In this document: positions 1 through 64,000 of the stretch, one piece after another | How the letters are laid out: each line of letters begins with the position of its first letter | Position numbering within the stretch: the stretch's first letter is position 1 | DNA from: Bilabrum cf. latius | Lineage: Eukaryota | Direction of reading: 5' to 3' | NCBI GenBank assembly: GCA_965178125.1 | Contig: OZ237761.1 | Location: forward strand, 744,001 to 808,000 | DNA: 64,000 bases | Made by a program: the position numbers and the translations under genes | Notes under the pieces: model-generated | What the model saw: only the letters and a program-made list of their open reading frames with translations | Told to the model about the DNA's origin: nothing | The model's database searches: none

Positions 1-2233
1 ACAGCTGCACGACACCGGCCAGGCTCGCGTTCTGACGGACCGCGCTGGCAACAATATCCGCAACCAGATAAAACTCGGCCTGCGCACTGACGTCATCCTC
101 CCGCCTCCCATCCCGCTCCAGCGCGCCCAGCAGGAGAGGCACCACGTCTCCGAGACACTGCCTGTAGAAGCCCGCGAGAGGCTCGAAGGAGGCAGACCTC
201 GCCACCGGACCCATGGCGTGGCGAGTACCGGTCACCAGTGCCGCAGCGTAAGACTCGCCCGTGAAATCCGCGACTGCCAGCAGAGGGGCAACCGTCTCCA
301 TCGCTAGCACTCGCAGGTCTCGGTCCCGCGCCAGCAGAAACCGGCTCACGCTCCGGATGAGGCGGGGACACTGCGCCGCCACCGCCGCGTTCTTGGGTGC
401 CCTGTCGTCGTAGAGCGCCGACCTGAGCGCAGAGAGCATCGCCCTAGACACCACGCCGTGCACCCCGAGGGCGGCACCTGCACCCATCCATGTCCCTGTC
501 GCCATACTCGTCCCCGTCCCTGTCTCTGGTTCTACCGGCAGCTGCGCCGCACCGTCCTGATGAAGTGAAGAGCTTCCATCGTGCAAGCCGGGCTGGGCAG
601 CACAGGAGGCCAAGCCAACGGCACTGAGGAGATCGTGACCCGCCGCAGCTCCCTCTGATGTCAGTTCCGGCCTGGCTGCGTATGCTTCCGTGTGTCCGAG
701 CCACCGCATGCTGTTGGATCCAGGCACGCCCTCGCTGATTGGGTCGTCAAGGCCCAGCACCGGTGCTAGATCTGTGGAACTACCGTCACCGGTTACCCGC
801 CGACGCTTGCGGCCTGCTCCTGGGGACCCAAGCACACCCCCAGCCCCGGCTCGGTCAGACAGGGTCCACCCCGCCCGGGCCCGGTCCACCACTGAGGCGC
901 CCGTCAGGGCCGCCTCACGGTCGGATTCGGAGCCGTCCGGTGCCCCTGCCTCCACCGCCACTCCCAGCAGATCCGCCAGCTCGCCCCAGGGAACAGTGCA
1001 TCCCGCTGCTCGCCGCCGGCGGGTGCTAACCAGCCACGCCGAGCCGGCATGCGCACTGGAGGCCAGGCGACTCTGCAGAGGGGGCAGCTGGCCCAGGGGA
1101 AACGACCCCGAGGTGGGGTCAGCGCGCCGGGGCGGTGGCCCCCCGGTGCCCGTGTCTACCCCTGATGACGGGCGGGCCTTTGACTTGGATCCCAAGACAC
1201 GGCCGTCTCTGCTGCCCGGCTCGGGGGTGGGTGGGCACGCGCCCGCAGCGACAAGGATTGCGGCGCATCTTTCCCTCACAGCATGAGTCAGCGCCTGCTC
1301 GGTCGAGGCCGAGGCCGAGGCCGCTTTGCCTGCGCTTGTGCCGCTCCTTGCGTCGTCGCCCGGCGTGCTGAACGCCGTGCAGTGCAGTGCACCCAAGCGA
1401 ACCACGGACGCCATGACTTCGGCCCGATGCCCTACGTCTCCCTCCTCGCCCGCACTACCTCCCCCGCTGCTCCCTGCCACACCTCCCCCGCTGCTCCCTG
1501 CCACAGCCCACTTCAGGGCCTCCCTGGCCGCCTGAAGCCTCTCTCTCGCTGCCGCGCTCCCTGGCCCCAGCCTCGCGCTTGCCTGCGCCGCGGCCACCAG
1601 CTCCAGGGCCGCCCTGGCGCGCTCCCAGCCCCGCGTCTCCTCCTCGAAGGACGCATCATCGGCCCCTGTGACGGGCACCCAGGCCTCGTCCAGCACCCTG
1701 GCGGCGTGCTCCACCAGGCCGGGCGCCACCGTCAGGTCCGGAGCCACCAGGGCGTGGGCGGCTCGGCCCGCGGCCGCGAGCACGTTAATGCCACGCAGAA
1801 GCTCGCCAGCCACGTCGGAACCGAGCGACAGCTCCACCCGCCGCAGGAGTGTCTGCCTGGCTGCAAGCACGGTCCGGGCCTGAGCCTGGTCGGGCGTCTC
1901 GAGCGCAGCCCGGCTGGGCAACGCCGGCCCAAAAATGACGCGATTTTTATCGCCAGCAGTGCCTTTCGAAGAAATGCCACTGGAAATTGGTGCCAGCTTC
2001 TATTCCAAGCCGGTAAAGATACGTCGGAACGGATTCACTACCCCCGACAGCGGCTTGCTAGCCCCAGCTTCGCACTCCGATGACAGCCGAGCGGCCCGCT
2101 CGGAGCGAAAGCTTCGCAAAACTCTCGGGGGAAGGGTTGGCGCTGCAACGGATCCAATAGGGGCAACGTTTGGTACGCTCTACCCAGATTCTACCGACGC
2201 ATTCGATCCAGTCTGAGGCTGCGCCGATGACAT
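1..2233 (-). CDS. Large helical/ARM-like protein, 3' end outside the window; weak resemblance to LFR/ARID1-ARID2-type SWI/SNF ARM domains
   Basis: ATG at 2233 opens a frame that runs to the window edge, with only two in-frame TAGs (2180-2182, 2000-2002). The segment RRVELSLGSDVAGELLRGINVL loosely resembles the ARID/LFR ARM-domain start. The CDS is solid; the function is tentative. Confidence 0.6.
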
Positions 2234-2467
2234 AGCCTCAATAAATGCCTTGCCCCCATACGTTCGCTCAGATTCCGATCCACCGGTGAATGGGTCTGAA
2301 GATAACATCCTTGCACTTGGTTGGGCTGAAGACAACCTGGGCCACGGCGCCACGAAGTGATTTGAGACGGAGGCGTCGCCGCAGAGGTTGCAACCGGTTG
2401 CATGCAGGCACGTCGAAAAGCAGGCAAAAACGTCGATACTATTGCGTTTCAGGGACCGGAAGTGGGA
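2234..2467. promoter_or_regulatory. Putative bidirectional promoter (ARM-like gene / UFD1)
   Basis: 234 bp between divergent ATGs, lower GC than the flanking gene bodies. Confidence 0.5.
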
Positions 2468-4472
2468 ATGGACTTTTTTAATGCAGTTCTAGGCGGTGGT
2501 GGTATGCCAGCAGGTGGCGGAATGATGCAGCTCGGGTAAGAATTTTGGAACACTGTTTCGTCGTGTTTGGCTGATGTCCATATCACGCCCTATGCTGTAA
2601 TCCCGCTGTTTGTATCTGCAGACCGTGGCAGCGATAGTTAGCGTGCTACTCTATGGCGGTTAGCGGGAAACAGCACCTAGAGTACGGCGACAAGAGTAAG
2701 AAGGCGGCAGACCAGTCTGCACGTGGCAAGCTCGCGATGATCCGCGCAGAAACTTCGCTTGATCCCACTTCTAGTGGTCGCTTTGTATTAAAACTGTATT
2801 GTTCGCAGTTCTCATGCCACCAGATTGCCTTAAGGATCTTGGTAAGCGAATCCCACGTCGCTCTGCTCACTTGGTTGAATGTGACAAATATCGCCCAGTG
2901 ATCCAGTGCTCCTCTCAACCGTCTCGCGCAGCTGCTCGAAATATCCAATTTCCTATGATGTTTCGACTGGAGGGTGGTTCGGCCGGCCGGAGCGTACACG
3001 TGTCTGTTCTTGAATTCTCTGCGGATCCCGGCAAGGTGTTTCTGCCCGCGTGGCTCATGCGTGACATGATTCTGAGAGAGGGCTCCGTGGTGCAACTGAC
3101 CAACACACAGCTACCCAAGTGTACGTACGTGAAGCTGCAGCCGCAAGACCTCGAGTTTTTGGAGCTGTCCGACCCGAAGGCCGTACTCGAGAAGACCCTG
3201 GAGCGCTACAGCTGCTTCACGCTGGGCCAGACCATCTGCTTCCACTACAACGACAGAGAGTACGACCTCAAGGTGCAGGAACTCAAGCCAGCGGGCGCGG
3301 TGTCCATCGTGGAGGTGGACACAGAAGTGGATTTCGCGCCCCCTCCCGGGTACAAGGAGCCAGCCAGACCGGGGGCCCAGGCGGGGGCAGGTGATGGCAA
3401 GGGTGGATTCCAGGGAGCGGGACACGCGGCTGGGGGCGCAGCGGCGGCCAAGTCTCCCATCAGGTCGCACCCGGCGGCGGCTGCGGCTGCCCGCGCGTTG
3501 CGGCTGCAGAAGCGCAGGCGTGAGGAGGGGGAGAGAGGGTTGCGTGCTGAATTCGGTATTAAGGGGTCCAGGCTGCGGGACGGGCGGGAAGTGGAGGGCT
3601 CGACCGCCGCGCAGGAAGCCATACGGGCAGCCAGGGAGAAGGAAGAGGAGGAGAAGCAGCGGCTGGCAAGGGAGCACGTGCCTGCACTCAAGAGGAAGGC
3701 CTAGACTGAGGCCATTGGCAAGAGGGCAGTCTCAGGGGTGTCCCCAGGGTACAAGCTGAAGTCAGGGAAGCGGGTGAGCGGTTCGATAGGCGGTGCCGGT
3801 AACGGTGCATTGAACAGCGGTGCAGACGCGTACCAAGATGGTGGGCGCATGGACGAAGGGGGGGCGGACGGCGACGATGACGATGAGGTAGAGGTAGTGG
3901 GCTTCAGTCCAGGGGCTAGCAGCAGCAGTGGTGCCGGGGGCAAAGGTAGAAAGAAGCGCAAGGGAAAGAAGCTGAGCGTGGGCGGCACGCTGCTTCGCAA
4001 ATCGAACTCGAACTCGGGAGGCGCGGGTGCTGCTGCTTCCGCCGGTGGGGCATCTTCGGGTGCCGCAGGAGGAGGCATCCCGAGGGAGGCCTCGGTGGCC
4101 TCCTCTGCGTCATCAGAGGCCGGTGGTGATGGTGGCGTGGCTGGAGCGGGGGCGGCAAGCGGTTCGCTGGGCGTACCGAAGGTTCATGAACCTTCTGTAG
4201 CGCTGGGCACCTCCCGCGCGGCCCGCAGCGTGGTGGAGCTCGAGGAGGAGGAGGCCGAGTACAACGCATTCAAGGAGGAAGCGAACAAGCTGGCGGGGAG
4301 TACGCCCGGGGGGGCGCAAGCAGGCGGTGCGGGGTTTGGCGCCCCGCAGTCGGCGGGCGCAGGCAGTGGGGGCGGAAAGGCAGACCCCGACCGACCCTCC
4401 AAGCTCGCGCCGGCCAGCCCGTTCCAAGGCCCCTCGAGGTCGGTCGGGCGGGGGAAGAAATCGAGGGGTTGA
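2468..4472 (+). CDS. UFD1: Ubiquitin fusion degradation protein 1 (Cdc48/p97 cofactor), ~571 aa, 4 exons
   Basis: Exons 2468-2535, 2622-2695, 2809-2841 and 2932-4472 give WQR*LACYSMAVSGKQHLEYGDKILMPPDCLKDLAARNIQFPMMFRL...HVSVLEFSADPGKVFLPAWLM...VKLQPQ...DPKAVLE. In-frame TAG at 2635-2637 and 3702-3704. An SHP-box-like PFQGPSRSVG lies after the second TAG. Ends TGA. Confidence 0.95.
2536..2621 (+). other. Spliceosomal intron 1 of UFD1
   Basis: GTAAG...TGCAG, 86 nt; removal joins exon 1 in frame to the conserved UFD1 N-terminus. Confidence 0.85.
2696..2808 (+). other. Spliceosomal intron 2 of UFD1
   Basis: GTAAG...CGCAG, 113 nt; removal restores GDKILMPP. Confidence 0.9.
2842..2931 (+). other. 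Spliceosomal intron 3 of UFD1
   Basis: GTAAG...CGCAG, 90 nt, in frame; removal restores LKDLAARNIQFPMMF. Confidence 0.85.
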
Positions 4473-4655
4473 AATTGATCTTGGCAAGGCTATTGTCGCC
4501 AGTATGACTTTCTACACTGGTCTACATCCAATAGAATCGCCATTCGTTCCAAAGTCGGCGCAAGTGGCGACGGTTCCGTTGCCAGTCGTCACGCGGCAAC
4601 TGCCGTAGATTCGGATCCTGCTCCCGTTCAAAATTCTGGGTATTGTAACAAAACT

Positions 4656-6032
4656 ATGCGCTCCTTGTCATTGATACTAGCATTTATTGTAATGGGCTGC
4701 GCTTCCGCTAGCACATCCATGCTAGCCGATCCGGGACTGAAGGATCCGAGCATGTACATTGCGCCAGTGCATTTCAATCACTCGTTGCTGGGTCCTGTAG
4801 GGGATCTGGAGAACAATCCGAAGCCATTTTGGTATTTGGCACAGTGGAGCAACCCGTCACATCTAAAATCAACGTCTGCACCCGCTGTTGCAGGCATTTG
4901 CGGCAACGCAGGTGCCAGCAGCGGTTCAGAGTGGACCGTAACATCTGCATCTGCGGGGGGAATTGACGATCCCAGCTCGCCAGAAACTGTGTGTCGGCTA
5001 TCTAGTGGTGACTATATTCTGCGGCAGAATGGCTCTTCTTTAGCTTGCGGACCGGAGCTGGATCTTTTTATCTCACCGACGGGCCGCAACTACCCAGGCT
5101 TTCCCCAGGGGCTGCTTGGCCCATCACCGCCGCTCTCCAACCTAACATCCCTGGTATCATCGTTCAAGTTCGGTGTGAACAGCGCTATCACAGGAGAGCG
5201 CTGCGGGACGAAGCCTCAGTGCGGCCCCGGAGGTCACCTGGACTACGGCTATGCTACCCTCGGCGTGATTGCGGGCAACACAGTAGCCAAGCAGACAATT
5301 TTCTACCAGGTGCAGCTGTGGGACTCTAGATAGGGCACGTGCGGCAAGTCCGGCAACCCTTGCATCGATCACCCTCAGAGCTGGTACTTCAAGAAGCAGC
5401 CGTATGGCGCCAACGACCCGATCGTGGCGTTCCCCGGCGAGCAGTGCTTCCGGGTGGGCGAGCCCGCGAGGAGCATTCTGCTGGACGTGCTGCCCAGACT
5501 GCTGTACGCTATCAAGACGGGGCCCACCGCTGCCAGTGCAAGTGCTAGTGGCAGTGCAAGTAGCAGCGGGGCGCACCCTTCAATGGAGAGGCTGGCACAG
5601 ATGGCCGCCAGTGGTGCAGGCGCTTCGAGTGCGGCGCACCCTTCAATGGAGAGGCTGGCACAGATGGCCGCCAGTGGTGCAGGCGCTTCGAGTGCGGCGC
5701 ACCCTTCAATGGAGAGGCTGGCACAGATGGCCGGTGCAGGCGCTTCGAGTGCGGCGCACCCTTCAATGGAGAGGCTGGCACAGATGGCCGGTGCAGGCGC
5801 TTCGAGTGCGGCGCACCCTTCAATGGAGAGGCTGGCACAGATGGCCGCCAGTGGTGCAGGCGCTTCGAGTGCGGCAGGCGGCTGGTGGTCGGCCACCGAA
5901 GGGTCGGACGCCCCCTTTGACCATGACCCGTCGCACTGGAGTGCCACTGGGATGTACCTGGGCATCGGGCTGCAGGGCTCGCAGACCATTGTGGCCACTG
6001 TGGGCGGCATCGACCTGAGGTTCGAGCAGTGA
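4656..6032 (+). CDS. Secreted protein of unknown function (~458 aa) with an internal tandem repeat
   Basis: N-terminal signal peptide MRSLSLILAFIVMGCASA. ORFs 4656-5333 and 5424-6032 share a frame and are separated only by TAG 5331-5333. Cys/Trp-rich. Ends TGA. Confidence 0.8.
5571..5875 (+). repeat. Five near-perfect coding tandem repeats (63, 63, 57, 57, 63 bp) encoding AHPSMERLAQMA(AS)GAGASSA
   Basis: Units start at 5571, 5634, 5697, 5754 and 5811 and differ only by a 6-bp indel. Confidence 0.95.
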
Positions 6033-6256
6033 GCCTGGGGGTTAGAGTGCAGCGGCTTACGGTGCAGCGGCGCGGTACCGCATCGTTTGTGTGGATTCAA
6101 TTCTGATCACCTGTAGTTTCAAACGCATGCATTCCATCAATGGAGTGTCCGCAAGGCAGCGATCATCGCGCCAGTGCGCACCCACCCAAGCACCCGTTGA
6201 GGCGTCACAAGCAGAGGCCTCAAATCGACTCATTAGAAACCCCTTGATCCCCATCT

Positions 6257-8833
6257 TCACTCCCTTCGCCTGGCTCTGGGTCGAGAAGGGGCCCTCCCCG
6301 TCCTCCCCACGGATCCGCCTCCCTCTTCCTACCCTTGCACCTTCCGGGCGCCCCCCTTGCCCATGCCCTTGCCCCCTGCCCTGCCCCGGTGCACCCTGGG
6401 CCGCCCCTTGGCCAGCCAGTCGGCGTCATAGTCTCTGCTGGGCGAGGGCGGGCGGGGCTCATCCTCGGCCTCCTTCTGCTTGTGGTCTTCCATGCCCGTG
6501 CGGTCCACTTCAACGTCAGCGTCAATGTCTGCATCCACGTCGTCCTCTGGCTCGTCTTCCAACCCACTCGTTGCATCTTCTTCGTCCTCGCCTTCCACTT
6601 TCTTCCTGCCTCCTTTTTCCTCGGAATCATCGCGATGCGGCGGGGACGCAGCGCATGGGCTGAACTTACCCTGCGACTTGAGGACAGGGGCGGGAGACGA
6701 TGGCGGCTCTCGGTCCGTGGGTGGAGGCTCATCATGTTCCTGTCTGTTCGCGCTTGCATCCACAGCTTCCGTGCTGTCACCGTCATTAATGTCTTTTCCA
6801 AGCGCTTGGGGGTCGGTGTCGCTTCCACCAGCCACAAGGATGTCGCGCTCCGCGCCATGGTTAGATGCGGATGCGGAGGCAGAGGCGGAGGAGGGACGCG
6901 GCTAGGACTCGGACTCAGACTCGGACTTAAGGCTTTGGCCATCCGCTTCGTCGGTTCCGGTCGAGTCGCCCCGGCCGGCTGCCGTCACCCGCTTTGGGTC
7001 ATGGCCGCACTCGTCACCATGCAGCGGCGAGAACCCCGCGGATGGAGAGCTGCGCCCGCCCCGCTTCAGGCTGCTCGTTCCGGTGGCACCCAAGCGGAGC
7101 TCTGCGATGCGACGATGTACCGGTGCTGGTGCGGAGGCCTTCAAGTTACGCCCGCGAGATGGAGCCCGTTTCTTGGTGCCGGGCCCTTGGATCGCCAGCT
7201 GGTTGGCAGCGAGCTGGGCATGCCGGTGCTTGAGAGGGCGCATCTGCGAGCCCCCGCCCTCGTGCCCCATGACCCGCTTCGCCATGCGCATGACGGCCCC
7301 TTTCACCTCCTGTAGCTCTCTTTCCACCAGACTCAGCTTGGCCGCGGATTCGCGGGGCCAGTCAATGTACGTGCCGGCGTGCCACCCGAGGATGCAGGCA
7401 GTCCCGAAGAGGAAGAGTTCCCTCACCGCCCACACCCAGGCCCTCAGGCTGCCCCGGCCAGTTGCACCCTCGTCGAACAGCGAGCCGGCGAATAGATCCT
7501 CTGCGGACATTGGGCCGTCCGACCGGTACATGGCGCGGTTCGAGTCATAGGAGGCCTCCGTTGCGTCGTTATTGGGCGTGCTAGATCCAAAGATTACGGC
7601 TTGAACCCGCGCGATGGGTGCCCACGCGAGTGCTATCCCCGCCTCCCAGTGCAGCTGGGGCTGAGGCCAGCTCTGCACGACTGCCCACTCCAGGGCCGCT
7701 GCACTCGTCACAGCGACCATAACGGAGAGGCGGGCGTCTGCCGTGGTCTTGTAGCCCGTCAGCAGGTGCGCCCCGACAGCGGCAGCCCCCCAGAAGAGCC
7801 CCGCCTGCAGCAGATCGAAGTGGCCGACCACGTACTGCTGCGCCCCCACAAGGGCGTGCGAGTACACCTGCAGGATATCGATGCCGTGCTGCACCACGCC
7901 TAGCGAGCCGTGGACGTGCGTGAGGCTAGCGTTGAGCTGCTCGTCCACGGCCCTGAAGCGTCCCTGTGCCTCCTCGAGCCCTGCCGCCAGCTGCCTCGTG
8001 TGCTCCGATGCGCTTCTCTGGTGGGAGAGCAGCTCCACGCTCGCGTCCACCTGTGCGTTCAGCATGCCGTTCATTGCCTTTGATAAGGCGATCTGGGAGA
8101 CGATGCTCCTCGCCATGGCCTCTTGGGTGGCCTGCGCCTCGAGGAAAAAGCAGGCGCTGTCCAGACCAGCAAAGAACTCAGTGTAGGCCGAAAACACGAG
8201 CGGGCTCATGGCGCGGGTGCAAGCCCGGGTGCTAGAGGCGAGCGAGTCCTCTCCTGGGCGAGAAGAAGAAGAAAGTAGCGGCGAGTCATCACCCGTGTTG
8301 CCGTGCTCTCTTGACGCGACGACATCGGAAGATGGTGGCGGCGGCCCCGAAACGCCACCTGCTCGCTCCATTGTATTGGCCGATTCGCTTGCCCGCGTGC
8401 GCAACTCCTCCCGAATTGCAGATCCACCAGGTAAAAAAGGGTCGCATTCGGTCGGTACGTCAGTCTTATGGCGGCCGGCGTTGTGCACGTGACAGATCGC
8501 TAGGCCCGCCGCGATTGCACCACGACGAGCATCACTCATGGTCGCACAGAGCTCCCCGCTTCCTTCCACGAAGCGATTGTAGAGCATTGAGAAGCATCCA
8601 GGACCTCTTCTGTTATCTGATGAGCTTGCTGATCCGAACGTCCAAGCTGAGGCTTGCTTGGCAGCTTGCGGAGCATCCTGCCGAGCCAGTCTCTATAATC
8701 TTTCAAGAGCCCCGCGAGACTGCTGCAACATCTCGTCAAACCTGCTTGTTGTGCCTTGAGAGCCTTGACTTGCATGGCAAATGGACGCCGCAATCGCTGT
8801 CCCGATCAAGACAGATGCTGGGCCGAGGCACAT
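6257..8833 (-). CDS. GEX1: GEX1/KAR5/Brambleberry-family nuclear membrane fusion (karyogamy) protein, ~858 aa
   Basis: Signal peptide MCLGPASVLIGTAIAASICHA. Cys-rich domain GCFSML...LCATMSD...LAICHVHNAGR...C...ACTRAMSPLVFSAYTEFFAGLDSACFFLEAQ, followed by a coiled coil and ~3 hydrophobic segments. Single frame with TAG at 8693, 6902 and 6329. Ends TGA 6257-6259. Confidence 0.8.
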
Positions 8834-9091
8834 TTGATTTGATTGACCGCAAGTATTCTACCCCATTTACGCAGTACAGTCCGACTCTTCGCGGGTATCA
8901 CAGGAGGTGGATGTTACTACAGTACTTATCAGCTTAGATATACTGCTGGATTATAATGATTGGTTCGATGATCTCCGCTGCTCGCCAAGCAGATTCTGGG
9001 CACTTGCTCGCTCAGTACTACAGTGCAGTGCATCTGGATGCATTGCACTGTAGGTCAAGTGAATCCCACGTTCTCCGCAACCATATTCGCC
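8834..9091. promoter_or_regulatory. Putative bidirectional promoter (GEX1 / TCF25)
   Basis: 258 bp between divergent ATGs. Confidence 0.5.
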
Positions 9092-12000
9092 ATGACGTCC
9101 CGTCAGATGAAATTCGCCATGCAAGGAAAAGGTTTAGAGGAGCTTGCAGAGGCTGCGGGGGCCGCAGATCCAGAAAGCGGCAGTGATGAGGAATTTGGCG
9201 ATCTCGTCGGGAACAGCAACCGGGGCAGTCTTTTGGCAGGACTGAGCGACAGTGATTCGGACTCTGATTCAAGATCACGGGCTGGTTCTGAATCGACCCC
9301 TCAGCAACAAGAATCTCCTGGAATTCCGACTGCAGCAGCCGCAGAGGCCGAGCCACGTGCGGCTGAATCCGAGCCAACTGTTCATGATGAGGCAAAGCCA
9401 ATGACTGCTGCACAAAAGCGAAAGGCAAAGCGACAGCGACAGAAAGAGCGCAAACGATTGCTGCAGGAGGCAGCTGCCGCCGAAGAGATGGCGAAGACTG
9501 CACCCGTGTCTGTCCCGTCAGCTCTGTGGCGCGACTGGCTGCTGCTGCCGCCTGGTGGCAGGAAATCAATGAACCCCGACGCAGAGTACGCGAGACGATT
9601 TGGACGCGACATGGTTAAGGAGGCGGCGGCCGCTGCCGCCGAGGATGAGGCCACTGCAAGGGAGCGCGAGCTCGGCGCCGTGGCGGGGGGAGGCGCTGGT
9701 GCTGGCGCGCAGGGCGGGGGCCAGCTGGACGTTGTGGCCCGCCGGAGGTACCTGGGCCTCACGAGAAAGCAGGCGCGGCGACTGCAGCGGCAAGAGCGGC
9801 AGCAGCGCAAGCGAGGCCGGGTGTCGGGCGCAGCCGCGGCCTGGGGTGCCTACGCACAGCAGGGGGGCAGTGCCGCTGCAGGGGGGCGTTCCACGGTGTT
9901 CTGCACCGTGCCCGCGCAGCTGCCGCCGCCACCGACGTACGCTGGCGGTGGGATCGGGATGGTTCCGCTCGGCGCCGCGAGCGGCCGGGAGCTGTCCCCC
10001 TCTGAGCACAAAGCAGAGTAGGTGCGGGTGCTGTCGCCCTCTCCGGCTGCGGAGGCAGCTGCTGCTGCTGGCATCGGGGCGCGCGCCGGCCCTGCGGCTG
10101 GTGCGGGTGGCAGGTACCCAGACACTTCGCAGGCGAGTTCCCAGTCCCAGTGTCTGGCCCTGCCAGCAGGTGCCCTCACGCCCGCGCGGAGGTTCGCAAT
10201 GCAGCACTCCGTGCCCTACGCCATGCAGCAGCGGGCCTTCGAACAGGCGGTTGCAACCTACGACATCCGCGCGGTGGCCGCGCTCGTGTCCCGCAACCCG
10301 CACCACATCGATGGTGCCCTGCAGCTGGCGGAGTACTACCGCTCCATAGGGCAGCTGCGGCCCGCGGGAGACCTCCTGCGAGCGGCGCTGCTCACCGTGG
10401 GGCAGGCCGCCCCGGGGGACTTTGTTCCCTGGGAGAGGCCGGCGCGCCTGCCCTTCAGCACTCTGGAGAACAGGGCCGTGTACACGACGCTCTTCCGGCA
10501 CATGCAGCAGGCGGGCAGGGCGGGCGCCTACTCTGCGGCCCACTCGCTTGGCTGCGTGCTGCTGGGCCTGTCGCCCGTTCGAGACCCCATGCGGTGCATC
10601 GCGGTGCTGGACTACTATGGAGCCAAGGCAAGGGCGCACAGGTGGCTGCTGGCTGCAGCGTGCCCGGTGTGTGAGCTTAGAGGGGACTCTGCAGCGCCTG
10701 ACGGGGGAGCTTCGAGCGGGGCTGCGGCTTCGGCTGCGTCCGCGTCAGGGGAAGGGGAGGCGGGGCTGGAGGGTGGCGTGGTGGCTCGTGTGCGCCCCTT
10801 GTCGCTGCGCGGGAGCTCGCCTGCCCTGCCTCTCGTGGCGCTGCCCTCGTGGGCCTTGTCGAGCGGGCTGGCTCGCGTGCGGCTGGCGCAGGAGTGGGAC
10901 GATGAGTGCGAGGAGAAGGCCAAGGAACAGCGATCACTGTCGGTGCTGGCCTCTGGTGGAGGGACAGGCGTCCCCGGAGCAACAAGGGGGCAAGAGAGCA
11001 ATGGAGTTGTGCCGTGGGGTCCCCGGCGCCTGGTGTGGGGGCTGGGAGACGCGGACGGCGAGCACGTCCTGCCCTCCGATGGGGCCGGTGCTGCGACTGC
11101 TGGGAGTGCAGAGGCGGTGCGCGGTCTGTGTCAGCGAGCGGCCGATGCCTGCCAGCAGAGGGTGCGACAGGCACACGCGGATGCAGTGAAGTAGTCGCAG
11201 CAGCAATTCGCTGCCGTTGGGTCTGGGGCCTCAGGGAAGGCCTCGATGGAAGGCACCTAGGCGGCCGGCGCTGGTGTGCCCGAAGCGATCCGTCTGCTGG
11301 CCATGCAGGAAGCAGCGGAGAGAGAGGCGGGGGAGGGCGAGGACGGGGCTGCCGACGCGTCTATACCAGGGACCGACGCACCGTCCGGCGCGGCGACTGC
11401 TGCAGAGGATGCGGTGGCGCTGGCGAGTGCAGCCGATGCCGTGGATGGCTCCGCGGAATCGTACCTGGGCGGGGCCATCGATCCGGGCAGGCAGCTCGCG
11501 CAGTACTTCCAGGGCTGGGGTACCATGTCCGCCACGGAGCACCTGGCGCGCGCCGCGCTCCTGTTCCCCCACGCCGTGCTGGAGGTGCTGGAGACCCTGG
11601 AGCTAGGCGAGGACAGCACCGGAACGAGGCAGCTCGGAGGTGTGCCCGCCGGGCCCGTGCCCGAGCTCTTGGTGTAGGAGGACTCGAGGCTGCTGCGGCG
11701 GGCGGTGTCTGAGCTGGAGAGCCTGCCGGTGGGTGCAGTGCAGGACAAGGAGGACGAGGAGGCGGCAGCCAGGAGGGAGACCAGGGAACACGGGAGGCTG
11801 CACGTGGACCGGTGCCAGTGGGGCGAAGTCCTGCGCGCGCCGCTCTTCCGAAGGGCTGCACGAGACCTTGCAATGATCCGAGGCGAGGACGAGGAGGACG
11901 AAACCTCAGGGGACGGCAGCGGAGCCCCCCGTGCCAGCGCGGCTACCGAGGAGAAGCCACAAGGAGGACGCAAGACGGATGCAACGAGCTCAACCGGACA

Positions 12001-13294
12001 GAAGCAGGAGTCGCTTGCCTACGCGTACGAGAAGATGGTGCGTGTGGCAGGACTCCGGCACGCCTCGTTGTTTCGGGAGGCTGTGGCGGCAGTTGTGCTG
12101 CACAGGGCTTGCCGGGCTGCTGCCGCTGCCTGGGAGGCCCTGCAGGTCCTGGAGAGCGAGGGCTCGGGAGTGGATGCCGGGGAGTCGATGGGGCCAGGCG
12201 CCATGCCGCAGGAGGCTCGGGAGGTGCTGTGCGGGCTCGTGTTCGGTGGCGACGAGGAGGCGGCCGCTGCGGCTGCGCTGGCTGGGGCGATTCGAGCAAG
12301 GCTGTACTCAAAGGGTGCCCCCGAGACGGCGGAGAGATGGGACGGGGACAGCAGCCAGAGGCGCCTGCGGGCGATGGGTGTGTTCCCCAGTGAGATGGAG
12401 GCTGCAGAGGCCATGTCAGGCGCCGGGGGTGTGCTAGAGGCTGGTGCGGGCGGTGCGTCAGCGGTGCGTGGGAAGGTCGGGGCTCTAAGGGCGTGCCTCG
12501 CGGCCGAAGAGGCGCTGGATGCAATGGATCGGGATGCGTGGGAGGACCAGCCAGGCGATACGGGGGATGGAGGGAAGAGGCAGAGGTCGAAGAGGGTCCC
12601 GGTGGCCGCGCCGCTTGCGCACTACGCGGGTATCATGCTGTCTGACCTGGTGGATGATGCGACCACAATCGCTAGAGAGGAGCTGGCGGCGGCGCAGGGA
12701 CTGGGGCAGGAGGGTGGCCATGGTGGTGGGGAGCCGATGGCACCGGCGGACGCAGCAGCCGGGATGGGTGGGGACGGCAGGCACGAAGATTCAAGCGACG
12801 AAGATGACGAGGACGAAGACGAGGACGAGGACGGCATCTTGGCGCAGGAGCAGGCGATCGCTGACGATCTGGCCGTGGCGCTGGAGGCTGCCCTGGGCCA
12901 GCGGCGGGCGGGAGAGCCTTTGGCTGGGGCCCGCGGTGCTGGTGCTGGTGCTGGTGTGGCTGCTGGTGCTGGTGCTGGTGCACACGGTGGGGTCATTCAT
13001 GGACTGGACCCAGGCGTGGCAGCGGCTCTTGCGGATCACCCTGAGCTCCTGGAGGAGGCGATGGCAGCGGAGCAAGCAATGGGGCTTCGTGGTGGTGGTG
13101 GCGGTGCCGGGCAAGGGGCTGCGGCTGGGGGGTAGGAGGCGGGCGAAGGCGAGGGCGAGGAACAGTCACTGATGATGGCTCTGCTGAGTCCCCTGCTGCC
13201 TTGGACGAGGACAAACCAGGGCGGTGGAGGAGGAGGCAACCAGAGCTAGGGTGGTGGTGCTGGCGGGGGTGCCGCGCCTGGTGAGGATGGATGA
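9092..13294 (+). CDS. TCF25: TCF25/Rqc1 ribosome quality-control protein, ~1400 aa with low-complexity insertions
   Basis: FAMQHSVPYAMQQRAFEQAV...NPHHIDGALQLAE...RLPFSTLENRAVYTTLFRHM...LLGLSPVRDPM...LDYY. The family-type C-terminal LLSPLLPW is reached only after five TAGs. TAGs at 10019, 11192, 11258, 11675, 13133 and 13247. Ends TGA. Confidence 0.9.
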
Positions 13295-13411
13295 GTGTAA
13301 CTAGACAGGGCGACAACTGAATCGAATCAATTCCTGTTGGGTAGCCCTCCAGTCGCGTTTGCGTACCCGTTCGTATCCGGATGTAGCTTCTGATCTTCAC
13401 CGTAGAACGGA

Positions 13412-16400
13412 TCATGCCTCCGCCTTGGCACGCTGCACTCCAGCCCGACGTGCCCACGCCATCACGGCAGCCATCGGGCACAAACGCCTCTCCCTCAAAA
13501 GCGACGACTTCGCACACGCCGGCACGGGCCAGTCCAACGGCACGCCGTGCTGTCCAAGAGCCAGCCTAAGCAGCAGTCGAGGGTCCCCTTCCGGTCCCAG
13601 TCGAGCCAGGCACGCAGCCACATCCCTGACTCCTCCACCCCGCCCGCACCCGGCCGCGCGCACCGCGCTATCCGCCACCTGGACCGCCTCCATCTCGAGG
13701 TCGAGGGCGAGCAAGGGGTCGTCTGGGACCCACGGCAACTAGGACCCGGCAGCGGATGATGAGGAGGAGGATGGGCGCCCTCCCGTGTCAACAGGACCCT
13801 AGGGCACGGGGTCGTGCGCCGCAGCCTGCAGCAGGAGACCCTCGTAGAATCGAGCCGCGAGCTGCTGAGACCTGCTCAGCCCGTCTCCTGGGCCCGACTC
13901 GTGGATTGTTGAATCCCCATCCGGTAGTACTTCGGAGACATTCCGCTGGTGCGCCAGGTCCACGCCGTCCTGGCCACTGGGCCTCCCAGTGGACTGCAGT
14001 CGGAAGGCCTCAATGCGGCTCAAGACCGGGGAGCCGGCGATGCCCCGGGGCACCTGTGCTCGAGCCTCGCTGCTTGCGGCTGGCTTGCTCGTTGACGATG
14101 CAAGCTACACGGAACCGCCGGCTTCACTCAGCAGTCGATGCACCTCTCTAGCTTCGCGCGTCTGGCAGTTGCCTTCTGGTTCATTCGCATCGCAGTGTAG
14201 TACACCCGCGCTGGCAACGGGCACGCGCCACACGTTGCCCTGAGGTGCCAGCTGCTTGGGAGAGGCACCGAGCGCCACAAGTGCACCCACCGCCTGCAAA
14301 CGCTCGACATCACTGATATATAGCATGGCTCTGGGCAAGGACCCGTCCTGCCATGCGCCGTGTCCCGCTGGTGGAAGCACAAGGTTAAACGGGCCCACGC
14401 TGCCCTTGCTTGCCTGCAGCCGCGATTCCTACGCCCTGAGACCTTCCGGGCCAGCGGCAATGTCTACCCCCATGGCTCGCTTCAACCCACTACTCTCTCC
14501 AGAAACCGGTTCACCCAGCCCAACGCTGAGGTCCGGCTCCACGTACCCGTCGACAGGTGCTGTATCCCCATCCAGCCCGTCGTCAGCGAGCCCGCTGCTC
14601 CCATCCGTCGCACCTGCCTGCTCGCCTGTGCCCCCCTCCCGCACTGACCTCATGGCATCTCGCAATGGCCCCGGCAGCCTCGACCCATGTGTGTCCTCCC
14701 CGGCGATGTCCGCCACACCCGACCGCATCATGGCGCCATGGGCTCGCTTGGCAGCATGGGCGGCCTCCTTGCCTGTCATTGCGTCCCACTGACCTGCCAT
14801 CATGTCCCGCAAGACGACGCGGGATGACTGGTTGGGTGCGCGCTTGCAACCCACGAATGATGGCAGTCCATTGATTGCCGCCACATCGCCAGTCCCCGTC
14901 GCAGCACCAACACCAGGGCATGCCTCCAAGGCCCACTACTCCGCCACCGGGTCTCTTCCCCGCACTAGCGCGAGCCTGACTCGGCTCGCCCAGTCGTTCA
15001 CTTGCCACTGGAGAGCTTCCTGCTGGACCTGAAGCGAACTCACCCACAGTCCGAGGTCCCTCCGCAGCAGCACGCCCGCGAGCACCGCACCCCTTGGTGG
15101 CCTGGTGGCGCCGTTTGACGACGTGTTCGAGGCGGAAAATGACTCGCTATGCGCACGTGGTAACAGCCCGTCGCACAACGACTCGCCCTGCGGCATAACA
15201 CCTGGTCTCTGCGACCCTGCCCCAGTCCTGGTCGCTGCCAGTCCATGCCTGTGCACCGCTTCGCACGCGTCCACCAGCCCGCTGGCAAAAGCAATGCCAG
15301 GGACGGACACCGTCGGGAGATCGTCCGCCGCGCCGCGCTACTGTGGCTACCCTGGGTGAACTGCACTGGCGCCCGGATACATGTCTTGCTCAGCATTAGG
15401 CACAGTCTCGCCGACTCCTGTCCCTCCCGACGCGGGCAGCATTGAGCGGCCAGTGATCAGGCCCGCGATGGCATTCGCGGTGCGCTCCAGCTTCTTCAAG
15501 TACGATGCTTCCGTCCCGATCCCCGGTGTGCGCCCCTCGCCTGCTTGCTGGCGATCAGTGGGGATGATGCCCATTCCGCCTGCTTCCTGGGGCATGCCAC
15601 TACCCACCTCTCCAGAGTCGAATCCTGCATCCATCTCGCTGCCAATCGATGGGTACTGGGCGCGCAGCCGCTCCAGAACGGTAGACAGGGGGTCGTAGGG
15701 CACCCCATCCGGTACGCCCGGTACCGCCGCCCCTTCCGTCCGCTGCAGATGGTACGTTTTTCTACCTTGCCTCGCGATCGACTGTGACTCGAGCACTGCA
15801 GGCATGCGGCGCGTCGTAAGGAGCACGGCGGTCTCCGCAATCAACACGGGCCATTCTGACGATGCGTTGCTAGCGTCAAGGTTTGAAGGCAAGGTCGAGC
15901 CACTCGTGGTCGCAGTGCGGAGCCCCATGCTGCCGAAAAGCTCGACCATCTCCTGCACCAGTCCCAGCTCATTGCCCCAGCGCACTGCGATCGAGTCTAG
16001 CAACCGCTCGATTGATTCTGCCAGTGGGTCCTCCGTCCAGGCAGGACAGCCGTCGTGCGCGGGGTCCGGCGCGGCCACTACGACAAGTGCAGTGCCAAGC
16101 TGCTTGGCTGCAGACTGGAGAGCAGACAGCTGCTCTTCGCTGCGGGCTGACTGCTGAGGTGTGCCACTGCCACTGCCACTGCCACTGCCACTGCCACTGC
16201 CACTGCCACTGCCACTGCTGGCTTGCTCGGTCTCTTCGACAGCGTGAAGCGGGGCCAGTGCTCGTGATACAATGTCGGGCAGCGCATACGCATCGCCCCA
16301 GTCCACACATTGCTCGGTAAAATCCATGCTGCCTGCGATCCTCCTGGGCGCGCTGCCTCCATCAATGAGCAAGCCTCGAAGCACCTCCAGGCCTGGAAGC

Positions 16401-16768
16401 AATGGCGTATCCCGGCAGCCGCGACTCACAAGAGCAGCACCGCCTCCTCGCACAGACGACCCGTACGCAATCCTGTTTGGAGTTTGCGAAGCCGAAGAGG
16501 CCCCAAATTCTTGCAACAATCTCCTGTCTTTGTCTAGCAGGTGAAAGTCTTGGCTGTGGCCATCCACGATGCTGGATGCGACCATCTTCCTCAGTTGACC
16601 TCTGAATTGTTGCAACTGACCGCTTTCAGCACTCATTGAATAGTCTAATGCGCTTAGCACGAACAACGCTTGCCGCAGAGGGGCGTGATAGTGGCTATCT
16701 CCGACCTGCACTTGCATCATAGCAAGCTGCGCTGGACCCTGTGCCAGAGAGTCGAATTCTGCCGACAT
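13412..16768 (-). CDS. Hypothetical protein, ~1100 aa (start may extend to 16909)
   Basis: Six ORF-track pieces lie in one frame, separated only by TAG (15347, 15338, 14936, 14429, 14105, 13799, 13739). Ends TGA 13412-13414. No family recognised. Confidence 0.7.
16162..16218 (-). repeat. Coding hexanucleotide microsatellite encoding (GS)n
   Basis: (TGCCAC)n, about 9 copies, on the + strand. Confidence 0.9.
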
Positions 16769-17166
16769 GTGGAGCTATGCATTGATATAAGTTATACATA
16801 CCACGAAAGGGAGCCACACTAAATGGCCGCTGTTGCGATCTCGATACACATTGGATATCACCGACGGCCTGCGATGGTGATGCCGCTTTTGCTGCAACTG
16901 GCACCCCATGGTCGCAACACGAACACAAACTGAGTGCTCGGCACAGCAGACTATTGGCTAAAGTGCCTGATCAGCTCGCTGGAAGCGTCTGGTCGTAGAC
17001 TTCAGCGGGTGCAGTCTTGTTCGTGCGAACAAACCGATGAACCGAACCCGGAAGCCAGACTACGACACATTGCCGCGGGCCGCGGCACCCTGCTGAAACC
17101 CAGCCCCTGCGCATGCTATGGACTGCTCATGAACACATTAATCCAAGCAGGTGGTGTTGCGAATCA

Positions 17167-18741
17167 TTACAACTTGGCAGCAGTTCCATGCCCCTGCCCA
17201 CTCCCATCCACGCCGCTGCAGCTGCCGCTGCTGCTGCTGCCCGAGGCACCGCCCCTCGCGGCCCCATGAGCAGGAGCACCATCACCGGCGCCTGTGCCAC
17301 TCCACGTGGAACCTGCCGACGCAGCAACGCCACCCCCTGACGTGCCCTCGCCCTCGCCCTCGCCTGCCATCCACCTGGCCACAGTCCTGTTCAATGCCTC
17401 TATCTCGATGAGGAACCCATCATGCCCGTGGGGGCTGCGCACCACGCTGAGGCTGCCTCGTGGCGAGGCTCTCGCGATCGATTCCTGCAGGGCCAGGGGG
17501 TACAGGAGGTCGGAATCCACACCCACGACGAGGAGACGGTGCGGCAGCCGAGACAGAACGCCCTCTGCCCCCCCTGCCCTGCGCCTCCCGATGTCGTGCT
17601 GATCGATGCAGTAGGTCAGCGACACATAGCAGGCCGGGTCAAATCTGCTCGTGAACTTGTCGCCCTGGTAGTGCAGGTAGCTCTCGATCGACGAGTATGG
17701 CTGCACGGCGATTCGATCAGGCGAGCTAGCAGTGGAGCTAGGCACCCGCACGAGCGATGTTGCTGGCTCAGAGCCTGCCGGGCTTGCGGCACGGGGCGCG
17801 GTAGAGTCACCCGAATCTCCTGCCTCTGCCTCTGCCTCCCACGCTCTATCAGGACTCTTGGGCGGCTCACTTCTGCCCGCGCCATCCCCAAGCCACGGCC
17901 CGCCCTTAGTGCGTATTCTCTCCGGCCTGCGCTTGCCCATGCCCACCCTACCGAACTTTGAGGTGAAGCTGGGCGGCGTCCGGTAAGACAGCATGGCAAG
18001 CATCCGGGCGGAGGAGAGGCCACGGACAGGGGGGTCTTCCAGTGGATAGGAGCCGCCCCTCCACTTCGGATCCGTGAAGATCGCTTGCCGTCCTGCTTCT
18101 CCCCAGCCGATGGCCCAGGCCGTGTGAGACGCGCAGCCCGCGATGGCTACCACGCCGCCGTCCGCCGCGGACGACACAAAGTCTGGGTAAGTCGCTGCAA
18201 ATTCCAGGGCTAGCATTGCTCCCATGCTTCCACCCACAACGTACTTCAGTTGCTGTACGCCCAAACCGACACGAAGTACGTGGTGCATCGCTGCAGCTTG
18301 ATCTCGCATGGTAACTGGGAACGGAAAGTCTCCGCCGTACGGTTTACCAGACGTAGACCCGGCAGTAATCGGCGAGCAAGAGCCATACGGAGACCCAATG
18401 TAGTTGCAGCACACAACAAAGAGTGAGCTTTGGTCTAGGCAGTACTTGGGACCCTCTCCCAACATTGCGCGCCACCACTGGTGGATGTGCGAATTGCTAG
18501 TAAGACTATGTCCGACCAGAACGGCGTTAGTGCCGTCGGGTGAAAGTGTTCCATATGCTGTGTACGTCACCGGGACATTCCGTAAGGTGCGTCCGCACTC
18601 GAAGCGAAAGGCAGGGATGATGAAGGTGCGAGTGCCTTCTGGAGCACCCATCGTGGCAGACGACATGTGATCGCCGGGCACAGGCCCCCCACTAGATGCA
18701 GTCATGTCTATGGTGCTACTTTTGGTTTCAACTTGTGACAT
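17167..18741 (-). CDS. MET2: Homoserine O-acetyltransferase family (MetX/Met2), ~524 aa, C-terminal PTS1-like AKL
   Basis: VTYTAYGTL...NAVLVGHSLT...WW, nucleophile motif VVGGSMG, ARMLAMLSYRT, ESYLHYQGDKFTSRFDP, SDLLYP, catalytic HGHDGFLIE. No internal stop. Ends TAA immediately followed by TGA. The start is uncertain by a few codons. Confidence 0.9.
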   Translation of the reverse strand: MSQVETKSSTIDMTASSGGPVPGDHMSSATMGAPEGTRTFIIPAFRFECGRTLRNVPVTYTAYGTLSPDGTNAVLVGHSLTSNSHIHQWWRAMLGEGPKYCLDQSSLFVVCCNYIGSPYGSCSPITAGSTSGKPYGGDFPFPVTMRDQAAAMHHVLRVGLGVQQLKYVVGGSMGAMLALEFAATYPDFVSSAADGGVVAIAGCASHTAWAIGWGEAGRQAIFTDPKWRGGSYPLEDPPVRGLSSARMLAMLSYRTPPSFTSKFGRVGMGKRRPERIRTKGGPWLGDGAGRSEPPKSPDRAWEAEAEAGDSGDSTAPRAASPAGSEPATSLVRVPSSTASSPDRIAVQPYSSIESYLHYQGDKFTSRFDPACYVSLTYCIDQHDIGRRRAGGAEGVLSRLPHRLLVVGVDSDLLYPLALQESIARASPRGSLSVVRSPHGHDGFLIEIEALNRTVARWMAGEGEGEGTSGGGVAASAGSTWSGTGAGDGAPAHGAARGGASGSSSSGSCSGVDGSGQGHGTAAKL

Positions 18742-18933
18742 GATTAGCTCGGATATCAAGCAAAACTGGCATCCAAGGGTGGCCCAGTTCCAGTTCCGGA
18801 TCCTCTGTGCTGGTCCGCCAGGCCTGCCCAAATTGAACAATCAATCCTCTGTCTGCCAGGCTCGCACCTTGCATGTATTCTAATGTCAGTATCTGTGACC
18901 TTAATTCGTTCAGACAAGAGCTCATCCACGTGC

Positions 18934-21900
18934 TCACTTGGCCACACCTCCGCCGCCTACACCCGCGCCCCCGCCACTGGCATCGGCGCTGGATTTCCTG
19001 CTCCGAGTCGCCCTCCCGCCCTTGCTCCCGCTCCTAGCTCGGAGCCCCCCTGCTTCCCCCATGGGCCTCTCCCCTGCCGCGCTGGTCCTCCGCTCGAACA
19101 CCTGCCTCCGCTGTTGGAACTCGTCCGTCCAACCTGCAGGCACGTCGCTCCGGCCCGCCCCCACGGCCGCATCTGCCTGCCGCTCCTCTGCCACTTGGGT
19201 CGAACTCGTCAGGCCTGAAGGAGCAGTGCCGCCCGCAGGCGCATTGCTCATCACACCACCAGACACACCCACGGCCTCACTGTTCGTCACACCCCCTGAC
19301 GGCGCCACGGCCTCGCTGCTAAGGTGCCTCCTGCTCAGGTGCCTGGGACGGGTGGGCAGCAAAGGCGCACGGCGGGAGGCACCCTACACAGCCTCGCTAG
19401 TTGCACTCGTCACACCTGCCGGCAGCGCCCCCTCGGCACTCGCGAACCTCCTCAGGGTGCCCCCCTTGTTGCCTGGGAGGGGGAGGCCAGGGCGCGGGTG
19501 TCCCCCGGTGGCGCCATCCCCGCTCTGGCTCGGGCTCTGGCTCTGGCTCTGGCTCGGGCTCGGTGTCGGGGGAACACCACTACCACTGATACTGGAGGCG
19601 GGTGAAGGGAGCGCCGAGGCCGAGGCCAGGGCCAGCCTCGAGAGAGGGGACTCGGAATCGGAGGGCCGGGCGGGGACTGGGGGGGGCTGCGTGGGCGGCG
19701 CCGAGCTGAACCGGCCCGCTACTGGCGCAGTTTGCCCTTCCCCGTTCGACGAAACTTTGAGGGGACGTGTAGCAGCAGCAGCAGCAGACTCTACCCCATT
19801 TGCCTACTGCTTGCGCTCCTTGTCCATGGCGCCCTCTGCCTTGGTGGGCAGCGCGATGGCCCCCTTGGGTGGCTTGGCCGGGCTGTATCCATCCGACCTG
19901 CGCCGAGGCCTGGGAGCCTCTTGCACTGCCACTGGGCCATTGTGCTCCTATCCTTGCACTTTCCCTTGCCCTTGCCCTTGCCCTTGCCCTTGCCATTGCC
20001 CCTATTGCTGCTCCTCCTTGCCAAGCGACTGGTCCTCATGCTCGTTGTGAGATGGGTCATCTCGCGTGGAATCGGGACGCAGCGCCAGTCGACTCTGCGG
20101 CTCGCCCTCGTCCCTGGCTTGTGCGTCGGCCTGCTTCGGCCTAGGCGGAGGGCGGGGCTTGTGCTTGGGCTGAAAAGGCTCAGCGATGGACGTGGCCGCA
20201 GCCTTGGCCTAGCCATTTGCCTGCCCAATTCCCGCATCAACGGCCCGTTGCGCTTTCGATTCCGATTCCCCACCCGACTCGGAATCAGATTCCGAGCCAG
20301 AGTCTCCGTCCTCCCCGTATTCATAGAGCCCCACTCGACGCGCCACCACGGGCAGCACCGGGGGCAGCTGCTTGCGGAACAGGGGTGCGCTGGGCACGTG
20401 CTGCAGCCACGCCCGCGCCGCTGCAGGCACTCCCTTCAGGCTGACACCGTCCACCACATTTGGCAAGGCGCCTCGAGTGCCCTTCTAGCCCTTGCCTTTG
20501 CCATCAGCCCCAGACGCAGATGTAGAGGCAGAGGCAGAGGCCCCTTCCACTCCCTCTTCCGTGTCCCACGGGTCGTCCCCTTTGTCCACCGAGGCAGCCA
20601 CGGGCACCAGCCCCGCGAGCAGGAACCCCTCCAGAGCAGCGGCCCTCCGCCTCATCTCCTCCTCCCTCCGCGCTGCCTCCACCCTCCTCCGCTGCTGCTC
20701 CTCCGCCTCCCGCTGTGCCTCCGCCCGCTCCCTCGCCTGGGCCGCCCAGCGAGCCAGCGCGCCACCGGGGAAGGGGCGCGTGTCCGCGGAGGAGCGCCGG
20801 TTGCCGCCCGCGCCGGACGCCGGCTCTGCATCGTCCGGAATCGAAATGCTCCCGCTGCCACCGCGGTCAGCCGATCCCATCTTGCCTGGCCGTCCTTCCC
20901 GCCTCAACCCCTCCCCCTCACCCAGCACCATCACACCCATCCCCATCCCCACCCCCTCGTCATCCTCGTCCTCGCCGCTGCTCAGTGGGGCATCCTCCTC
21001 CAAGTCATCGACGCCCGCGCCATCCGATTCCGAGTCGCTGAACCCAGGGAGCTCCTCGGAGCCCCCGCTCTCTGCCCCCAGCAGGCCGCGTTTGGACCGC
21101 CGGCCAGTGGATCCAGATCCCTTGCTGGCCCCTCCCTGAGACAGCGGAGACGCCGCACCCCCGCCCCTGCCCCCGCCCCCGCCCCCGCTGACCCCTTTCG
21201 CTAAGACGCTCCCGGATCCCCGTCGATCCGCCACCACGAGCCCCCCTCCTCCCTCCGTTGTTCTCCGAGCCCCCACACTCAGCATGGCCCCCATCGCGGC
21301 TGCCGGCAGAGGGGCCAGGATGCTGCCGCTGTGCCCCGGCCGGGCCACCATCCTGGCCGACAGCTGCCTGCACACCTCCGCCTGTGCCGTCGAGAACGCC
21401 TCGGGGATGCCTGGCCTCTCCTCCCTCAAGATAGCCGCGATACTGCCAGGCATCTCCCCCTCGCCCACACCGTCCCCATCCCCGTCTTCGTCCTGCTTGC
21501 CCTCACCGGCCCCCGCCCCCAGCATGGGGAGGTAGTCTCCCGATGGGGGGAGAGCCCCTGAGGTGCTGCCCATCGCCCGAGCCTCCGCGGCGGCATCGGG
21601 TCGCAGGAGCAGCGTGAAGCCCGCCCCCACCGGGGTGTGGTCGCTGGCGTCCTCGTCCTCGAAGCAGTCGTACTGGTGCCACACCACGTCGGGCATCTTG
21701 GGGCGCACGCACGTGGGGCGGCGCAGCAGCACGCGGTCCGTGTAGCTGGGCGTGCGGGCCGCCCGCATGGCCTTGGGGCTGTCCCCCCCAACGGTGAATG
21801 CCTTCTTCAAGAGATCCTCTCGGGTGAAATCTCCCGCCTGCCGCCTCATGGGGTATCCCCCCTTCGCGACCCTCACTCTCCTGTAGGACGGAGGGAACGT

Positions 21901-24900
21901 GATGGCTGCCTCCTCGAAGCCAACGAGCGCGGCACCAACGTGCATGACCTCCCGCAACTCATCCATGCACAGCAGGCGGTGCCACGGCCGCTCGAGCCGA
22001 CGGGCCGCCCGCAGCGCAGCCGGCTCAGAGCTGCCTGCCGCCCGCAGGGAGACCCGCCTGGCTGCCATGACCTCCGCCTCCGCCTTGGCGATGGCCCGCA
22101 CTGCCTGCTCCGGGGACATCCTCACCCGGTAGTTGAGGTCGCCCACGAGGAACACGAAGCCCTGGGATGGGGGCGGCAGCTCGTCCCTCTCTGCGGCCAA
22201 CAGCGCTGCCTCTTTGGCCAGCCGCTTGGCCTCTGTCGGCGTAAGGGGCTGCTCGGGAGCGGGATCCAGCGGGTCCTCGTCGACGCCGCCCCGGACCTCC
22301 AGACCCCCGCGAGCATCTGCACCCGGTGTACCATCGAGCCCCACCGCGGTGTTGCCCAGACCAGAGGGATGCACCCGGGCGAGGCGACCCCCCGGGGAGG
22401 CACCCGGTCCACGATGACCCGGGGCGGGGGCGAATGCCTGCCCCTTTCCAGACCCGCCGTCCAGGACCAGAGGAGCCTCGTCTTCTTCTTCGAAGGTCCG
22501 GTCGCCAGCCTCGGTCGTGGTCCCACCTGCGCCACTGGAAGCTCCATGGGTCTGGGTCTAGGTCTGGGGTTGGGGCTGGGTCGTGCTGGACGGGGTGGGC
22601 GCGCTCGGGAGAAGGTAGGGCTCCTCTGCGGCATCCAGGGCCGCTGTGGATCCGTGGACTGCATCTGCGCCGCTGCCGCTGCCATTGGGCGCAGAGACAG
22701 AGGCCGGCTGCACGTCCAAGTCCAGGGGCAGGCGCCCGGCACCCAGCCCCTGCTGCTGGGTCCTGGACCCCACGGCCCGCTGGCTCGAGCTGCGGACCAT
22801 CGCAAGCTGCCTCTTTCCCTTACCCTCCATAAGGCCGGAGACGCGCCCGGAGGAAGCCCCCCTGCCCCTGCCGCTGTCAGCACTGGCCCGACGAGAGCGG
22901 GGACCCGCCCCCTGTCCCACGGGCTGCATGGCTCCTGCGGCTATCTTCTCGCCGCTGCTGACCACCCCGCCCACTGCCCTGCTGCGCACCTCAACGGCCC
23001 CGACTCTTGAAGACCCGCCCGCCGCGGCACCTTTGCTGCCCGCTGGGTTTGTACCCGTGCTCCGCTACGACCGGATGCGGGGGGACGTCCTGGAGGACGA
23101 TCGGAGACCCTCCAGCACATCCCGCACTCGAGCGATGGACCAGCCGGATGATGACGAGGACGAGGACGAGGACGAGAGATGCGGATGTCCCTCTCCTCCA
23201 TGCAGGGTGCTCCGCGGGGACTGCTCGCCGCTGTGCCGCTCCTCGCCGGAGACCGACCCAGGCAACCCCACGGCCACTCGGAGCATGGGGCTGTGCGGCG
23301 GGTCTTTGGCCTCGCTGCTGCCCGCAGATGCCCCGCTCAGAATGGGCCCTCGTGCCATCGTCAGCGCACCGGACTCGCTCCCCGCCGGACCAGCCGCCTC
23401 GCTGCGGGACACGGAAGCGCTGCCACTCGGCTCGTGATGCCCAGCAGCTATGGAGCCGCCACCGCCTCCCTGGTCCCTGCCCACGCTCCTGGCCACACTC
23501 CCCGGGGCACTCCGGCCCCCGATCGTCGAGGCGCCGTGCAGCCCTGCCCCCTCACTGCCCATCCCCGCCACGGTCCCCGCGCCCACTGCACTCTCCTCCT
23601 CGATGATGGACAGCGCGCTGTCTCGGGTGGGGCGAGCAGCAGGGGCAGGCAGTCCGCCGGACGTTTGCGCCGCTCTTGCCTATGCTGTTTCATCTGCCTG
23701 AGGTGGCTGTCCCGTCTGTTGGGATCCGTTCTGCGGCCGCGAATCCTGCGACTCTCCCAGACCCTTGCCTCCAACCAAGGCCCCCTCGAGGCCACTCCCA
23801 CTCCCACTCCCTGTCCCTCTCCCTGTCCCTGTCCCTGCGCCTATCTCCGTGCTGGTGCCTGCATCAGTCTTAGCTTCACGGTCCTGCGCGCCCTCGTGCT
23901 CGAAGGGCAGCGCCCCTTCGGCAGCGTGTTCCCTGGCAATCCGCGCAGCAAGCAGGGCCAGGCCCAGCCTGTCTGATCCAGCGGAACTGCCGCCAGTCGC
24001 CATGCCAGTCGCTCCCCTGGCGCACTCGAACGCAGCCAGAGCAGCAGACACCGCCTCCAGACTGGCAGCCGAGGCAGACTCCCCCACTTCCTGTGCGGAT
24101 ATGATGTGCTGGTTCCCATTGGGGGGCGTGCTCGCGGATGCCCCGTGGCCCCACTTTGAGCCTCCCCTGCTACCACCACCCATCTGCCCCTCCCCCCAGC
24201 TTGCGTGCACGCCCTCGCCCTCCCCCCCGTCCCCCCTCGGGCTCTCCGCCCCGAACGAGTCCAGCCTTGATACACCAGTCAGAGTCCGCTCGATCTGACC
24301 CCCGCCATCCTCGCGGCCACCGTACTGAGCGTCATTTCTACTATGCTCCAGACCCCGGCCGCCAGTGCCCGAGCTGCCGGCCCCTCGCCCCATCCCCATC
24401 CCGCTACCCTAGCTCGAAGCTCCGCTCGGGTCCCTGCTGTGTTCCCCCAGGATGGTGGGTCTGCGGGAGCTATCCTCCAGCATCGTGGGCCGGCGGGTGG
24501 CACCTTCACTCCCCAGCAAGGAGCTGATGGCCCCTGCGCGCCCCGTCCCTCCATCTCTCCCTCCTTCCTCACGTAGAGCGCCCCCGTGCTGCATTGTGCC
24601 CATCGTGCCCATGGCTCCATCCTCCAGCTGACTACCACCGATGGTCGGAGACAGGCGAGACCCCGGCATCGCGCGGCTGGGCGGCCTGTGCGAGTTGGCG
24701 CCGCTGTTGGGGAACACAGACACGGCGAGGGAGTCTTCCGGGGGCGGGTCCAGGCTGCCGACCCCTGCCGGTGTGCCCACCCCGCTGCCCCTTGCGCTCC
24801 CACTCCCGCCCAGAATGGCCCTGCCCGCCGCTGGCCTTCTGTTGTTGATGCTGCCGACAATGAAACTGCCCGACTGCGAGGGCAGCGACTCCCCGACACC

Positions 24901-27765
24901 AGCACTCCCTGCCGCAGAGCTACTAGCCCTACCTCGCAGCCCACCACCTGGCGCGTGGCTGCCGAACTCGGACCCCGAAGCACCGCGACTCCTGGCGAGA
25001 GGCCCAGACCCCACGAGAATCCCCCGCATCTGCAGCGTGCCAACACCCGCCCCGCCTGCACCCCCATCGGACCGCCCACTAGGCGACGATCCGGAGCCTA
25101 TGGCAGAGAGGACCGCAGCGCTGCCCGCCGCTGCTGACCCGACTGCGACCCTGCCTCTTCCCTGCCCCTCGCCCTCGCCCCCGATCCGCGAGCTGCCGCC
25201 CCCAGACCCCATCGCGCTCGCCCCTGCCACGCTCCCGACTCCCGCCCCCACTCCACTCCCGACGGCTCCGGGCTCGTGGATCCCCCGCAGCTCCCCGTCG
25301 GACTCCTCCGTGCTGTACGCCAGCAGCCGGGCCCCTGTGCCTCCGCCCCCGCCCACGCGACCGGCACCCGCAAATGTGTGGCTCAGCGGAGGCATTGCAG
25401 GTTCCGCATTCCGCGCGGCGCCCCCGATGGGCAGCCGCCTGTCGGAGCCCCCCCTTCCGAGCCCCAGAAGTCCCCGCGGATGGGAGGGCGCGCCGTCTCG
25501 CTGGCCAAGTCCGGGGCGTTCCCCACGGCCAGCAGCGTCCTCCCCGTCGTCTCCTTTCTGCTCCTCATCAATTTGGCTTGTTCTCTGCTCCTGCTGCCTC
25601 GCCCTCGCCCGCACGGCTCCCAGCACAGCTAGCCTGGCAAGAGCCACCGCGCGCTATAGGTCAACCCCCGCCCCCGTCCCCGCCCCCGCCCCCGCTTCAG
25701 TTCGCCCAAGCCCCGCCACTGCCGCCTGAGCCAGCATCCGCTTCATCCCGACGGGGTTGGCAGTGTGTCGCCGGGGACTGCTCGCCGCCTTGGCCGCCGC
25801 CCGCATCGCCTGCACCCTTGCCTGCCTGGCCTCCATGGAGGCTGCCACGGCGGCCGCCTGCGCCGCGGCGGGGCCGTGGGGTAGCGCGAGGATCGCACCC
25901 CCGCTGTCCATGGCCGGCCGCGGGGGCGCGAAACGCCCCCCCCCGGGAAATTCCAGCGAGTCGTCGGGACCTCCAAACCGGAACACGGATGGCCTGACCC
26001 CTGCGCGGGGTCCTGTGCCCCCACCCCCTTGCCCCCCACCGGCCCCTGGGACCCCCTTCGCGGGGGAGAAGGAGGACGCAGCCGACACCCAGCCCGCGTC
26101 TCCAGCGCTCAGCCGCCGAACCATCCGTGAGGAGGAGCCCCCCGGCCACTCGCTCACCGAACGTTCCCTGCTTCCAGGGCCGGAGCTTGACCCATCGCCG
26201 GCACCAATGCCCCCGCCCTGCCGCTCATCACCGTTCTCCTGCTGCCAGTCACCTCCCTCTGTCGCCCCAGAGCCCCTGTCGCTAGCGGATCCCCCAGAGA
26301 GGCTGGGCCGGCCTCGGGCGCTCCCCGCTTCTGCCTCGCTGGACCGACGGCCCCGAAGCACAAGCGGGCCGCTAACTGCACCCCTTCCGCCCACCTCGCT
26401 CGTCACACCGCCCCCGGCCTGCGCCCCAGCGGCCCAGCCGGACCCCTGTGCGCCCGGCCCCGCTCCCACGAGTGCCCGCTGGGAGGACCGGGCGGCCGTG
26501 CGGAGGCCCAGGGCCGCCAGCATCTCGGCGGCGTTCTCGTTGCGGGCGGCCAGCCTGGGCTCCCTCTTCTTGTCACTCGTGAGGTGGCAGCACACGAAGG
26601 TCAGAGAGGAGCGCACGCACAGCCGGCCCGTGATGTCGGGGAACAGCACAGGGAGCGCGATGCTGACCGCGCCCTTGTTGGTGGCGCGGGCTAAGATGAG
26701 CTGCCTGCCCAGCGGGACCGCGGTCCTCACGGTGTTCGCCAGGGAACACATCCCGTCCGCCACCACCCGGGTGTGCACGAGCACCGCCAAGTAGATAAAG
26801 CCATGGAACCCCAGGGTGGTTGTCCCGTTGCCGATGTAGTGGTCCACCATGATGTACTGCTCGCCCACGTATGCCAGCAGAGACCGCCGGACCCCCTCGA
26901 CGTCCAGGCACTCCTGGAGGCCCACAGCATACACGTCCCTGCCCAGCGGCAGCCACCGAGCGAGTCGCTCCGGGGGCATGTCCATCCCACCCTCTCCCAC
27001 GTTCCACGTGGCCGTGAAGACCGTCAGCATCCTGCGCTCCGTGTACCCGTCGCCCGAGCCGTCCCCGTCCCCGTCCCCGCCTCCCGCCTGGCTCGTCGAA
27101 GTGCCGCGCCGGCCCAGCGCGCCGTCGGGGAATCCGGGGCTGTCAGAGCCGTCCTCAATCGTGGCGAGGGAAAACGTGCGATCGAGGCTCCCGCGCGTGA
27201 GCGAGCCTCCAGGGGTACCTGTTCCGCTGCCTGCCGTTGGAGTGCCGGCAGCGGTTGCCGCGCCGAGCTGCTGCGACGCCAGCCGTTGGCGCCGCTCGCT
27301 CTGAGCTTGGCTTACGTTGCTGCTAAGTGCGCTCACCCAAGCCTGCAAATACAACTTGTCTAGATACATTTAAGTAGAAGTGATGATTCACGGATTTTTG
27401 GGCAGCGAACCATGCTTGCATAGAATTTGACTCACGTCTCGGTCGACTTTTGTCGCACAGGCAAGCACATAAGTGCGTCCACCTAATGCCGCTCCAACCT
27501 TGAGACCAAATGTATAAGGTCTTGAATCGCTGCTGACATCAGAGACTACTTGGGACCCTGCTAGAGGCACGGTTGCCTTCGGCCTAGAATCTCCTGCATC
27601 CCCGTAGTACGATAGAAGCTAGTTCCTCAGCACGAAGAATCGTCGCTTCCAGCTTCTGTTGTAATATCCTTGTTTTTCCATGTGGCCTTCACGGGCGACA
27701 TAGCGCGGCACAGCGCGAGCAGCAGACGCATCCGTTGCAGATGAGGACGCTCGGCTTGTTCGCAT
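18934..27765 (-). CDS. PH-domain inositol polyphosphate 5-phosphatase, ~2900 aa, one intron (27343-27435)
   Basis: PH domain VAREGHMEKQGYYNRSWKRRFFVLRN*LLSYY...RTYVLACATKVDRD/AWVSAL. The 5-phosphatase motifs TWNV, GLQEC, NKGAV, FVCCHL, RNEN, GDLNYR, DEL, FPPSY, PSYTDRVL and SDHTPV are all in one frame. 12 in-frame TAGs. Ends TGA. Confidence 0.9.
27343..27435 (-). other. Spliceosomal intron in the PH domain of the 5-phosphatase
   Basis: GTGAGT...TTGCAG, 93 nt, contains in-frame TGA/TAA; removal restores the PH C-terminal helix DRDAWVSAL. Confidence 0.9.
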
Positions 27766-28258
27766 CGTATCAAGCCGAATTCGGGACCCTCAATCTGGTT
27801 TGATAGGCAGTGATTGAAGCAAGTTATCGTATCGATTTGTTCAGGGCATCGATGCACTCCTTCTGTCTAACAAGGTGCCGGCAGTTTCGGGCCAGCCTGT
27901 TGACTTGCTCGTAGGGCTCATCACATAATGCCGGCTGCCAGTGGGATGCATGCAGCCACTTGAAGCGGACAATGCACGCATGAGTGGAGATAGTTGTGGG
28001 AAGAAGCCTTGGTTGACACAATCACATATTAACAGACGAGCTGGTCGCCCACTATCCAATCGAGATCTCGCCTCGTGGGATAGCCCTACCGGCGTCCACC
28101 CCCTGATCCTTCATCCACTCCTCCCAGCAATAGACTACACAAACCTGGCTAGCAACAAAACAGAGCGTTGTCATCTCGCTCCAAGGAGCATGCACCCGTG
28201 TCCTACGCGGCAGAAGACAGGGCAAGCTCACCTGATCCCAGTGGCAGTCCTCTCCCCA

Positions 28259-29958
28259 TCACCACCCCCTTGCCCCTCTCAGCTAGAGCCCCTCCCACCC
28301 CTGCTCCTGCACCCTGCCTCCACGCAGCTGCACTGGCAGGCCGGCCCCGTGGGCAGGCCCCTCGCCCTTGGACACCAGACCACCGTCGGGGTTCCAGGTG
28401 AAATCAGAGGCCAGCTGCACAAAGCCCTGGTTAAAGCCGGCGTACGTGTCAGTCAGCGCCAGCCCGTCGGCACGCGGGAGCGGCAGCCCGGCGTTGAAGA
28501 GGATGTTCACTGCTGGGAGCACCACATCGGGCAGCAGGAAGTCCACCAATGACTCGAGCAGGTGGTCCGTCACGGGCCCCACGTTGGATGACACCACGTG
28601 CACGGGGCACTCCAGGTAGCTGAGGTTGCCCCTGAGCGTCTGGTTGTAGCCCTGCTGCTGGATGTCGATCGACAGCGCAGTGCTCATGTTGCAGCCGAGC
28701 GTGAACACGGGCACGTGCTCCCAGGCCCCTCCCGAGCGACCCGCCGTGTCCTCCACGGCGAACACCAGCTCAATGGGGGCCTTGAACTGCGCCGGCGAGC
28801 TCGAGAAGTCCGCGGACACCTTGGAGGCAAGAGTCACGTTCACGTCCACCCACATGCCCGGGTACTTGACGAGCAGCTCGGGGGCGGCTGCCGCCAGGTC
28901 CGTGGTGTTGAGCGCGACGGGGAAGCTGGCAGGCACCACGTCGTGGTTCACGGGGAGCTTGAGCAGCCCGGCGCGCTGGAAAACCCACGCGGCTGTCTCC
29001 AACGTGTACCCCGACAGAAAGCCCGCCAGGTAGTGGGTGGAGCTCAGGTTGCTCGTCTGCGGGATGGGCGGAGGCACGAACGGCTGCTGGGCCCCGGGCT
29101 CCCGGATGTCGTAGACGTCCCCCTGCAGGTCAAAGGCGGCAAAGTCCTTCCCGAACGTGGGCGTCTTGGTGAGGCCGAATCGCACCGCGGCGATGTCGTA
29201 CGGGGGGTTGAGCGGCAGCGGGAGGTCGAGCTGCACGTTCTGCAGCATGCCGTTGAGGTCATCGTTGACGAAAGACTGCACGACCGGACCGATCTTGTCT
29301 TCGATCTTGTCCTTGATGGTGCCTTCGAACAGACCTGCGGGAGCAGATGAACGGCTCAAGATTCGATGCTAGCGTGGCACATGATGCGTGCTGGAATCAG
29401 GGAGGGGGGCGTGATTGGCTCACCGAGGAAGAAATTGACAAGCCAGCTCCAGAAAGAACCGTGCAACTCAATCTTGAGCTTGCCCAAGGCTACGGACACC
29501 TGGGGCGAGGAAATAGTCGGGTTGCCAGTCGTGGCATTTCGCCCCACCTCGAGGGTGATAGAAGCCGACCCGGCTTCTGCTTTCACTTCGCATGTACCGT
29601 CTACCTTTGGGTGTGGCCAGACGTCTTCCCGTGCCTCGCACGATGCCTGGCAGTCAATATACAAGCCCGAAATAGACCCCTTCATGCCTTCATTTGGAAC
29701 AATATCAAAATCAAGGGCTCCAACCTGCAGGCCGGAGCATGTCACCGTGCCAATCGTTACTTTGACTGAGTCGTGATCCGTCTCCATTCCTGATACCGTG
29801 AAGTCTGAAAACTTCTCAATCAACAGTTTCTTTGCTTGCCCTGCCATGTACGTGAGTCCCTCTTGGCTGAGCGTTGCACGGACCCCAGCATCTTGTGCGT
29901 AAATGGAAACGATATTTGAGGCAGCCAAAGCTGCAGCAAACGAGCATAAAAGCTTCAT
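28259..29958 (-). CDS. LBP/BPI/CETP-family secreted lipid-binding protein, ~536 aa, one intron (29335-29423)
   Basis: Signal peptide followed by AGVRATLSQEGLTYM; KIELHGSFWSWLVNFFLG/LFEGTIKDKIE; second BPI domain ending VLPAVNILFNAGLPLP...GFVQLASDF. TAG at 28283, then TGA 28259-28261. Confidence 0.85.
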
Positions 29959-30093
29959 GATGCCGCCAATAGGTGAAAGAATGTGAACTTGCTCGTAATC
30001 AAGATTTTTGAGGTTTTATTGTAACGTAAACAATTGCAGGAGTTGCTGTTCCTTTTCAGGAGCTCAATAATACAGGTTAATCAGAGCCGAAGT
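29959..30093. promoter_or_regulatory. Putative bidirectional promoter (BPI / nucleolin)
   Basis: 135 bp AT-rich gap between divergent ATGs. Confidence 0.5.
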
Positions 30094-31834
30094 ATGCCCG
30101 TGCTTAAGGTATGTTACTCAAATATGTATAAATGACATATCCGGAGCTTGAAATTTCACTGGATGCTCTCATTGAACGCTGTACACCCGCGCTTGCACTT
30201 GCGACACACTGATCGACTACACATTCCCATTGCAGCGAGAGGAAGAGCTGGGAATTGATGTTGAGTCCAACGTAGAGGAGGAGGTAGTGATGAACGACAG
30301 CGGGTCTTCTAGCGATGATGTGAGAGTCGCAGACATATGCAAATCAAGCAAGAACTACATCAAGGGTGTTCCCCCTCTGTGCGCATAGCTTTGCAGTTCG
30401 GTAGCTTGCGCCCCGCGCCTGCGATCATGTATTTGTATCGTACAATTAAAGCATTTGACAAATTGAGCTTGCCAATGATTACCCAGCTACATTCTGCATA
30501 GTCACTTCTCGCAGTCTTCCGATTCCGACAGCAGCAGCGACTCCGATAGCTCCGACAGCAGCAGCGACTCGGACTCGGATTCTGATTCAGATGAGGAGGA
30601 GGAGAAGTCGGCTGACAAGAGCGCGGCCGCGTCCTCTTCTTCTTCCTCGGCCGCCGCCGCCAAGGAGGAGGAGAAGGCCGGCTCCGATTCGGACTCTGGC
30701 AGCAGCAGCGATTCTTCCTCTGGTAGCAGCAGCGATTCCGATTCGGATTCCGACTCGGACTCTGACGAGAAGAAGGAGGAGGAGACCAAGGCGGAGGAAA
30801 AGAAGGACGAGGGCGACGATCTGGAGCGACCTGTGTTCGAGTACCTGCAGGCACGCAAGCTGGCCGACGCGGCCGGTGCCATGCTCAAGGACCTGGGCAA
30901 GAGCTCCGCTGACGAGCTCAAGGGGGACGCGAGCGTGAAGCTGGCCGACCTCGTGGCCGCGGGCGGCGCCTCCTCGAACGGATTCGCCGGCTCCAAGCGG
31001 GCCAGGGAGGACCCGGGGGCTGCCTTCGGCGCCTCCAAGCGGGCGAGGACCGACGCGGGTGCCTCCGCTGGGGGCGACGGTGAGGCCGCCAACATGGTGC
31101 ACGCGCGCGGTTTCCCGTACGAGATGACCGATGATGACATCAAGGAGTGGTTCGCCAGCTCCGGCAAGGTGGTCTCCATCGAGGTGCCCAAGTTCCAGGA
31201 CAGCGGCAGGGGCATGGGCATGGCCACCGTCGAGTTCGCGTCGGCCGCCGAGGCAGCCAAGGCCATGGAGCGGTCCGGGGAGCAGTGCGGCCAGCGGTGG
31301 GTGGACGTGCGGCCCCACACGCCCCGCCGCCCCTCGCGCGGCGGCGGCGACGCGGAGCCCTCGGACACTGTGTTCGTGGGTAACCTTCCTTTCGCCATCG
31401 AGGAGGACCAGCTGAGGGACTTTTTCTCGTCCTGCGGCGAGATCGCAAGCGTGCGTTTCGGCACGGACAGGGAGACGGGAGAGTTCCGCGGGTTCGGGCA
31501 CGTGCAGTTCGCCGACGTGGACGCGGCCTCCAAGGCGGCTGAGATGGCGGGCGAGCAGATCCTGGGGCGCGCGCTGCGCATCAACTTTGCTTCCAGCTCG
31601 CGCGGCGGTGGCGGCGGCGGTGGCCGGGGTGGTGGCCGCGGCGGTGGCCGTGGTGGCTTTGGTGGGCGCGGCGGCGGCCGGGGCGGGGGCCGGGGCGGAT
31701 TCGGTGGCCGCGGCGGCGGTCGCGGCGGCGGGTTTGGTGGCGGTCGGGGTGGCGGGTTCGGCGGCGGCGGCGGCCGCGGTGGCTTCTCTAGCCCTCCCAA
31801 GCCCGAGTACAGCGGCTCTCGCATGACCTTCTAA
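30094..31834 (+). CDS. NSR1: Nucleolin/Nsr1/Gar2-like protein, ~472 aa, 3 exons (30094-30108, 30236-30319, 30515-31834)
   Basis: Acidic/Ser-rich N-terminus, two RRMs (RGMGMATVEF; TVFVGNL...RGFGHVQF), RGG/GAR tail and the C-terminal YSGSRMTF typical of Nsr1. GT-AG introns at 30109-30235 and 30320-30514. No TAG. Ends TAA. Confidence 0.9.
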
Positions 31835-31998
31835 GTGTGATAGGGTCTTGTTATGTTTGCCTTCCGAACTCTATTGGATGCAATCAAAGATATGTGCGCG
31901 CGGGAATCAGCATCTCGGCTGGCTCAAACACTTCCGGCTTGCGGACACTTGCTCCCGTTGGCGAGCCAAGTACTCTGCTAGCTGCTCTTGCGCCTGCA

Positions 31999-34900
31999 AT
32001 GTCAGCAGGATCGTCACCGAGTGTCCATGTTGTGAGGGTCAAGAAAAAGGACCCATTGTCGAACGACGATACCCCAAAGGTAAGATTTGCCACAGGAAAA
32101 ACACGAACGCCGACCGTTTCGAGCATGGCGCAGGCATCGCCTAGTTTGTTAGTGGCTCTATCCATCGGTTGCAGCTCCAGCTTGAGGAAGTGAATGGATT
32201 GACTTCATTTTCCGGTGCGGCACTGGCTATCAATCCAGCGACAGGATGGGTGGCGTACGCTGCTGGGTGCGTGCTCGTAACATACGATCCCAGGGCCAAT
32301 GCCCAGACTCGCCTGTATCGAGCAGGGGGCAGAATCACCAGCATTGATTTCTCGAGTGATGGCAACCTTGCGGCAATCGGCATCGAGACGGGCTCGGCCG
32401 CCGACCAGAATGCAGCCGGGGGGTGTGTCGAGGTGTGGTGCCTGTCTCAAGACACCCGCATCGCGACCGTTGCAGAGTCGACATCTGTAATCACCACCAT
32501 ATCTTTTGTTCCTATTTATATAGAAGCCAAGTCAGCCCTTGCATATGCAGTTGCAGCCGTAGCCAAAGACGGCGCCCTGCAGGTGTGGACCGTCGTCCGA
32601 CCTGCATCCCCGGCGGGCGGGACCCATTCAATACCAATCGCGCTGCCCGGTGGAGACGCTTCAACCTGTCTAGCGGCCCGCTCTGTGGTGAATGAGAGCC
32701 CTAAGAAGAAGGGCTCCATGCGACGCATCACGCGAGTGGCGGCGTCCTCGGATGGGGCAAGGCTCGTCGTGGCAGGGGAGGGAGGCATGGCCATCGTGGA
32801 GGGGGCGGGGGCTGCTGCAAAGCGAGCAGCGGACTCGCTCGCGTCTGTCGTCTCATCGACGCCCTCTGCTGGTGCTGACACCTCCGCCCCTGCCTCTGTC
32901 CCCAGCACTCTTGCAGTGAGCCAGGTCGCCATGCTGGACCGATTCCGGAAGGGAACCTTCACTGATGTGGAATGCGGAACCGGCGCCGCGCGTGGCTTTG
33001 CGTTCGCGTCCTCCACGACGGGCGAGGTGGCTCAGATCGACCTAGCCACGTCTCTGCTGGAGGCGTGGGCGGACGGGCGGGCGGGCGAACTGTGCGGCGT
33101 GTCTGTGTGCGAGGACGCTGTGGTGGCGGGGGGCCAAGGAGGCATCGTCCGCGTGTTCGACCCATCCAGCCTGGCATACATGGGCACGCTGCCCACGCCC
33201 CCGGCGCTGGGCATGACCAACCTGCCAGCAAGCGACACGGAGGCTGCCGCGCGGGCGGTGGCGGCGGCGAGGGCCTCGCTGGGCACGGGGGAACAAGGGG
33301 CCGGGGCTAAGGGTGGGAGCGGAAATGGGGGCCATGCGCTGCTGTTCCCTGCCGCCTTGGCAGTGAGGATGGCCCGGAGCGCGGAGGGGGGTTACCCTGG
33401 TCCTGCCCGCCGGCCTTGGCGCCGACTGGCGGTAGTGTACGGGGACCGGGGCCTATTCGTGTGGGGCGTGCCGCTGAGGGCGAGGAAGAGACAGAAAAAA
33501 GAGGCGGGGACGGGGGCTGGAGGAGTTGTGGATGAGAAGAAAAAGCAACCCGTGCCCAGGATCCCCCCACCCATGGAGCGGTTCGCCTTCAAGCGAGCCT
33601 TCCTGGTCCGGTCGAGGCTGGCGCATGCGGGGCCTATCTGGGCCTGTGCCGTTGTGGGCGCCCCTGCAGATGCGGCTGCTAGCGCGTGGGCTGCTCTGGA
33701 GGACGGCGGGGCCATCGGGGTGCCCCAGGGATCAAGTCAGCGGCGCGGGGACAAGTATATGCTGAGTGACGAGGACGAGGGCGGTGCTCCGAGCGGTGGC
33801 AGGAGCAGGGGCAGGGGCAGGGGCTGGGCTCTGCCGCTGGACACCATCGCGACAGCGGGAGAGGATGCCACCGTGAGGTTCTGGAAGTTCGGGGGCGGGG
33901 GCGGAGGCGGGGTCGATGAGGCAGCCGAGGGGGAGGAGCAGGAGGGCACAGGAGGCGGGCGGCACGGGAGCCAGCGCGCCGCGGCAGGCAGCTGCCTGTT
34001 CCACAAGGGCCTGCTCTGGACTCTGCACGCCGAGGATGACGACAGCGGCGCGAGCCCTGCCCATGGGGAGGCCGGCGAGGGCCCGCAGGTGGTGGCTCCC
34101 AGGCCGCTGGGCAAGGATTCGAGGTATGCGCAGGCAGTGGCGATGGGCCCTGTGAAGGACAGTGCTGCTCACGGCTCGCGCAAAGTCCCTGGGGGTATCC
34201 GTTCACTTGCCCTGCGCGCTGTTCGTGGCGGGGAACAGGCTCAGGAAGCAGGAGACAGCGACGCGGGGTCGGGTAGCGGGGCCGTGGAGGTGGACGTGGC
34301 CACTGGGCACCGGAGCGGGCATGTCCAGGTGTGGGACGCCCGGTGGATGCGGCGCAGGGCGCGGCTACACGCCTACGAGGAGGACGTGCTGTCGCTGGCC
34401 TACTCGCCCGCCACGGGCGCTGCTCTCGCTACGGGCGGCAAGGACGGCATGATCCACCTGCTGGACTGCAGGGAGGGCAAGGGCAAGGGCATCGCCAGGG
34501 CTACCACGGTGCCGGCGCATGCTGCCGCCGTGACAGGCCTGGCTTTCACACGAGACGACGCGAAGCTGCTTTCCTGCGGTGCGGACGCCTCGCTTGTGGT
34601 GAGCAGGCTCCGTTGCGGGGAGGCCTCTCCGGTGGATGACGCCATGCGATTGGCTGGCGCACAGGAGGCGGGTAGGTCGCTTCCCTCCACCTGCCAGGGA
34701 GAGGCGGCCGAGAGGGTCAGAGCCGCAGTGCGAGGAGCAGCGCTGGCCGGGGGGCCGCTGGCTGCCGAGGCGGCCCGCAGCGGCCGCGCACCCTTCGGCA
34801 CACTGCACGCGCTGGACATCGACGCGACAAACCGCAACGCCGTGACTGCCGGAGAAGACGCCAGGCTGCGTGTGTGGCGGGTGAAGGACGCAGCCTTTCA

Positions 34901-37534
34901 GCGCGCCATGCGGCCGGACGGAGGGGAGGACGCGGCCGTGGCCAAGGAGCCAATGACGAGGGTTGCGCTGGATCCCTCGGGCCTCTTCGTGGCGGTGGCC
35001 TCCATGGACAAAGTGGTGCGTCTCTTCGACTTCCACTCCGAGCAGTGCCTGGCCCGTGTGAGCGCGCATGCAGACCAGGTGACTTCTCTGGCCTTCACGC
35101 ACGACTGCAGGCGGCTCGTGAGCACGGATGCGGCGGGGTGCTTTATGGTGTGGAGGCTGTCTGCGCCCTTGCGTGAGATGATGGCTGCTCGGCGCAAAGA
35201 GGTCGAGGAGGCGCGCGGGCAAGCGATGCTCCGGCGGGCGCAGACCATGGTGGCCCCTCTGCTGCAGGTGAGGGCGGCCACCATCTTGAGAGAGATCATG
35301 GGGGGCTCGAGCTCGGGCTCGGGCTCGGGCCCGGGCGGTGCGGGGCCCAAGGAGGTGCCTGTGTCCGCTCAGGGGGTGGACAAGGGGGCCGCCGGTAATA
35401 CACGTGGATCTGCGTTGGGCGCGACCGGGAGCGGCGGGGACCCCCGGGGAGGCGCTGCGCCGGAGCCCATCTCGGCTGAGCCTCCAGCGGCTTCCTGGAG
35501 GGGGGGACCCCCGCCCGCTGTGCAGACAGCGAAATCGCCCGTGCCGGAGGTAGACGATGAGGAGGTGGTAGAGGAGGAGGAGGAGGAGGATGCCCCCGCT
35601 GCGTCCCCCTCTCAGGTCACTGGGCTGCGGTCCTCTCTCGCACCGGCGTGGGCCCAGTCGCCTGCCAGGGGCAAGAGCCAGGGGCAGGGGTTTAGGCTGA
35701 AGACGGCAGACCCGCCCGCCGTACCTGGGAGGGGGGCAGCCACGACCAGGGGGGCAAAGGCACCTGTCGCTGCCGAGTGGCGCGGTCCAGAGCCCGGCGA
35801 GGTGATGGTCCCGCCTGGAGCCCGAGCCGAGGGCGGTGCAGGCGACTGCCCAGAAGGTGTTGGGGTGGAATCCGACGGAGGGGGGGGTGGGGGTGGGGGT
35901 GGGATCGCGCAGTGGGGGCTGAGGGCCAGCGTGCGGGGCAGCTCTGCCTGGGCCCCTGGTGCGCTGCAGCAGTACTCCATCGCTGGCCTGGACGATGGCC
36001 CGCCAGCGGGTGGTGCCACTGAGCCCTAGGACAGGACGGCACCTGGCCACCGGAGCGGTCCTCCGTCCACACCGCAGCGGCCCGGGCAGGCTCTTGACCT
36101 GGAGGACCAGGAGCAGGATGCCCTGGGCAAGACCGCGGCTCTCCTGTTCCCCGCCCCTGATGCCGAGGCAGCTGGGAGCGATGAGGACGAAGAGGAAGAT
36201 GAAGAAGACGAAGAGGTGAAGACGGCGACATCTGCACCCGAGAGTGGACTTGCTGCTGCCGCTGATGGTGATGCCGACGAATACGCAGATGACGAGTTTG
36301 AGGCAGACGAAGACGAGGCGGGGAAGAAGAGCCGGGGCCAGGAGGACAGTGATGGTACTGAGAAGCAGCACCAGCCCGCCGGGCCTCCATCGCGACCCAC
36401 GTCAGCGCGTCGGCAGAGGGGGGTGGAGGCGGCTCAGAGGCTGGCACCGCGGCCGACGCCTCCCAAGGGCTTCGCAGTCGCCAGGCGGCCAGAGAGCGCA
36501 GCTGGCGGTGAGGGCGGCGGTGGAGCTGCGGATGGGAAAGGGCGGGGTGCCTCGCTGGGCACCTCTGGGCTGTCGCTGTCTGTATCCCAGGAAGGCAGCA
36601 CGACTGCAGAGCAAGAACCGGGCGATAAGGGCCCTGCCGATGATGCCGAGGACGAGGAGGAGGTCGACGCCGAGAGTGCCGGCGGGGTCCGCGAGTCGCT
36701 GGCTGAGCTTGAGTTCAAGGCGCTGTCCTTTGTGGGGCAGCAGGCGGGGCACGCTGCCGCATACACCGCCTCCGCGGCCAAGCCGCCGGTGCCCCCCGGG
36801 AAGGACTCGAACGATCACACCACCGAGGAATCAGGAACAGCTGGTGCTGGTGCTGGTGCTGGTAGTGATGACGACGATGGTGACGGCGTGGACCTGAATG
36901 CCTCTTTCTCCAGCCAGTTCATACGGGACGGAGGCTTGCAGCGCGCGAGGCAGGCCAAGCCAGCACCCGGTTCACCGAGGAGGCCAGCTGCTCGCGGCCG
37001 GGCTTCCAGCACCGACAAGAGTGACGGGGGTGATGCTGCTCAGAGTGCCGGTGAAAAGGCCCCCGGCAACGCCACCATGGCCAGAGATGCCATCAGCGCG
37101 ATGCGAGCCAAGCTTGCGGGCTTGCACATCTTGCCAGGAAACAGCGGCGAGGACGCGGCAAGCTCACACAGTGATGGGATCAGCCCCGCAAGCCTGAATG
37201 CGCGGGCAGCAGCCGATGCCCGTGCCAAAGCCAGGCTGCAGAGGCGGATCGACGCAGCCAATGCGAGTGCAGGCGCGAGTGCGGGTGTAGACACCAGCGG
37301 GGAAGGTGGTAGCTCTACTGCATCAATGGGTGCAGAGCGCATCAAGGAGGGGCTTCAGGCGCAGCTGGAGGCATCTGGTCTGCTTGAAAACGCTAATCCA
37401 GAAGGAGAGGCGAGCGATGCGTAGGCAGGCGAGCCGGCTGCAGCCGTGGATCTGCGTGCGTCCATTCGCCTCGCAGAAGCTGCCCAGGAGGAAGTGCGCG
37501 CTGCGGCTGCCAGGCTGCAAGCACAGACCCTATC

Positions 37535-37576
<42 letters not shown>

Positions 37577-38606
37577 TGACGAGGAGAAGGGGAAGCAGGA
37601 TATGGACGAGCACGGGGATAAGAACGATGATGTTGGTGCCTCGTCTCTCTCCAGCACGGCTCAGTTCGAGAGCTTGATGGCATCGGCGCAGGCAGTGGCA
37701 CAGGCGCAGCGGGAGGCAGCCGCGCTGCTAGCCGAGCAGGGCGGGGCTGCGCGTGCTGGGGCGGGCGCCGCTCGAGCTGAGGCACCCAGTCGGATGCTTG
37801 CCGAGTCTGATCCAGCCGAGTCGTCATCCGTGTCAGTACGGGGGTGGCGCAGCGCCGGTGAGGGTATTCCGGCCCTCTCACGGTCGGTGGAGAGTCTGGC
37901 AGCAGTGCTTCAGGCGCTCGGGTCCGTGGAAGGGGCCCAAGAGGGAGAGGCGTCTTCATCGGGGCTGCATGCCGGCGGGGACAGCTCCGTGCAGGAGGAT
38001 ACGGCTGCTGCAGATGCGCTCCTCACCACCGTGGAGGCCGCGGCCATGCGCCTGCTGTCCGCCTCTCGATCGACGAGGGCCCGCCTGCACCTCGGGACGA
38101 CCCTGAGGGATGGCCCGGCAGCTGGAGGGGCAGGCATGGGGGTCACTGCCCAGGGGTAGGGTGGAGAGGCCCTGGCAGGAGTCCCACGCAGAGAGGACGC
38201 CTCCATGCTTTCGGAGGCGGCACCCAGCGTGCGGCTCGGGGCCGGAGTGGCGGCGCACTCAGTGGTGCTGCCGACTGGATCTGCTTCGGGACCGGACGCG
38301 GCCCACGGCCCGGGAGCCACCGTGATTGCGGCGGGTGGGGGAGACGGCAACGATCGCCTGAGCCTTAGCGTGAGTGCAGGAGGGGGCACGGGGGTGTCTA
38401 GCACGGTGCAGATCGACATGGGCTCCATCGTGCAGCAATGCAGCAGCATGATCGCAAGGGCTGTGGCGCAGCAGATGCAGCAGGGCACCTTTGGGGCTAT
38501 GCCAGGCGAATCGCAGATATTGCACGGCGCATCCATGGGCGCCGAGAGCCTGCACGCATCCGGGGTGCTGGAGGATGAAGGAAGGGAGGAGGAGGAAGAG
38601 GCCTGA
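31999..38606 (+). CDS. WDR62: WDR62/MAPKBP1-family WD40 protein, ~2170 aa, one intron (32080-32174)
   Basis: LQLEEVNGLT...LAINPATGWVAYAAGCVLVTYDP; VALDPSGLFVAVASMDKVVRLFDFHSEQCLARVSAHADQVTSLAFTHDCRRLVSTDAAGCFMVWRL. The tail continues in frame through TAG 36027, 37422 and 38157. Ends TGA. Confidence 0.85.
37536..37574 (+). repeat. (CAG)13 poly-Gln tract in the WDR62-like tail
   Basis: 13 uninterrupted CAG codons. Confidence 0.95.
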
Positions 38607-38789
38607 TTCCGGAGGAGTTTGAGGGGAATGTGTCCATGGTCTGTCGATGGATTGTTTCTCTGTGTGTTGTGCAATCCAAAATTTGAAAGGTCGGATCCCC
38701 AAATCCTCTCGGAAAGCAGAGACGCTTAGATTTTCAGATGAAGTGCTGTCCGCGTACAAATTAACCCATTAATCCTGGACGTACCCGTT

Positions 38790-41700
38790 TCAGTAGCCGC
38801 CCCCAGTGGCCGCGGTCTTGGCCGTGCCCGAGGTGCCCGGCCGCGAAGATCTGCCAGTCTTCCAGCCAGCGCTCCCACGGCCATATGCGCCCCCTTCCTC
38901 TTCTTGCTCCCGCTGCCTCTTGGACTCCTCCTCGGTGAATGGCTCGAACGTCCTGGGGTTCACACCGATGCGCTTGTCCCGCGCCCGCATCCCAATGACG
39001 TTGGTCACGAGATCATCCGCCCCCCTGTCCAGCAGGAAGTCCACCGAATCGCCCAGGATGTCGGACACCTGGCAGTAGTGCAGCGGGGTGTTGCCCCACT
39101 TGTCGCGGGCGTTCACGTCTGCCCCGTATCGCAGCAGCACTCCCATCATGCGCACGTTGCTGGTCATGGCAGCGTAGTGCATGCACGTGCGGAGGCTGCC
39201 GAACCCCTTGCCGCCCTGCGTCTCGGTCTCATTCGGATCGAAGCCAGCGGCCAAAGCGGCCTCCACCCGCTGCACGCGACCCGCGCGGGTCATGGCCACC
39301 ACGACGTTCGTCTTGGGCTTGCGGCCATCCGGCATCTCAGGATCTGCGTCCAGCCGTCGGTCCTGAGGGGCCCGTCTGCGAGCAAGCGCGCCGCTACCCT
39401 CGTTCGAGGCGGGGGGCACGTACTGCCGTGACTTGAACTGCCGGCGGCGCAGCTCTGCCGCGGGGTCCTCTTTGCTGGCAAGGGGTGGCGCGAGCCTCTG
39501 CCTCGCCACGTTAATGGCCCTAACCGCTGACTCGCTCTCAACGCCCAGCACGTCCCGCATGTCCTCGGGGCGGATGCGCAGCAGCTGCACACCGTCGATC
39601 CCGGCCTCTTCGAAGTTGGGTGCATACTTGGAGTACCCGATGGCTTCCAGCCAGAAAATGACGTGCTTTGCCCCCCACCGCTGCACGTCGACAGGTAGGT
39701 CCTCGGCGTAGCTCCTGGCCCTGGCCTGTTGCACGGCGCGCTGCACCGTCATGCCGTCTCCCCTGCCCTGTGCCATCTCGAGCGAATCGATGCTGGCCCG
39801 GTCGTCGTCGTCCTCCAGCAAGCCCTGCCTGGCCTTGGCGCGCCGCTGCCTCTAGGCCGCAGACTAGATCCGCTTCTGCTCCTGCATCATGCCCTCGTTC
39901 TCCTCCTGCCTCGCCATCTGCACCCGTTCGTGGTCGCCCCGCGGAGTCAGTCCCGTGGGCAAGAAGTGACCCTTGTGCGTGGCGGGCAGCGGCACCACGC
40001 GCGTGGTCCCAGTCTTGAATGATATGTCCACGCCCGCGGTCCTCTCGGCATACCGCAGGCCAGACCCCGCGGCCACGTCCAGCAGCGTCGTCGCTCCCAG
40101 CGCGAGCTCTCGAGGGTCCCCGGGCGCTCGCACCGCCTCCTTCTTCTCTCTCTTCTTGATCTTCTCGGCCGCCTCGAGCTCTTGCTTCCTCCTCAACTCG
40201 TCCTCCTTCCGCTGCTGCTTCTCGGCGCGGTTGAGCCGGGCCTTGCGCGTGCGCCCATCCCGCCCCCGCACCAGCTTGAAGTCTTTCTCCTCCGCAGTGG
40301 TAAGCCGGACCTCTCGCTGGGACAGAGCAGAGCCCATGCTCCCGTCCTCCAGCAGCAGCGGGCCCGCCCCTGCGCTGCTCATGGACCCGCCCTCCAGAGC
40401 AGCCCTCTGCCTCGTCCCACCCCTGCTGCCCTGCCTGCTCTCGCCCGCACGCACCGCCTCAAGCCGCAGCTTCTCCTACCTCTCGCTCTCCAGCGCCCGC
40501 ACGCGCACCCGTTGCATCGTCTCCACCTCGGTGGCGTTCGGCACGGCGGGCACGGGAAGCGGCAGCCGCAGGGGCGGGTCCAGCCCCTCCACGTAGTTGG
40601 GCGGGTCACGGCCGAAGCCCAGCACCCGCATGGCGGCGTCCTCTTGCAGCACCCGCGCCATCACGCCGCCAGCGGTAGCCTTGTCTGCACCCGCGTGCGT
40701 GGACGAGTCCACGGTGCCTCCTCCGCTGGCGAACTCGAGGGCCCTCATCTGCGCCCCCGCTCTGCCGTCCTGCACGGCAGACATGATGGCCAGCCCGGCC
40801 ACGAAGTGCGGCGTAGCCTGCCCAACGTACCGAGTCACCTCCCGCTCGGCCACGGCAGCCGCCAGCCCGCTCTGCCTCTCGGCCGCAGCCGCCAGTGCTT
40901 TCTGCGCGCCCTCGATCGCGGCGATGGCGGCCTTCCTGGCGGCGAGCTCCAGAGCCGCCTGTCTGCCGTCCACCATGGTCCTGAACTCGGTCTGCTGCTG
41001 CTCGATGAGGCTCAGGATCCCGTCGGCCAGCCGGCTGCTCTCCCTCTCCCTCCTCCTGGCGTCTCTGGACAGCTCCTTGGCCTGCTTGTCCAGCTGTGCG
41101 CACGCGCTCTCCAGCGCCTTGACCTGCTGCTGCGCCGCGTGCTGCCTGCCTCGCGAAGCGTTGAGCAGCCGCTGCTGCTCTGACCTCCTCATCCTCAGCG
41201 CCAGCTGCACCTCGAACCTTTCCTCCTCCCTGGCCGCGATCTTGGCACGCAGCGCCCCCGCCTCTGCCTTCTCCTCCACGGACTGTGGGTTCGACAGCAC
41301 CTGCAGCCGCCCCGCCCGCTCGATGCTGGCCTCCTCGTCCTGCCTCTGCTCCTCCATGGACCGTCCCACGCCCCCTCCGATGGAGCCCTCGAGACCCATC
41401 TGCTTCGCAAGGCGACTCATGTCCCGCAGCGCGTCCCGTCGAGCCTCCTGAGCCGAAGCACCGCCGCCACTGCCGGCCCTCATCTGCCTCTCCCTGTACT
41501 CGAGCCGCTCGATCGCGCGCTTCACCGTTGTCGCATCCCTGCTCATCTCGTCCAGCTCGTTGGCGAGCGACTCTGCCTGCGCCGCATCACGCTGCACCCG
41601 CCTCAGGTCCTTCCGCGCCAGCCTGAGCCTCTTCCGGAGCCGGTCCAGCCGCGCATCCGTCCTCATCTGCGCCCTCCGCAGCAGCGCCACGCTCGCCTTG

Positions 41701-44700
41701 TGGCGCGTGAAGGCCTGCTGCTGCTCGTCCAGCAGCTTGACACCCACCTCCAGCCGCTCCTCCCCCGTGGGCGCCGACTTCCACCTCCTCCTCTCCTTCG
41801 CCCGCCTCCGCCCCTGCAGCCCCCTGTAGCACCGCTGCACGGTCCCTGCCGCCAGGTGCGCCTGATGCAGCTCCTCGTACCCTCGCCTCGCCTAGAAGCC
41901 CCGCCACACCCTCCCGATGTCCGTGGCGGCTTTGTTCCGGAGCCGAGCCGCGTCACGCCGCTGCTTCCTTGCCCTGGCCATGCGCCTCCCGAGGTGTCCC
42001 CTGTAGCACCGCTGCACGTCCTGCGCCGCCCTCAGGTACCGGAGGGCACGCGCGTTGCAGCGGCCCACGTACCCTCTGTAGCACGACTAGATCTTGCCCG
42101 CCACGCGGTCCAGAAAGTGCCTCCGCAGCTTCCGCATGCGCTCCCGGTGCACCTAGAGCCTCCCAAAGTGCCCCTTGAGGTGAGCCTGTATGACCACGGC
42201 CGCTCTGTTCTGGCGGTCCATCATCAGGAGGTATAGCCGGCGGGCGATGGCCTTCTGTCTCCCCATGACGCCCCTCCAGATGGCCTGGATGGCGATGGCG
42301 GCCGCATGCCGCAGTGGCCTCTCCGCCTCTGCGATGGCCTCCAGCCGCAGCCGCTCCTTCTCTTGTTCCCTGGCCACCCACACCCCGTGCGCCTGCCGCA
42401 GCTCTTCCTTGACCTGGTCGAAATCGGTCTTCTCGGCGACGGCGAGGGAGGGAAGCGCCTCCGCGGGTTGCGGCCCCACCGCAGTCTTGAGGGTGGACAG
42501 CTCCAGCAGAGAGGCTGCGTTCTCCTTGAGGTCGTCACCTGGGGCAGCCTTGCCGAGGTTGGCACCAGGGGCACTCGGCCGAAGGGACACCCTCCGCACC
42601 GACCCTCGGGACACTGCGTCAGGCCCCGGACCAGGCCCGTCCTGCCCCTCGTCGATCCCGATGAAGCTGTCCCCGCCTGCCACGCTCGCTGCGGTGCCAT
42701 CCGCCGGCCCCGGTCCACTTAGCCCCAGCTCGGCCGCCAGCGAGGCCCTGGAGATCTCCATCCCCTGCAGCGAGAGCCTCCTCCTCACCGCCTTGGGGGC
42801 AGCGCGGATGTCCCTCCGCAGCACCTCCATCTCCTCGGGGCGGACCAGCGGCACCGTGGCGTCCTCGGTAGCCTGCGCTAGGGCAGGGAGGGCGCGCCGG
42901 ACCGCCTTCTCCGTGCGCTCCCGCATGACACCCTGTTCCCTGGCCATGCGCCGCAGCGTGCTGTCCCTCATCTGATCCACCTCCGCCCTCATCCTGGCCA
43001 GCCGGGCAGCGTCCTGTGCCTCCCACCGGGCGCGCCTGGCAGCCTGCTTGACCTCGTTGTTCTTCGCGTGCACCTCCCCCGCTGCCACGGACCGCTCCCG
43101 CATTTGTTCCCTGGAGATGGCTGCTCGCTCGTCGGCGGTCTTGGCGGCCATCATCCGCGCCACCACCGAATTCTCCTTGGACAGCCCCTCCAGGCCGGGG
43201 GGAAGCAGCGCCATCATCCGCGCCACCACCGAATTCTCCTTGGACAGCCCCTCCAGGCCGGGGGGAAGCAGCGCCACGATCCCGCCACCACCGACCCACC
43301 GGCCGCCCATGCCACCAGTTGACATGCGCCTGCCGACTCCCCTGGGTGACTTGCGCGTATCTTTCCTTGCCCCTCCACGTGCGGGGTCACGGCGAGGTCC
43401 TCTTGCCGATACCACCGTGTCAGCGAGCGATGCCGAACGGAAGGCACCCCCTTCCCTCTCTTGGTCCTGGTCTTGGCCTGCGTGGAGCTCCTCATTCTAC
43501 CGCTCTTGGTCTTGTTCCTGCTCTTGCTCCTGCTCCGCACTGGCCCGCGCGCTGTCCCGCCTCCGCTTGGCCTCCTCCATTTGCTGCTCGTGGCGGTCCA
43601 GCTCGCGCTCGAATAAGGACTCCGAGTGGCGCAGACCCGACGCATCGGCGGCATCCTAAACGGACCTGTGCGCCTCTGCAGCACCCGGGGAGGGGGGCAC
43701 CTGCGGCATGGACCCAGACCCCGTAGAGGGTGTGGGCGAGTGCGTGGGAGATGCCAGCCGGGAGGGGGAGGGCGAGCGGGACAGGCGCCTCGCACCCGCG
43801 GCTGCTCCCATGGGCGACAGAGGGGGCTTCGACGATGAAGAGGCCCTGATCGCAGAGTCGTGGCCCCCGCTGCCCGCCTCCACCCCTGCCCACCCATGCA
43901 GAGGGGACAGTCGCGCTGGCCTCCGTCTCGACCCGCCACCTCCGGCTCCCTAGCCTGCGCCTGCGCCTGGCCCGAACGCGGAAAATCCCCCACTTCTTCC
44001 TCCCGGGGTGTCCCCGGCGATTTCTCCTTCTAGTGACAGCACCGACGGCATGTCAAGTGCCCCCTGCTGGCCTCCGTCTAGAAGGTCACCACCCCCCACT
44101 GAGGGGTCGTGCAGGGGGGAGGGACCCCGGCCCAGCTGGGCCACAGAGCGAGCGGCTTGCGCGCGGGGACGCTGGGCGGGCGAAGACCCGCCTTCCCTCT
44201 CCTCTCTGCTGGGCCTGCCGCCGGTTTGACCACCCCCTTGGTCGTGCGCCCCGCCAGGCACCTACGCGGCCCTCATGCGCGCGGCCACCTGTGCAGGGTT
44301 GAGTGACCTCATGGGGTGCGGCACCAGATCGGCATCAGCTGGGGTGGAGCCACCGCGCCCCTGCCCCTGCCCCTGCCCGTGTCCATGACTGGGCGAGGGG
44401 GACCGCCTGCCTCCGCTTATGCTGCTCCTGCGACCGTGCCCTCCTGCCCCGCCGATGCTCCCACGCCGCTTCCCGATTGCTCGCACCCCCGGCCCCTCGT
44501 CCGCTTGGACAGTCCTGCCCTGGCGCCCCCTGCTGGCGTGCTCGTCCGGATGCGCGACCTGCGGGCGCTCCCACCAGGTCTCGAACACGGTCGTGTCCGC
44601 CTGCATCGTGCCGGCGGGCGGGATGAACTGCAGCAGGCTCCCGTTGCCGCCCAGCCCCGACCTCGCCACCGCTCTCCCACCGCCTCCCTTGCCCGTGCCA

Positions 44701-47700
44701 TCGCCCCCCGCCGCCTGGTGTGTCAGGCCCACTGCCTCGTCCCTTGCCTGCGCCGGGTCTGCAAGCACTGCCAGCAGCTGCTGCACCGCCAGCGGGGCCT
44801 CCACCCGCACCTCGTGACCCGCGGCAACCCAGAGCACGCACGCAGGGCTGGGCACAGGCGCGGGACCCACACCCGGAGCCAGACGAGCGGCGCTGCCCTC
44901 CCTTGTTCCCTGGATCGCGAGGGCACCCTCCCGCACCTGCTTGGCGGGGCGCGGGGCCAGCACGTCCGAGACGGCCACCACACCGGCAGGGCCCAGGAGG
45001 AGACCGTCCGTGTCCGCGGATGTGACGGACTGCGGCCCGCCGCGCATCGGACGTGAGGCGATGGCGGCGCGTGCCACGGCCCGCGGGATGCGCCCGTCCC
45101 TCGGCGGCAGCGCGGAGGAGCCCCTGCGGGAGGCGTCCCTGGGCAGTGCCTTCTCTAGGGGCGGCGGCCCTATCCCTGCCCCTGCCTCCTTGGCATCATC
45201 CACACCGGGTAACCCGCTCGCACCACCCGCTTCTTCGTCCACGTCCCCCATCGCATCTGGGTCAGTATCTCCGCGGCGAGTCAGCCCCACGTGCGATTGC
45301 AGGTACAGGTGCCTCTGCGGCCTGGCGGTGACGAGCCCCTCCACGGTCACACCAGCCGGCAGCAGCGAGTTCTCGGTGCCCTGCAGCACCAGCAGGGGGA
45401 GCGCAGACAGGGCCTGGCCCCGCTCCTGCAGCAAGGGCCGGAGGTCGGTCCCCGCCAGCACGCCCTCGCACAGCCGCAGCCTCGCGTCGATAGACTGCGG
45501 CTCGTACGCAGACAGCACCCCTTTGGACACCGCCGATGTGTCCCCTCTAGGGGGACCGTCGTGCCCCTCGAACCGCGCGATCTGTCTCGCCGCCTTGGCC
45601 GCCCCACCGAGGGATCTCACGAACTGGTCGCTCACTAGGAAACGGGAGAAATAGGAAGCTGCCAGCAGGGGCCTGTCCTGCGGGAAGCACGAGAAGACTT
45701 GCTGACTCGCGTGCATTGCCGCTCTGAGCTGAGCGTCCACGAACGCAAACCCGTTCAGCAGCGCCACGGCTTGCAGCCCGCTAGGCCACTCTGACGGAAA
45801 CAGGGCGGAGGTGTCGGCCGATCCACCGGATGCGCTTCTCGATACCGCGGCGGCAGCGGCTTGGGGCGCCAGCAGAGTGCCAAATCTGGCGCACAGGCAC
45901 AGAGCAACGTTGGCGCCAGCCCCCATGCCTAACAAGGTCCACGGCACTGCAGTGCCCGCTGCTTCCCGGCCCAGATCTCCGCCACCCAGCACCTCGGATA
46001 CCTTGGTGGGCGCCTTCTTCCCTCTGCCCTTGCCCCTGCCTCTCCCTTGTGCCTTTGCCCTCCCCTGCCCTTTCCCGCGCCCCCCCCCCCCCCTTCCCGT
46101 TGCCCTCGCCCTCTCTCCTTCCCTTCCCCTGCTAGCCTCCGTCCTCTCCCCCGAGCCTGTGCTTGGAGATGGCCTGGAACTGCCCCGTCCGGCTCACGTG
46201 GGCGAGCAGCTCGGCCACGCAGCCCGCCAGGAACTCGTTGTTCAGCACACGCGGGTCTCCGCCGGGCTTCTGGAACCGACCCGGGTCCTGCCCCTGTCCC
46301 AGACCCATGTCTTTCTCTTTCGTCTCAGAACCAGCCTCGTCACCGCGAGGAGACGACGTGGAGGAGGAGACACCGCTTGCTGGGGCCCACGTGGTGCCAG
46401 GCGCACCCGGCATACTCACCAGCAGCACCCTGCACCTGCGCCGCACCGCCACCGCGCGCATCAGCCCAGCGCTCCTGGGCAGAGCGTCGAACATGTCCCC
46501 CAGCACCACTACATCCCTGGGGCTGGTCCTTGGCACTAGGCCCTCCGTGTGCCTCTCGAAGAAGTCCACCGCGTGGTGGGTGGCGTCCAGATCAGGGTCG
46601 AGCTCACGATCGTCGAGAGGCAGCACGCCGCTCGTGAGACCGATGCCGGCCGAGCTGCGCCGGCGCCCGCGCCTGCCTCTGCTGTCATGCAGCCCCGTAC
46701 TGGACTAGGCACTGGTGCCCGCTTGCCCTCGCCCCTGCTGCTCCCGCTGTGCCAGGGAGGCGGTGGCAGCGAGGGATGGCAGGAGGGGGAGTGTGCCAGA
46801 CCCCCCTGCCAGCGGCCCCCGGGCCCCGCCAGACCGCCGCTTGCCCCTGCCCCTGCCTCCCCTTCCAGCTCTCGCCCCCTTTCTGGCCCCCCGGTCCATG
46901 GCCCGCTGCGCGTCCCCCAGCGCCATCGCCCCCTGCCCTATGGTCGCCCGCACGTCCACCCGAGCAGCCTCCTCGATCGCGCGCTGACGAGCCGCCTGTT
47001 CCCTGGCAGAGGCGGCTGCCGCACGGGCGGCCACACCGGCCCGCACCGCAGCGGCAGTGGCCGCGCCCTCCGGCTCTGGCCCGAGCACCGTGTACAGCAG
47101 CGACGTGGCTCCGTCCGAGCAGGTGAAGCGCCTGGGCTGCAGCAGCGAAGGGGGCAGGGGGGCGTGGACAGCAACCGCAGGGGGCAAGGCGGCGCTGCGG
47201 TGTCGCATGGGCGCCTCCTGTCCTGCACCACCGTGCGATACACCCCTGGGAGCCCCCCTTACTGGGGACAGCAACTGCGACTGGGCCGACTGGACCGATG
47301 GCTTCCTTGGCATTCCGCTGCCCACGCGATCTACGGTGTCGCGTCTGGTGGCGGCCGCGCTTGGGTCGGGGTCGGGACCGCCTGTATCCTTGGCGTGCTC
47401 CGTGGCTAGCGCCCGTGCCCTCTCCACCCGCTCCACGGCGACCACCACTCTTCGGAGCCAGGTCATGGCCCTCGAGGCCTGTGCGGGCAGGGAGGCGGAC
47501 CGGGCGGGCGCGTCCGGGCCCATAGCCGATCGCACCGCCGCGATCCGACTGGGGTCCAACTATCCAGAGAGCTGCGGTATAGTAGGCAGCGAGCTCCGCG
47601 CACCAGACGGTGCTGCTGTCGGAGTCCTTTCCCGTCGAGCTCGCATGCTGAGCAGCGTGTCGGAGGCGTTGGACGCCGAGATTGCAGCTGCGAGCTTCGA

Positions 47701-48090
47701 GCCGATCCTACGAGATGCCCTGGCGACATCTGCATGCTATCGTTTCATCCATGTGCGTGCAGCGTCGTGGGGCAAAGCCTCCCCGAGCATCAGCATTGAG
47801 ATCGCGTGCAGCACCCGCTCCATAGCTTCCGCCTGCGACCCAGCATCAGGCGCCAGGCTTCGTCCATACTATCCAGTACTTTGTGCCAATGATCGTAAGT
47901 CTGACGATCCTATGCCTGCAGCAACTTGTGCCTCAGAGCCTCCCAGATCGCGACTATCACTTTGTCTCTGTCGGTCACTAGACTCCGTGGTGTTTCCCGC
48001 AGCTCCAATCACTGATTTCATTTGATTTCCGGTTGTATTACTGATGTTTACTTCATCTTTACTCTCGATATCGAATTTTTGCTCATCCAT
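38790..48090 (-). CDS. Giant multidomain protein (~3100 aa): degenerate alpha/beta-hydrolase fold, ~6 IQ motifs, coiled coil, SAM domain, ankyrin repeats; apparent 1-nt frameshift at the C14 run 46080-46093
   Basis: Hydrolase-like segments VVVLGDMFD...RVLLVSMPG...WTLLGMGAGANVA...LPLLVLQGTENSLL...AGHEV. IQ motifs at ~41800-42310. SAM domain VQRWGAKHVIFWLEAIGYSKYAPNFEEAGIDGVQLL. Ankyrin repeats RTCMHYAA...GADVNARDKWGNTPLHY. 15 in-frame TAGs. Ends TGA. Confidence 0.8.
43147..43276 (-). repeat. Perfect in-frame 63-bp tandem duplication (ALLPPGLEGLSKENSVVARMM x2)
   Basis: Identical units start at 43147 and 43210. Confidence 0.9.
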
Positions 48091-48244
48091 TGAGGAACCA
48101 AGGTCGATTTCTTTCCCTAGCTTGCCGTTGAACGCCGCGCAATTCTGGCAGGTTCCGCAATTCCAAGCCGGAACCCGCCGGAAGACACGGAAAGTGGAGT
48201 GGGGTCGAAATCGTCCACATTAGGTCGCTGTGCGAGATAGAAGC
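48091..48244. promoter_or_regulatory. Putative bidirectional promoter (IQ-SAM-ANK gene / TPT1)
   Basis: 154 bp between divergent ATGs. Confidence 0.5.
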
Positions 48245-49195
48245 ATGGCAGGATCTGGTCCAGGTGAAGGCAAGAGGCGGCGGCGACGTCCTATGGATCC
48301 CATTACCAAAAAATCGAAAGCCATGACCTACGTTCTCAGGCACCATGCAGAGGAGCTAGGTGTAGCAATGGATGAGGCTGGGTTCGTCCGCGTAGCGGAT
48401 TTATTGGATTCAGAGCCAGTCAAGCGGAACTCAACAACAGAAGCAGATGTTCGCGAGGTTGTGGACAAGGACTCCAAGGGCAGGTTTTAGCTCGCGACTG
48501 CGAGCAAGGACATTGCCGGGCCCGCAGGAACGGAGAAAGGCGAGCTCCTGATTCGGGCCGTACAGGGTCATAGCATCAAAACGGTAGAGGATAAGGCAAT
48601 GATGAGGCTTGTGGACGACCCCGACTCATAGCTCCCGGAGTTGGCGGTGCACGGAACGTTTCCAAAGTGCTTGGACCCCATTTTCGACAAGGGACTGCTG
48701 CGCATGACCAGGCGGCACGTCCACATGCTGCCCAAGGTAGATGGTAAGGCCCTGCGGACAGGCTGCTCGGTCTTGATCGCGGTGGACCTCCGTGCAGCCT
48801 CGAGAGACGGCATCCCCGTGTTCCAGTCCGCCAATGGGTACTTGCTGTCCCCGGGGAAGGGCGAGACAGGGTGCATCCCCCCGCGGTACCTGCGTGCTGC
48901 GCTCAGCAGGAAGACAGGGGCCGTGCTGCGGGGAGAGGCCTGCGTGCTGCGGGCCGATGGGTCTGTGCAGCCAGACCCGCTGGCAGCTGCCGCCCGGGGG
49001 AGCGGCGGCGCGGGTGCGAGTGCTGGTGCGAGTGCTGGTGCGGGTGCAGCCTCTGGTGGCGCGGCGGGGGACGATGCGCCATATGCTTCAGGTAGCAGGG
49101 ATGGTTTGTCGGCCGACCCTAGTGCGGGAAGTGGCATCCTTGGTGGCGGGGCACGTGCGGAATCGAGGGCAGCTGTTGCTGCAGAAGGCACATAA
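48245..49195 (+). CDS. TPT1: tRNA 2'-phosphotransferase (Tpt1/KptA), ~316 aa
   Basis: SKAMTYVLRH...MDEAGFV...DKDSKGRF*L...IRAVQGHS...DS*LPELAVHGT...GLLRMTRRHVH...FQSANGYLLSPG. TAG at 48488 and 48629. Ends TAA. Confidence 0.93.
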
Positions 49196-49282
49196 CCTCC
49201 GTCGTGCGTGATTGAGTAAATCGCGATGAATCGAAGTTGATTCAATATTGAGTCAAGATTGCTGCTCCACTTTCACACATCA

Positions 49283-50518
49283 TCATTTCCTGCTGAAGAA
49301 CTTCATGATGGCCTGCATGCACTCGTCGCTGACCCACCTCTCCTGCAGCAGCTCGCACTCCTCCTTGTTGACCCTCTTGAGATCCTCCGCGCCCATGCCC
49401 TTCCTCACGATCCCCTTGGAGAGCACCATGCTCTGAGGGGGGAGGGCCGCGAGTGCCTTGGCCCTGTTCATGGCCTCCTCCTGCAGGGAGCCGTCCTCAA
49501 ACACGTCCGCCACGAGGCCCCTGTCCCGCGCCTCAGTGGCAGTCAGCTTGCGGCCCATGAGCAGCACCTCGTTGGCAGCCTACGGGCCCATGATCCTGGG
49601 GAACATCACGGAGCTGCACGCCTCCGGGGACTGCCCCAGAGCCGTGAAGGGGGTGTGAAAGGTCGCGCGCTCCGAGGCGTAGGCCACATCGACCAGGCCC
49701 AGGAGGGTCACGGGGATGCCCACCGCCGGGCCGTTGACAGCCGCCACCAGGGGCTTGGGGAAATCAACAAAGGCGTTCACGAAGCGCTCCAGCAGCTCGG
49801 CTGCATCGGCGGCCATCTTCTTGGGTCCCTCCGGCGGCATGTTCTCCGTGAAATTCGAGAGATCGTTCCCGCTCGAGTAGAAATCCCCCGAGCCAGTGAG
49901 GTAGAAGGCCCGCACGGCCTTGTCCTCAGCTGCTGTGGCCAGGGCCTCCTGAAGCTCCTCATACATCTGCAGATTAATCGCATTCTTCTTCTTGGGGCGG
50001 TTCATCGCCACTCGGTACACTCCGTCCTCCACGCTCACGTCCAAGGTCTGATAGCTGCCCGGCTCGGCGGCGGCCGCGGCATCCTCGGCAGAAGCGCTGC
50101 CGCCCCCGAGAACGCCATCGAAATCGTTTGTGCCCAGGATCTCCGCGCATGCATCCACGTACTTTGCTCTGGCTTCTTCTACCGAGACGTCGCCGACACC
50201 GTTCCAAGCATTCCACTTGGCGCGACCCACAAAATCCAGCATGCCTGGCTGCTCTGTATTGCACGGACCCGTGGTACTTGCCTTGAAAAGCCCGTACAAG
50301 CGCAACTTGTCTTCGTTGCTTACTGAATCAAGAGTCTCCAAGGCAGCCTTGGCGCGCTCGAACTCTTCGACCGTTGCAGTCGTTGCAAGGCCACGGACCT
50401 GCAAGACGGCTCGATCGTGACGGATCGCAAGCCTCGAGCGGTTCCAAGACACCGTACTCCGCGAGGCTCTTGCAGCAGTACAAATACGACGGCAATTTGC
50501 AACTACACGGCGCATCAT
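49283..50518 (-). CDS. ECI2: Enoyl-CoA delta isomerase 2 (ACBP + crotonase domains), ~411 aa, Arg-rich mitochondrial-type presequence
   Basis: ACBP domain KLRLYGLFKAST.G....QPGMLDFVGRAKWNAW; crotonase domain [58 protein letters not shown]. TAG at 49580. Ends TGA TGA. Confidence 0.93.
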
Positions 50519-50663
50519 TTCGAACTATCGCTGCAGAGATGGTCGAGGCAGCGGCAGAGAGTTTCGCCGGTCATGTCCATTTTGAAGAACGTTCGGTTTC
50601 GGAGCCAAAACCTTCTCGCCGAACCTCTGGCCGAGGACCACTGTGGCACTGCCCCACGGCACG
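50519..50663. promoter_or_regulatory. Putative bidirectional promoter (ECI2 / C2CD5)
   Basis: 145 bp between divergent ATGs. Confidence 0.5.
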
Positions 50664-53600
50664 ATGTCGACGGTCCTAAAGGTTCATGTCGTGGGGGCTA
50701 AAGGACTTCCAATCATGGACTCTCGTACTGACAGCACCGATGCGTACGTGATCCTGCAAGTGGGGAAATACCATCGCAAAGGGCCCGTTGCTCACCAAAG
50801 TCTGGATCCTGTTTGGAATTTCAGAGCTCGGTTTGAGCTCACAGAAAGCGACATGGCGGCCGCAGAGTCGCTTCGAATTGTTGTTGTCGACGAGGATATC
50901 CTTACGGCAGACGACGAGGTTGGTCACGCGCACGTCGCGCTGCACCCGCTCGTCATGCAGTGCGCTCGGGAGGCCCGCCGGCTGGAGCCAACGTCATCAA
51001 GTTTCGGAACACAGGATGGAGACGAATAGATTAGCATGTTTGCCCCTAGCACCGTGCGAAAGGCCGCTGATACCCTCAAGCAGCTTCGTTGCGAAGGCGA
51101 GCTTGCTCCGAGCGACTAGCAAGGCAGGTGGCCGCGGCCGGCCGGCGCGGGATCATCGCCCGGGACAGTCTCGTCTGCCCCTGCAAAGATAACCAGTGGA
51201 GGAGCTGCCAGTAGATCGAACGACCGCGAGCTGGCGTCTATTTCAGACCTGGGCGACGCCCTGCCCACAGGAAGCGCGCGCGGCTGGCTGCCCCTGTTCG
51301 ACTCGCTGCGGGGCATCTCGGGGCACGTCTTTGTGGACGTGCGGCTGGACTACCACAACGCCAGCATGGGCAGGCACCTAGCTCCTGCTCCTCGCGCACA
51401 AGGGAGCTCCGTAGGTGCGGGTGCGGGTGCGGGTGCGGGTGCGGGTGCGGGTGCGGGTGCGGGTGCGGGTGCGGGTGCGGGTGCGGGTGCGGGTGCGGGT
51501 CGGCAGTTGGTTGGTGGGAGCCAAGGTCCGCAGGATGGGGGAGAGAAGGAGAAGGAGTAGGAGGGGGAGGGGGAGGGGGAGGGCAAGGAGGCAGGGGATC
51601 ATGCGGACCTGTCACTCGTCACACCGCATGGAGTTACCGATGAGGGTGCTGCCTCCGTCCCAGGCGGCCCCGGAAGCAGCGTTGCAGTGGGTCCGAGCGG
51701 GGTCTGGATGCGAGCCGCAGAGGCATCAACAGGGCCAGAGACAGGTACACCCGAAGTGGCAAGGGGCCAGGAGCAGGCCGATGCCCCTGCTGCTGAATAC
51801 AAGGAGGATAGTGCTGCCGCTAGATTGGGCGAGCCGTTGAGAGCAGGTGCCGCCGGGCCTGCACCCCAGCGGGTCCACCCTCCTGCCTCGCTGGCAGCGC
51901 ACTCGCACGACAGCGGGGGCAACGGAAACAGCAACGATGCAGCCAGCGAGCCCCCCCCCGAGAGCAGCCCACTAGTGGCTGTGGGGCCCATGGTTGTGCC
52001 GGACTGTAGCGCAGACGAAGCAGACGGCCCCAGCCAGGATCGGGATCGGGATCAAAGTAACGGTCAGACCAGCGAGAAAGGGGCCGGCAGTGGGAGCGAA
52101 CAGGGCAGTGGGACAGGGACAGGGGCAGGGGCAGGGGCAGAGACGGGCCAGCCCGCTCCACTGCGACTCTCCCCCGCCGTGCTGCTGGCAGCAAGGGGCT
52201 CACAGACCCCCAAACCGCGGCTGGGCAGCCCTCGGGACGGTCTGCAGGCAGCCTCCACCCCGCCCGTGCCGCAGCTGCTGTCGCCCCACCGTATCGGGGC
52301 GACGGACCAGACGGCGGGCATGGAGGGGGTGCAGCCCGCTGCGCTGCCGCCCCCACAGCTGCCCGTGGAGACCTACGTGCCCCCGAGCCTCTCCATCCGC
52401 GGCCCCTCCGCAGCGCCCCCCCTGCCCCTCCTGGACCCGGGGATCAGCATCAAGAAGGACGCGCAGCTCGCGAGGGCGGATGCGCAGGCACAGGCGCGCG
52501 TGGAGCCGGATGCAGTGGCCTTCTTTGCGTCGGGCCGGCTGGACCCCTCGTTGTTCCCTCAGCAGTGGCTGTATGGCTTCGTGGAAGAACTCCTGGTGGA
52601 TGATGACCCGGAGTACGGGCTGGGGGACGCGTTCCGAGCCTCGAGGGCTTCCAATCAGGCGAGGCTGCAGCTGGCGCAGAGCCTTGAGGCTCGCACCCGG
52701 CTGGCACTGGCCCGCAAGGCGGCGGCGCTGGGTGCCAATGCGGTGCTGGGGTACAAGAGCCAGCTCGACGTGGAGGGGGACAGCGGGCTGGTGGCGCGGG
52801 CGACTGGCACAGCTGCGCTCGTGCTGCACAGGGGGGTGCTGGTGGACGAGGCGCTGCGGGCATGGGCGGGCAAGGGCTTGGGCGCAGGCGATGGGGGGAG
52901 AGGGGCAGGCAGGAGGAAGCGCGGGGCCGGCGGAAGGCGGCGGCGAGCCGGGGCTCGAGACTCGAGGGCCACAGTGGGGGACGGCAGCGGCGGGCTTTAT
53001 GCAGTCCCTGGCGCTGGCCAGAGCACCGGTGCGCTGGAGCGGGCTCAATCCGTACGGCAGGCGCTGCATCCATCTAGCTTTTATTCGAGTGTAGGTCTCC
53101 CCCACAGCTCCTCTGTGCACATGGGGGCCCTAAGAAGGGAGCACGCGATGCGGCGCGGGCGGCTCGGGAGCGTGGGAGTCCTCGAGACGGCGGGGACGCG
53201 TGGGGAGGTTGGGGGCCAGAAGCAGGGCGCAGGGGGCAGCACCAGGGGAGGGAGGCTGGCGAGCATAGGGTCCTTGGTCGAGGTGGTGGAGGGCAAGAAG
53301 GAAGAGGATGACGAGGAGTCTGTGGGGTTTGCGGTGGGCGGAGGGAGCAACGCGCGAGAGCATGTGGGACAGACGGGTGGCAGGGAACAACCCTCATCGG
53401 GCCGTGGGGGCATGGTCCGGTCCTCGAGCGCGCGGCCGCTGGCATCCGCGGGGGCAGCGCAGCTCCCGCACCGCTCCCCGTTGCTGGGCCCTGCCCCTCG
53501 CTCCAGGCACGGCTTCGGCTCGGCGCCACAAGTGAGGCCGTCCCTGCCCCCGCTGGCTCTAGGGGGAGCTGCGGGGGAGCACCCCTAGGTGGGGGCAGCC

Positions 53601-56600
53601 CACGCGCATGCACACGTGGGCTACGGGTCCGCGGCGAGCAGTCCGCTTCCGGGCATGTCTATCTCGGCTAGGTCCCCCGCAGCCCCTCCCCTGTCCCCCA
53701 CCCCAGCCCCAACCCCAGCCCCAACCCCAGCCCCAACCCCGCGCATGCGGGACCATGGGTCCTCTCAGGAAGCACTGAGGGGCGCGCTGCAGGGGGCAGC
53801 AGCGAGGGGCCCACGGGGGCGCGTGCGGGCGCGAGCCAGGGAGGCGAGGGGACTGGCGCTGTCGCTGCACCCCGCCCTGGGGCTGGGCGCGATCGCGCAG
53901 GGGCTCGCGTTTCTGGAGGGCTAGAAGGCACTCGGGGATGCGTGTGCGCCCATGGCGGGGTAGCTGGGGGCCTGGCGCGAGGTGGCGGCGCAGATGGCCC
54001 CTCTGGTGCTGCAGCGGGGGGTTGAACTCGGTGCCGCGCACACCAGGCCGAGCGGCGACGGGAGTATAGTGCTTGGGAGAGCGAGCAGCGTCGCATTCGG
54101 GCTGGAGACTTCCGGTGTGGGTGCGTAGCTAGAGCACCACGGGGCTGGGTCGGTACCGGGGCGTGCGAGCCGTGGGACCATGTCGGTGGGCGTGCCCAGT
54201 GGGACTGCATCCCACGGGGATGGACCAGCGGGCCATGGAACCGCAGAGATAGAGAATAATCAGGATGCCCGCCACCGAGGCACAGGCACAGGCACAGGCA
54301 GGGGCTCGAAAAGGCACGGGCGCAAGGGGAGAGAGAGGCGGTTCGATGCCATGGACGGTGGCCTCGGTGGTGAGGACAGGGGCAGCGATCCGGAGTCTAC
54401 CTTTGGGAACAGCATGAGCCTGTCGGGCCTGGGCGCTCTGGGAGCCGCGGAGTATCCAGATCAGGGAGGCAGCGCGGTGGTGGGGGGCAGCAGCAGCGCG
54501 GCGGATGAGTCGTCGATACGATTGTCGTATCGGAGCGGGGACGAAGAAGGGGAGGGGGAGGGGAGTGGGTACAGCGGGGCCAACAGGACACAGATCGGTG
54601 GAACGGGACAGCGCAAGGGGCATGCAGGCAAGGGGCAGGGCAAATCCGGTCAGCCGCACGGGGGCCGTCCCAACTGGCCGGCGAGGCACCTGGACATGAG
54701 CCCACCCGCGTCAGGTCGGTCCAGGACTCTAGGCGGCGGGTCGATCGCGCAGGAGGATAGCAGACCGACGCCCCAGCTGCACCAGCCCCCCTCGCCCATG
54801 CAGCGCTCGCAGACCATGGGGGTGGTGAGCAGCGGGCGGGGGGATCGGTCGCCGGGCGGTCGCAAGGGGAGGAGCGTCAGGTATGCCTCCTCTGTGCTCT
54901 CCCGGTCCCCCACTGCCGGAGTCAAGGGGATGGGCGTGGGGGGTCTGAGCGGGGGCGGGGGTGCGCTGGCGGATGTGCTGGAGGGGGGCGGTTCTCGCCT
55001 GTGGAGGGCGGAGGTGAAGAGGAGGAGGGAATCGGCCCGTCTGACGGCCGCGAGGGTGCTGCTCAGGGGACACGGGCAGGCCACGCGCGCGCACCGCCTG
55101 TCGAGCGGGGCCAGCACGCCCCAGGACGTGGCGCTGCTCACCAGCAAGGAGCTGCCCATGGGCGCGCAGGTGCTGCTCGGTGGCGTGGTGGCCGCCCGCA
55201 GCATCAAGTGCTTGGAGAGGCTGCGGTCGGACAGCCTGGACCGGGAGGCCAGAGACCGCTGGTGGGCCGAGGTGCGGGCGGAGGTGCGGGCGCACGCGCT
55301 GCAGCTGCGGTGCTTCGCCATCGTTGGGTACGAGGAGCGAGCGGTGATCGACGAGGACGTGTGCGTGCTGGCAGCGACTGGCACGGCGGTGCAAGCCCGT
55401 TCCATCAAGAAGGTATTCCAGCTGACAAACAAGGGCAAGGGCCAGGGCCAGAGGTAGAGCTAGTCTATCAGCCGAGGCCCCGTGTCGAGGACCAGATCGG
55501 GCGCTGCCTCTAGAGCCGCCTCGACGCGCGGTGGGTCCATAGCGAGCTCGGGCTCCAAACGAGGGGCCCGTGATGCAGGGCAGGGCGGGGACTAGGACCA
55601 AGCATGGAGCCCGCGCACCCCATACAAGCAAGGAAAGGGGCAGCAGGTCCAGGTCGACAGCAGAGGCAGGACTTCCGGTCTCCCGCCGCGGTCCCCAGCC
55701 CCAGCCCCGGCTGCGGCGCCCCGGTCCCACTCTCCTTCTCTCGCCGGCTCCAACGCCAGCATCGCGCTGAGACGGAGGGAGCGCCCACCCTGCGCCACCG
55801 CGCACGTGCCCTACCTGAGGCGGGGCGGCTGGGGGGCCGCTGCCTTCAACCGCCTGCGGGTGGTCCAGTGCAAGCATTGCGCCTCGGGGTGGGTGCCGGA
55901 GGTCCTGATGGCCACCATGCCCGCCCCCGTGGAGCTCCCAGTGCTCGGCAACCCGGAGCAGATAACCGTGGTGGCTGCCCGGCGGGTGGACCGCACCGGG
56001 GGCGCCGAGGCCAGCTGCGAGCACGTGTCCCGGCACCTCGTCTTCCTCGAGCTAGACGCGCAGAGGCAGCTCCTCACGCAGCTCAGGTGCCTGGGCAGGA
56101 ACGCCGCGTTCGACCTGAGGCACCGCCTGCAGCTCAAGGGGGAGGTCATGGTGCTCGCAGTGACCTGCACTGCAGTGCTGTGCACCGCCATGCCGCTGCC
56201 GCCCACCCCGCTCGTCACCGACACCACGCGGCTGCCGCTGGCCTTGCGCACGCGTGCCGTGGCGCAGGCCGTGCTGGAGCTGGCTGGCCGCAGCCGCGTG
56301 GTCCTGGAGCAGCACGCCCTGCTGACGGCCTGGTGCCGCATCGCCAGACAGGCCAGTGTCGAGTTCGGAGGGGTCCGGCGGCGGGGCCTTGCGCTGGGGT
56401 CCCGGGGGAACGGGACCGTGGGCGGGGGCGGGGGCGGGGACGGGGGACTGATGCCGCTTGAGAAGCTGGCCCAGCTTAGGCTGCTGGCTCTGGCGCTGCA
56501 CGGGGTCAGGTCGGGGCGGCAGGCCAAGAGGGTGCTGCGGGGGCAACCGCTGGAGCTGGTGGAGGAGGCCGTGGAGTGGGCGCGGATGTGGTGGGGCAAG

Positions 56601-59093
56601 TGGGGCGGGTCTGTGCACGTGCCCGCGCGGCTGGGACTCCTCTCTACGGGTGGAGCTGGAAATGGAGTGGGCGCAGCTGGCAGCGGCATGCCAGGAGCGG
56701 GTACGGGGACGGGGGGTGGGGCCGGCAACGCGATCGGGCACAGGGAGTCATCAGGGAGAGGTGCAGTGGCATTCGAGGCTCCCGATGTTCTGCGGGGTAG
56801 CGAGCTTGCGCGGGACGCCGACGCAAAGGAGCTGTGGGAACGGCCGGTCAGAAGGGCAAAGGAGCTGCTGCACGAGCAATAGCAGAAGAGGAGGGAGCGG
56901 CACAGGAGCAGCAGGAAGAGCAGGGACGACCGGCCGGCTCTGACCTCCCTTGCATCGGACCGTGCTCCTTCCCTGTCCTCGTCGTCCTCGAGCGACGGCA
57001 ACGGATCGGGGAACGGATCCTCCTCCTCCTCATCCTCGCACGAAGGTGGGGCCGGCGGTGGCTCGTCCTCTTCCACCTCTGAGGAAGAGGACGGGGCCAT
57101 GGCGGCCGGGGGTCTCGCGCACAGCGGCCAGAAGCACAGGGAACGGCGGGGGGGAAGTGGCCGCAAGCGGTCGGAGGATGTTCCCAAGAGCAGCCGAAGC
57201 GAACCCAGTGTGGGGAGCGGCTCGGGGTCGGCACCCGCGGACGCGGCAGGGACGGCCAGCGTGCCGCCCAGGAACGTCGCAACGACCCCGGGGGGCTCCA
57301 AGCCAGAGTCTCGCGCTGGAGAGTCTTCGAGCACGGATAATTCTGATTCCGGGTCCTCTACCGACTCGGAGGCGGCTGCCACTGCCGAGGAGCGAGCGGC
57401 GGCACGGCAGCGCGTGCTGCAGCAGGCAGCGGCAGCGAGGGCGGCAGCGGCGAGGCAGGCACAGGATGCGGCGGGACACCGACACGCGGAGCTGGATTCC
57501 CTGCGGCTGCAGCTCGCTCGTCACACAGGGGAGGAGGAGGTGCAGGACCGCTTCGATGCCGCGCTGGACGGGCACAGGGGGTATCGGGATGCAGCGACGC
57601 ATTTCGCGGTGGAGGTGGAGGACGAGAAGGACCAGCGGAGCGCACTGTGTCTGCTGCCGAGGCAGGCTCCGCCCGGGATCGTGGTGGTGGGCGGCGACTC
57701 TGTGCCGGGCTGGCTGCACGGCATGCTGGGGCACCAGTCGGCGGTGTTTCTCGAGGACGAGTACGTGAGGCCGCTGAGGACTGCGGGGAAGCTGGCCGCG
57801 CTTAGGGCCAGGGTGGACAAACTGGCGCCCGGGAGCGGGATGTTGCCCTCCGATGCGCGCGCATTGGGCGAGGCAGGAGGTGGGGGTCTGTGGGGCGGGA
57901 TCATGGGGGCGTTCGCGGCGTGTTTCGGCGGGGAAGACGCTGCCTATCCTGACATTGACGTGCTGCAGGGCGAGCGGGACTTGTACCAGGGAGTGCCCTT
58001 GGTGTGGCGGGCCAGCGGGCTGAGCGAGGCTATCGCGGAGGCTCACGGCAGGGCGAGGGCGAGGCTGCTGGGCCAAGCGGCGAAACACGCACCCGCTGCC
58101 CTCCTGCACTATCGCGTGTCCCTCTCGGGCCCGCAGGAGAGCGCCATCCTGGTGCGGGTGCAGGCCGAGCTGGTCAAGCTGAGGGCCTCCCCCACTCTCG
58201 TGCTGCCCCCGCGGTGGGAGCCGTCAATGGGAGGCAGCCCGAGGGGAGGCGATGGGGTCAGCAGCAAGGGGAGTGAAGGCGGGGGTGCAGCGGCGGGCGA
58301 GTAGCAAGAGAATGCAATAACGGAGGGAACAGCTGGAGGAGGGGGAGGGGATGGGTTCGTGGCAGCTCTGGTGAGGGCAGCGGCGATCGAGTCAGAGGGC
58401 GCGCTAGGACCCGTACCAAGCAGGAGTTCCACGCGGCCTGCTGGGCCTGGCCTGCCCCTGCAGGTTGCGCTGGGCCTGCGAGGCGCAGACGCGACTGTCC
58501 TTAGATCCTCCATGGCTCGATTCAAGGAGGTGCTGCATGGCCACTTCGCCCCCATCGTGAGGATGGCCGTGCCCAGGCAGCTCCGGGGCCTGCTCCCTAC
58601 CCGCCGCGGGAAGGGTGTGACGAGTGATCGGGGGACGGACGTTGGGGTCAATGCTCCTGGTAGCGCGCTGGTGGTACCGGTGGGGGGCAGCCCTGCGCTG
58701 TCCCCACTGATGACCCCGTCGGTGGGGGGGGTTGGGCCGGGGGAGTCTGCGGTGGTGGAGGACGTGGCGGTTGCAACCGGGTCCACGTGTCCAGGGCACA
58801 GGGTGCTGTCGTACAGGGGCCACCTGGCCCTGCAGTTCATCCGTGAGAGCGAGAGCCTGGCGGCGGACGGCGGGTTTGACCGCTTCAACGGGAGGCTTCG
58901 GGAGGTGGCCATGATGGTCAGCAGGGCACATGCGAGGGCGCTAGGGGGCAACGGGGTCGTCTGCTGGGAGATGCAGGTGCACTCCTTGGTCGCAAACCGG
59001 CGCAGGGGCAACGCGTACGTGATGTTCACCATCCACGGGGACGTGGTGCTGCTCGAGGCGCAGGAGGAGCAGGACGGCTGGGAGCAGCCGTGA
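50664..59093 (+). CDS. C2CD5: C2 domain-containing protein 5 (C2 + YbjQ-like domains), ~2800 aa
   Basis: MSTVLKVHVVGAKGLPIMDSRTDSTDAYV...GWLPLFDSLRGISG; GFVEELLVDDDPEY...FRASRASNQAR; LGGVVAARSIK...RDRWWAEVRAEVRAHA; CATAHVPY...CKHC...VPEVLM; C-terminal YRGHLALQFIRES...RAHARALGGNGVV. 12 in-frame TAGs. Ends TGA. Confidence 0.9.
51414..51500 (+). repeat. Coding hexanucleotide microsatellite (GGTGCG)~14 encoding (GA)n
   Basis: Perfect tandem array inside C2CD5. Confidence 0.95.
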
Positions 59094-59340
59094 GGCCGGG
59101 CGTGCTTCAGTTGCCAGCGGCGCACGGCGTGCCAAGATTCCATGCTACGCTCGATTCTGATGCAAGCTGTGTTGCACCGCCTGTCCCATCCCCACTGGCG
59201 AAACCGCGGGGCCCAGCTAGAGCGGAACCAACATCCGCTGACGGTGGGGCCCCAGGCCGGCCGCCGCCGGGTGCAACCAACTGCAACTGCGGAGGATCGC
59301 GCGGTCAGCAACACTAGCCTTGGCGGACATATAGGTGCGA

Positions 59341-60861
59341 ATGCGACAGGCTTCTGTATTGATTGGGCTAGTAGCCGCTGCGGTGACCGCAAAAGAATGC
59401 TCAATTGCTGAGTTTGGTGCAGTTGGAGATAATGTAACAGTAAATACGCAGGCGATCTAGTCCGCTATCGATGACCCCTCTTGCGACACCGTTGTAGTTC
59501 CAAGTTCAGAAGCGTCTCAACATGGGGGTGTATTTCTGTCTGGGGCGCTATGGCTTCGTGCTCAGTCTCATTTGCGCGTACAGCAGGGGGCCGTCTTGCA
59601 AGCGATGGCACCCCAGTTCCAGCCTTCGGCCCGGTTCCCGAACGGATCGTGGTCGCAGTTCCCGCCGCGATACACGCGAACAGCATCGTACGGTATGGTC
59701 CACTCTTCCCTGCTAAATTCTGGTCGCTGCGTACGGATGCGCGACGGCTACGACCGCTGGGCGCAGACGGCCAGGGACGCGTGCGCCGAGTGGGAAAAGG
59801 CGCCCGGGATCAAGATCGACGGCGGTGGGGTGATCGATGGCGGAGGCTGGAACTGGTGGAGCCAGTGCCCTCCCATCCGCGCCCCGCCTGAGTGCGCCCG
59901 CCCGCAGACGCTCGACCTCGCGTTCGCCGACGGGCTGCATGTGACGGGTGTGACGGTGCAGAACTCGCCCTCGTGGACCATCCATGTGCTGGAGAGCTCA
60001 AGCGTGGAGTTCCACAACATCACGGTCCTATCCCCGCCCTGGCCGCACTCGAGGAACACCGACGGGATCGACCTCGACTCAGTGCGCGGCGCCGCGGTGA
60101 CCCGGTCCAGGTTTCGCAACGGGGACGACGGAATCGCGCTGTGGGCTGGGGCGGGGCCGGCCAGCTGGGTGCCATCGCCCCCCCTGCCTGCCCCGGGCCC
60201 CACGCGGGACGTGCTGGTGGAGGACTGCATGTTTGAGAACTCGCATGGCCTAACGGTGACGGAATTCCTGGCAGGTGGGGTCAGCAACGTGACCTTCCGC
60301 AGGATCAAAATGGTGAACCCGCTGGCGGGGCCTCACATCAAGGCGAAGAGAGGGATCGGGGGCGGCGTGCAGGGGGTGCTCTTCGAGGACATCGAGATCC
60401 TCGGGACCCAGCGGCACAGCGAGACCAGGGGGTGGAACGGGAGCGGGTTCGCCCTAGTGATCGACATGTACACGGACTGCAGCGGGGCCCCGGGGGGAGG
60501 GGGGTGCCCTTCTTTGCCTGTGAATGCATCGCTAAGGCCCAAGGTGGAGGGGGTGACTGTGAGGAACGTGACGTGCCGCGCCCCCGGCTGCTGGGGCGCG
60601 GCTCAGCTGCTGGGGCTGCCAGAGAGCCCGATCCGAGGGCTCCGGCTGGATGGGGTGGATCTGAACCTGGGCGACCCGCAGTGTCCAGGCCTGAATGCAG
60701 CCCACGGAGCAGGGCTATAGGATGCTTCCCAATCGGGCTCCAGGTGCTTTTAGTGCGCCTTTTTGCATTCGGTCCAAGTGGGCCCGGGCGGAGCGGTACC
60801 AAGGGCAGGCAGCGCCACAGGATGCCAAGGTATATTTGATGCATGGGTGGCTGCAACATGA
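59341..60861 (+). CDS. Secreted glycoside hydrolase family 28 (polygalacturonase-like), ~506 aa
   Basis: Signal peptide MRQASVLIGLVAAAVTA; SIAEFGAVGDNVTVNTQAI*SAIDD; FLSGALWL; GGGVIDGGGWNWW; NSPSWTIH; NTDGID; GDDGIA; SHG; HIK. TAG at 59458, 60718 and 60751. Ends TGA. Confidence 0.9.
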
Positions 60862-60971
60862 CACAAAAAAAAGCAATCGAATTCATTTGCCCAGCAGGCT
60901 CTGCATGCCAGCCGAGAGGCATGCCGGCTGCAGCGCCACCACACTGCAGTAGTGGACGAAGGTGCCCGAGC

Positions 60972-62068
60972 TCAGATCTCATCGATGTCAATGTCGTCGA
61001 TTGCATCTCCCTCTGCCTCAAGCATCTCATCTACAGACCTCACTTCCTCCCTGGATCCCGACAGCGCCTCGCGGATCCCCGCCCTGTCCACCTCGGCGAC
61101 GGAGGAGCGGCTCGTGCTGCGGGCCACGCGTGTGCGGAGCGGGCTGTCTTCCACCGGCACCATCCGCAGGCGCCAAAACGTCATGGTCTGCTCCTCAATG
61201 AACTGGCTCTGCCCGATGGTCATCTGCACGTGAGCCGGAAACACGATGAGCTGGCCCTCGAGCGGCCGGAAGCTCAGCCGGTTGTCGTACGGGGGTGCCG
61301 GGCCGCGGGGGTCCGAGAGCACGATGCTGCCGCTCCCGAGGGGTGCGTTGGTAACATAAATTCCGTTCATTGCGCCTTTGTAATCTGTTGTTGGCATGTT
61401 CAGGCTGCTGTTCACGTGAATCTAGGCCCAAGCCTGAATTGCCCCGACTTGCTCTGTCACCTCTGGCTCGTACAGATCCAGCCCAACCTCTTGCAGCAGC
61501 TCGTGACAAGTAGCGTAAAAGAAAGATATCAGTCGACGGACGGGTGGCTTAGCCTGAGAACAGTAAAGGAGGTGTGTCACACAAGAGAGACTCTAGGCGT
61601 TCAGGTTGTCTGCCGCAGTCATTCGGTTTATGGTCGCGTATCAGGATAGTGAGGGGCATAGCTCACCACCAGAGTTTGGTTCTATAGCTACCACGATGCA
61701 AAAGCCTACTCAAATGCGTACTGTGTTGTCGCCATCTGCTTCAGCTGTTCCGTGGCCTCATCCTCGTCCTCCAGGTAGTCTTGCATCAGCGAAGATGCCA
61801 GTCGCCTCAATCTCTGCGGTATGCAATGCCAAATGTCCGCAACACAGCTCGTGATAAGTAGTACCTTCAGCTTTGCGATACAGTCGCTAGTATAGCTCAC
61901 TCTTGCGGTTGTCTTTGGGAGGGCCTGCGTCCGATTCGCGATGCCAACCACGTTGCCGAATGCGATAAACACGTCCGCATCCGTGCCCTTGATACCAAAG
62001 GCCTCTGGCGCAGCTAGAGCAGAATAAACAAGTACCACAGCACAAGTCAACGCGCGCGCAACGGACAT
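60972..62068 (-). CDS. Secreted/ER 2OG-Fe(II) oxygenase-like protein (TIGR02466-type fold, degenerate), ~298 aa, introns 61814-61900 and 61554-61666
   Basis: Signal peptide MSVARALTCAVVLVYSALA; IQAWA*IHVNSS...MNGIYV...GSGSIVLSDPRG...FRPLEGQLIVFPAHV. Both introns GTGAG...CAG. TAG at 61706, 61688, 61682 and 61422. Ends IDEI-TGA. Confidence 0.7.
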
Positions 62069-62207
62069 GGTTGAAAAATTGGTCGAGGCGAGCACGTGTA
62101 AATCCGTGTAAATCGGAGCCGCGCTGTTCAAAAGCACACGTAACCACGACTGTTCGGGCATTTTGTCTGCAACTGCGCACATAGCTCGCCGTAGATAGAT
62201 TGCAGCC
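62069..62207. promoter_or_regulatory. Putative bidirectional promoter (2OG oxygenase-like / ACCS)
   Basis: 139 bp between divergent ATGs; contains a direct repeat of CGTGTAAATC. Confidence 0.5.
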
Positions 62208-63920
62208 ATGTCCAAGGTTTCAGATGCCTCAGCATCACTCTCATCGCGTGGGTCAAAGGCAATGAAACCGGCCCTCTCCTATTTTAAGTAGTTCTTGGAG
62301 GCAACCATGGCCGGTCTTCACTCTGGCGACTCGGATGCTGCCTCAAGCGATGGTTATGTGGTGCTTTCTGTAGCCGAAAATAAGATGAGTTTTAGCCCGC
62401 TTCGGGCGAAGCTGGAAGATCACGGTGCTGTCCCCGAATCGGCAGCTCAATACACCAACATGCGGGGTGTGGATCGCTTCCGCGACGCAGTAGCTGCAAC
62501 CATGGAGCGCACATGCTTGAAAGGGGCTACAGTAGACCCAAATTGCCTGTGTGTGCAGGCTGGTTGCGGTGCCCTCGTGAGCACGTTGATCACTTTGCTT
62601 GCAGAGGATGGAGACGCGGTGATCACTCCGAGCCCCGCGTACCCTGCCTTCGATAACGACGTCTCAGTGCTGGCGGGGGCGCACCTCGAGCACGCCCCCA
62701 TGGTGGTGCCAGGGGTATGGACTCCCAGCCCCTCGTCCTCCCCCGCGGAGCAGTCCGAGGGCAACCCGGCCGGGGACTCTGTCAGTGACTGGAGCAGCCT
62801 GCTCTCCGTCTCGGCGCTGGAGGCAGCGGCCAGGAGGGCGGAGGGCGCGGGGCACAGGCCCAGGGTGCTTCTGCTAGCGCATCCAAACAACCCCATGGGG
62901 CTGATCACACCCCCCGAGCAGGTGCTCGCGGCCATTCGGTGGGCCAGGGGCAGGGCCATGCACGTCATTAGCGACGAGATATACGCCAACTCGGTCCACA
63001 CCCCGGGGATAGCTGGAGTGGGTGCTAGTGGAGACACAGGTGATAAAAAGGGTGCAGGGGCAGGGGCCGCCGCTGGACCCAAGAGCGGCGCTCCCGTGCC
63101 CGTGGGTGCAGCCTCCTTCACGTCAGCGCTGCAGATGCTGCACGACGAGGCCGAGGCCGGGGCTGCTGGTGCTGCGGGTAGTGAGGAGGGGGAGGCGGCA
63201 AGCGGGGCGCTGGGCCCCCTTGGTCTGGACGTGCACGTGCTGTGGGGTTTCAGCAAGGATTTCGCGCTGTCAGGGTACAGGGTGGGCGCCCTGCTGACGC
63301 ACAACCCCGCGCTGCTGCAGGCCCTGGACAACGTGTCCTACTTTGCTGCGGTCTCGAACGATACGCAGCACCGGCTGGCTGCTTGTCTGGAGGACCCTGC
63401 CTTCACTGATGGGTACTTGGATGGGTGTAGGCGAGACGTCCGCGGGAACTGCGAGGCGCTGTCTACCGAGCTGCAGGCCGCAGGGATCCCTTTCGTGGCG
63501 CCTCGGGCGGGGCTGTTCGCTGTGGTCGACCTGAGGGCCCTACTGCCTCTGCCCGCGGCTGCAGGTGCAGCTGCGGGGGATGGGGGGGTGTAGGAGGAGA
63601 AGGAGGGGGGGCCTGCAGGCGGGTCCTCTGCCGATGGCAGTGCCAGTGGAACAGGCAGCAGCGGTAGCAGTGGGCTGCTGCCAGCTGCAGCCTACCGCGG
63701 GGAGCGCATGCTGCAGGACCGGGTGTTCTCCGACTGCAAGGTGGTGCTCACACCGGGAGAAGCCATGCATGCGCCTGTGCCCGGCCTGTTCCGGGCTTGC
63801 TTCGCCTGGATGCCGCCTGCGAGCATCCGGGCAGGTGTGCGTCGGCTGGGAGAGCTCAAGAAAGTGATCTAGGAAGAAAAGGCAGCCGGCACGTGGGTGG
63901 TGCCAGAAGCTGCTGATTGA
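62208..63920 (+). CDS. ACCS: ACC-synthase-like PLP-dependent aminotransferase class I/II, ~570 aa
   Basis: LSSRG...GYVVLSVAEN, PSPAYPAF, HPNNPMG, HVISDEIYA, PLP-lysine motif WGFSKDFALSGYRVG, and KVVLTPG...PGLFRACFA located after TAG 63591. TAG at 62289, 63591 and 63870. Ends TGA. Confidence 0.88.
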
Positions 63921-64000
63921 CCGGTCGGACCAGTAGGTATGGTGATTTGTTACGAGCAGACAAGCTTCCTGCTATTTTGGCTGATTTTTCTGACGGCCTG

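Follow-up and report, generated by a model that had tools for sequence, protein, structure and literature searches.

Nuclear genetic codes that separate UAG from UAA are few: the part of the account by McGowan et al. (2024) available to us names a fornicate, a rhizarian, a genus of green algae and some ciliates (PMC11687900). The fornicate, Iotanema spirale, reads UAG as glutamine and keeps UAA and UGA as stops; the available part of that report also gives a T32G change in the GTS motif of its eRF1, and the argument of Panek et al. (2017) that a tRNA with a CUA anticodon is the sole way to read UAG but not UAA (PMC5304391). The same UAG-to-Gln reassignment is described, again in the part at hand, for two phyllopharyngean ciliate lineages and Protocruzia tuzeti, with several independent origins, while UAG alone has taken other meanings in the rhizarian exLh (leucine) and in Scotinosphaera (serine) (PMC11687900). 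Reassignment of both UAR codons to glutamine is listed there for many ciliates, ulvophycean green algae, hexamitid diplomonads, Streblomastix and Amoeboaphelidium (PMC11687900).

Here we analyse a 64-kb stretch of DNA with 66% GC, called the window throughout, which carries 18 genes on both strands (Table 1). We find that in this nuclear DNA UAG encodes glutamine throughout genes, and that only UGA, the usual terminator, and UAA act as stops, as in NCBI translation table 15; we place the probability of this reading at about 0.92. The gene for the IQ-motif, SAM and ankyrin protein becomes a single 3142-codon frame with 15 TAGs if one C is omitted from the run at ~46080-46092, the shorter run being the version in the contig of DNA run X1. 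In a protein atlas the acetyltransferase-like protein matched clusters from fungi and bacteria, which gave the family only and no lead to a lineage; a search with the C2CD5-like protein gave just three matches among 8000 scored candidates, and the spliced gene found no match in Pfam or, with its final exon as query, in the PDB (E up to 1).

Table 1. Genes of the window, with in-frame TAG codons and terminators.
Gene	Coordinates	Strand	TAG	Terminator	Remarks
Uncharacterised	2..2581	-	3 after first ATG		No Pfam match; off left edge
UFD1 homologue	2814..4472	+	1 (3702-3704)	TGA	Pfam UFD1_N1/N2
Hydrophobic N-terminal stretch and 5 tandem repeats	4656..6032	+	1	TGA	
Uncharacterised	6257..8866	-	4	TGA	
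TCF25/Rqc1-like	9038..13294	+	6	TGA	Pfam Tcf25 3.8e-36
Uncharacterised	13412..16909	-	8 after first ATG	TGA	
Homoserine O-acetyltransferase-like alpha/beta hydrolase	17167..18741	-	0	TAA	Pfam Abhydrolase_1 and atlas clusters; C-terminus AKL
Inositol polyphosphate 5-phosphatase-like	18934..27369	-	11	TGA	2811 codons, one frame
BPI/LBP/CETP-like	28259..29958	-	1-2	TGA	Pfam LBP_BPI_CETP and _C; two overlapping frames, intron unmapped
Two-RRM protein, Gly/Arg-rich tail	30479..31834	+	0	TAA	Pfam RRM_1 1.6e-31
WD40 protein (MABP1/WDR62-like)	31878..38606	+	4	TGA	
IQ-motif/SAM/ankyrin protein	38790..48090	-			Two frames in window; TAG is the Q of one IQ motif
tRNA 2'-phosphotransferase (Tpt1/KptA)	48245..49195	+	2 (48488-48490, 48629-48631)	TAA	Pfam PTS_2-RNA 7e-46
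ACBP and enoyl-CoA isomerase (ECI2-like)	49283..50518	-	49580-49582	TGA	98 conserved residues after the TAG
C2CD5-like protein	50664..59093	+	12	TGA	C2 and YbjQ-like domains
GH28 polygalacturonase-like	59341..60861	+	3 after ATG	TGA	
Spliced gene, family unassigned	60972..62068	-	4	TGA	Introns 61553-61665, 61814-61900 (GT..AG)
Class I/II aminotransferase (ACC-synthase-like)	62208..63920	+	3 after ATG	TGA	

Counted from the first ATG to the terminator, the 18 genes, in 22 frame pieces with 19,739 codons altogether, contain 80 in-frame TAGs and not a single in-frame TAA or TGA; one of the TAGs falls where the two BPI frames overlap and could belong to an intron. The two off-frames of the same DNA hold 99 TAG, 37.5 TAA and 277 TGA per frame; finding none in frame by chance has a Poisson probability of 5e-17 in the case of TAA and of 5e-121 in that of TGA. 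TAG occurs at least once in 16 of the 18 genes, the acetyltransferase-like and RRM genes being the exceptions; these two and Tpt1 end in TAA, the other 14 complete genes end in TGA, and TAG terminates none of the 17, a small sample for ruling out occasional UAG stops. This recount reproduces what a sequence-only reading of the window had claimed, namely TAGs in 16 genes, TGA (14) or TAA (3) at all 17 complete ends and neither TAA nor TGA inside any frame, and its estimate of about 77 TAGs falls within three of ours. TAG accounts for 80 of 864 glutamine codons (9%) and is scarcer in frame than position-specific base composition predicts (80 observed against 222), a shortfall that we count against our reading.

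The length of open reading frames is not usable as evidence here, because taking TGA as sense yields even more long frames in GC-rich DNA: 49 frames reach at least 500 codons with TGA as sense, 29 with TAG as sense and 11 under the standard code. Those TGA-sense frames that we inspected lie off-phase or antisense over TAG-sense genes and carry up to 26 TGAs each; one example has a GC content of 0.83/0.73/0.54 by codon position. Pfam domains fall in the TAG-sense frames, which run on past TAGs into such domains, as in ECI2. Translation with table 15 yields the same reading of every gene in the window, as had been proposed, with the table serving as a bookkeeping device that is silent on origin or mechanism.

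Contigs from three studies carry identical TAG letters. Only two letter differences were found in 20 kb, neither on a TAG site. Eighteen of the 31 in-frame TAG sites between positions 44001 and 64000 lie on the listed pieces of sequencing runs X5-X7, with no other letters at any of them, and all four TAGs of the spliced gene are retained in X5 and X6 contigs that lack both GT..AG introns (113 and 87 nt), through both of which DNA run X1 reads. The RNA-like contig covering Tpt1 stops 41 nt past its TAA. We treat X5-X7 as cDNA on the strength of the two intron-less joints: the automatic label is a guess, X5 is marked 'probably DNA', and no listed run containing window sequence is recorded as RNA. 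Retention of TAG in mRNA, a check proposed together with the original claim, is thus borne out on pieces whose RNA nature we infer.

The residue is indicated by relatives, chief among them L001, a syntenic metagenome contig (57% GC) whose ECI2 is 75% identical to that of the window, whose C2CD5 orthologue has 11 in-frame TAGs in 1210 codons, and whose two complete genes (ECI2 and Tpt1) both end in TGA, neither in TAG. We scored 13 well-aligned sites at which either genome has TAG: the partner codon specifies glutamine at eight (CAG at six, CAA at two), alanine, lysine, glycine, valine and glutamate at one each, and leucine or serine at none. When these alignments also supply the substitution frequencies, the likelihood of glutamine exceeds that of the next-best residue, glutamate, by 19.1 natural-log units. 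A closer relative has Q at both of two further C2CD5 TAG sites, and its ECI2 product terminates precisely at the shared TAG. Within the window, TAG supplies the Q of 'KIqSCYRGYVGR', among six IQ-like repeats, and preserves the repeat period in QPQPQTqTQT, QGQRqSqS and qGQWQGQGQG. By contrast, in L003, a contig at greater distance, TAG terminates the ECI2 orthologue at the same C-terminus, and a frame of 1529 codons has no TAG at all. Counts, RNA-like contigs, relative and motif or repeat context thus uphold UAG as glutamine with UAA and UGA as stops. If UAG were sense but stood for another residue, glutamate, its meaning in Blastocrithidia and one oligohymenophorean ciliate, would be the most plausible candidate, and relatives do show it in three comparisons: at two aminotransferase TAG sites in a 93% identical relative, and at Tpt1 site 48629-48631, which is GAG in L001. 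The GH28 TAG at 59458-59460 likewise faces E in two plant chains, and Q in chain 2uve_A, and many TAGs lie within Glu-rich stretches such as 'VIqEEK'. We nevertheless give glutamate very little credence, since only one of the 13 scored sites faces it, the likelihoods, the two additional C2CD5 sites, the IQ motif and the Q-periodic repeats all suit glutamine, and a Gln-to-Glu replacement is a one-base conservative change of which occasional cases are expected.

It is also very unlikely that UAG is ambiguous, being mainly sense but a context-dependent stop for some genes, in the manner of the context-dependent stop codons of Condylostoma and karyorelict ciliates. Just 17 terminators could be examined, and some TAGs stand 8-25 codons before the annotated end (BPI, TCF25, GH28), where stop and sense are indistinguishable; yet none of those 17 genes terminates at TAG, both complete L001 genes end in TGA, and, in the relative with glutamate at the last aminotransferase TAG, the tail that follows is conserved as far as an equivalent C-terminus. 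That the TAGs might go untranslated, through assembly error, pseudogene decay, missed introns or RNA editing, is already contradicted and retains a negligible probability. The one real doubt about the assembly is the C run near 46080, which differs in length from the X1 contig, whereas decay or errors would yield TAA and TGA as well, the same TAG letters recur across three studies, four TAGs persist in spliced contigs, and L001 carries its own in-frame TAGs at different glutamine sites.

Glutamine decoding of UAG would call for a dedicated tRNA-Gln with anticodon CUA, pairing with UAG and not with UAA and charged by glutaminyl-tRNA synthetase, together with an eRF1 whose N-domain would have lost affinity for UAG while keeping recognition of UAA and UGA. 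ARAGORN and Rfam found no tRNA gene in the window, and none was found in L001, L003 or L007; nor does the window contain an eRF1 gene. Historically, UAG stops may have become scarce in a GC-rich genome that ended its genes mostly with UGA; a copy of tRNA-Gln(CUG) could then have acquired the anticodon CUA, and C-to-T changes at CAG would have spread TAG across glutamine sites.

As for the lineage, a starred clade (100/98) of the ECI2 tree, which has no ciliate or fornicate rows, unites the window and L001 with Cafeteria, unnamed rows and a Symbiodinium-assembly protein and keeps them separate from animals. The neighbours of the window are thus stramenopile and dinoflagellate-like rows; one gene cannot place the organism. 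No ciliate appears among the named best matches of two protein searches. L003, considered as the nearest standard-code kin, was rejected, since in the ECI2 tree its partner is the Symbiodinium-assembly protein; we use it as an outgroup contrast only. Mitochondrial-type and peroxisomal-type targeting signals had been proposed, of which we see the Arg-rich N-terminus of the ECI2-like protein (the presequence of a beta-oxidation enzyme) and the AKL ending of the acetyltransferase-like protein, which we take to be PTS1-type, and no others. The suggestion of an independent, undescribed origin can be followed only in part: the window looks like neither a fornicate nor a typical ciliate, given its 66% GC, its 18 genes on both strands within 64 kb, its GT..AG introns of 87 and 113 nt and a beta-oxidation enzyme with a presequence, and its ECI2 lies beside that of Cafeteria. 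In the literature searched, which left subscription journals and supplements outside, no UAG-only glutamine code is reported in a GC-rich eukaryote that is neither ciliate nor metamonad. We lean, by a little, towards an independent and undescribed origin of UAG-only-to-Gln in an aerobic protist clade, free-living or host-associated, outside ciliates and metamonads and with UGA as the dominant stop. Three or more diverged genotypes would belong to such a clade, among them the window, L001 and a relative of 93-98% identity.

Every additional independent case is a test of why UAG and UAA mostly go together, and of how eRF1 is able to give up UAG and no other stop. An independent origin, if true, would make this a first GC-rich example, with genome as well as RNA data, in which the order of UAG-stop loss, tRNA-Gln(CUA) gain and eRF1 change might be reconstructed by setting members of the clade against their nearest standard-code kin. 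Since the case brings long contigs of genomic DNA, RNA-like data and two or more diverged relatives with the trait, it allows direct study of how the tRNA and eRF1 changed and how TAG spread over CAG sites. There is also a consequence for annotation, in that standard-code gene callers truncate these genes wherever a TAG occurs. Two database proteins, P0004 and P0142, end at in-frame TAG positions and P0123 begins just past one, so most public proteins of this organism are probably fragments.

UAG as glutamine with UAA and UGA as stops is a rare but already known kind of code, here in a lineage that looks unlike those in which it has been described. Table 15, labelled 'Blepharisma nuclei; some phages', reads every gene here identically. 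Set against a typical ciliate genome, the window does not look ciliate-like, with 66% GC and an ordinary multi-gene chromosome stretch encoding very long low-complexity proteins. The phyllopharyngeans and Protocruzia, as far as the available part of their description goes, share the reassignment and likewise keep UAA as a stop (PMC11687900). Iotanema has the same reassignment too, but in the available part of its report UAA is the primary terminator, whereas here it is UGA (14 of 17) (PMC5304391); that organism is described as an anaerobic endobiotic metamonad represented by a transcriptome, in contrast to a 66% GC genome encoding a beta-oxidation enzyme with a presequence. UAR-to-Gln codes resemble the present one in that glutamine has captured a stop, but they reassign UAA as well, whereas the window has no in-frame TAA and three genes that end in TAA. 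In exLh and Scotinosphaera, UAG is uncoupled from UAA just as it is here, with leucine or serine as its meaning, where the partner codons of our TAG sites specify glutamine.

The 64-kb window has a G+C content of 66% and carries eukaryotic nuclear genes on both strands, separated by short spacers. Translated with TAG as sense, their frames match Pfam families for UFD1, TCF25, an inositol-phosphatase domain, BPI/LBP, two RRMs with a Gly/Arg tail, MABP1/WDR62-type WD40 propellers, IQ, SAM and ankyrin motifs, Tpt1, an ACBP–enoyl-CoA isomerase fusion (ECI2-like), a C2CD5-like protein, a GH28 glycosidase and a class I/II aminotransferase; many of the proteins contain long Gly/Ala/Ser-rich inserts. 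A search for tRNA and other Rfam families in the window found none. Individual features are collected in the table.

Coordinates and observations for features of the window and of the related metagenome contig L001 (lower-case q, TAG-encoded position)
Feature	Coordinates (strand)	Observation
Protein with hydrophobic N-terminal stretch	4656-6032 (+)	Five tandem 'AAHPSMERLAQMA...GAGASS' units of 19-21 residues each
5-phosphatase gene	18934-27369 (-)	Catalytic domain seemingly split: Pfam match limited to profile positions 167-287, at residues 1735-1916; N-terminal 'TATWNVGEGG' (about residue 120) resembles the domain start; about 1450 low-complexity codons between the two parts, in-frame open, 5 TAGs, 0 TGA/TAA
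Overlapping frames	38793-46193 and 45265-48219 (-)	Omitting one C of the C run gives a single 3142-codon frame with 15 TAGs
13-C run	46070-46092	One base shorter in the contig of DNA run X1; probably a homopolymer length error or polymorphism
Tpt1/ECI2-like convergent pair	49195-49286	Very short 3' ends: RNA-like contigs end at 49236 (Tpt1 side) and start at 49249-49252 (ECI2-like side), gap 13-16 nt; ends lie 41 and about 35 nt past the respective stop codons
ECI2-like gene	49283-50518 (-)	
C2CD5-like (Gly-Ala)n tract	51400-51600	Length-variable coding microsatellite; 22 residues shorter in protein P0142 of a closer relative; DNA contigs break here
IQ/SAM protein		Exact 21-residue duplication, 'LLPPGLEGLSKENSVVARMMA' x2
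L001	1-3630 (-)	Double TAG, 'FPqqWLYGF', opposite CAG CAG in the window

Under the standard code the longest open frame in the window spans 1294 codons and the next fewer than 700; with TAG as sense, six exceed 1000 codons, the maximum being 2835. Frame length is weak evidence alone, because in this GC-rich DNA reading TGA as sense opens still more long frames; those inspected proved, from G+C per codon position, to lie off-phase or antisense over the same genes, with up to 26 TGAs each. The decisive count was made on domain-carrying frames, from first ATG to terminator, in 18 genes (19,739 codons), which hold 80 in-frame TAGs and neither TAA nor TGA, against 99 TAG, 37.5 TAA and 277 TGA per frame in the two off-frames of the same DNA. 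TAGs occur in 16 of the 18 genes and make up 80 of 864 Gln codons; 17 complete genes end in TGA (14) or TAA (3) and none in TAG, and one further gene runs off the window. The sequence-only reading, which had counted 16 of 18 genes with TAG, about 77 TAGs and the same 14 and 3 ends, and had seen no in-frame TAA or TGA, is thereby reproduced. We show that UAG is decoded as sense in essentially all genes, and that in a sample of 17 genes UAA and UGA function as terminators.

Public runs from three studies contain the stretch, and were mapped over window positions 44001-64000. Here the DNA run X1 covers the interval with zero letter differences and one base fewer at 46080, and the RNA-like runs X5, X6 and X7 show two single-letter differences only, neither at a TAG. 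X5 and X6 each yield one contig joining 61552 to 61666 and 61813 to 61901; on the plus strand the segments left out run CT..AC, which a minus-strand gene reads as GT..AG, and X1 continues through both. Joints at such ends, together with unspliced X1, indicate that the runs contain spliced cDNA; it is from these joints that X5-X7 are taken as RNA, the run classifier having offered the guess 'RNA?', with 'probably DNA' for X5. The sequence-only reading had named retention of TAG in mRNA, as opposed to splicing or editing out, as a check, and the RNA-like runs agree with it: among the pieces listed, at least 18 of the 31 in-frame TAG sites in the interval lie unchanged on X5-X7 pieces, four of them in the spliced contig. 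At these sites, TAG is thus neither removed with an intron, nor edited, nor an error of assembly.

Scanning metagenome contigs with the ECI2-like protein recovered L001 (6510 nt, 57% G+C), which has the same three genes in the same arrangement as the window. Its ECI2 is 75% identical to the window's and does not differ from database protein P0003, with a branch length of zero in the tree. The C2CD5 orthologue of L001 contains 11 in-frame TAGs in 1210 codons and its open frame holding ECI2 contains one, so the trait is common to a diverged relative; its ECI2 and Tpt1 both terminate with TGA. TAG density in C2CD5 is about twofold higher in this lower-GC contig than in the window (12 in 2809 codons). 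By contrast, the ECI2 of the more distant metagenome contig L003 (1-10630, 53% G+C), which groups with a Symbiodinium-assembly protein in the ECI2 tree, terminates with TAG at the homologous C terminus, and frames of 629 and 1529 codons, free of internal TAG, both end in TAG. Three TAG-terminated frames indicate that TAG keeps its standard meaning there, and the lack of internal TAGs that the method does not report sense TAGs everywhere.

The sense meaning of UAG is most probably Gln, as first proposed. In three aligned window/L001 orthologue pairs, 13 sites had TAG in one genome and 20 neighbours at least 50% identical; the partner codon was Gln at eight (CAG 6, CAA 2) and Ala, Lys, Gly, Val or Glu at one each. 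With substitution frequencies derived from the same alignments (13 sites, three genes, one relative), Gln led the runner-up, Glu, by 19.1 natural-log units. TAG also stands for Q in 'KIqSCYRGYVGR', within six IQ-like repeats, and other TAGs preserve a repeat period (QPQPQTqTQT, QGQRqSqS, qGQWQGQGQG), contexts that agree with Gln. The GH28 TAG lies opposite Q in chain 2uve_A but opposite E in a pair of plant chains; of the two Tpt1 TAGs, one aligns with a Q in the yeast enzyme and the other falls in a variable column.

Logan-derived proteins document a second relative, closer than L001. Both window TAG sites within the clearly aligned part of P0142 are Q in that protein, which ends where the window has CAG; P0004 stops exactly at the ECI2 TAG, and the source contigs of both are 6399 nt. 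The aminotransferase P0123 (93% identity) begins immediately after one TAG and has Glu opposite the remaining two, an alignment that is the main result against Gln; Gln-to-Glu is a conservative, one-base change. All three are fragments in public collections, where gene calling under the standard code has truncated this clade's proteins at TAG.

Genes with 11-15 TAGs each cannot be served by near-cognate readthrough that lacks its own tRNA. Panek et al. 2017 (PMC5304391) argue that a tRNA with anticodon CUA is the sole way to read UAG but not UAA, and report T32G in the GTS motif of Iotanema eRF1. As CUA alone separates the two codons, a dedicated tRNA-Gln(CUA) would be expected to read UAG, together with an eRF1 weakened for UAG. 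Codon capture is a plausible history: UAG stops could have grown rare before a tRNA-Gln copy gained CUA, since UGA is the preferred stop here.

The ECI2 best named matches are Cafeteria (59%) and a Symbiodinium sp. KB8 protein (58%); those of the aminotransferase are green algae and diatoms (28-36%). In a 24-row ECI2 tree, a starred clade unites the window with L001 and P0003; the starred group around it also takes in Cafeteria, the Symbiodinium protein, L002/L003 and several unnamed rows, and the animal rows lie apart. A single gene is too little to place the organism. The reading of the window genes equals NCBI table 15, as already noted from sequence; the code itself is thus known, and the novelty would be its carrier. 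Our literature search, which covered papers outside subscription journals and supplementary files, found no report of a UAG-only Gln code in any GC-rich eukaryote that is neither ciliate nor metamonad; given this scope and run records from 2023-2025 (X1-X7: 2025), a description of the carrier may already be published or in preparation. McGowan et al. 2024 (PMC11687900) list UAG-only reassignment to Gln in Iotanema spirale, Protocruzia tuzeti and two phyllopharyngean ciliate lineages, to Leu in a rhizarian and ciliates, and to Ser in Scotinosphaera. The sequence-only impression that this genome looks like neither an AT-rich ciliate nor a fornicate holds as far as window features go, although the single-gene tree cannot place the organism: GC content, a multi-gene chromosome stretch, 87- and 113-nt introns, the Arg-rich presequence of ECI2 and an acetyltransferase-like AKL C terminus all misfit a fornicate or typical ciliate. 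The primary stop of Iotanema is UAA (PMC5304391), that of the window UGA (14 of 17).
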